The notes beneath the pieces are model-generated. The model saw nothing but the letters and a program-made list of their open reading frames with translations. It was not told where the DNA came from and ran no database searches. The translations under genes were made by a program, and so were the position numbers. A stretch of DNA of 49,123 nucleotides, filler included, from Streblomastix strix (taxonomy: Eukaryota): NCBI GenBank assembly GCA_008636045.1. It is 2 parts of 2 records of this genome, joined end to end, with 100 filler letters (N's around TTAATTAATTAA, not from the genome) between each part and the next. Parts side by side here need not be neighbours in the genome. Positions count along the whole stretch, not along the records: positions 24,613 to 49,123 come from SNRW01000230.1; 1 more part is not named here. One strand, given 5' to 3'. Shown piece by piece: positions 1-49,123 of the stretch. Numbering within the stretch: position 1 is the first letter of the stretch; each line of letters opens with the position of its first letter.

Positions 1-1400
1 TCTGGGTATGCTGCTTCCTATTCTCTTGAGCCCGAGAACGGTCATATTTTCAGTTTCTCTTTCAATCTCTTTTTCACAATCTTCGTTTTTGAATAGTTGG
101 GAAAACCCTTTAATTTGAAGTCCACTTCTTTCACTTGTTTCCACTTTTTCAGATAACGAATTGTTTTTCCTCCTATTCCCCAGTTTGGTTGAAATAGTAA
201 TTTTTCTTCAATTAAGGTCCTAGGAAAGATTTCTAGTATATGAATCTCCTCCTTTGTTCTGTTCAGAACTCCCATTAGTTGGAATCGTCGGGGGGCTCGC
301 AAATGGCTGTCAGAGCTGCAAGTCTTCACTTTAGTTCTAGTTTGCGACTACGGAAGTATTCATGCATATGACTTTACCTCTGACTGGTGTCCTTCCTCCT
401 TTCTTCTCAACTTTGTGTTCACGAATAAGATTCCCCTGGAGTTATGTTGAAGGTGCTGTCTAAATATTTATTGGTTTTGTTCTTGCAACCCCTAATTGGC
501 CCGAATCTATGCTGTCGGTCGAAGTTGTTACCTCCACTACCTTTTCATTTGTTAGAAAAGTCTCTCTGGGGCATAATGAACCCATGCTTCCTCTTCTGCA
601 ATCCATTGATGTTATATTTCATTTGGAAATGTGAATGGTGTTGTAATCATTTCAGCAAGATCAAAATTCAAAATTGAGTTTTATTCTAGTTCGGATAAGG
701 TGCTTTTTAACACAATGGGATCGGTTATGTTGGAGGGACTATCCATTGCCTTCTACTAGAGGGTTTTCTCGATCTCAATTTTGTGTATGACTGATCTGGG
801 GCCTTCCTTGGCTGTCACGTATAGTTCATCTAACCAAACAATGGTCCAAGGTGACTGTCCAACACCTAATTATTGTTGTAAAATTATGATTGTGCTTAGT
901 TGTTTCTTTGCTTTTTCTAACTCCTCCAATGTTTTCTATACTTGTGTTTCTTATTGTTTTGGTCTATTGGTTTGATTTCTAAATTTTGAGTCTCGTGCAC
1001 TAAGTCTTTCTGAAAGTCTTCTTCCTGTTCTCCTGTTCCACAACCGAAATCCCAACCCAAAACAATATCGACTAATTTGTAATTCTCTTTCGTTAACTTC
1101 CTCTATGTTTAAGATTCATAGAAAGTTATTAATTTCATTTGTGATCCAGAACCTCTTTTCACTCTTTGTTATTCTTTAGGTTGTAACTTTATTAATATTT
1201 CCATTTGTAATCTCATGGTTTCGCCTTCATCGGAGTGATTTTTGAGTTAATTCTCTTTGAATCATCATCGTATGAGCTGCGTTAGAGTTTAATGATCATA
1301 TAGGTATTATTTTTTCTGGGATTTATTATATATTCCAGGACGTGAGTTCCATTTTAAAGAAAGATAATTGTTGATAACTTTTAAACTCAGCATTTTTCTA
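1..1400 (-). mobile_element. Degenerate 5' portion (gag-like ORF1 and start of RT) of a DIRS-type retrotransposon, running off the window start; inner boundary approximate
   Basis: Minus-strand PNWGIGGKTIRYLKKWKQV..KGF matches the GG(K/R)L..(Y/F)...W pre-RT motif also seen at ~20955 (GGKLMRYIIAWETI). Purine-rich coding-like minus strand with many lesions. Confidence 0.45.
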
Positions 1401-3839
1401 GTTACTCCTCCTAATCAGAGAAATGAGGTTTTTACTAAAAAAAATTGAAAAAAATATAGTTCAATAAATTAAATGAAAATTAAACTTTTAAAATACTATA
1501 AGCATGTATTAGAAACATATTTGAAAGGTGAGCAGATTCAAACTGATGCATAATAAACAATGGCTTATATATTGAGTTATGGATTTATGGTATAAATTTC
1601 TAGTCAGTTTTGAAATATTTAAACAATTTTATACAAATTTAGGTTTTATTATTGTATTTTTATTTAGAAATATCTTTAATAAAAAATATTAGCAATACGT
1701 TTCGTTAACAATAAATAAAACTATACATAAACGATATTTTTCATGTTTTACAAATAATTTCTGTGTACAATTGAAGATATATTTAATATAAATTAAGTTG
1801 ATTTTAATTTAAAATTATTATTTATAATTTTTTTAAATTTTTAATAAAAAATTAGAAAAATTCAATTTATTAATTTCTGTCTTTATCAAAATTGTAGCCA
1901 AAACGTATTTGAGTTCAAATTCTGGTAAAAAACCAGCGGACATCAAGCAGTTAAGCTAACGAATAATATTCAAAAGAGAGACTTGAATGATATGTACAAT
2001 TTCAATTAGTGGCCAATTGGATATTTTTAGCTTTTCACACTAGCATTCTTCTGGATAGATATGCTGATATATGCATCTTTTCAAATTTCGAAAGTTTGTT
2101 CATATTTCAGTTCAATATCTCACTTAATTGGAATTTTTTTAAAATTTATAATATATAAATGTAATTCGACTATCAGTTTATTAACTTAATTGACTACAGC
2201 TCACTTGCATATGTTGTAGGAAAGAGTTCAATCGAAATTTCAATTGCTTTCTGCCTTATCGTGATCATCGCAATAACTATGGAGCTGATAATCACGTCAT
2301 TGCATTGTAGCATCAACACGTCACAACCCAAGTTTAAACATGATGATTTCAACATTTAACTGCTATATTGTTCATGAGATTGCACCGGATGGGTTGGAGG
2401 TAGACGGAATCTTTTGGTTGGGTTTAATCAATATCCGATGTATATCTGAGAATGAGATAGAGATTGTTTCAGCAGTTCTGTCAATACTCATCATATTCGT
2501 AATATTATTCTACATATAATAATCTAACTATTTATATTCAATCATAACTAGAAAAATAGAGGTCTTCATACATTCTTACTGTTTGGAATAGTATTTTGCA
2601 TGAGAGAATTAATAGATTTACCTTTCTTTAGAGGTTCTGTTTCTGTTAGAACATCTGGATTCGTTATTGTTATTGAACTTCTGAAACTATCTTTCTACAA
2701 ATTCATATCGAACTACTTGATCATCCTTCCATGGTCTCTTTTTGGTGTGATTAGATTATGTATAGAGATTGGAAAATAATTTGAAGAAGCATTAAATTTA
2801 ATAATTCAATAAATTATCTTTTTGATTTTTGGATTTAAGTTTTGAATTGCATTATCGATATTTTTATATTTTGTTTTAAATCAAAAAGTGAAAAAGAAAT
2901 GGCTCCTAACATCTGAACTGAGATCATTAGTTGATATAGAGAAAAAATAATTGAAAGAAAACATTGCACCGAAATATGGAGTATTATTTGATTTAGATCC
3001 ACTTTCTGAATAAAATCAAAATCAAACAATTCCCTCACCTTTATTTGGATGATAAGGAAACAAACCAACAACTCAAAGTTAAGCTTCTTCATTTAAGAAT
3101 CAGTCTGGATTACCATTAGTTTCATATGATGGCGGAAAATGGAAATTTTCCTAAAATCGGCTTTAGGCGAACTTGATGATTTGATTATGAAATTAAAACA
3201 AAAAAATATAAAAGAAATTTATTTAATAATATATAATCATTTATGCTACTCATTCATTTTTTCAAAAAATTTTCCTTTTAAAAATAAAAAAACAAAAATT
3301 GCATCCTAAAACAATTTGTTTACTGATTAACTATTTTAAACCATATTTTTTTGATAAATTTGCGAAAAATTCTATAATTTTAAATTAAAGTATAATATAA
3401 TTAAATATAAATTTGAAAAATTAAACATAAACTTATAATTTAACATTAATTTAAATTAGAATTTAAATTAAATTGATTTAAATTGAAATTTATACTTCTT
3501 TTAATAAATTTTTTTATTTGTTACATTTTAATTCGGTAACTAAAAATGATAATAATTGAATAAATTTTAAATGATTATATTGAAAAAAATTATATATCAA
3601 ATTGTAACGATTTGTAGTCTTAAACGTAACAAAAATTTCTACAAACTTTAATTAAAATAATTAATTAAATTTCTAGCAATTAATTTAAAAGAGTAATAGA
3701 TGATTTAATTGGAAAATTGTTTTGAAAAATTGACTAACCAAAAATAGACACTTAATTAATTCACTTTTCCTTCCATTCATATTCCACTTCATATCGCCAA
3801 TACTTTATCCTCTTTCTAAAGCTATTAAAAAAATTTGCC

Positions 3840-4420
3840 TATGTTAATTTTGAATGATAAAATTGTTGCAAATTTCCGACGATTACTACAAGTACAGATT
3901 GGGGTCCTAATTAATATTTATAGTATAATATAAAGAAGATGAATAAATTAAATATAATAATATGCATATATATTTCATACTGTTAAATCAAAGATTAATT
4001 ATATGTACATGATTGTTTTGTTAAACTAATTTAAACATATATACCATAATAATATCATACCATATATTTCTGGAGTGGCAATGGCACTCCATTGAGGAGT
4101 GGATTATTTCAATATCTTCTTCTATCTCCATCTTCACCAAATGCAAAATTGCATGAATATACAATCTCTCACTTTGTACCCGGCCATTCCAAAAGTATTT
4201 GCGATCTAATGATTGGTATGATTAAAAGATATATATAAAAAAAGTTTAAAAAAAGATATAAATCGAATAAAAGATATAATAGAAATCTTAAAATATTGGA
4301 ATAGTATTGGATAAAATTCGACACTTACATGTATTAGATATGAACGAACCGAGTGCGTAAGGAAGATTGACTGTTATGAACCAATAAAAAAGCAATTATA
4401 ATATCTAAGCTATTAATAAT
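3840..4420 (+). pseudogene. DDD transposase relic, Sola-like; boundaries approximate
   Basis: Reads ITTSTDWGPN ... TIYFWSGNGTPLRS ... HFVPGHSKSICDLMIGMIKR (4170-4230). This resembles the Sola D / WSDN / F..GHGK..CD signature, with the second Asp mutated to Gly. Confidence 0.5.
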
Positions 4421-5169
4421 TAAATGGAAATTAAACAAAAACTGGTTAATATTTTGATAAAGATATTAATAAACATAAATAAATCAAAATTTTACCATCT
4501 TTAAATTAAATAATATTCGTAACAAATAAAATTTCTCCACTTCTATTGAAGTAATATACTTCTAACTGGTTTGACTTCTTAGGAGCAAGAGTAGAAGATT
4601 ATTTAGATTTAAGAATAAAAAAAATTTATGCTTCTAAAATTTTATAAAATTTATTCAAATTATATTCGAGTAATAATTTATTGAATATTTTTTTTATTTA
4701 TAACAAAAACATAATTAGTAGATAAAAATAATAATACTCATGTACCAATTGATAATTCACCAAACAGATCTGCTTTTGTGTAACTTTATATAAAAATCTT
4801 TTAAAAATATCATTTATTTTTATGTTTGATAGAAAAGTAAAAAAAATGAATTATACCTGAAAATAATACATTGACTTATAAGAACTTATAGAAAAGTCAT
4901 AAGCAATACAGTTGAATACATAATAGAAATAGTCTGCATTCATTTTGGAAAATCATTTAAGAAAAATAAAAATCTATAGAGCGAATCTATTATAAAAAAA
5001 AAGCAAACCGACAAAAAAATTTTTTATTACCTAATCACATAGATCAGTTTTTATTTATTTTTAACGATTTGCTTATTATTTTATCCCATTTAATCTTAAA
5101 TTTATTAGATTGTTTTCATATTTCATTTTCAAGTATTATTATTTTATTTTATTTATTTTTATTAAAGAA

Positions 5170-5350
5170 ATGGGATTGAATGCAACAGGAGACAAATATC
5201 TCTATTCCTTCAAATGGAAAGTCAGAAATCTAGCTTTTTGAATATGAATAAGTATATGAAATTATGAAGGAACATCCTGAATGTAATCAGAAAGAAGTTG
5301 CATCTAAAGTCAAAATAAGATGGAAAACATTGGAAGATAACGAGAAAAAA
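5170..5350 (+). CDS. HMG-box-containing exon of a host gene, followed by a probable GT intron and acidic/low-complexity exon(s) to ~5850; may be degenerate
   Basis: EIMKEHPECNQKEVASKVKIRWKTLEDNEKK matches HMG-box helices 2-3 (..P....E....G..WK.L...EK). It is followed by GTTTGA and AT-rich sequence. Confidence 0.6.
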
Positions 5351-5925
5351 GTTTGAAATTTATTATTTGATATCAATATTTTAAATATTTGTTTTATTTT
5401 AATAATAAGGAATAAAATTCTTTTTATTATTCAAAATTAATAGCTATTTCATTCAAAATGATATAAAATTCTTATATTTTAGGGTAACAACTTCATAATC
5501 AGGGAAATAAATTGAATTTTTCGAATCTCAATAACAGATATATGTGACAATTAAATAAGAAATAAAAGATTCATAATAATTCGAATAATAAGAAGACACA
5601 TATGAATAAGAATAAGAGAATTAGAATGATGATGATGATTCATAATAATAAGATGAAATAAGTGTAATTGTTATGAATGCATAGAAACGGAAGCGAAATG
5701 AAAAAATATTAAGAAAATCAAAAATTAAAATATATTAAATAAATTCAAATTCAGATTCTAATTCAGATTCAGATTAATATTTAGATTCGGATGAAGAAAA
5801 AGAATATTTATAATAGATGAAAGATCGGAAGCGCAGAAGAATTATTGAATGAACTGAAAAATATAAGAAATATTAACTCAAATTTATAACTTATAATTAA
5901 AATTTTATAGACTTTTTATTTCTAA

Positions 5926-6010
5926 TTTGAAAACAACCCAGCCGTTATGAGGCCTCCATTATTTATTGGAATACAAAACCGTGAAATGTGGGTCAGATCG
6001 GATAAAGCTG
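5926..6010. repeat. 3' inverted terminal repeat of the DIRS element
   Basis: 5951-6010 is a near-perfect reverse complement of 11056-11115. The outer 37 bp (5926-5962) are a perfect reverse complement of 6300-6336. Confidence 0.9.
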
Positions 6011-6299
6011 ACATTAACAAACATAATACATTACACATGTTAAAATAAACATAGCGGAGAAATACGTTTTCGTTTCAAACTTGCTTGAAACCTCCCTTGC
6101 TTTTCAGCGCTCTTCTTGGAACTCTTCATCCGTTGTTGATGTTGTTGTATCTTGATACCCATAGGTTCGTAACTCTTGATCTGCATCGCTGCATTGAGAT
6201 TATTCCTTGAGTTCTTGGAGGCTATTTAAGAGTATAATTTGTAATTAATATTTAAAATAATATTTTGAATAAAATATTGTATCAATAGAAGTTAAAAAT

Positions 6300-6410
6300 A
6301 TAATGGAGGCCTCATAACGGCTGGGTTGTTTTCAAACCCAACCGTAAACTCTGGGTTTTAAACTAACCAGGCCGTTTTATTCGGCCTCCATTATTTATTA
6401 GAATACCAAA
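6300..6410. repeat. Internal complementary region (ICR) of the DIRS element
   Basis: 6300-6336 is complementary to the 5926 terminus and 6340-6410 is complementary to the 11157 terminus; the two parts are joined by CCC. Confidence 0.88.
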
Positions 6411-6436
6411 GTCATAAAAAGAGATAAAAATGTATT

Positions 6437-6443
<7 letters not shown>

Positions 6444-6497
<54 letters not shown>
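6444..6497. repeat. (AT)n microsatellite in the DIRS 3' non-coding region
   Basis: Uninterrupted AT dinucleotide run. Confidence 0.95.
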
Positions 6498-6499
<2 letters not shown>

Positions 6500-6789
6500 A
6501 AATAGTAATATCATTTAAAATTATAATATTAATAATTTAATTTGTAATCAATATAAAATAATTAAATATCGAAATATGTCGGAATAATAACATCGATCAT
6601 AATCGGGAAAATTAATATTATTTCATCGAACTAATCTGGAATTTTTCATTGGTATGAGCCGGGATTAAATAAGCATCTATCAATTATAATTTTAGTATAT
6701 TTATTTTAATATTTATATTTATATAATAATAAAAGTAATTAAATAAATTAATCTAACATATAGTGTAATATTTTATCTATTAAATATTA

Positions 6790-7775
6790 TCAAAATCCAA
6801 ACCTCACTCTCTAAATTATCAATGTTCCTAAGTTCCTCAATATTGGTCGATAATAGAAAGCATCAACCACTGTTGAAGTAAGAATATGGCATGAGAAAGC
6901 ATTGACCTCCAGAAATGAAGCACCACTAGCCCTTAACTTTGTCATCGTTGCATGACGTATGGAAGGTCCATTAAAAAGAGATTCAATCCCAAACTGGCGT
7001 AGAATAGTTGTAAGAGTCTGACTGCAGTAATGAGAAGAAGGAGCAGTTTGTCTTTTGAAGTCCCAAAATATTGATTCTTCCTGAATGTTTATCTTCATTC
7101 TAGTTTAAATCCAGATTCGCAATGCATCTACAGGACATAATTGACTTTCTATTCTATTCAGAGTTATTGTTTCGTTTCTTACTTTGCTTCCTTTTTTGAT
7201 AGTTGTAGCTATAATCATTTTATTCTTTTAGCTGTTATCTAAGTCTTTCATAGTCATCCTGGAGAGATCCGTCATTCGTGCTGCAGAGAAAGAAACTAAT
7301 AGAGCCATTGCTTTCATTTGTATTTCTTCTGGAGTACTGAATGTGGAATTAGAGATATGATCAAAGAGTTTCTGAATATCCCAGATAATATTATATCTTG
7401 TTTTGGAATCAACTTTCAGGTTCAAGCATCTTGTGAATTGTTTAATTAATGGGGAATCTATTATGTTGGACATCTTTGAGAACGGACCTAGAACTACGCT
7501 AGTGTGAGTTTTCATTGCAATTAAGTTTGACTTTCTATTCTTACCACCAAGGTCATTAAGCCAATTCATAGCATTAACCACATAGATATCTGGTCTCTCT
7601 CCAAGGAGTGTCTGCGCATTAATATCATTTAATTTCATATATCTAGCCATTAACGTTAAACCAGCTCTACGCTTACGCCATATTTCCAAGCTTTAATTGT
7701 CGATCATCTGTTAGATAGTTATAAATACCAATCCAGCTGTGGTGGCAAGGTCTCTAATTAATTGCTCTCCAATTG
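6790..7775 (-). CDS. DIRS tyrosine recombinase; start approximate
   Basis: Track ORFs 7228-7689 and 6811-7098 join in one frame when TAA=Gln (..DLDNSQKNKMIIATTIKKGSK..LCPVDALRIWIQTRMKIN..). Motifs AARMTDL, CPV, SIRHAT, FYYRP; TGA at 6790-6792. Confidence 0.88.
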
Positions 7776-9690
7776 CATACTTGTCGTTAGAACTGCTAAT
7801 TGGTTTCCTGGAGGTAGTTTTAATTGATGACTTTCCAAGGACTTACCCTTCTCCAGTACTGTCTCAGTTGGACCAAAGTTTAATATCTAGATTTTTCGAA
7901 AAAAGAGCTGTTTAAACTTCATCAGACACCAATCTGGAAGGAGTAACAGTACAGTTGATGGTTCTAATTTCATCTTCTTGAGAATTCTAGGCATCAACTC
8001 TATTGGTGGGTGGAGGAGAAGCGCTTCGTTGCTCCAATTGACACTAAATACCCCTCCTCTCCCCTCTGCTCCTCGGTCCTTTAATAAGGAGCAGTACCTA
8101 TTACATCTTTTAGTAGATCGTGTCGCAAGATATCGATTTGAGGAAATAATTATAGTTGATATATCAGCATTTGAAGTATTTCTTGCTTGATCATGCAATC
8201 TTCCCTCCACCCTAATCTGCTTAGAACATCAGCTTTATTGTTCTACAGACCAGGATGTGAGTTGTTGATAATTGAATGTTCATCTCTTCCAGATGCTTAA
8301 AGATTAGTCTCACTAGATGAATTTTATTCGGTGCTGCTCTCCAGAGTCTGAAATTATATTCCACTGTCTGATTATCTGTGTATATGGTCAGTGGATGAAT
8401 TTAATTCTGCAAAATTGCTTGTTTGTGCATTCTTAAAACCATTAATACTGCAGAAGTATCCCGTTGATTACTATTCGATACTTGCCAATTCTTCTGCCAT
8501 TTTCCAGCTTCCATCATTTCGTTCTATTGGATTTGTAGAATCGAGCCCCAACCTTCCTAGGCTGCATCTGTTGTGAGTGTTGCTTAGGATGTTAGTTGTT
8601 CCAATTAGTGAGGTTTATTCTATTTGATCTTGATGAACCATAGGAAGAGGTTGCCAAGAACCCGTTTATTGAGTGAAATAGAGCAGTTCCATCCACCTTT
8701 CTTCACAATTTAAGTTTTAAGATGATTCAATGAGTTGCTAATTAGTGGCGCGTCTTATATTTAGATTCTCAAGAAATTCAACTCTCCTAACAGCTTCGCC
8801 ATATCTCTGACTCTGACCGTTTTATGAGCCATTGCAGCATTTATCCTGCTTTTGATCTCCTTCTTCATCATTCTTCTTCTCTAGGGAGTCATCTTCTCTT
8901 CCAGATTCTCTGCATTCCATACCCAGCCTAGATAGTTGAAGATCTTGGAAGGAAACAATCGGCACTTCTTATGTTGGATCTTGAATCCCAGATTGTGTAA
9001 GTATGCTATTATATCTTATGTTGCGTACTTAAGATAGTTCTTGTCTGGATGTAAAAAGACCATATCATCTATGTAATCGCTAATCTTGATGTTCCATCTC
9101 TGCCTTATAGCTTTAATCGCGATTGAAAGGATTTTGTTAAAATAGTAGGGACTGTTTTTGTATCCGAAGGGAAGGCCTGAGTACGTGAATAATCTCTCCT
9201 GGAAAGCGAAACCGAAGTATGTTAGAAGATCTGAAGAGATTTTGATATGATGAAAGGCCTCTTCTAAATCTAATGTAGTTGCGAAGTCCTGCTTCTCTAG
9301 AATCTATTTAATTAATTTGGAGCCTTCAATCTTGAATTAAATTAGATTCATTACTGCATTGATTTGTCTACAGTCCAGAATCTTTCTCCATTTATTACCA
9401 GGTTTTGGGACCAAGAAAGTAGGATTAATGATTCTAATTTAATCTGTCTGAATTACTATCCCTTCTTTAGTCTCCTTTTCCAGTTATCTAACATATTCTA
9501 ACATTTGAAGTAGTGGTGCATGATACTCCTTATATTTCTAAATCGCTTCCAACTGATGAAGAGTTTTTATTGAAGTCCAATTGGGTGTAGGTCCTGTTTG
9601 AATATCTATTCAAGCATTGATCTTGTTCTATTTTTATATTCTATATGTTAGTCTTTCCGGCACTGATACGTTCTCCCAGTTAACGCATTC
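7760..9690 (-). pseudogene. DIRS reverse transcriptase - RNase H - Dam-like methyltransferase ORF with at least one in-frame TGA
   Basis: RT motifs NPTFLVPKPGNKWRKILDCR, TLDLEEAFHHI, GLPFGYKNSP, DYIDDM (~9065). MT-like ATRSTKRCNRYCS..NWSNEALLLHPP..LLPDW. Confidence 0.9.
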
Positions 9691-9699
9691 CGTTGATAA

Positions 9700-11022
9700 T
9701 AGAAGAATTGATTTGTAAACCTCCTCTAATTCTTCTTCTTCTTGTATCAGATTCTCACTCAGAATCAGCATCAGCATCATCATCTGAATCTTTCTCCATT
9801 TGCTGATTCTAATGTTCTACACTCCCCGTCTCGATTCCTAGTAATGCATATTTTGGAGCAGCCATCCGTTGCTGACTGCCTATTTAACTAGTAGGTTATT
9901 ACTATTATGATTACATCATCATCGCCTATGGAATGAATTGAGTGAATTGTTGAGAAGCTGGTTGGGATAGGAATGGTTGTTGTTGCATCATCTGCATATA
10001 TTGGCAGAAGAATTGAGGAGTTTAGCATAGAGGCTACTGTTAAAAAGGGAACAGGTTCTTGTATTATTGAGACTATTAATACTGGAAATTATAGTTCTTT
10101 AGGAAAACTCTGTTTCTTCTGAACATAAAATTGTTATTATTTAATTACTAATCCAAATTCTATTAAAATTGTGCTGATCTTCATGACTATTTATTGGATC
10201 TGTTTTATCTTGATAGATTGTTGCAATAATTTGGGAACTATTATTGAGGAGTGGGAGTAATCTGTTGCTGTTACTATTGTTATGATAGTGGTTATTGTTG
10301 AATAGATGACTATATTTATTGAATTGTTTGTGGTTGAGTTAGTTGAACATGAGGAATCGGCTATTTGGATGCAATTAACTTGATTGAAGTGTTCAGCTCC
10401 TTAATTTGATCTTTCGACTATTTGCTAGATGCATTCAGAACTGAACCTTTCTTTCCGATTAAAAGTTTGAATTCATCTGTTACAAGCTTCATGTCTCTAC
10501 GTTGGGAAGCGTCGCCAGCTATCACCCGAGCAACGTGATGACAGGTAAGAATGAATCTCTAAGTAGCTGGAAAGTCAACCTGGATTAATGCAGTGGAAGC
10601 CGCAACGCAAGCTCTTTGAATCAAAACTGCAAGTAATGCTGTTTCCACATCATCTTCAGCGTCTCCATCACCAGTGCTTGGATACACACGCCTTGCTTAT
10701 TAAGTTCAAGACTAGGCATCTCCTCTTCAAGCTAGAACAGCAGCTCCCTTTTGCGTTTTGACGCTCTTTCACTTGTCGGATTCAAATCAAATGCTTTTCT
10801 TCGTTAACAGTGTTCAAACAGCTTAGTTGTAGCCTCATGTTGTTATAATGCTCGAATTGCATTTGATGTATCACGAGGTCGACCCATGAGAATGTTCAGC
10901 CAGTCAGGCAAGGCATTTTAGATAACGTCAGCATTTTGCGCGCCATGGTCAGCCTGATTTCGATTTTGCTGATTGATTTGTTAGTTTTCATCATCATCCT
11001 CGTCGTCTCTGTGATGCGCCAT
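9700..11022 (-). pseudogene. DIRS ORF1 (gag-like), Gln-rich; end approximate
   Basis: ATG 11022: MAHHRDDEDDDENQQINQQNRNQ..., in the ORF1 position between the 5' ITR and RT; some internal stops. Confidence 0.7.
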
Positions 11023-11055
11023 TCGAACGTGAAGCTACAAATTTAAATTTGAAAA

Positions 11056-11160
11056 CAGCTTTTTCCGATCTGACCAACATTTCACGGTTTTGTATTTCAA
11101 TAAATAATGAAGGCCGAATAAAACGGTTTGTGTAGTTTAAACCAAGAGTTTACGGTTATG
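11056..11160. repeat. 5' inverted terminal repeat of the DIRS element
   Basis: Inner part is complementary to 5951-6010 and outer part to 6340-6410. Confidence 0.9.
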
Positions 11161-11267
11161 TTTTAATAAAATTGAATAAATGATAAAAGAAAAATTTGAT
11201 AAAAAAAATTTAAAACGATTCTTTCACCCAAATCACCGAATAATTGATGTGAATATATCTTAATATA

Positions 11268-12790
11268 ATGGAAGGATAAAATATTGATGATGAAATGAAA
11301 GAAAGAATAAAAAAACTCACGAATAAATGTAATATTAATATTTTAGAATCATGCCCATTAAGTGATAATGAAAAGGAATTAAAAACATAAAGATTATTTG
11401 AAGATATAAAAAATAAAGAAATGAATGAATTAATAAATATCTTTAATTCTTTAATGATTGATATAAAAATGAAACGAATTGGGAACTTTTCTTCTGGATC
11501 TGAAAAGATTATTCTTAATATAATCGAACTTTTATCTGAAAAAGTAATTTAATAAAATAATAATTTAATCTTCAATATCTTTAAATAATCCGGATTAACT
11601 ACTGATACTGAAATATTTATAATAGAAAAATTAGAATACGACGAAAAAGAAAATGAATTAATACCATATTCTGAAGTATTAGAATAATTAGTTAGAGTAT
11701 ATTTGATAAAGAAAATAGGATAATAAATTGATATAGGATTTATTAATAAATATGTTAAAATTTTGAAAAGAAGCATCAACTCTGTTTTAGATAATCTTTC
11801 AGATAATATTAAAAATTAAGAAAAAAAAGACAGAAATGAAATAAATAATGAATAAATAGAATACGACTTGAAAAGAGATGCTTAATCAATTCAATAGGCA
11901 AATAAAATAAGAAATTATGATTAGATTAATAGATTTTTTAAAAAGGAAATATCACGACTTATGCACATTAATTGTACATGTGAAATCATGTCCTCTTCAA
12001 GTCACAGTTATTGACTCTCCTAGTATTCATGAATTATAAAATGTTTTATTTCAATCATTTATTGACATTTCATAAGTAGATAATAGATATAAAGATTTCT
12101 TATTAAAAGAACATTCATTTCTCCAACATCTTACACCACATATAATCAACAATGCAAACAATAATTCACATTAATAACAATAAAATAAAGATTAATAATA
12201 ATTTCATATATTTCAATCTCTATTAATTATTAGATCTCCATTAATCACTTTGACCATCTCTTCATTTCAATTTCTTTCTATTGCTAAATATTCATGAGCT
12301 AACAAAAACTTATTCTTTCACTCATTTAACTATATAAATACAAACTCAGTGTTTAATATAATCATGATGAAAGTGAAAATATTTCAAACATCAGATTTAG
12401 CAGTGGCATTTGTCTTCATAAGATTTAGGTTAATGGAAATCCACCTATTCAAGTATAACTCTCGGAAGAAGGATATGTAAGAACACTCATTAATATTTTC
12501 CGTGCTGATTATCAGATTATTGAATAATTTGGAAATTGTAGAATCAGAAATGATCTGTTTCTCATCTTTAACTTCATTCAACAACTCCAATTACTCATAA
12601 TTCCAAACTATTGGAATCCAAAACATTTAATAGTTCTATAATAGTCAAGTTTATTGTATTCTGCATATGAGCAGATTGAAGAAGAAGGAGGAACTGAAGA
12701 AATTGAGGCACAATTAGTGAATAAAGAAAAGTTGATGATGATGATTCAGTTAAAAATGTAACTAAAGATATAAAGAACATAATAATGAAC
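11268..12790 (+). pseudogene. Hypothetical helical host protein, disrupted; end approximate
   Basis: More than 200 codons open from ATG 11268 under code 6 (MEGQNIDDEMKERIKKL...). Coding-like sequence continues with stops and frameshifts. Confidence 0.35.
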
Positions 12791-14303
12791 TTCTATCATA
12801 ATAAGATAAACTGATTTCAAATACAATAATTTTGATATTATTAATTATTAGCAGTATTATTATCTAATTTTCAATAAAAATCTTATTTTGTAACAATTAT
12901 CGACAATACTTTTGAGCGCAAATTGTTTAGATATTTGGCAGATTAATATTTGCTTATCGAACAATAATTAATTCAATTTTGATATAATATTGATTTACGA
13001 AATTATGGTTGAATTAGAAAATAAATCAATATTGAAAATTTGAATATTTCTCTGTCTGTTTTGGCTCTAATCCATATTTGTTTGAGATTGTTGTACTTTA
13101 TTTGCACGATATAAATTAAAAATTTACAAAATTATCTAAACAGAATAAATTACAACAAAAAACAAAAATAAAAATCTTTCGAAGCATATCGCAGCGCTTT
13201 AACTAATTTTTTTTATTTAATTTTAATATTTTTGTTTACAAATTGTTATATAATTAAAAATTCATTTATAATTTTAATTTTATTCCAGTAAAATATTTCG
13301 AATAGATGTATAGAACTGATATTGTATTAAAAAACGAAGATTATTTAATTTTAGAAATTGAAATTTCAGAGCTAAACCCAAATATTTTTGAGAAAAACAG
13401 GAATATATCCTCATAATAATTATGACTAGATGATTCAATTACTAAATAGTCTTTAGAAAATAATAATACGAACATTTAACTTAGTTGTAAAAAAAACTCA
13501 AAAAAAACGAAGAAAATATGGAAAAAATATAAAAATAATTGATTAAAAATAATATTAATAAAGTCAAACTGGAAAAATATTAGAAAAATAATGTAAATTA
13601 ATATTTGCTATAGAAAAGTATTGATGAAAACAATGCAAATGACTAATTTTCAGTTTCGATAAGACAACTTAGTTCTGAAGTATTGAAATTTAATTTTTTC
13701 ATATAATTATTGATGAATATGCTTATTAAATTTAAATAATCTCAATTATTTTGTTGCGCAGCTAGTTATAGCGCCAAACATAACTTATCTAAAGTTTTTT
13801 TTTATTTTAGCAAGTGTTGACTTATAATTTTACTAAATTTATGTATTTAATCGAAATTAAATATTCATTTATAATAATTAATTAATGTTAGTAATCACTA
13901 GTTTGTGCGTACTGGATGTATCAAACAAAATTTATAATTTTATTTTCTTTTCACTATTTCAATTGCAAAATCATAACAGATTTTTGAATTATATTGGAAT
14001 TTGATTGGATGATATTTTTAATAAATTAATGAATTCGGTAAGAAATTACATCAATTAATGCATTAGACATTTATAAAAGAAAATTATTCAGGAAATTATT
14101 TACCATTTCTGATATGAGATCATGTATTATATTAGGCTTCACACTGATATGTCAACACACAACGTATGAAATAACGAAGGCTATTATAAAAGATATTAAT
14201 AAATCAAGCAACTGAATATCTTAATCATCAACTCATACTAAGCTCTTCTTAAGATGATCACAAAACTGCACCATCTTTCAGATCTAACTTCACTCAAAAT
14301 GAT

Positions 14304-15301
14304 TCACCAGAACAACAACAGAGCTGGAATAACCACAGTTGCAACAATCACACTCAGAACTGCACGAACAACAGAAGCATCATTAAAGAACACAGTGGCA
14401 TCCAACCCAGTGAAGTCATAATCATCAGAATCGATCCAAACTAATTCTGTTTCACCATCATAGAATGTCTATGAATATATCCAATACTAACTATCATCAA
14501 CTATCTCTCTTCTAAATATAGTTATTAGAAATAGACATTTTTAACTATTTTTTCAATATTTAAATGTACATCTACAAATCTCTGAAGTAACTTCTTTATT
14601 AAGATCATATCAGCGTTGATGACCTCACCTGTATTACAATCTTTCAATACTGGTCACATTTTCTCTATCTAATATTTTGATGCATCGTCTGGTACTACAG
14701 TGTTGGGTACGCAAGACGTGCCTCCTAATCCAATGTTGCTTGTAGATAGAATTAAAATATCCAGGTCACCTGAACTGCTTTTCTATTAAAATGTGACTAT
14801 TTCATTGAAATCTGGAACGACTGTTAGTTCTTTTGGTGCTTTCTTGACTGTGACTTCACTAAAACCTGCTTTGGTCAGATACGTTATTGATGGAGAGATA
14901 TCGGCGTTTCTTTAATAGAAAGCTGAATAACCAATAAGTTAATAATAGCCAGAAACAAAAACTTACTTCATAATATCATATCTCAATTCATCAGATATCA
15001 GAGTAACTGTAATCTTTAGCTTATTTAGAGTTTCTTCAGTATCTGCAACAGACAAGAAAATCGCATCAGTTTCTTTTATTCCTTAAACTAATACAGAATA
15101 ATCGTTAATCTTCTTAATTTAAGGTACATATGTTGAGTTATTTCATTTTTTCAGATCTTTTGTTACTTTTCCTTTTTAGTTTTAGAACTCTTCATCATAG
15201 TAAATGTTAGTGGATGATAATGTTATATTAACACCAATTTTGCGTCCCTAAGATAGACGGCAAGATGAAAGTGCTGCAAGTATTAACACGAGGATTAACT
15301 T
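14304..15301 (-). pseudogene. Putative secreted/GPI- or membrane-anchored surface protein, pseudogenised
   Basis: Signal-peptide-like N-terminus LILVLILAALSSC with AAG where ATG is expected. Hydrophobic C-terminus DASVVRAVLSVIVATVVIPALLLFW-TGA; internal TGA codons. Confidence 0.55.
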
Positions 15302-15799
15302 ATTGAATGTTCTGAAAATTAAATAATATATTGAAAAAATAGAAATGGTATTTGAATAGCACCATTTATTTGAGTATGAATAATGTATTGTATCCAATAA
15401 GATTTATATACCTAATATCTGTTATAAATATGTTGATAATTGCGACGTAAGTCCTAAGATATGGTTGAAAATCAGAAGAAATTAATTTGAATTGTATCAT
15501 TTTTCATTCATAGTTCTACATATTTCATCAACATTCATATATTTCAATTCATCATTATAATATTCATTACATATGCGCCATACGTCGGAAATCTGCGCTG
15601 GTTTAGGCGATTCAATTTTCAGAACCATATGGAATTTTGATGAAAAAAGTATTTATGCGTTCAGCTGGAAATTCGTTTCTGTGTTCTATTTAGGTTGATA
15701 AAATAAATATAAACAATAAAATAACATATTACTGATAAAAAAATTAAAATTCTTCAATATTTATATTTTTAATTTTTTATCATATTACCAATAGTCCGA

Positions 15800-18700
15800 A
15801 TTTGGTAATTGAGGAGTGCATATATAATTTCCAACAACTTCACCTTTATTGAGTGACTACCATTAATTATTTGAAATGATTATTCTGGCCATTCGCCTTG
15901 CAATGTTTACAATGGGGTGTTCATTTTAAAAAACTGCAAAAAAAAGGATAATACGCTGGATCAATTACTTCAGCAAACGATTGCCAAACAGAAACTCGTA
16001 CTAAACAATGAATTACGCCAACTTAGTATCGCAAAACCCTCAATGGATCGCAGCGCAGCCGTAACAGAAATTTGTGAACGCGTTCCGCTAGAACATTGAG
16101 ATGGACTCACTGGATCCTGACTAAACAATAACAGCACCAGAATAGGTACCACAAAATGCGATAACAGCAGTACGGGCGCTATTAGCTGGACTCTCGGCGC
16201 AAGATGCGTCGTATATCGATTTTTTGCTAGAAGGAACCGTTAAAAGATCAAGATGTAGAGGCTAAACAACGTGTAATGAACAGCCACAGACTTGGTAACG
16301 CGTAGGAAACCGCCGAAACACAACAATCCACCAGCGCAACCGATGCTCGCATTCGACTAGGTCCTCGCAGATCTGGAAACGAAATTTCTACAATAACACT
16401 GACTGCCAGAGGGAACTCTAAGATAGATCGTGAAATGATTCTGTACAGCAACTCCGAAATTTTATTTATGTACGTTCATAAACATATACGACACGATTTC
16501 CAAGGTAAATATGGTGCGGCCACTGATGGATACGACTGATCAGCGAAACTTACTAAAAATACAATCGTAATCAGTAATACGCCCAGAGTATAACAAATTA
16601 GATGTTGAGATCATTACGAGCATTACACTAGACTGACGGAGCGCATCCAGCATCGGTAGATACAATATTGACAAGAATTGTTAGCTTGACTGGAGAACTG
16701 GACCCTGAATTGAAGAAGTTAACAGCGCAATAAGTAATAGATTTGGTCAGGAGCAAGCCATAGATAATGGCACCAGAATGGGCTCAGGATCTAGCGAGAA
16801 AACCGACACCAGAAACCAAACTGACTGCGTTATTATCACTTTTATGCCAATTACAGCAATAAAGCCTGAATCAGTACATTTCATTCAATTTTTTTACCAA
16901 TAAACCTTATCAACAGTAGATATAAGTGTAGTAACCGCCACAATACCCCTTCTAATACTCCGGACAGCCAATGCAATACCTGATCTAGTCAACTCAGCTT
17001 CCGGCTATTCCACCTCTGAATCCATTTTTACCAACGATGAACCCACCGTAATCACACAAATGCGAACCCCGACTACCAAATAACGAAAATGTAATAGGCT
17101 AACAAAATGCGGTTCAATCCAGTCTACAAGTAGAATGATCAGCAACACAAACAGTTAAAATACCGAGAAAAAGTGAAACAGCGACGAGATGTGCACACAA
17201 CCTATTAATTCGATCAATAACGACATATCCGTAATTATAAACATCTCGAACACCACTATTACTTTATACAACTGAAAGAAATAAATAAAGGAGTTAGAGC
17301 AAAAGAGCCTTATCTCCAAAACTTATGAAAACGGATGAATCTAAATACGATGACTTTCTGGGTGAAATTATATCTGGAATAAAAATACCTCACTTATCAT
17401 TACATAAGAATGATATTGAAACAGAACAACGAATATGATAAAAATATAGGATACAATCTATTAATAGATCTAAGCGCGATTCAATCCAGGAATTCAAAAT
17501 TGTTTTGAAAACTGGCTGCACTGAAGCTTTTTATATTTAACGATTAGATAAAATTTTTGGTAGACGTAGAATACTCACTGGAACAGATCAATATAACACA
17601 AAATCTGTCAACGGAAATGAAGCTATAAAGTCTTCATGATAAGCCAAGAAGAAACGAATCGGTAAGAATTTACGAGAAGGAAAAAAGAAAATGCAATAGA
17701 TTATAGGAATGAAATGAAAAGAAGAATTGAATAATAAGCAATCCTTGAAGCAGAAACAGGAAAGAAATAGATTAAAAGCAGTAACTGTAGTAGCAACAGT
17801 AGCAGTAAAAGTTGCAGTTAGCAAATATTAGAAGACTGGACTGGAAAAGGACAGATATCAACGCAATGAACCGATGGAGTTGAATACTGGTTCGAGGATG
17901 ATAGACGCCATAGATAGTTAGAGAAATAGAAACAGATCAAATTTGAAAGAAAATGGCTAACCAAAAACCAATAATAATAACAGCTACAATTTCAAATGCA
18001 ATAAGATCCAGAAGTAAATGAAACTCAAAAACAAAGGCGTTCATTGTTATAAATTCCAATTTAACTTACAAAATACAATTCAAACACTCAGACAAATCAG
18101 AACATATCTCATAAATAAACCGGTTCATAACACAATACACTCCATATGCCCATTTCACCACGCCCTCAACAATATTCAGAGTCACCCACACTGAAGCAAA
18201 CATTAGCTATATTAGAAACAGTTTCTACCAGATACCCACGAGGACGCAAGGAAAAAGAACCCGAAGGGAAACTATCAAAACTATAGCAATAATAAAGAAT
18301 GAACATTCCGGTATAATTATTTAAAAATACTTTCATATACGACAATGACAACAAATGCAGCACCAAGTCTATGAGATCAACACTTGAGAATGAATCGGAT
18401 ATTGTAACAATAGCTCATGTAACTTTGAATAAAAGATATGCCAAATTATCAAGTAAAAACAGATAAATAAAAGTTAAAACATAACACTTTCAAAGTTTCG
18501 CAAAAGTTTTAAAAATTTACAAATTCTATCAATAACGATTGGAAAAGATAACGGTATAACAATTTTCGACAATGGCAAATGGAGAGCAACATCAACATTG
18601 ATAAAGAAAATAAAATATGTACATCAAACAATAGAAAAACTAAGAATTTGGGTCCAGATTACTCATCTACCAGGAATTAAAAACGAGATAGCAGACGCAC

Positions 18701-19510
18701 TAAGTAGACTATAAAGGGCAGAAAAAGACAAATTAAAGGAGAAGATTTTTCAATAAACATATCTTCAGATGAACCTGAACGGCAACCATAGATTTATTTT
18801 CACAACACTTCTATAATCTGCCGCAAAGATTCATGCCAACAATAAGAAAACACGGAGAAACAGCAATTGATGCTCTCATTCAAACATGGATGAAGGAACT
18901 CCCATGGATTCATCCTCCTATCCCTCTCCTTCCAGCAGTTCTGAAGAAGATCAGAAAAGAAAAGATCGAAGCAATGATAATAGCTCCACTATGGCTAGGC
19001 TTGATATGACATACAGAACAGGTAAACGAGAATGTTCAATCCCTTATGCTTGGATGGAATAACGAAATTCTGGAACCAGGAACATCGTTAATCAATAAAA
19101 ATTTGAAATTCCTCCAGGCAAGATATGCTGGTTCTTGATGGATCGAAGGCTAGGAAAGGAAGAGGATTCACAAATAAATTTTTATGAATATTAAATTTGT
19201 CTAGAGGGTCACTAAACCGGATTTTATATGTGTAAAGATACAACTCTCAAAAGAAATACCATTATGCAATGAAAAATCTGAAGTGAAGGATTCAAATCAA
19301 TCAATACACAGTAATTGATTTATTACTAATCAAATTTCTCATCATTAATAACAGAGATATTAGTTTAATTCAAATCACTAAACACTTCTGCAAGCTAAAC
19401 ACTTCAGTTTCTTAATGGACTATCCTCAATGCTCTCATTATCATTCGATATAGACTTAAATAATAACCGCGAGTTCAAATTCACCAGGAAAGCGATTTCA
19501 TCACTTATGA
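15800..19510 (+). mobile_element. Degenerate DIRS element: ORF1, RT deleted, RNase H, MT and 5' part of YR; boundaries approximate
   Basis: RNase H TTNAAPS..TLE..IAH and THLPGIKNEIADALSRL (~18660-18710). MT IDLFSQHF..WIHPPIPLLPAVLKKI..IIAPLW. No YxDD region found. Confidence 0.75.
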
Positions 19511-20949
19511 GGTTAGCTAACATTTTCCAAGATTTGTTTATAGTAAAAGTGACCGTTTTTAATTTATTAAGAAAATTCATTTTTATAATTTAAATAAAAA
19601 TTAAGAGAAATTATTTTTTTTTAAAAAATAAATTTTATTTTTTTATTCAATATTAAATATAATAAAAATAAGATTATTTTTTTATTTTTTTGATTGTTGT
19701 TGCCATTCCTTCTATCATCCTGCATATTTCCTGATTTTAATATTTTTGGTCAAATATAAAAACCTAATCAGTCCGATTAGAATTTGGAGCAGAATAAAAA
19801 GCTCAAAGACTTCATAATTACATACAATGCTAAGAGAGTAGAGCTAGAAGACAATACCAAATCTATATACTGCAAACAGCATAAAATAATGCTCGGAAAT
19901 TTTAAATGGATGGAATGCTTATGATAATAGAACCTAAAATTAAAAAGAATGACAATGTTTCAACAGGCAATCCGTTTGAAAACTTCTAACCAAACTTCAA
20001 CCCAAATTAATATATTGATGACCTCAGCTAGATTCCTTCTTATGATCTATAAGAAAAATCCAATGATTCAGATGATAATCCAATATAAAGAAACAAGGAT
20101 CATAACAGCAATCATGATGTATTTGGAAAAGTTGATCTAATACAATTATAAGTAAAATGTCGTAAAGGATGAAGGATGAAAAGTAGAGGTAGAGGCAAAG
20201 AATAATCTCAAACATAACCTCTTTTATCTATTCATCAACATATTTAGGGAAGTACGCAGTCTAAGTTAAAAGTTCCTGAACAGAGGCGATGGTGGACTAG
20301 ATAAGTTAATGGGATTATAAACATCAACACCTAATCTTCTCGCATAAAACAGATCGCTGGTGGGAGTGACTTTAATTTGGGATCAAGTATGGACATAGAT
20401 ATGGAATAGATGAAGGAAAGAGATCTTACTCAAACATAATCTATTACTAATGAAGGCTCTGTTATTTCTATAGCTATATCTTAACTGGGGAAGGTTTCAT
20501 TATATGGAAGGGGAGAAACTGCAAGTGTTTTTGCAATTTATCGCGTAAACATTGGTGGTATAAATTTAGCAAGTGAGATAATTATACCTCAACATGGTCG
20601 CTTGTAGCTTAACGTGTAGTTGGTCCTAGATACCAACCTCTAATCGGTCAACAATCAGAATAATTTGAAGAAGAACCTGAACAAGACCAAAGTCAATTAG
20701 ACTTAAACAATCTTTCAGAAAATCAAGAAAATAAAGATTCACAGGGGCTTACATAAGGAACCAGAAAGAGCGAAGCGAATAAGGGCAGCATTAATCCTCG
20801 CATTAAATCTTCTCGTAAGAGGAAGAAGGGCTGCTAAAGGCGCCAACTTCGCCTCCGGACGATACATGCTGATGTAGGTCTGGAGGCACTAACAGGAGGA
20901 GCAACTACAAGAGACTCCTTCTTGGAGAAGCTAAACCCCAGTATAACAA

Positions 20950-22860
20950 CAACTTGGTGGAAAACTCATGAGATACATCATAGCTTGGGAAACAATAAAT
21001 AGTAATAATTTGATAACAAATGGATTTTATCTATTCTTCTAAGACAATAGTAGTCAAGAAATTCTTTAACAAATGTTCGCCCAATGTTTTTTTCAAGGGA
21101 ACAAAACAGAAACTGAAGCATTCAAAGCGACGTTACAAGAAGAATCGTAGAAAAGAATAATATATGAGATTCAGAATTATCAAAGTTAAATAATGAAACC
21201 CAAAGTTTCAGGTACCGAATCCTTCGGAAGAATCTAGAAAGATTTCAGATGCAAGTCTTCTGAACGAAGAAATACAATAATTTCATTTTTTAAATGAATG
21301 GAGTCGAACAAGTTCAATATCTTCTCATTCTTAACGATTGGAAAGCAAACCTCGATCCCAAATTAGCCTTTCACCATCTAATCGTGTACCCTCCATATAA
21401 ATCATATCTGGCATTCTAAGTCGATAATTACTACTATGAAAATAGTGCAATGCCTTTTGGATGTAAATATTCCCAAACATTCTTCATTCAAATATTCACT
21501 AATCTCTTGCCAGAGATTCGCATGAGAATAGATATTAGAATAATCAATTACTTCGACGATCTTCTTCTTCGTTATGGCAAAAAATATCTATATTTATAAA
21601 CAACATATAATCAACATTTTAGAACAATTTAATTGGATAATATCAATGAATAAATGCAAATTGACCCCGAAATAAGAAATAAATTTTTTGTGATGGAGAT
21701 AGAATATTACAGAAATGAATATTTTAATAACTAAAGATAGAAGACACCAATTGATAGAATACGTTAAATAGTTTATTAAGAAAACATACAGACATACAAT
21801 AATTAAGATTAAAGAAACAGCAACTCTGATAGGAAGACTAAATTTCTTGAGAGCTCGATTCAAGTAAGCATCACTATGCTTAATGCTTTAAGACTCAGCT
21901 AAAACTAAAGTAATTAAAGTACAATATTGGACAGGAATGATGGTATCTCTGCTGAAAACATTGAAGGAACTTTACTAGTTGATAAAGAAAATTGCAGAAA
22001 ATAAGAAAATTATTAATATAAAACTCGAATACACAATCAACAGTAGTAACAGATGCCTCTCCCCAAGGATGAGGAGCAACACTAGAACTAGACTCAGAAG
22101 AGGTTCTAGTAGCACACGGAGCATGGTTAAGCTACCAGATACATTGGACAAGTAATAGAAAAGAACTGCAAGCCATTCACTTAAGAATTTTAACTTTCGC
22201 AAGAGTTTGCGAAGAGCTGCAGATAACTAATATCCTAATTAGATCAGATAAATCTACTGCAGTATTCGATTTAAGAAGATTAAGAGCATCATAAACTTTA
22301 GCACTAATAGTGAAGGGGATATATTTTATTTACCTACAATTGAATACGAAATTAATAACATAGCATGTTCCGGGAAAGATTAATATAATTATAAATTCAC
22401 TTAATAGATTGTACAGATCAGGAGTCTATCAACTTCATCTAATTTACCTGGATCAAATAAGAATGATATGGAATATTTAACCAACTTTCGATCTGATCGC
22501 ATCATCAACAACAAAATTATTACCTCAATACGTTACAACGAACATAAAGGACTAACAAGCCCAATGGATAGATGCATTCTCCGACACACGGACGAACGAA
22601 ATCCTACTAGTATACTCTCCAATCCCAATATTGTCAAGAGTAATTTCATATCATAACAACAAGGCGACTTTAGCAATAGTAATAGCACCATGGTAGCTGG
22701 GCCAGCCATGGTTTACAAGTTTAATGAATCAGTCAAGCAGGTACTTTATCCTTGGACAGTCAAGCCAATGCCTAATCAAGAGACTAAGCATAAGAAACCC
22801 CAAAAAAATTTTCCACCTGGAAAGATAGCAGCATTCCTCATGGATCAGAAATGGAAAAAG
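20950..22860 (+). pseudogene. DIRS RT-RNase H-MT, with several stops and frameshifts
   Basis: GGKLMRYIIAW, AFHHLIV, AMPFGC, IINYFDDLLL (~21545), VTDASPQG*GATL, HVPGKIN, IAPW..QPW, FPPGKIAAFLMD. Confidence 0.85.
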
Positions 22861-23880
22861 GAAGAATCTTCATAATTTAGTCGCTAGATAAAATAGGAAT
22901 TTTTTAGAGTAGTTTAGTAATTACTCATCAATGGGTGGAGATTCGAGATTTAGAGACACTACCTTTATGCAATGAGAACATTGGCAGAATTCACTTACGA
23001 TCACGGTCTCAGTATCGACCAACTACTCTCCATAAGCCCAAGATTTTTACTTTTAGAGGTAATTAACTGGTTTACAAGATGGAACCCAAGTGTTTCTTCA
23101 GTTAACACCCTTCAATCTTGTCTTAAAACAATTCTCTCTCTTACTTTTGATACACCATAGATAACATCCACTCCATCATAATTTGCGTATAGAGCTGTTT
23201 TAAACTGTAAGATCATAAACAAAAAGTACTATAATATATGGGTCATAAGACAACTATTAGATTACTGGCGTTCGCTACCATATGACAAAGATATATCAAA
23301 TATAGAGATACAAACGAAACTTGCATCGTTACTATTATCCTTATGTTTCATCAGAATAAACGAGGCTGCCGAAATAAACTTAGCCATTTCGAACATAGAT
23401 TATAGAAACTAAACAGTTATTTTTTGTTCATCTTCAAAGACGAACAATTTGATTGAACAATAAGAAATAAGAAGAACAGGATATCCAAAAGTTTAACCTA
23501 ACTCTACATTGGACACTTAGCATAATGGTTTATATTTGCATGATAGGATGAATTCTGAACACTTTGCTAACCAATTTTGGCAACTTGATGGATAACTAGC
23601 AGATAAACGACGAAGCAGTCTTTGGTTGAACTCGCATCTACACGAAATCGATATCAGTGAAGCAACTGAATACTCATTTAAACATGTAGCATCAATGGAA
23701 CTAGCAAGATAAGAACTCGAAACTACAAAATTGAACAATTTTACGCACCTCTGTGTATTTTCAAGAGCTGCAAGCAACTATTATATACATTCTGCGAATG
23801 CAGCGATTGATGATATCGCGTCTTAGCTCGTGGGAAGTCACGGCCAAAGCGACGCTACTTAAACCATCTCGTAATAAAGA
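22860..23880 (+). pseudogene. DIRS tyrosine recombinase, disrupted
   Basis: IQTKLASLLLSLCFIRINEAAEI, YSFKHVASMELA, NNFTH, ASNYYI. Confidence 0.8.
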
Positions 23881-24512
23881 GGTAGAGCAATTGAACGAAG
23901 TGATATAAATACATTGCCAGAATGTTACTGGTAACACTTTGATAACAGTACATTGTTATGGAGTTTAATTGTTCAACCTCTTGCCCTCCCGTTCTATGAG
24001 ACCCTACCCGTCGGTGGAGGAATTGAACCGAACGACAGTATGAGAGCACGAAGAGATATGATTTACATTGACTAATATGATAATGATGATATGTCTAGAC
24101 AATAAGGCTATAGGTGCAGTTGGAATGATAACAGATTGGAACATCGTAGATGTTTTTATAAAGATAATCAATAACAATGATAAGAGTTCAAACAACAAAC
24201 AATAGCATCACTGGTATTTTTTAATATGTGATGTATTTTGTGAAGTTTTTTGTATGAATTTAATATTCTTTTCTCACACTCGCAACAACAATAATACTAT
24301 GGAGAGTGAGTTTTTCTTTTAATGTATTCCTCATAAATCAATTCTTTTTTCATTAATTATTTAATTATCTTCGATGTTCTTCTCATAATAGAGATTTTCT
24401 GATTCATTGTATGATATCATTTTAAGCTTTCTTTAAATTTTAAATAATGGCCGACATAAATGGATGGAAAGCTCATGGGAGCATCCAGTCCCTACGGCCG
24501 AGTATGGCAGCC

Positions 24513-24612
24513 NNNNNNNNNNNNNNNNNNNNNNNNNNNNNNNNNNNNNNNNNNNNTTAATTAATTAANNNNNNNNNNNNNNNNNNNNNNNNNNNNNNNN
24601 NNNNNNNNNNNN
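24513..24612. other. Artificial 100-bp contig spacer (N44-TTAATTAATTAA-N44)
   Basis: Symmetric N padding around a six-frame stop linker. Confidence 0.97.
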
Positions 24613-24960
24613 AGAATTACTTACTAAGATAAGAATTTGATAAGAAAGATTCAATAATTGTTAAACTTAAAGAAATGAGTTTAAAAACTGAATCCACAAA
24701 TTATTAAAGATGTTTATGAAAATAATATTAAGAATGGAACTTTAGTTAATGGAAAGAATACATCGTTAAGATAGCATATTGAGAGAAATAAAGAAGATAA
24801 AGTATTCAGTAAAATGAATAGAATTAATACAACTAAGAATGGAATTACTGGAGTTCATACTAAAATGATTGTATTAGAAAATTAATGATGTTGCCCGTAT
24901 ATTGATGGAATATCTGCTGATAAATATGAAATTTAATATAAGATGTTGATGCGACCTTAA
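24613..24960 (+). pseudogene. C-terminus of protein-primed DNA polymerase B (element A)
   Basis: NYLL..KLK..TTKNGITGVHTKMIVLENQ*CCPYIDGISADKY aligns with the C-termini of the two full pPolB genes (GITGIHTKMVVLKDQSCCPY). Confidence 0.85.
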
Positions 24961-25013
24961 AATCAATGATTGAGGTATATTGTAAAATAATTTATTTTTG
25001 TTTATTAAAATTT

Positions 25014-26334
25014 ATGGCTCAACACAATTTACGTACTCGTAGAAGTAAATCATAAGCATAAAATCTAGATGAATTACTCAACAGATTTAATAAAACCAAG
25101 AAATAATCAGATATTGCAGAAGATTCTATGAATTTATCGATAGAAACCATTTTGAAATAACCTCGAAGATTAAATCTTACAGAATTTGTTAAAGAAATTT
25201 AAATTCAAGATTCTGACAGCGAAATAACAGTAATTATTGAAAATGCTGATAAGATTCAATATGGTGGCAAAACTATTTAAGATTGTTTTGATGATTATAT
25301 TGCAAAGGAATAGAAGAAAGGTAAGAAGAGATAAAATATCAGATTGCCATAAGGAAAAGCTGAGTAAACATCGTAAGTCAAATTTCCATTCAAATCCAAA
25401 ATAAAACCATATGAATAAGTACATGGAGTTAAACTAGAGGTTGAAAAAAAATAATCTATAGTTCTTGATTATTAAATTAAATAATTATCATAAAAATTTG
25501 GAAGACCATATTTCTCTTATGAATTTGGTTCTTGGGAGATAGATGTAGTATTTTCAATGAATCCTGAGTTAGTTAGAATTAATTAAATTTTTCTATTCTT
25601 TATCAAAATCAATACTATAAATCTTGTTGTGTATCCTTTACATAATAAATCATAGGAAGATACTGAAAAAACATTGTAAAATTTGGTTTAAACTTAGAAT
25701 GTAACACATATCAGAGATGATGGTGAAAAAGGATTTGCTAGTAATTATCTTATGTAATTTTACAACAAGAATGATATTAAGACTTATTTTGTGAATGGAT
25801 CTTAAGAGTTAACGAATAATAATCGTATGGTGGATTTTGTAATAAGAATAATAAGAAATGCTTTTGGATATGTTGACAGATCGTTTTCAAATCACAATTT
25901 AATGTAATAAATGGTTGATCTTTACAAAGATACTCCTTATGATTCATTTGAAAATAAATTTACACCGATGTAAGTAAATAGTTAATAAGAGCTTGAAGCT
26001 TATTTCATAAGGAAAAATGATAAAAAATTACGAGAAGTTAAATATAAATAATAAGAAGAAAGCCTTACAAAATATAAACCAGGAAATTTTTTAATGATTC
26101 ATGTTGATTTCCTACGTGCAACGCATCGTTATATGAAGTAAAGAAAAAATTTCAATGAATTAGCCAAGTTTATTAAATATAATGGTAGAAATGTAGAACG
26201 TTTATTATTAAATCCATTTTCTTATTTAGATATGATAACTATACCAATTTATTATACAAAGCACTTCTATGAAAATAAATAATAATTAAATTAACCTTAG
26301 TTTATAAAATATAAATAATAATTTTTTTAATTGA
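25014..26334 (+). pseudogene. Retroviral-type (rve) Polinton integrase, probably frameshifted; end approximate
   Basis: RPYFSYEFGSWEIDVVF..FLFFIKINT..HIRDDGEKGF..NNRMVDFVIRIIRN..MVDLYKDTP..KFTP; C-terminal IPIYYTK. Confidence 0.8.
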
Positions 26335-26368
26335 AATTGTTTATAAAAATATTCAATTTTTGCAAAAA

Positions 26369-26690
26369 ATGAGTTAAGTTTATACGAAATTCCGTGATGG
26401 AAGATAATGCATATATAAAACTAAGGAAGAAACAAATGAAGTAGCAAAATAACAAAAAAATATAGATCAATTGGATTATAAGAATAAAAGAGATAATTTA
26501 TTAATAATGTATCTGATTCTTAATTAATTCCCAAAAAGAAATAGTAAAATATTATAACTCCATATTATCTTGAAAATAATAAAATACATGAAATTTTAAA
26601 CAAGTACGATAAAAATTTAAACAAAAATGATGATTAAAAATTATAAAGCGAAATTAAAAATCTTTTAAACTACCAATTCTGTTAGCGCTC
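26369..26690 (+). pseudogene. Small basic protein, homolog of the GRPRK protein at 36724-37188; end approximate
   Basis: GRQCIYKTKEETNEVAKQQK vs GRPRKYYTEKEARDMARLQRK; same position downstream of the integrase. Confidence 0.55.
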
Positions 26691-26789
26691 TTAAGAGTAT
26701 TTCGTAGTTACGCAACTTCAGGCTTCGCCCTGTCGAAGATAGGTGCAACAAATATAGTTTGCTAAATCGTTCACGATTTTGAAAAAGTA

Positions 26790-27826
26790 TATGGAATTAA
26801 TAAATAAAATATTGGAGAGTTCATTTTGTCTTATGAACTTTAGTAGAAGCTCTCAATTTCTTGACTACATTCTATTATGCAATAGAAGTTCATAATAACT
26901 ATGATATTGGAATATAATTTTTTTTAGTCTTCGTATCTTATTTACCTACTGGAACTACTGATTTCTTCATATAATGTTGAGGATTACAAAACTGATCATA
27001 TTTATAACCTAACTAATACGATTCAAATGATGATCTACCATAGATATCATTAATAGGAGATCTGCCCAAATCTGAAGCTCAAGTATCATAAACATTATTG
27101 AGATTATTATCTTAAAAAATAGCTTATTTTATTTTTTAAAGTTCACTATCAATAAAAAAATTTTAAGCTATAGTTTATTCTGGTTGCATATCTGGCTATA
27201 GTACTGAATCTGGAAGAATTTCTTGATTATTAATAGGATAGTCATTCAATCATTCTTCTTATTAAACTACTGAACTTCTAGATCTTAAATTCATAGATGG
27301 CTAATCTATTCTAGCAATAATATTTTACTCGTATTTCAAAGCATTCTCCATATGTTTGTCTTGTTTTAACTTACCATCTTCATTTACTCTGATCATAGTT
27401 TCATAAAGATCTTATAATTAGTTATTTGGGAAAATCTGTAGTTTAAATTAAACATCTAGCATAAATATCAGTCAAAACAAAGGTTCCAATCAAATCTTCA
27501 TAAGGTGATATTTTTGGATCTATTCGAAGAACTTCTTCTTCAATTTTTAATAATTATTTTCTAATCATTCCTTTATTTAAATTCTGACGACTATTTTTGA
27601 TTATATCTGGGATTTCCGCAACAAATTCAGGTCTATTTCTTTAATAATTATTATATTAAATTTGCACAGATTACATATTCTATATCAAATTACCAATAGC
27701 TTGTTGTTTATTCAACGTCTACTAACGACTATTAATGATTTGCGAGAATGTGTTAAGTGCAGCTTGTGATAACTCTTCTTCATATGATGAACCCTTAGTT
27801 TTACTCTTCTGTCCTTTCCAAGACAT
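26790..27826 (-). pseudogene. Conserved hypothetical Polinton protein X (element A copy); end approximate
   Basis: ATG 27826 MSWKGQKSKTKG.... C-terminal LGRSPINDIY..GY..KKNYIPISQL*TSIAQ matches the 35807-36721 protein. Confidence 0.55.
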
Positions 27827-28009
27827 ACTCCTAACTTATTTGAAAAATATATTTGGTAAGTATTTTAAGTATAAACAAAGTAAATCAAATTTCTAATTTC
27901 TTGAGATAAGTTAATAATAGTTTCTTCTTGTTTATTACTTTTTGTATTGAATATTAATATGAGCAATAAAAATATTTGAAAAACATATGTATTTTATATA
28001 TTTTTAAAG

Positions 28010-28233
28010 AATAATCACATTATAATAGAAGAATTTCTTGTTTTTTTCAATTTCTAAGTTTATTATTATGTGTTGCAACTAAATCAGATGCAAAAATTGA
28101 GCTCATATTTCTCATTTGATAATATAATAAGCGTCATAAGATGGACTAACTCAAGGAAATCATATGTGTTGCTTAGGGTACAGGTGAATAAGAATCATTC
28201 TTAAAATTAATCTAATATCTTAATGAAAAGTGA
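28010..28233 (+). pseudogene. Conserved small hypothetical protein (element A copy)
   Basis: QFLSLLLCVATKSDAKIELIFLI*QYNKRHKMDQLKEII matches 35418-35647. Confidence 0.65.
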
Positions 28234-28259
28234 ATACAGCAGTATATTTATTTTTGATA

Positions 28260-28800
28260 TAAAAGGAAAATCATCATTAAGCAAATAATTATTCTATTTT
28301 GACTCATATTATGGCTATGTTTCTTGGAAAACAACTATTTCCAGTGGATCTAAATCATTTTTAGCAAATTCTCTTATTAACATGCCCATAAATCTCACTC
28401 GTAATCTGAATCAAGATTATTTAGAGATATCTCATTGTATGAAATCATATATAAATAAGAAATTCTATGAATAATCTATGAATCCTAATGGAAATTTTAA
28501 ATTAACAGAGATAACTGTGATTCCAACTATAAAAATCAACTTCAATACTATTATCAACAATTGAAATAGTAATGAATAGAATTATTAAGGGTATTAATAT
28601 GCCCCCTTAGAAATGTGTATTATTACAACATAGTAAAATAGGTTTGTTGACATTGAAGAATAATGAATTTGAATGACGAATACTTGTAATCGTGGAGCAA
28701 TTTGCTTTAATATTGCTATTAATGAGCGAACTTAGAAATTATCAGTTGGAAAATTTTCATTGATTGCTATAAATAAGTTTAAGAAAATTAGAGGATTAGA
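28260..28800 (+). pseudogene. N-terminal part of putative minor capsid protein, truncated (element A)
   Basis: VSWKTTISSG..NMPINL..NQDYLEISH and NRGAICFN..QKLS..FSL align with the N-terminus of 33936-35396. Confidence 0.7.
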
Positions 28801-28807
28801 TTGAATA

Positions 28808-28901
28808 ATTGGGCCAGATATTTAAAACACTGGCCCAATCATAAAATTTTTTGAGATAAAATGCTTATGTTTTGGGTCCGTTCTTTAAAAGGCTGACCCA
28901 A
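28808..28901. repeat. Two tandem related hairpins at the A/B junction
   Basis: ATTGGGCCAG/CTGGCCCAAT (28808-28839) and TTGGGTC/GACCCAA (28872-28901), both with TTTAAAA between the arms. Confidence 0.85.
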
Positions 28902-28951
28902 TAATGAACAACATTAATTTATTAATTTTATTTTTTTTATTAGTATATAAA

Positions 28952-29344
28952 ATGGAAAGACTATAAGAATGGCGTCGTTTATTTGGTTTTCCAGATTATG
29001 AGATAATGGGAGAAGAGCCGCATACTATACGCCGACGATGTGATTAATAAATATCAGTAATTAAAATAGAAAATGGATATTATAAAATTGAACTTAATAA
29101 TAAATGTTATTTCTTACATATACTAATTGCTAACGAATTCGTTTATAATCCCAATCCCAATTTTTATTATTTCATATAACATAAGGATTTAGATACATTA
29201 AATAATAAAGTAGATAATTTGGGATGGGTAGATGAATAACCCATTCCTAAACCGAAGCCTGAAACATAAACCATCGATCTAACAGCTGACGGTTCCATTA
29301 TCCTAAAAATTATTATATGCGGAACAACGAATTCATAAATTTGA
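28952..29344 (+). CDS. NUMOD4-HNH endonuclease-like protein (130 aa)
   Basis: EWRRLFGFPDYEI..NGYYKIEL..FLHILIANEFV.NP..IQHKDLDTLNNKVDNLGWV; open frame ATG to TGA under code 6. Confidence 0.8.
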
Positions 29345-29365
29345 ACAAAAATAACCCATTAATGC

Positions 29366-32300
29366 TCAAACAATAACGTAATCACTAGCCTTTAATCCAT
29401 AAACGTAAGTACAACAGCTTTAATCCTTTAATACTATAGCCTTAGTGTGTATGCCAGTAATGTCATTCTTTTATGTTTCTATTTTTGACATAATATAGTT
29501 CATTTATCCAAGTCTCATATTAGTCGCTTTTGTTATCGTTCCATCATTAATGTTATCCACTATATTTTATTTGCTAATTTTAGTCGTTTTCTAATTGACA
29601 CTCTTTAGTTTTATCTTTTCTTTTTCATCTACTTTAATATAATAATTTTTTAGGCGCTAGTGCTATCATTTCTGTTCCTTAATTTTCAGGAGCTAAATCA
29701 AGTATTTTTTTCTCATCCATTAAATCATTTTGTATAGTCGGGAAGAAATATTTTGCATAATCATCATAAAATTATTTATCTTTAATTACGCAGTTAAATT
29801 ATTATAAATGGCCTGCGTCAGCTGAGCCACTAACCGCCCATAAAGCTGAATCAGTATCACCTTCCACGAAGTGCATTTTTTACATGTCAAAAGCTTTATG
29901 CATAAAATTATATACAAAATTAAGATACCAATATTTAGCATTATCCAGCACAAAATAAGCCTCCTAAATGGGTGTCTTACATGCGCAGGTCTCATGGTTC
30001 ATTTATACCGCGTAAGCATTATCAGATAATTATTATTCATCCATAAAAGTATTTGATAAATGGGCCTTCAGGGCTCCCTTCTTATCTATGACCTTCATTT
30101 CGGTATATTTCTCTGTGTTCATTCCATCCTATCCATATGATGAGTTCATGATAATTTTACAAAACTATTCAAATCCTTTATTTCCTTCTATTTTCGCTTA
30201 AATTCTCTTTCCTATAAATTCCTTGACGAACGGATTAAATCCATCATGTTTATTAAATAAAATTAATTGTTTTACATCATCAATAATAAAATGGCAGTCA
30301 TCGATTAGGAAACATAAATAGTAAGAGCTGAAGGACATATATTAATCCATTGTCGATAATAAATTTGTTAGTTTTCGCTATTTTTAGTCTGTTTTAATAC
30401 CATTATTTTTCATATAATTAAACATGCAGGACCCAATGGTTTCATCATTAGTGGTAAATGTATAGTTTCTTATAATAGGTGGGAAATTAATAAATTAATT
30501 AATATATTTTTAGTCGATGTATCCCTTTATCTCAGCTATAAATAATTGGCCGTCTTTCTTGAATCTATTTTTATTATTAATTATATCCATTATCTTTTGT
30601 TTATCATAATACGCTGATAATCTTCCAATGACGGAGTCAGGCATAAACATTTTATTTCCTGTATATTTGATAAATTTATGTGGCTCTGATGACATAATAG
30701 AGGGGAAAAGAGAGTTGAAATCAACGCCGATGATACGTGTTATTCTACGGTTTGATGTTAAAACCGTTACTGTTTTAGTCTCTTTGTTATACTAAAATTT
30801 CTTTATTACGTCTTTTCACGTTATATTTTTCTCTATACATGACATTAGATAGGCCACTAGTTATAACACTACGAATAAATTTATAATTTTCAATGTTTGT
30901 TAAATTAGTGGGGAGACATTTAAGCATGCAAAATCTTCTAAGCTATATAAATAATTTACTAATATTTTTATCTTTATTTGAACAATATTTATTGCAATAT
31001 AAACAACATGGTTATACGTTTTATTTTGTATGGGGTAAATCATTATTGAGTCGATCAAGTGTTGGACGGTTATTGAATGTAAATTTATCCCCACAAATAG
31101 CACATGTTGATGTCTCGAATAATTGCTTAAAATAATCGAAGTCATTGACGGATACATTTTTGGAACTGTCATGATGTTTAATTTAGTCCTAAAATTTATA
31201 TCCATCTACTTTATATTTCCAAATTGAGGGATATAATACGAACTTATAAGAGTTGTCAATTATAGGGGGATAATTAGCATTTATATCAAAATCCTTATAG
31301 GCTAATGCGTATTTGATAGCGTTTGCACATGCGGCCATGGAAATGAAGCTAAACATATCAATTTTATACTCTATATTCATTTTTATTAAATTATCTATTG
31401 GCGCAATCATTATTTTTGTATCCTGTTCATTATAATATTATAAATATTTCCATCTATTTTTAAATTCTTTTGCATCATCTAAATAATTTTTATATTCGTC
31501 ATCGCACATTGATGAATTCTTTAGTGTTGAATTGAAAGCCTCTTAGGGGAATGGATCAGATTAGTTAAGAACTTCATTGTAATTATCATTGTTGATGTAT
31601 TCATATGGAAATACGCCTTTTTCATCACCTGCCTAAGTTGAGAAATTTTTAGCAAAATCCTTCAATGCCATCGGCTGAACATAGACCATAATATCGCAGA
31701 ATTTTAATTTAATTTATGAATGCCTATGTTTAACAATAATTTATTTGGCTTATGATGAACTACCAATATAACTCTTAATTTCCCAGTCCTCAGATTATAG
31801 ATTTTTAAATATAAATGCAAAATCGAACTTTGTGCTATTGAATCCAACAACGGGAACTTCAACGTCAAATGGCACATCATCGTTTAAACATTTATTGTCT
31901 TCGCCAATTTATTCCGCTTCTTTGAATATTTATTTAAGCCACTAATTTATAAAATCATCTCCATTTCTCAAATCAAAATAAATCGTTTTTATACCTTATT
32001 TATTCTTAATTGTTGAGGCTACAGAAAGAGGAACCAATTATGATAATTATTTGCTTGATTTTCCAAAATCTTTATTAATTATTTTCTCCACTGTTTCTAA
32101 ATCATAAGTGATATAGTATTATGTAGGCTAAAATTCATTTTCTCGATTATTTGCAAGTAAATAGGCGTATGTTTCGCTCTACATTATATGGGGACAAAAT
32201 GGTCTTTGCACTGTTTCCAATTTAATTTCTTTGACTATTTTACCTCCATTAATTTCACATTTCTTAATGTGTTTCTCATATTGTGCAACGAAGTGAATGT

Positions 32301-33910
32301 TTTTAGGGTCAAATATTTTTTATTTACAGAAGGGGCAAAATTTCAATCCTATTAAAGTTTCTTTATTCGAGATATAAAAAGCGTGTTATACCATTGATGT
32401 TTCACTATTGGCTTCATCAATTAATACATTAAATTCAGGAACTTCAACGGGTTCATTAACCGATTTATCAGAAGAATCACCAGAAACTTCATTAACGTCT
32501 TCATTATAGACTGCATCTGCAGTCTTACGACAGTATTTATATACCTTTGATTAATAATATGTTTAATTTTCCACTGAATAACTATAAATATTTATTTTAA
32601 TTTTCTCCCTTAAAACGAATTCATCAATTTCTGTTTCAATGTCAAACCCAGTGAAATCATTTAGCCATTTTTGAAATTCATTGTCATCTGTCTTGTATGG
32701 TAATTCATAAAATTTAGCCATATGTTCCTTTACCATGTGCTCTCGTGAGTGTTCCCTGATTCTTTATAGGGGTGAATCTGGATATTTAAATAAATTATAA
32801 GCGTAGAACCAACATATATTATATTTGCATCTTGTCGTTCGCAAACAATTTCTATGGCCCTTCATATGAAAATCAATTAGTTCCTTAATGCTGCCGCCTA
32901 TGTGATACCGTGATAATTTGAAAGTTTTTATCATCAATGAATAAATGGCAATAAATCGCTGTTTTGTACTATCTAAATTAAAGTTCTACATTTCAATTAT
33001 TTCAGATTTTACAAATTATTTATATTCCTCGATATCTTATTCATTGATGATTGATTTAGGGGTGTGCCTTTATGTCCTTGATTCATTGGGTGTAATGTGC
33101 CCGTATGACACTGATAGATGACCATTTTTGTCTCTATTTTACTTCTCATAAATTACTCCAAAATCAAAGGTAATTTTAAATGGTTTAAGATTTTATTTTT
33201 CATAGACTTCATCAATAAAATTATTTATCTCGCCTAAAGAATAAATGAAATTATAAAAGTATGTATCGCTTATTTCACCTTCAATATCCTTTTCAAAATG
33301 ATATCCTTTGCGTGCTTAACTAACTGCTTCAATAAATTTATGTCCTATTTATGGAGGGAAATAAAGCAAGATGTTAGACCAGCCATTTTCAATCTCATTA
33401 ACTTCGCCGTTGTTGTATTTATTAATTTTATCCTTTATTTCTTCGTTCTATTATATTTCAATGTATATTTATGGAAGAACAAAATTGCGTTTGGTCTCGC
33501 TAAAGTTCTCTGGTTTTGTGAATTAAATTGTCTCATTAAGCAAACGCTATTGAATCTATTAATCATATTCCTGCTATGCATATTCTTATTATTGTTCGCG
33601 TTTATATTCAAGCAAATCCTATTTATATTAATTCTAATGGAAATAATTGATTTGGTTGTTTTGCTCCATTAGTCCTTGCTATTGATGCTATTATTATCGT
33701 TATTATTGATGTTGTTGTTATTATTGTTATGCTTCAGCCACTTACCGCAAATGCACATTATAAAGCACTTTGCCATGGCCCCCTTGTTTATTTTGAATAT
33801 TATTGTGGGTGAATTATTTAATCTTTATATTAGTTTATCCTTTTGATACAAAACGCGTATTCTATTGCCGCTGTTTAATAGTAGCCGATTTTTTTATTTA
33901 ATTTGTCCAT
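29366..33910 (-). pseudogene. Protein-primed DNA polymerase B (element B), frameshifted
   Basis: Exonuclease motifs YDLET and GFNSTKFD; Cys/His insert CAICG..TLDR..PH..CCLYCN; polymerase motifs GVDFNSLFPS, KIIMNSSYG, EGDTDS. 1-nt indels near 29650, 30830 and 33780. Confidence 0.93.
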
Positions 33911-33935
33911 TTATAATAAATACATATAATTTATT

Positions 33936-35396
33936 TCATTGATATTAAATTTCTAGTAGTAAATTATTATACATATCACAATATTATGTCGGTATCTTAC
34001 GGCCAAAGTTATCATATAATTTTAATACGACTGATTTATTCTAGCCAATAAAACACTCTTAAGACATCATATTTTAACCCCATAAAACAGGGGCATCTAC
34101 CAAGTTCTATTTAAAGCAAACATTATTAAACCCATTACCCCCGACTGTCTCCATCGTTATACCCTTTAATTAATTATTTACGCATATAATTAATATTTAT
34201 GGATATTCAATAAAATTACCTATAAATGGGCAAAATATCAGTATATCAGGAATCAAACTATTAGCTTAAAATTTAGTCTTATAAAACCAAGTCTCCAAAT
34301 CAATCTGTTTTATTGACGATGCAAAATTAACCAGTTAATTAGCTTTATTTTCACTTAGCCCATCATACAAGTCCAAATCGCCAACGAGTTAGGTATATAA
34401 ATTTGGCGATAATATTAATTTTTTAGCATACCAATTAAAATATTCAACTGATGCATACTCACTAACAACTTCCGCGATGAATTAGCCATAAAAGCCAGTC
34501 CCTCCAATCGCCGCATAAATATCCGTCCATTTGCTAGTGGTTAAAGCTGGTAGTGAGCATATTATTCTCATGGGAAACGTATTTATATTATTGATTATTT
34601 ATTGCATGGTCTATTGTTAAACATCAATTGGTTGGTCATCTAATGTTGTAATAGCCCCCGCTGAACTAATATTTATTCGCTTGTCGAATAAATAACGAAC
34701 TGATAATGCATTTGACGCTAGATGTTCAACAGAAGTTATAAAGTTATTTGTAGTTGGACAATATAATCGGATTAATCCAATAGCTCGAAAAGCAACACCT
34801 GTGCTATAGTCCATTATCCAATAGTGATAAAGGAACGCATCAATTCTTAAATTTAGATAATTTACAGCTGAACCTACTATATCCTGTCCATAATTTGTAT
34901 TTAATGAAAATTGATTATTTGATAATTTTTATGAATGTTCATTCTGGGGATTATTGAAGCAAATAGCGCCTCGGTTTGTTGTTATCTATTATTTGAAATA
35001 TTTTTCTTATCCGTCAATAAAATTAGTAAATTAAGGAACTTAAAGTGCAAGCAATTATGGAACATATTTATATCCCTAATTATCTTGGTCATCAACGTAT
35101 TAATTATTAATGGCTGTATCTAAATTTAGCCTGATAGGTGGCAACTCTGTTAATGCTTATAAAGTAAATGTATTGTTTCTATTATCTTGCTAATAGTATA
35201 TTTTTCTATTGGGGGTAGAAATTATATTATGTTAAATTTCTACATAATCACTGTTTAAATAATAGGGCAAATTTATTGGGATATTATTAATGCTATTCAC
35301 TTAAAATGAATTATAGCCTGAGGGTATTGTGGTCATCCATGAAACGAAATCTTCCTCTGAGTCTGAGCTAATAATTTGTAAGCCAATGTTTGACAT
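33936..35396 (-). CDS. Putative minor capsid (penton-like) protein, 486 aa
   Basis: Single frame ATG 35396 to TGA 33936 under code 6. Beta-rich, with C-terminal VVLKLYDNFGRKIP..NLLLEI recalling the penton 'L.D..G..I' terminus. Function is inferred. Confidence 0.6.
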
Positions 35397-35417
35397 TTAT
35401 TTAAAGTAAAAATAAAG

Positions 35418-35647
35418 AATTATTTTCTTCTTTCGTACAATAATTCAATTAATTTCTCAACTGCATTTTAGCTATTTTCTTAGGCTATCGAAATGATTTA
35501 TTTTAGGTCTTCCATCCTCAGGCGCTTATTAAATTATCTCAATAAAAATCTAAGTTCAAATTCGGGGTCTGATTTCGTGGCTAAAGAAACTAGAGAACAT
35601 AGAAATTAATTATAGACCATAAATTCCTCACATGATATTTTAATCAT
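35418..35647 (-). CDS. Conserved small hypothetical protein (element B copy); stop uncertain
   Basis: MIKISCEEFMVYNQFLCSLVSLATKSDPEFELRFLLRQFNKRLRMEDLKQII; homolog at 28010-28233. Confidence 0.65.
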
Positions 35648-35806
35648 TTAATTAAAATAAAAATAATTTTTCAATTATGATTTATGGCTAAAATTTGAGT
35701 CGTGAGAAGAAAAAAGACTGGATACAAAAATTATAATATCAATGGTTTCCATTTGATCCTAATTAAAATATAATATTATCATTAGAATATTTTAAAATCA
35801 AATAAA

Positions 35807-36721
35807 ATGTCATAATTGAACACTAAAGGAGGCCCGAAGTCATAAAAACAATATTATACACGAGCTAAAGCAAAAGCAGCATAAGAAAAAGCAAAACATA
35901 AAAGATCTGCCAGCACAATCCATATAGTTAGCCCATAGGATTATATCACCGTGGATCAAATCGGTAATGTAGAAGAACCAGATCATGACTCTATTTATAG
36001 ACAACAACGATAATATCAAAAATAAGCATTAATGGCCGCAAGACGCAACGCCATTAGTACCATGTAAAATAGCTTGATAAATTAAGCTCAAGAATAAAAC
36101 CGTCTCTTTGGGTTGCTTTATAGAACAAGGGACCCAGCATTTATTGACACATATAACCCTAATGCAGTGATAAATGAACCCGCTAATGACATCGCTAGCA
36201 GAGCCATACCATGGCACATGCTATTGTTATAAAATTAAATATAAAGTGGTAGCTCATCAAGTGGTGTCCCATAATTAAGGAACGAAACAGATTTGTAATA
36301 AGGAACATCAATGTAAGACATATTTAGCTAAAAAACGGATTAGGATATGGGACAATCAGAGGGATAAAATATTGGTTAATAATTGCGGGAAGAATATTAG
36401 TAAGCAAAATTATGGAGTGATTAATTAATATAGGATAATAAAGAAACAAATAAATTGGAGTACAAAGCGGGAGCCCCTGTTTTGGGATTACCACCCATAA
36501 ACAGCACATATACCAATAATCCATATCCTGTAAGAAATACGGGATATTATATGAATTAAGGTGGGATGCCATCATTAAAGTTGAAAAATGAAGTTTATGA
36601 TAAATGGAGTAAAATTAATAAACCAAAGGAGCGAAAAAATTATATTAAAACAAGTAAATTAATATAATCAGCTATCGCATAAGGAAAGCTAAAGAAATAT
36701 GGCAAAAATAAGAAAAAATGA
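35807..36721 (+). CDS. Conserved hypothetical protein X (304 aa; basic termini, Gln-rich core)
   Basis: Open frame ATG to TGA under code 6; homolog at 26790-27826. Confidence 0.7.
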
Positions 36722-36723
36722 AA

Positions 36724-37188
36724 TCAATTTTAAATATAGGAGGTCTATTCGTTAGTCTGTTCCTTGATTCCATTTTCAAATATTTCAATTATTTTAATCA
36801 AATCCTCTTTTGATAAAACAACTTTATTTAGCATTTTTTAGGCTGATAATTATAGTCCAGAAATGCCTGATTTAAATACTCTCTATTTTTCCATCAATCG
36901 TTACTCAAATTGTTTTCGCTGTAATCTAGCCATATCTCTGGCCTCTTTTTCAGTGTAATATTTTCGTGGCCTACCTTGCCTTGGTGTTGGTGGCCTCGGA
37001 GTTGGCGCCTTGCGGATTGAGCCTTCCACTGACGGCTCCGCTGACGGCTCTGATGTTGGCCCCATTACTGGCTCCATTGGTGGCTCCACAATTATAGTCG
37101 TTCATGACCTCACTTTTTTTACATATTTTTTACGTGGTTTTTTCTTAAGAATTGACTTTTCAATTTGTTCATTTATTTTATCTTCCAT
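36724..37188 (-). pseudogene. AT-hook-like (GRPRK) basic protein with EP repeats; one in-frame TGA
   Basis: MEDKINEQ..VRS*TTIIVEPPMEP..RQGRPRKYYTEKEARDMARLQRKQFEQ..; terminal TGA at 36724. Confidence 0.7.
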
Positions 37189-37226
37189 TTATTAATTGAT
37201 AAAAAATAAAAAATTAAAAAAATAAA

Positions 37227-37370
37227 TCAATTTAATTTAAATGTTCGTTTATATTTCTATTGTAAAGTATCAATCGAATCAGCTACTTTCTTTGTATAAT
37301 AGACAGGAACTTCAACCGTTTTAATATCTTTGTTTGGTCTTAATAATTCACAAATGGGCGTATCCGCCCT
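37227..37370 (-). pseudogene. C-terminal remnant of integrase (element B)
   Basis: ICELLRPNKDIKTVEVPVYYTKKV..KYKRTFKLN* resembles the element A integrase end (LLLNP..ITIPIYYTK..KYK..F); syntenic position. Confidence 0.6.
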
Positions 37371-37379
37371 CAAGTGACA

Positions 37380-38090
37380 TCAACACAATATTATTTTAAA
37401 AATTTTTAAAATAATTTTAGAAACAATTTTTATAAATGTAAAAAGCTTAATTTAGCATAACTCGAAAAAAGTGCAAAAAATATAATTCTGATTTATTTTC
37501 ATCAATGTGATTGTATTTTTCATAATATTGCTTTAAAACTTATTTTGTATTTTTTTAAATTACATTTATCACAATATATTACAGTTTTCACGGCAAGAGC
37601 GGCAAAAATTTGATTTTTTTATTTTTGTCATTTTTTACGGTTGTTTCAATTGTATTTATTGTTTTTTTGTTTTATATTTTTAATTTATATTATTTATGGC
37701 TATTTAATAATAAAAAACTATAAATTTATAGTTGTGCGTTGTATAAAAACATTTTTTATTTTTTTTACAAATTTAGCGTATCTCTTAAAATATAAAATAA
37801 AACTATTGATAAAAATAGTTATTATATAATATTTATTTATTGAATTAACCAATAATGAAGTGTTTGCATCAGTGTATAGCGCAAAAATCAAAAAATATCA
37901 AAATTTGCTGATTTATGCTCCCACTGCAGCAAAAAAATATCAAATTGGTAATTACTGAACCAGAAATATTTTTATAAATTAATATTAATATAAATCATAA
38001 ACTTATGTAACATTCATACGGCTTTAAAATCAGGATTATTTTTTTCGCACTTTTTTCTAGATGTGCAAAAAATACTTATTTTGATATGGT
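37380..38090. mobile_element. Non-coding AT-rich insert with nested imperfect inverted repeats (MITE-like)
   Basis: 37455-37494 vs 38027-38066 match as an inverted repeat at 34/40 by eye; second pair ~37600-37627 / 37882-37910. Genes are truncated on both sides. Confidence 0.5.
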
Positions 38091-38213
38091 GAAAGATTAC
38101 TGGTGAATGCTCATAGTTTTCAATACCTTACCCATCGCCATATAGCCACTAATATAGTCCGACTTTTGCGTTTTCGCCAATCTACTTAAATAATCGCTTG
38201 CTGAGAATGACAT
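38090..38213 (-). pseudogene. 5' stub of an unidentified element gene, cut by the insert
   Basis: MSFSASDYLSRLAKTQKSDYISGYMAMGKVLKTMSIHQQSF preceded by the element's T-rich/AAATG start context. Confidence 0.5.
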
Positions 38214-38284
38214 TTTTAAATAAATAAAAATAAATTATATTATCGAATGGTTATAAGCTTTTTATTATTTTTATTTTAAACTAA

Positions 38285-38491
38285 ATGGGATTCTTTAGTA
38301 AGATAGCAAATTTTGGATCGAAAATTTTAGGTGGCGTAAAACATGTTGCGTAATGGATAGCGCCAACTCTCCATAAAGTTCTTTCAACTGTAGCAAGCCG
38401 CGTAGGAATGTTTCATCCAGGAATTGGTGGAGCACTTGGCGCAGGTGCTAATCTTGCGGGGGCGGTAGATCGACTGGTAAATAAACGCTGA
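38285..38491 (+). CDS. 68-aa Gly/Ala-rich amphipathic protein, candidate membrane-penetration/cement protein
   Basis: MGFFSKIANFGSKILGGVKHVAQWIAPTLHKVLSTVASRVGMFHPGIGGALGAGANLAGAVDRLVNKR*; TAAATG start. Confidence 0.75.
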
Positions 38492-38542
38492 CAGATTCAA
38501 ATGAGGAACAATAAACGGAAATTTATTTTTATTTTTATATAA

Positions 38543-40475
38543 ATGCAAAGAAATAATCCAATTCATTCTTAATAACAGATCCGAGCAGTCCGTTAATTAA
38601 TCACTAACGATATAGCTTACTATATCCAGTTTTCGAAACGTGGAGGAAATTCAGCGGGTGGAATGCTATAAAATGAAGATTATTAACTGTTTATAGATAA
38701 CGATAACGCTTTAGTTTATGCGGCCAATAATTAAATCATTGACGGCCAAGCTTCAGATTTTGCATTAAAAATAGCCGCTGATGGTTTGCTTACGGTAAAG
38801 GATTTAAAGGTTCTAAATTATGATTTCGTCGCATAAATTAACCAATTAATTAATGAAGTAAATTAATTATAATCTACTGTCGGCTCTATTGATTCTGATA
38901 TTGTTGGGGTAAAAAATGAGCTGCTGATCATTCAGTAAGAGCTTGCACGATTGCAGCATTTTAGGAGATATTATTTATTGAACACGGATATTTAAAATTT
39001 ATCAAATTCCGCTATATGGAGATTTTGCATTCAGTGTCGAAAGTGGCACCGTATGGATGTATGACACATCATGGTATAATAGCGGCAAAGTTGTCCCTGA
39101 TTAGGTAACGCCTGCTAGTGATGCGGTGCCATTAGCGGATAGTGGCGCAGGTGTTGCTGGCATTAGCGCAGAATACGCTAGAGGGGACCATCGGCACCCC
39201 CTTAATGTCAGCGAATAAATACCTTCTAGAGATACAGGCACAAGAGCAGCGGGAACTTCAACGGCATACTCTAGAGCCGACCACTAGCACATTTTGAACA
39301 CAGATCCCACTGTCGCAAATATGCCGCAAAAAGATACGGGATCAGGAAACAATGGAAATTTAGATTATTATGCTAGGTCAAATCATGCTCATCCTCTTAA
39401 TGTTGATCCAACTGTGGCAAATGTTCTATTGGTAAATGCTACTGCAGCCGCTAATGGAACGAGTGATTTTTATAGTAGAAATGACTATGTGCACCCTTAA
39501 TAATTGACATATGACGGAAACATTACTGCGACTAAATTTATTAAGACTGGCGGATTGGCTGCTGAGGTGCTATGTGTAAATGAAGATACAATAAACGGAG
39601 TGGTTGATTTAGCTACTGATTAAACCATTACAGGTATAAAAACATTTGGCTAAATTTAAGCTTAATCATTCAAAAAAATAAATGGGACAAATCAATAAAT
39701 ATTATTAGCGGATGGAACAACAAAATCAATAGTTTATGCTACTTGGTATAAATACATATCAACACCTTAATAATACGTTAAACTATGAGCTCTCAACCCA
39801 TTTTTTGAGAATAACTGTATGTCTGTTGAATTTAGAGTGCGTCGTAGGAGTGGTTTTGGATTATTATAATTTCATCAAACAACTAGCACTGCAGGATTAT
39901 GCAGTTTTTATTATCATTTTTAGCCTAATTTTTAGAGTTGTATGTAATAAGCATAAACCTTATATTATGGTGATGGAAAAACAAAAACATGTGAATTATG
40001 GATACAATTAACATCATGGAGTAATAGAATACATATAGATTATATTAAAAGCGGAACAGTGACCGCATCTATTACTAATATATTAACTTCATCTTCAGTT
40101 GAAAATTTACCTACAGATTATGCATTAATGTTCTAACTAACTACAAATCTATAATTTAATCATCAAACGATTAATAATGCCCCATTAATGCAAAATGGCA
40201 ATATTCATATAAATACTATATCTTCTGCTTATGATGATGGATTGAGAATTGGAAGACCTAACAGTAATGGGCTAAGTTCAATATATTTATGCTGTTCATC
40301 AAGCGCTGTAGGAGAAATATCTGGATAATGGTCAATTTGTTCTCCAAATGAGGGATTTTAATAGAATACATTAAGTTTAACAATATAGTTGTGCGCTGAA
40401 GTATCTACACCTAATAGAGGCATATAAATATCCGCTGATGGAAACACACTAACATTTAACGGAAGAGTTTTATGA
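38543..40475 (+). pseudogene. Phage-tail-fibre-like protein (~640 aa), with one frameshift (~39015) and one in-frame TGA (~39786)
   Basis: Coiled coil; four repeats YARGDHRHP / YSRADHQHI / YARSNHAHP / YSRNDYVHP; ATKFIKTGG, TDQTITGIKTF, QILLADG; beta-rich C-terminal head. Confidence 0.75.
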
Positions 40476-40951
40476 TTATTTTATTTTTGTGTTATATAAA
40501 TAATAAATCGACAAACCAATTAAGCAACTTTTTTAATGAACTTGTTAAATGCCACTTTGAAAATGAGGATACAATAAGGGTAGCCATTGATGCCCTAAAT
40601 AATTTGTTAGTCAAAGAAGGCAATGAGCGACGCCATCCACTTTTGAAAGAATTACAGAGGATAAATAAATAATTTCTAAATTTATAAAATAAATTGTAAA
40701 GCATAAAATAATTTATCGATGATGAAGAATATAAAAATAAATTATTTAACGAACAGGGGAAGTATTTTAAAAATAAATATAATTAAATTAAAAAGCAATT
40801 GGATTAAAATAATCAGCACCTATAAATAAAAAAATATATAATTTCCGTAGCTAATGATACGGAGAAATAAATATATACTGACTTTATAAATGATGCATAA
40901 AATAGTAGCTTGATCAATTATTATTCTCTGGCTCCTGTGGGTCTGGGTTGA
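40472..40951 (+). CDS. Hypothetical coiled-coil protein; start uncertain
   Basis: Track ORF extends to TGA 40949-40951 under code 6. Confidence 0.55.
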
Positions 40952-41004
40952 TGTTAGCCCGAGTCTTTAGACGGCCCCCTTGCGGGGACTGGCGAGCATT
41001 TGCT

Positions 41005-41253
41005 TCAAAATTCATCATCATATTCAAATAGTGAAAATAATTAATGACATTAATTGTTTTTTTCTGATAATTATTCGGTGAATGTATAATGTTCTTTGAA
41101 TTTTTGATATTCTTATTTTTCCTCTGTATTTAAAGTATTATTTTCTATTAATGTTTCAAATATATTAAATATCACGTAATCCGTTGCGTTATATTCTAGG
41201 CCGATGTTTGTTGCCAATTAATATATTTATTCAAATTCTTTTAATGATGACAA
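41005..41253 (-). CDS. Hypothetical acidic protein (start codon reads TTG, possibly mutated)
   Basis: 82 open codons SSLKEFEQIYQLATNIG..FEYDDEF*; element-type T-rich upstream context. Confidence 0.45.
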
Positions 41254-41280
41254 TTATATAAAAATAAAAATAAATATTTT

Positions 41281-41658
41281 TCATATCCCACATTATTATT
41301 ATTCTGTTTTGATTTCATTAACATAGCCATTGATTGCTTCGTTTATGGCCTTCTTCTTTTGATTCGATTATATGATTTGTTTTATGCTTATTTTCTATTC
41401 ATTATTATTTATGTCATTAACGAATATATATTTTTCGTTATATTTTCCATATTATTTTAATTTTCTATAAAATGTATATTCGCTATTTTTAGCTTTGGTT
41501 AATTAATAGAATTGTAAGTTCCATAAACGGAGTTCATTAAATTATTTGCCGTTGATTTACTCTATTAGTTGTCCATCTTTCTTTACTTGGTCTTTGCTAA
41601 GGTAGAATTCCAGTTTCTTAAATTGATTAACCGAATGGTAGAGCGAAGTGGAACTCAT
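41281..41658 (-). CDS. Hypothetical protein (125 aa)
   Basis: Open frame MSSTSLYHSVNQFKKLEFYLSK..CGI* under code 6; TATAAAATG context. Confidence 0.6.
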
Positions 41659-42083
41659 TTTATATCATATAAAAAAATAAAAATAAAAAATTTCAAACTT
41701 ATTATTTTTCAGTCAGGGATAAATTCAGCATCTTCAAATTTAAAATATATCGCCAGTGTTGGGCTAATTCAAAATATTTATTTGCTATTGCTTCGTTCAG
41801 AAATGCTTCAGTTTATTACTCAGTTAATTTATTCCAATGAATAATATTTTGATTTTTTCCCATTTTTCTTCTATAAAAAAATTATATTATATAAATTGTA
41901 ATATTCAGTGGAACCAATACTATATCCAAATACCCCCTTAATTATTTGATTAATTTAACTGTGTCGGTTAAATTATCATGTATCGATACAGACAATATAG
42001 ATATAATAAAATTGAAGCCATAAAATATATAGTTCATGCAGGACATAATCAAATTCAAAATGTTCATTTTTTACACTGTAAAA

Positions 42084-43100
42084 ATGACACTTTCAGATTT
42101 ACAAAATATATAATTTGCGAACTAAGATTTATTGAACGAATATAAAACGCGGCCAATTACAAAAAATTCGTTGTTCCTCGTCAATGGAAACCATTATATT
42201 GTTGGAGCTGTTGGCTCAGGTAAAACAACGCTTATGTCCAAGCTGATTGTTATGTATAAAAAAATTATTGACTCCTATATTATTTATTTCTCTAATTTTG
42301 GAGCTGATGAAACAATGGCCTTAAATTTAAATAGTAATGGAATATAAATAGTGAATATAACATATGGCGAGGCAATGATTTTTTTGCCTGAGTATGACGA
42401 GGTAAAATATAGCACTAAAGAAGTATATACTTATTACAAGCTACAGGAATAAAATTTTGACTACTATAGCGATTTTTTTAAGCGAATGAATGAAAAATTA
42501 ATAGAAGCAAATCTAATAAAAAGGGATGAAAAACGATTAGTGTATGTCGATCGAATTAATGAATTATTTTAATCTACAATAATAGAGACCATAAATAAAT
42601 ATTAATAACCTTTTGAAATCTTGCGGTTCAAAGTTCTCCCCATTATTTAAAATGTTAGCTATTAAAAAAAAATGAAAGATATAGACGATAAATAAACAGC
42701 AGATATAAAAATATTAAAAATTCCTATCCTAAAAGATGCTCAGCTATTGAATACTTTCATGCTATTTGATGACATAGGATCCAATGCAGATATTCAACGT
42801 TTTTCGTCTTCATAATCTAAGACCATCACCCATTTAGTTAGTGATTCACGCAATAGTAAAAATACAATATTTTTTATAGTTTAACGACTCAGTTATTTAT
42901 TTAAGACAGCGCGGGTACTTTCTCATGTTATAGTAATTGGAGTTAGTTTAGGCGAAAGTGATTTAAAATAAGTGTATGAGGAGAATAGCATATAAGGCTT
43001 AGACTTCGACGAATTTTTATTATAATATGGAACATTAAATAAATATGAGTTTACGGTTTTAAACATGTGGCTCGGAAAATTCGAGATACTGAGAAATTGA
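42084..43100 (+). CDS. A32/FtsK-HerA family virion packaging ATPase (338 aa, intact)
   Basis: Walker A YIVGAVGSGKTT, Walker B FMLFDD, DSRNSKNTIFFIVQ, KTAR; a single frame to TGA 43100. Confidence 0.9.
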
Positions 43101-43150
43101 AAATAAATAAACTTTATTTTTATATTTTTCATTTTTTTATTTTATATAAA

Positions 43151-43960
43151 ATGGAACAAGTCAATACTACCGCCAAAATCTCAAAGAACAACATTCGATT
43201 TAATGAAGGCTCAAATAATGGTTTAAACTTATTGATTAAGACTGATGATCATTATATAAATACCACGATATTTTATGAGTAATATAATAGGCGCTTTAGA
43301 AAATTAATTGGAAGAGAACATTGGAAAGAATATGTAAAAGCAGAAACTATAGAATTTGAGTCCGCACCAAAAGAACGTAACCGGTTAATGTATCAAATCA
43401 ATAAAATATTTGATAATGCTTATAAAGGTTATTATATCAGCCCTATCCTTATTAACTATGTGGAAACGTGGATAAGCCCAAAATATGCTGGGTACGTTTC
43501 GTAAGATAATGGATTCAATTAATGAACGAGTATAAGTAACATATGATGAAACGTCAAGCATATATGCATATGCAGAGGATACTATTAATATGTTTATTTA
43601 AGAATTATTAATATAAAATTAATAGCTTTAATTTGAAAAAAATAATTATAAAATCGAGTTATTTCATAGGATAAAGAAAACGATTTTATTTTAGCCTTAT
43701 AATTAATCGAAGAGAAAGAGGATATAATAATATACAAATTTCATCGAAAGCATAAAAATAACTTTAAAGAAAATAAAAGCTATATTTAAATTTATGATAA
43801 TTTACCCGTGGCCGTTAGTGGAAACCATGAAATAATAAAATAAATTAGGGCTAGCTTTTAAAATATATCAATTCATTATATTACGAAGGAAGTTCAAAAA
43901 TCAGAAAATGAAAAGTTTTTAAATCAACTGGACGACCTAGTCAATGCTTTATATAAATGA
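43151..43960 (+). pseudogene. KilA-N domain protein, frameshifted near 43500
   Basis: LLIKTDDHYINTT..W..Y..KGYYISPILINYVETWISPKYAGYVS/KIMDSINE. Confidence 0.85.
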
Positions 43961-43989
43961 ACAACATTAATATATTTTTGGAGGGGGTC

Positions 43990-44005
43990 GGCTGGAAAAC
44001 CAGCC
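43990..44005. terminator. GC hairpin between convergent KilA-N and pPolB genes (putative 3'-end signal)
   Basis: GGCTGG-AAAA-CCAGCC in a GC island within AT-rich DNA; function is inferred. Confidence 0.4.
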
Positions 44006-44070
44006 AACGGCTATAAAGACAAAAATATCCGCACTTTTGAGCACGAGCTTTTTAGCACGGGCCAATTTAT

Positions 44071-47000
44071 TCAATCAATTATATAATCATTAGCATTTAA
44101 GCCGAATATATAAGGGCAACAGCTTTAATCTTTTAGCACTACCATTTTTGTATGTATGCCAGTGATTCCATTTTTTTCTGTAGCTATTTTTGACATAATA
44201 TAATTCTTTTGGCCTAGTCTAATATTAGTCGCTTTTGTTATCGTTCCACTATTAATATTATCCACTATGTTTTATTTACTTATTTTTGTTGTCTTCTAAT
44301 TGACACCTTTCAATTTTATTTTTTCTTTCTCTCCAACTTTTATATAATAATTCTTAGGGGCTAATGCAATCATTTCTGTTCCTTCGTTTTTGATAGCTAA
44401 ATCTTATATTTTTTCTTCATCTAATAAATCATTTTCTAATGTCGGGAAGAAATATTTTGCATTTTCATCATAAAATTATTTATCTTTAATTATGTAGTTA
44501 AATTATTATAAATGTCCCACGCTGGCATCTCCTGATACAGCCCAATAAGTCGAATCAATATCACCCTCCACGAAATGGAGTTTCGACATGTCTTAACATT
44601 TATACATAAAATTATATATAAAATTTAGATACCAGAATTTGGAATTATCCAATACAAAATACGCTTCTCAAATGGGTGTCTTACATGTGCATGTCTCAGG
44701 GTCCATTTATACCGCGTAAGCATTATCAGATAATTATTGCTCATCCATAATAGTATTCGATAAATGAGACTTTAACGCTCCCTTTTTATCTAGTATTTTT
44801 ATATCCGTATATTTCTCGGTATTCTTTCCATCAGATCCTTATGATGAGTTCATCGTGATTTTACAAAATTATTCTAGTCCTTTATTTCCTTCTATTTTTG
44901 CCTATATTCGCTTGCTTATAAATTCCTTGACGAACGGATTAAATCCTTCATGTATATTAAATAAAATTAATTGTTTTACATCATCAATAATAAAATGGCA
45001 GTCATCTATTAGGAAACATAAATAGTAAGAGCTTAACGACATAAATTCGCCCATAGATGATAATAGATTTGTTAATTTTCTTTATTTTTGGTCTGTTTTA
45101 ATGTTGTTATTTTTCATTTGATTATACATATATGATCCAATCGTATCCCTGTTAGTGGTAAATGTATAATTTCTTAAAATAGGTGGGAAATTAATAAATT
45201 AATTAATATATTTTTCGTCGATGTGCCCCTTTAATTCAACTATAAATAACTAATCGTGGCCCCTTATTATATCCATTATCTTTTATTTATCATCAAATCG
45301 CCCAATGATGGAGCCTGCCATATACATTTTGCCACCTGTATATTTTGTAAATTTATGCTGCTCTGATGACATAACACTGGGATATAAAGAATTGAAATCA
45401 ACACCTACAATATGAGAAATTATATTGGATGATGTTTGAACATGAACTTTCTTATTCACGGGGTCATAAAAGAATTATTTTTTTGTGTCTTTTCCTGCTA
45501 TATTTTCCCTATGCATAACATTAGATAATCCGCCAGTTATTCCATTACAATTCAGTTTATAATCTTTTATATTTGTTAAATAAGTAGGGAGACAGTTCAA
45601 TATGCAAAATCTGCGAAGTTAAATAAATAATCGGCATATATTTTTATCTTTATTTGAACAGTATTTATTGCAATATAAACAGCACGGTTATACATTATCT
45701 TTTGTATGCGGTATACTATTATTGATTCGATCGAGTGTTGGCTTATTATTCACTATAAATTTATCACCACAAATAGCACAAACTGAGGATTCGAGTTACT
45801 GCTTAAAATATTCGAAGTCATTGATGGAAATATTATTCGAATAATCACGCTTTTGAATTTGGTCTTGAAATCTATAACCTTCTACTTTATACTTCCAATA
45901 ACTAGGATATAATACGAACTTATAAGAGTTGTCAATTATGGAGGGATAATTAGCATTTATATCAAAATCCTTATAACAAAATGCATATTTGGTGGCGTTT
46001 GCACATGCTGCCATTGGCATAAAGCTAATCATATCAATTTTATACTCCAGATTCATTTATGTTAAATTATCTATTGGGGCTATCATTATTTTTGTATCCT
46101 GTTCATTATAATATTAAAAATATTCCCATCTATTTTTAAATTCTTTTGCATCCTCTAAATAAATTTTATATTCGTCATCGCTCATTGATGAGTTCCTTAG
46201 TGTTGAATTGAATACTTCGATGGGGAATGGTTCCCTGTTATTGAGGACATCATTAAAATTATCAGTATTAATATATTCATATGGAAATACGCCCTTTTCA
46301 TTACCTTCAATTGAACCACCAAAATTTTTTGCAAAATCTTTCAATGTCATCGGTTGAACATAGACCATAATTTCACAGAATTTCAATTTGATTTATGAAT
46401 GCTTATGTTAATCAATAATTGATTTAGCTTATGACGAACTGCCAATATAGCTCTTTATTTCCCAGTCTAATTATTATAGATTTTTAAATATCAATGCAAA
46501 ATCGAACTTCGCACTATTGAATCCAACGTTGGGAACTTCTACGTCATTTGGAATATGCGAGTCTTCATAAAGATTATCAATTTATATTTAATCCGCTTCT
46601 TTGAATATTTATTTGAGCCATTAATTAATAAAATCGTCGCCATTTCTCAAATCAAAATAAATCGTTTTTATACATTATTTATTCTTAATTCTCAAGGATA
46701 CAGAAAGGGGCACCAATTATGAAATCTATTTGTTTGAATTGCCAAAATCTTTATTAATTACTTTCTCCACTGTTTCAAAATCATAGGTGATATAGTAGTT
46801 CGTGGGTTTAAATTCATTTTCTCGATTATTTGCTAATAAATAAGCGTATGTTTTGTTCTGCATTATATGCGGGCAAAATGGCCTTTGAACTGCCTCTAAT
46901 TTTACCTACTTTATTATTTTTCCTTCGTTAATTTCACATTTTTTGATGTGCTTCTCGTAATTTCTTTCAAATTGAGAATGATGCGGATCGAAAGCTCTAG

Positions 47001-48371
47001 ACTTGCAGACCGGGCAAAATTTCAATCCTATTAATGATTCTTTATTAGAGATATAAAAGGCATGCGTTTCATTTTCTGAGGAGCATATTAATACGTTAAA
47101 TTCGGGCACGCTGACGGGTTCGTTATCGGATTCGTTGCTGGATTCTTCTGTGGCTTCTTCGTTATATTTATATGCTTTTGATTGATAATATATTTTTTGC
47201 TCAGTATCATAATCATAAATATTTATATTAATTTTCTCGTCTTAAATAAACTTATCAATCTCGCTGTCAATATCAAATCCTTTATAATTTTAAAGCCAAT
47301 TTTATAATTATTTTTCTGAAATGTTATAATATTTCATCATGTGCTCCTTTGCCATATGCTCGCGTGAATGTTCTCTAATTCTTTTATCACTAGTATCTGG
47401 ATATTTAAATAAATTATATGCATAGAACTAGCATATATTATATTTGCATCTTGTCGTTCTCAAACAATTCTTATGTCCTTATAAATGAAAGTCTATTAAT
47501 TCTTTTATTCTACTGCCTACGCGAAACTGTGGAAGGGCAAACGTTTTAATCATCATCGAATAAATGGCAATAAATCGCTGTTTTGTGCTATCTAAATTAA
47601 AGTTCTACATCTCTATAATTTCTGATTTAACATACTCCTTACATTCTTCGATATCTTAGTCAGTGATTATAGATTTGGGGATATGATTTTATGTTCTTGC
47701 TTCTAGTGGCAAAATATAATCGTATGACACCGTAAGATGCCCATTTTTGTCTGTATTTTGCTCTTCATAAATTACTCCAAAATCAAATGTAATTTTAAAC
47801 GGTTTATGATTCTGTTTTTCATATACCGATTCAATAAATTTATTTATCTCTTCTAAGGAATAAATCAAATTATTATAGTATGTACTGTTTATCTCTCCCT
47901 CAATGTCTTTCTAAAATTGATACCCCTACCGTGCTCTATCAGCTATATCAATAAATTTATCCATATCTGCAGGTTGAAAATAATGCAAAGTATCAAAGAA
48001 ATCGTTTCATATTTCAATGACTTATTCATTGCCATATTTATTAATTTTGTCGCTAATTTCTTCATTCTATATCATATCAATATAAAGCTATGGTAATTGA
48101 AAGCGTTTTTCGTTTCTTAAAAGTTCTGGGGCTTAGTAAATTGTTTATTCTCATTTAAAAAATGCCTTTGGATTTCTTGCTCTTGTTCAATTCGTTTATT
48201 TTATGCATCAATGAATTTATATAGATTATTAAAATTATTCCTTCCACGTTAGGGAAAATTAAATTCGTTTAGTTTTTGGTCAAGCAATTATTTTAGTTCA
48301 TTTCTTTTTAATTTGCTTTTTTCGTTTGAACCTAACAATTTGATGATTTCACTTTTCTTTAAATATGGCAT
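44071..48371 (-). pseudogene. Protein-primed DNA polymerase B (element C), ~1430 codons, with few lesions
   Basis: YDFET, GFNSAKFD, GVDFNSLYPS, KITMNSSQG (Y>Q), EGDIDS (T>I), PKNYY. In-frame TGA at 48007 and a frameshift near 48095. Confidence 0.93.
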
Positions 48372-48441
48372 ATTTATTATAAATTAAAAAAATAGAAAAT
48401 AATAAATAAATTTAGTTAGGATAAAATAAATATAAATTAAA

Positions 48442-48759
48442 TCAATCAGTTATAAATTCTTTGTTTATTATATCAAATTAATCTTTCAATTCTGGATATG
48501 CTTGATATAAAATGTCGATGATTTCTTTATTTTAGTATAACCTCTTTTTATATATATTTATTTAATTTTATGCTTCATCAATAATTTCTTTGATGAGAAT
48601 CTCAATGGTATAATTATTAAACCAACAGCCTTTAGTTTTTTTAGAATATTATTGGGGATGAATTATTTAATCTTTATATTGGTTTATCATTTTGATACAA
48701 AACGCGTATTCTATTGCCGCCATTTAATAGTAACCGATTTTTTTATTTAATTTGTCCAT
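48442..48759 (-). CDS. Hypothetical protein (105 aa, MDKLNKKIGYYQ...)
   Basis: Open frame ATG to TGA; the first ~42 codons are nearly identical to 33785-33910. Confidence 0.65.
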
Positions 48760-48784
48760 TTATAATAAATAAAAATAATTTATT

Positions 48785-49123
48785 TCATTAAAATTAAATT
48801 TTTAGTAGTAAATTATTATAAATGTCTCCGAATTATGTTGGTATCTTACGGCCAAAGTTATCACATAATGTAAATACTACTGCTTTATTCTAGCCAATAA
48901 AACACTCTTAAGACATCATATTTTAACCCCATAAAACAGGGGCATCTACCAAGTTCTATTTAAAGCAAACATTATTAAACCCATTACCCCCGACTATCTC
49001 CATCGTTATACCCTTTAATTAATTATTTACGCATATAATTAATATTTATGGATATTCAATAAAATTACCTATAAATGGGCAAAATATCAGTATATCAGGA
49101 ATCAAACTATTAGCTTAAAATTT
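48785..49123 (-). CDS. C-terminal part of putative minor capsid protein (element C), partial at the window end
   Basis: Nearly identical to 33936-34274. Confidence 0.65.

Follow-up and report, generated by a model that had tools for sequence, protein, structure and literature searches.

The closest described relatives of the locus studied here are the Metamonada-group Maverick-Polintons of Streblomastix strix (MMPC_40), for which the accessible part of Bellas et al. 2023 (PMC10120064) reports 820 major capsid protein (MCP) genes, a share of ~11% of the assembly and use of the host table, in which TAA and TAG encode Gln. Metamonad Mavericks are still ungrouped, since their structural genes are too divergent (bioRxiv 10.64898/2026.06.19.733378). 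Standard-code relatives occur among the Mavericks of Trichomonas vaginalis and as metagenome elements (L029, L036, L027, L012, and L004). KilA-N cargo is known from the T. vaginalis Mavericks. Here, we analyzed a stretch of 49,123 nucleotides, filler included (the window), in which two contigs are joined by an artificial linker of N, spacer and N (24513-24612; two runs of 44 N). Positions 24613-49123 are one contig piece, which begins at a contig end (24613) and has no host flank, TIR or TSD in view. This piece probably holds three incomplete and mutated members of a Maverick/Polinton family of high copy number that reads TAA and TAG as amino acids. These members are likely integrated in the genome of the termite-gut oxymonad S. 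strix, or of a close relative of it, and likely accumulated by inserting into one another, with later loss by deletion. The lineage to which they belong, in decayed form, is a metamonad Maverick lineage that is already known but has yet to be classified. The sequence-only reading had seen three viral genomes of a probably undescribed lineage; none of the three elements is complete or has the main capsid gene, and both the S. strix Metamonada group and its TAR=Gln reading are already in the accessible text of Bellas et al. 2023 (PMC10120064). Recoded, high-copy Polinton-like viruses of S. strix are thus published there, and the copies here are dead; the novelty lies in the gene map and in the large penton candidate. 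A search of the literature outside subscription journals found no published map of S. strix elements. Element A (24613-28790) retains only a pPolB tail, an integrase, a broken copy of gene X and the first third of a penton-like gene; element B (28952-37355) has an HNH gene, a pPolB disrupted by two frameshifts and one stop, an intact penton-like gene, a basic protein and an integrase stub; and element C (38066-49123) has amphipathic, coiled-coil and fibre-like genes, an A32-type ATPase, a broken KilA-N gene and a damaged pPolB.

The genes are real and readable under table 6 only: the longest frame in 24613-49123 is 144 aa in the standard code versus 1072 and 1098 aa in table 6, which bears out the proposed recoding. 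TAA and TAG make up 60-93% of Gln codons across ten viral frames, and both pPolB copies have a TAA at a column that is Gln in 32/32 standard-code relatives. Of the columns in which relatives reach at least 60% conservation, 12 hold a TAA/TAG codon here; only three of these codons stand opposite Gln, the other nine facing Glu (2), Tyr (2), Leu (2), Arg, Lys and Ala; the assignment to Gln, the one used by S. strix elements, is therefore drawn mainly from the literature. The identification as Polinton/Maverick DNA of a protist that translates TAR as Gln was correct in the sequence-only reading. The three proteins searched (P0001, ATPase and pPolB) all have their best matches in S. strix. The compact spacing noticed earlier is equally real, with 93% of the piece covered by named features and a largest gap of 710 bp.

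A Maverick/Polinton polymerase (PF03175, E 6.8e-8) is present in copies that fall short of three genes: two are near full length, both broken, and the third is a broken C-terminal tail of ~350 bp at the contig start (24613 to ~24965, + strand), whose ~80 alignable residues, with a stop inside, are 42-55% identical to S. strix pPolB tails. The copy in element B (29366-33939, −; start not fixed), which gave the PF03175 match, has single-base frameshifts near 30832 and 29651 and an in-frame stop near 30816, so that its breaks are single-base indels or stops and, as first read, no introns are evident. That of element C (44071-48788, −) is coding to ~48600, with a broken N-terminus, an in-frame stop at 44668-44670, a replacement of the invariant motif-B Tyr and a motif C that reads DIDS. 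Both are 46-50% identical in the palm to the polymerases of T. vaginalis Mavericks, which use the standard code and gave no match to the window's ATPase or P0001. T. vaginalis is also the sole named eukaryote besides S. strix among the 120 pPolB matches listed, and both pPolBs nest within an S. strix clade of 15 rows (SH-aLRT 99) in a quick tree of metamonad and environmental rows only, with no outgroup and with 21 of 102 candidates dropped as too short or unmatched. Compared under table 6, the B and C polymerases give a dN/dS of 0.20-0.21 at a dS of 0.65-0.84, a signature showing that purifying selection acted on them in the past and that the family had taken on the code of its host before it multiplied; such an adoption should bar it from standard-code hosts.

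Two other Maverick/Polinton hallmarks are likewise found. An A32-type packaging ATPase lies in element C (42084-43100, +; relatives' ATPase profile E 8e-9), and its homologues form 40 clusters, 40/40 named S. strix, with no second ATPase family among them. Pox_A32 matched in 4 of 19 rows of this family (best 6.8e-6), the window's own copy not being one of these. The ATPase had been described as intact; its 338-aa frame is indeed open, but 22 of 145 family-conserved columns differ, among them that of the His next to the arginine finger, against 0-8 columns in 14 of the 17 other long rows and 10, 26 and 34 in three divergent ones. This divergence may reflect drift or, as another possibility, a separate subfamily. 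ATPase and pPolB adjoin elsewhere in S. strix (EZS28_030325/030326, both on 3456-bp contigs), and the same neighbourhood appears in fused gene models. Neither scans of viral contigs (ATPase, pPolB, ATPase alignment) nor a scan of metagenomes, for which the ATPase alignment served as query, returned a locus; Gln-containing patterns miss TAA/TAG codons. The integrase seen in element A (25014-26372, +) is a 452-aa open frame recovered at E 3e-71 by the relatives' profile. Its retroviral-like (rve) nature is supported by the similarity to integrases of related elements; the name itself is weakly backed, with PDB matches that are all Integrase (E 0.29) and Pfam rve at E 0.087 in 2 of 10 rows. The acidic triad D177, D236 and D274 is kept at near-invariant columns, and 12 of 44 such columns have changed.

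Beyond these genes, the five metagenome elements share the amphipathic protein, so that pPolB, integrase, ATPase and amphipathic protein are all homologous, the relatives' integrase, ATPase and amphipathic profiles recovering the window's genes. Further genes of these elements are one labelled fibre-like by eye, an MCP of 540 aa and a gene of 111 aa that by eye looks penton-like. The MCP and the 111-aa gene are absent from the window, which has the 486-aa P0001 plus HNH or KilA-N. The amphipathic protein of element C (68 aa; 38285-38491, +) is the top match of the relatives' profile among 510 ATG-started stretches (E 0.23), ranks 10 of 510 in hydrophobic moment, and is likely a membrane-penetration protein. 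It is followed by a coiled-coil-like protein of 145 aa (38543-38980, +; 34% to part of P0050) and a fibre-like repeat protein (38982-40475, +; 37% over 467 aa to P0055). The sequence-only reading had listed fibre-like and amphipathic frames, and both are there, the former with one in-frame stop (39786-39788).

The penton-like gene of element B (33936-35396, −) is intact and encodes P0001, for which all 12 matches are named S. strix. Its end motifs, we assume, resemble those of pentons. The one distant homologue, P0222, shares the two ends while the insertions vary by >200 aa, and its atlas neighbours include the Sputnik minor capsid family (score 0.87, 149/256 features, rank 4), which below 0.9 counts as a lead only, after three better-ranked viral CBM-bearing proteins. 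P0001 is likely a penton, or minor capsid protein, with a large insertion, possibly virophage-like. The suspicion of a penton was sound in kind, its fold being unproven: AlphaFold models, alone and with five homologues, reached a pLDDT of ~30 both times, PDB and Pfam gave no meaningful match, and hhalign of the P0001 family found no match to the relatives' 111-aa penton-like protein (probability 0.4%). The likeness to the Sputnik penton V18/V19 (PF21507) is likewise an atlas lead via P0222, with no Pfam or PDB sequence match for P0001 itself. The MCP-like size of 486 aa, together with the poor fold models, could also suggest that P0001 is itself an MCP, from a distinct lineage, and the unit a near-complete virus genome. 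We find this very hard to credit, given a probability of 0.1% and no match in hhalign against the metamonad MCP profile, the conserved ends around variable insertions, the minor capsid lead of its homologue, and the fact that both polymerases are broken anyway.

No MCP was found in the six frames of the window with a metamonad MCP profile, and no gap is large enough to hold one. Planted pieces of a held-out, 31%-identical MCP were found by this profile in 7/7 cases at 120 aa, 11/12 at 80, 12/16 at 60 and 10/25 at 40; its identity as MCP is indicated by atlas scores of 0.97-0.98 to Parabasalia, Preaxostyla and capsid clusters, at a recognition value below the bar, and by a resemblance by eye to the S. 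strix MCP of Table S3, in the part available (Bellas et al. 2023, PMC10120064). Since the MCP is missing, we class these copies as remnants, not complete members. MMPC_40, in the accessible text, shares with them the inferred host, the code and the high copy number, and its MCPs are related to T. vaginalis elements, as is the window's polymerase; that group is, however, defined by the MCP that the window copies lack. Virophages combine an MCP, a penton, an ATPase and a cysteine protease; neither an MCP nor a protease was found here, and for the penton there is a lead only. No protease family, the adenain-like maturation protease of Polintons included, appeared in the window frames scanned with Pfam, which overlooked the MCP, ATPase, integrase and pPolB of the relatives as well. 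At 38066-38213 (−), the junction truncates a gene that points away from the amphipathic one and leaves its 5' stub. This stub occupies the position of the relatives' MCP, and position is all that favours that identity: as an MCP N-terminus it was rejected statistically, ranking 71 of 510 with 67/500 shuffles as good. No link between the window's subfamily and an MCP gene appeared in S. strix gene models of the family (a search of low power for a ~30%-identical profile), in alternative frames of 236 proteins, a reading that recovered 3/3 known ATPase overlaps, or in locus-tag adjacency of published S. strix MCPs to the homologues found here, among the seven tags listed in the accessible source.

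A naturally MCP-less satellite of ~15 kb, having its own polymerase, ATPase, penton, fibre and lytic peptide and borrowing its MCP from relatives in the same genome, would fit the B-to-C repeat spacing of ~14.7 kb, which leaves no room for an MCP, and the gene models devoid of any MCP part. Yet that unit breaks off at two positions beyond which related copies continue differently, one being the place where the MCP lies opposite the amphipathic gene in 8/8 related loci holding both genes; the gene-model search is weak; and the 820 MCP genes noted above are accompanied by no second ATPase family. We regard such a satellite as improbable, and see only a slim chance for a code-locked version in which a virophage-type penton was swapped for the relatives' 111-aa one and capsids came from same-genome Mavericks. 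Decay of a complete family member, which would have had its own MCP, is our preferred reading.

Between B and C lies a non-coding filler of 715 bp (37356-38070, 21% GC), a junction scar or an element end, which contains the sole inverted repeat (44 bp, 37451-37494 and 38027-38070, 84%), an internal one. Nine contigs of sequencing run X1 and two of X3 continue past 37355 with different letters, integrase-like by eye, and contigs of X2, X3 and X4 cease matching at 38066-38070; other copies thus continue differently on both sides, which makes the B/C join a deletion, an insertion or an assembly scar. More broadly, short reads of hundreds of copies may have been stitched together, in which case A, B and C would not lie next to each other in any cell and some of the breaks would be spurious. 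Summed depth is very high and variant contigs number in the thousands (at least 6455 from X1 match the stretch), which would agree with this, as would the lack of bridging at full identity of 37355 or 38070 among the contigs listed, and false stops are described for short-read EVE assemblies in the accessible text of Bellas et al. 2023 (PMC10120064). Identity, 63-86% over pPolB, also rises abruptly to 96% at the end of the penton gene, where the B and C C-termini (dS 0.09) are far more alike than the polymerases, a pattern that fits recombination and equally a collapsed assembly. Against an artefact, break-bearing X1 contigs of low depth (6-11x) with 0-1 differences tile 26607-28481, broken X gene included, and 39721-39939, the fibre stop falling within a contig with 0 differences; within-piece neighbourhoods recur in other S. 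strix gene models; and contigs of other studies share them, X4 record 30 joining the amphipathic and coiled-coil genes. Run X1, itself an assembly, may be the window's own source. We consider a partly artefactual order unlikely, and retain decayed, nested copies as the better account. No RNA dataset is among the sequencing runs listed.

The copies cannot alone replicate or build a capsid, and with no MCP and dead polymerases the earlier term virion-forming is not borne out for them. In an intact parent, the integrase would insert the linear genome, the protein-primed polymerase would copy it from its ends, the A32-type ATPase would package it into a capsid of the double-jelly-roll type whose vertices bear penton and fibre, and the amphipathic protein would breach a membrane on entry. 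The host's ribosomes would make every protein, a dependence that ties the family to a host reading TAR as Gln. Overall, an oxymonad-side gene map and a large penton unlike the relatives' 111-aa one should be useful for placing metamonad Mavericks.

The remaining frames are mostly small. Element A has a probably frameshifted gene (26369-26782, +) with no homologue found, a broken paralogue of basic protein X (26860-27950, −; tblastn 32% over 91 aa, E 2e-4), and a small-gene remnant with the truncated 5' third of the penton-like gene (28051-28790, +; 3 stops, 62-68% to P0009/P0006). In element B, a small conserved gene of ~75-85 aa (35393-35653, −; 68% to the P0007 N-terminus) precedes the intact, Gln-rich protein X (304 aa; 35807-36721, +; no Pfam match), for which a core or DNA-binding role is a guess, and a 117-aa protein (36724-37077, −; 47-50% to part of P0011) with a GRPRK motif that we take to be AT-hook-like. 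Element C adds small genes at 40472-40951 (+), 41005-41658 (−, one stop) and ~41700-42075 (+, broken), and ends in the last 112 codons of a penton-like gene that runs off the window (48785-49123, −; 91% identical to P0001). Three features had been overlooked at first: the KilA-N gene (43151-43960, +; PF04383, E 1.1e-10), broken by stops; the 3' end (~40 codons) of a second integrase, truncated at 37355 (37230-37355, −; profile E 6e-4); and an HNH-type endonuclease of 130 aa, convergent with pPolB (28952-29344, +; HNH_3 E 0.004, below the cut-off), whose neighbourhood recurs in the S. strix gene model P0111.

The interval 24613-49123 (SNRW01000230.1) holds decayed and probably nested Maverick-Polinton copies. 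They belong to the known metamonad radiation and probably reside in an oxymonad that reads TAA and TAG (TAR) as Gln; the sequence-only reading had proposed a probably undescribed lineage. The copies are Polinton-like in origin and are not placed as complete members of the group defined by its major capsid protein (MCP). In element A (24613-28790), a broken tail of the protein-primed polymerase (pPolB) is followed by an open integrase and a small gene, then by a damaged paralogue of the basic protein X and the 5' third of a penton-like gene. Element B (28952-37355) carries HNH, pPolB, the 486-aa penton-like protein P0001 (33936-35396, minus strand), a small gene, X, an AT-hook-like protein, and an integrase stub. 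Element C (38066-49123) opens with a gene stub, continues with three small genes after the amphipathic, coiled-coil, and fibre-like ones, and closes with ATPase, KilA-N, pPolB, and the C-terminal part of the penton-like gene. Named pieces cover 93% of the interval (largest gap 710 bp), and B and C share a common stretch (29366-34274 and 44071-49123) at 79% identity overall. The slot adjoining the 3' end of pPolB varies by copy, being occupied by HNH, KilA-N, or integrase, and one 16-bp sequence recurs immediately ahead of HNH in B (28903-28918) and immediately behind KilA-N in C (43956-43971). At sites chosen by eye, GC-rich hairpins occur at 28808-28840 (the A/B break), 37356-37369 (the integrase break), and 43990-44005 (after KilA-N), with z of -3.9, -3.9, and -2.6, respectively; seven other intergenic stretches fold no better than shuffles. 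Most of the 11 viral gene starts examined (e.g. 25014, 35396, 38285, 38543, and 43151) show a T-rich tract and then an A-rich run before the ATG, possibly a shared promoter or translation context.

TAR is certainly not a stop here: under the standard code the longest frame reaches at most 144 aa, versus frames of 1072 and 1098 aa under table 6. In ten viral frames TAA/TAG make up 60-93% of Gln codons, versus 35-49% in two frames of DIRS retroelements. When polymerase columns were compared with standard-code relatives, TAA/TAG being masked, both window polymerases had TAA at a column where 32 of 32 relatives have Gln, and pPolB of B had TAG where 28 of 34 do. Of the 12 TAR codons that fall at well-conserved columns, only 3 align with Gln; most of those aligned with other residues are a single base away from TAA/TAG, as expected for decaying genes. 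Gln is the best single reading, and passages of Bellas et al. 2023 (PMC10120064) give TAA/TAG = Gln as the published code of S. strix, used by the elements as by their host.

All matches of P0001 (12/12, 47-74% identity) and of the ATPase (40/40, 36-72%) are from S. strix. The pPolB palm, among the matches listed, reaches 89% identity to S. strix and 46-50% to T. vaginalis, and also matches unnamed metagenome proteins. In a quick tree of 81 rows without outgroup, both window polymerases fall within a 15-row S. strix clade (SH-aLRT 99). P0115, a pPolB of this family deposited as "Alphaproteobacteria bacterium," is probably protist DNA in a bacterial bin. A metagenome scan recovered 63 loci. Several of them have a complete set in the standard code, in which pPolB, integrase, ATPase, and the amphipathic protein are accompanied by a fibre-like gene and by genes of 111 and 540 aa. 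Apparently whole, open-frame standard-code Mavericks of ~14 kb (L029:6806-20665 and L036:6809-20660; also L027 and L012) combine a 540-aa MCP with a very small, 111-aa penton-like gene, and are good templates to place the metamonad group; Metamonada elements are described as still ungrouped in 10.64898/2026.06.19.733378. One of these Mavericks, which sit in a metagenome host, lies near a DEAD-box helicase gene. In the protein-feature atlas the 540-aa protein is close to Parabasalia, Preaxostyla, and capsid clusters (scores 0.97-0.98), at a recognition value below the bar, and by eye it resembles the S. strix MCP shown in Bellas et al., who report 820 MCPs in this species (PMC10120064). The literature searched yielded no gene map of S. 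strix elements, and the accessible part of 10.64898/2026.10.13.758929 does not mention the species.

Profiles built from the standard-code loci matched the window integrase (E 3e-71) and ATPase (E 8e-9), and the window's amphipathic protein ranked top of 510 with the amphipathic profile; the MCP profile found no match in the interval, where, by a held-out control, a remnant of at least 80-120 aa sharing some 31% identity would almost never be missed. MCP is positioned opposite the amphipathic gene in every locus carrying both (8 of 8). At the corresponding position the window has a 47-codon stub truncated at 38066-38070, the point at which contigs of three sequencing runs (X2, X3, and X4) cease matching, and the integrase stub is cut at 37355, past which 11 contigs continue differently. 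Loss of the MCP region at this 37355/38066-38070 junction is the most economical explanation. The window's subfamily may instead, though less probably, be truly MCP-less, since the stub bears no resemblance to MCP N-termini and a search for a direct link between subfamily and MCP found none.

P0001 is likely a penton. Two structure predictions gave no confident model, and a profile search of 1.84 billion representatives returned 52 matches, the five close ones looked up being S. strix. A distant homologue, the 703-aa metagenome protein P0222 (E 2e-7), has both ends and a middle stretch in common with P0001. Among the atlas neighbours of P0222 are the Sputnik V18/V19 minor capsid family, no more than a lead at 0.87, and a 303-aa Preplasmiviricota protein whose alignment covers residues 16-702 of a poor model (TM 0.49 by that entry).

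Decay is widespread. The pPolB of B has two single-base frameshifts and one stop; in that of C there is a stop, the N-terminus is broken, Gln replaces an invariant Tyr, and motif C reads DIDS. Breaks also affect the fibre-like gene, KilA-N, and one of the small genes. Given a dN/dS of 0.2 between the two polymerases, both coded under selection before decay. Both carry a Cys-rich insert, HNH-like by eye, in agreement with the inserted homing endonucleases of polinton pPolBs reported in 10.1101/2024.03.18.585575. Penton C-termini of B and C (33936-34274 and 48785-49123) are 94-96% identical (dS 0.09), versus about 79% in the adjoining polymerases (dS 0.65-0.84), which reflects either a recent exchange of modules or a collapsed assembly. 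In run X1, which may be the source of the window itself, low-depth contigs have the same sequence as the window over both the broken X gene and the fibre stop. All four runs (X1-X4) have coverage in every one of 30 bins, and variant contigs number in the thousands, so the family is high-copy and occurs in more than one study.

The viral stretch begins at a contig end and extends past the far edge of the window, so no host flank is visible. An N/spacer/N linker at 24513-24612 joins the window's two contigs, and the DIRS-type retroelements of the left contig (RT E 6e-29; tyrosine recombinase E 5e-10) are without physical linkage to the Mavericks. One such element, in table 6, spans 5926-11166 (RT 8194-9609; tyrosine recombinase 6793-7863) and has three related inverted-repeat arms (5926-6010, 6295-6410, and 11056-11166), presumably resembling DIRS terminal repeats and the internal complementary region. 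More decayed DIRS-like frames lie near 20176-24180, and a long (TA)n microsatellite (6437-6497) sits between the repeat arms.
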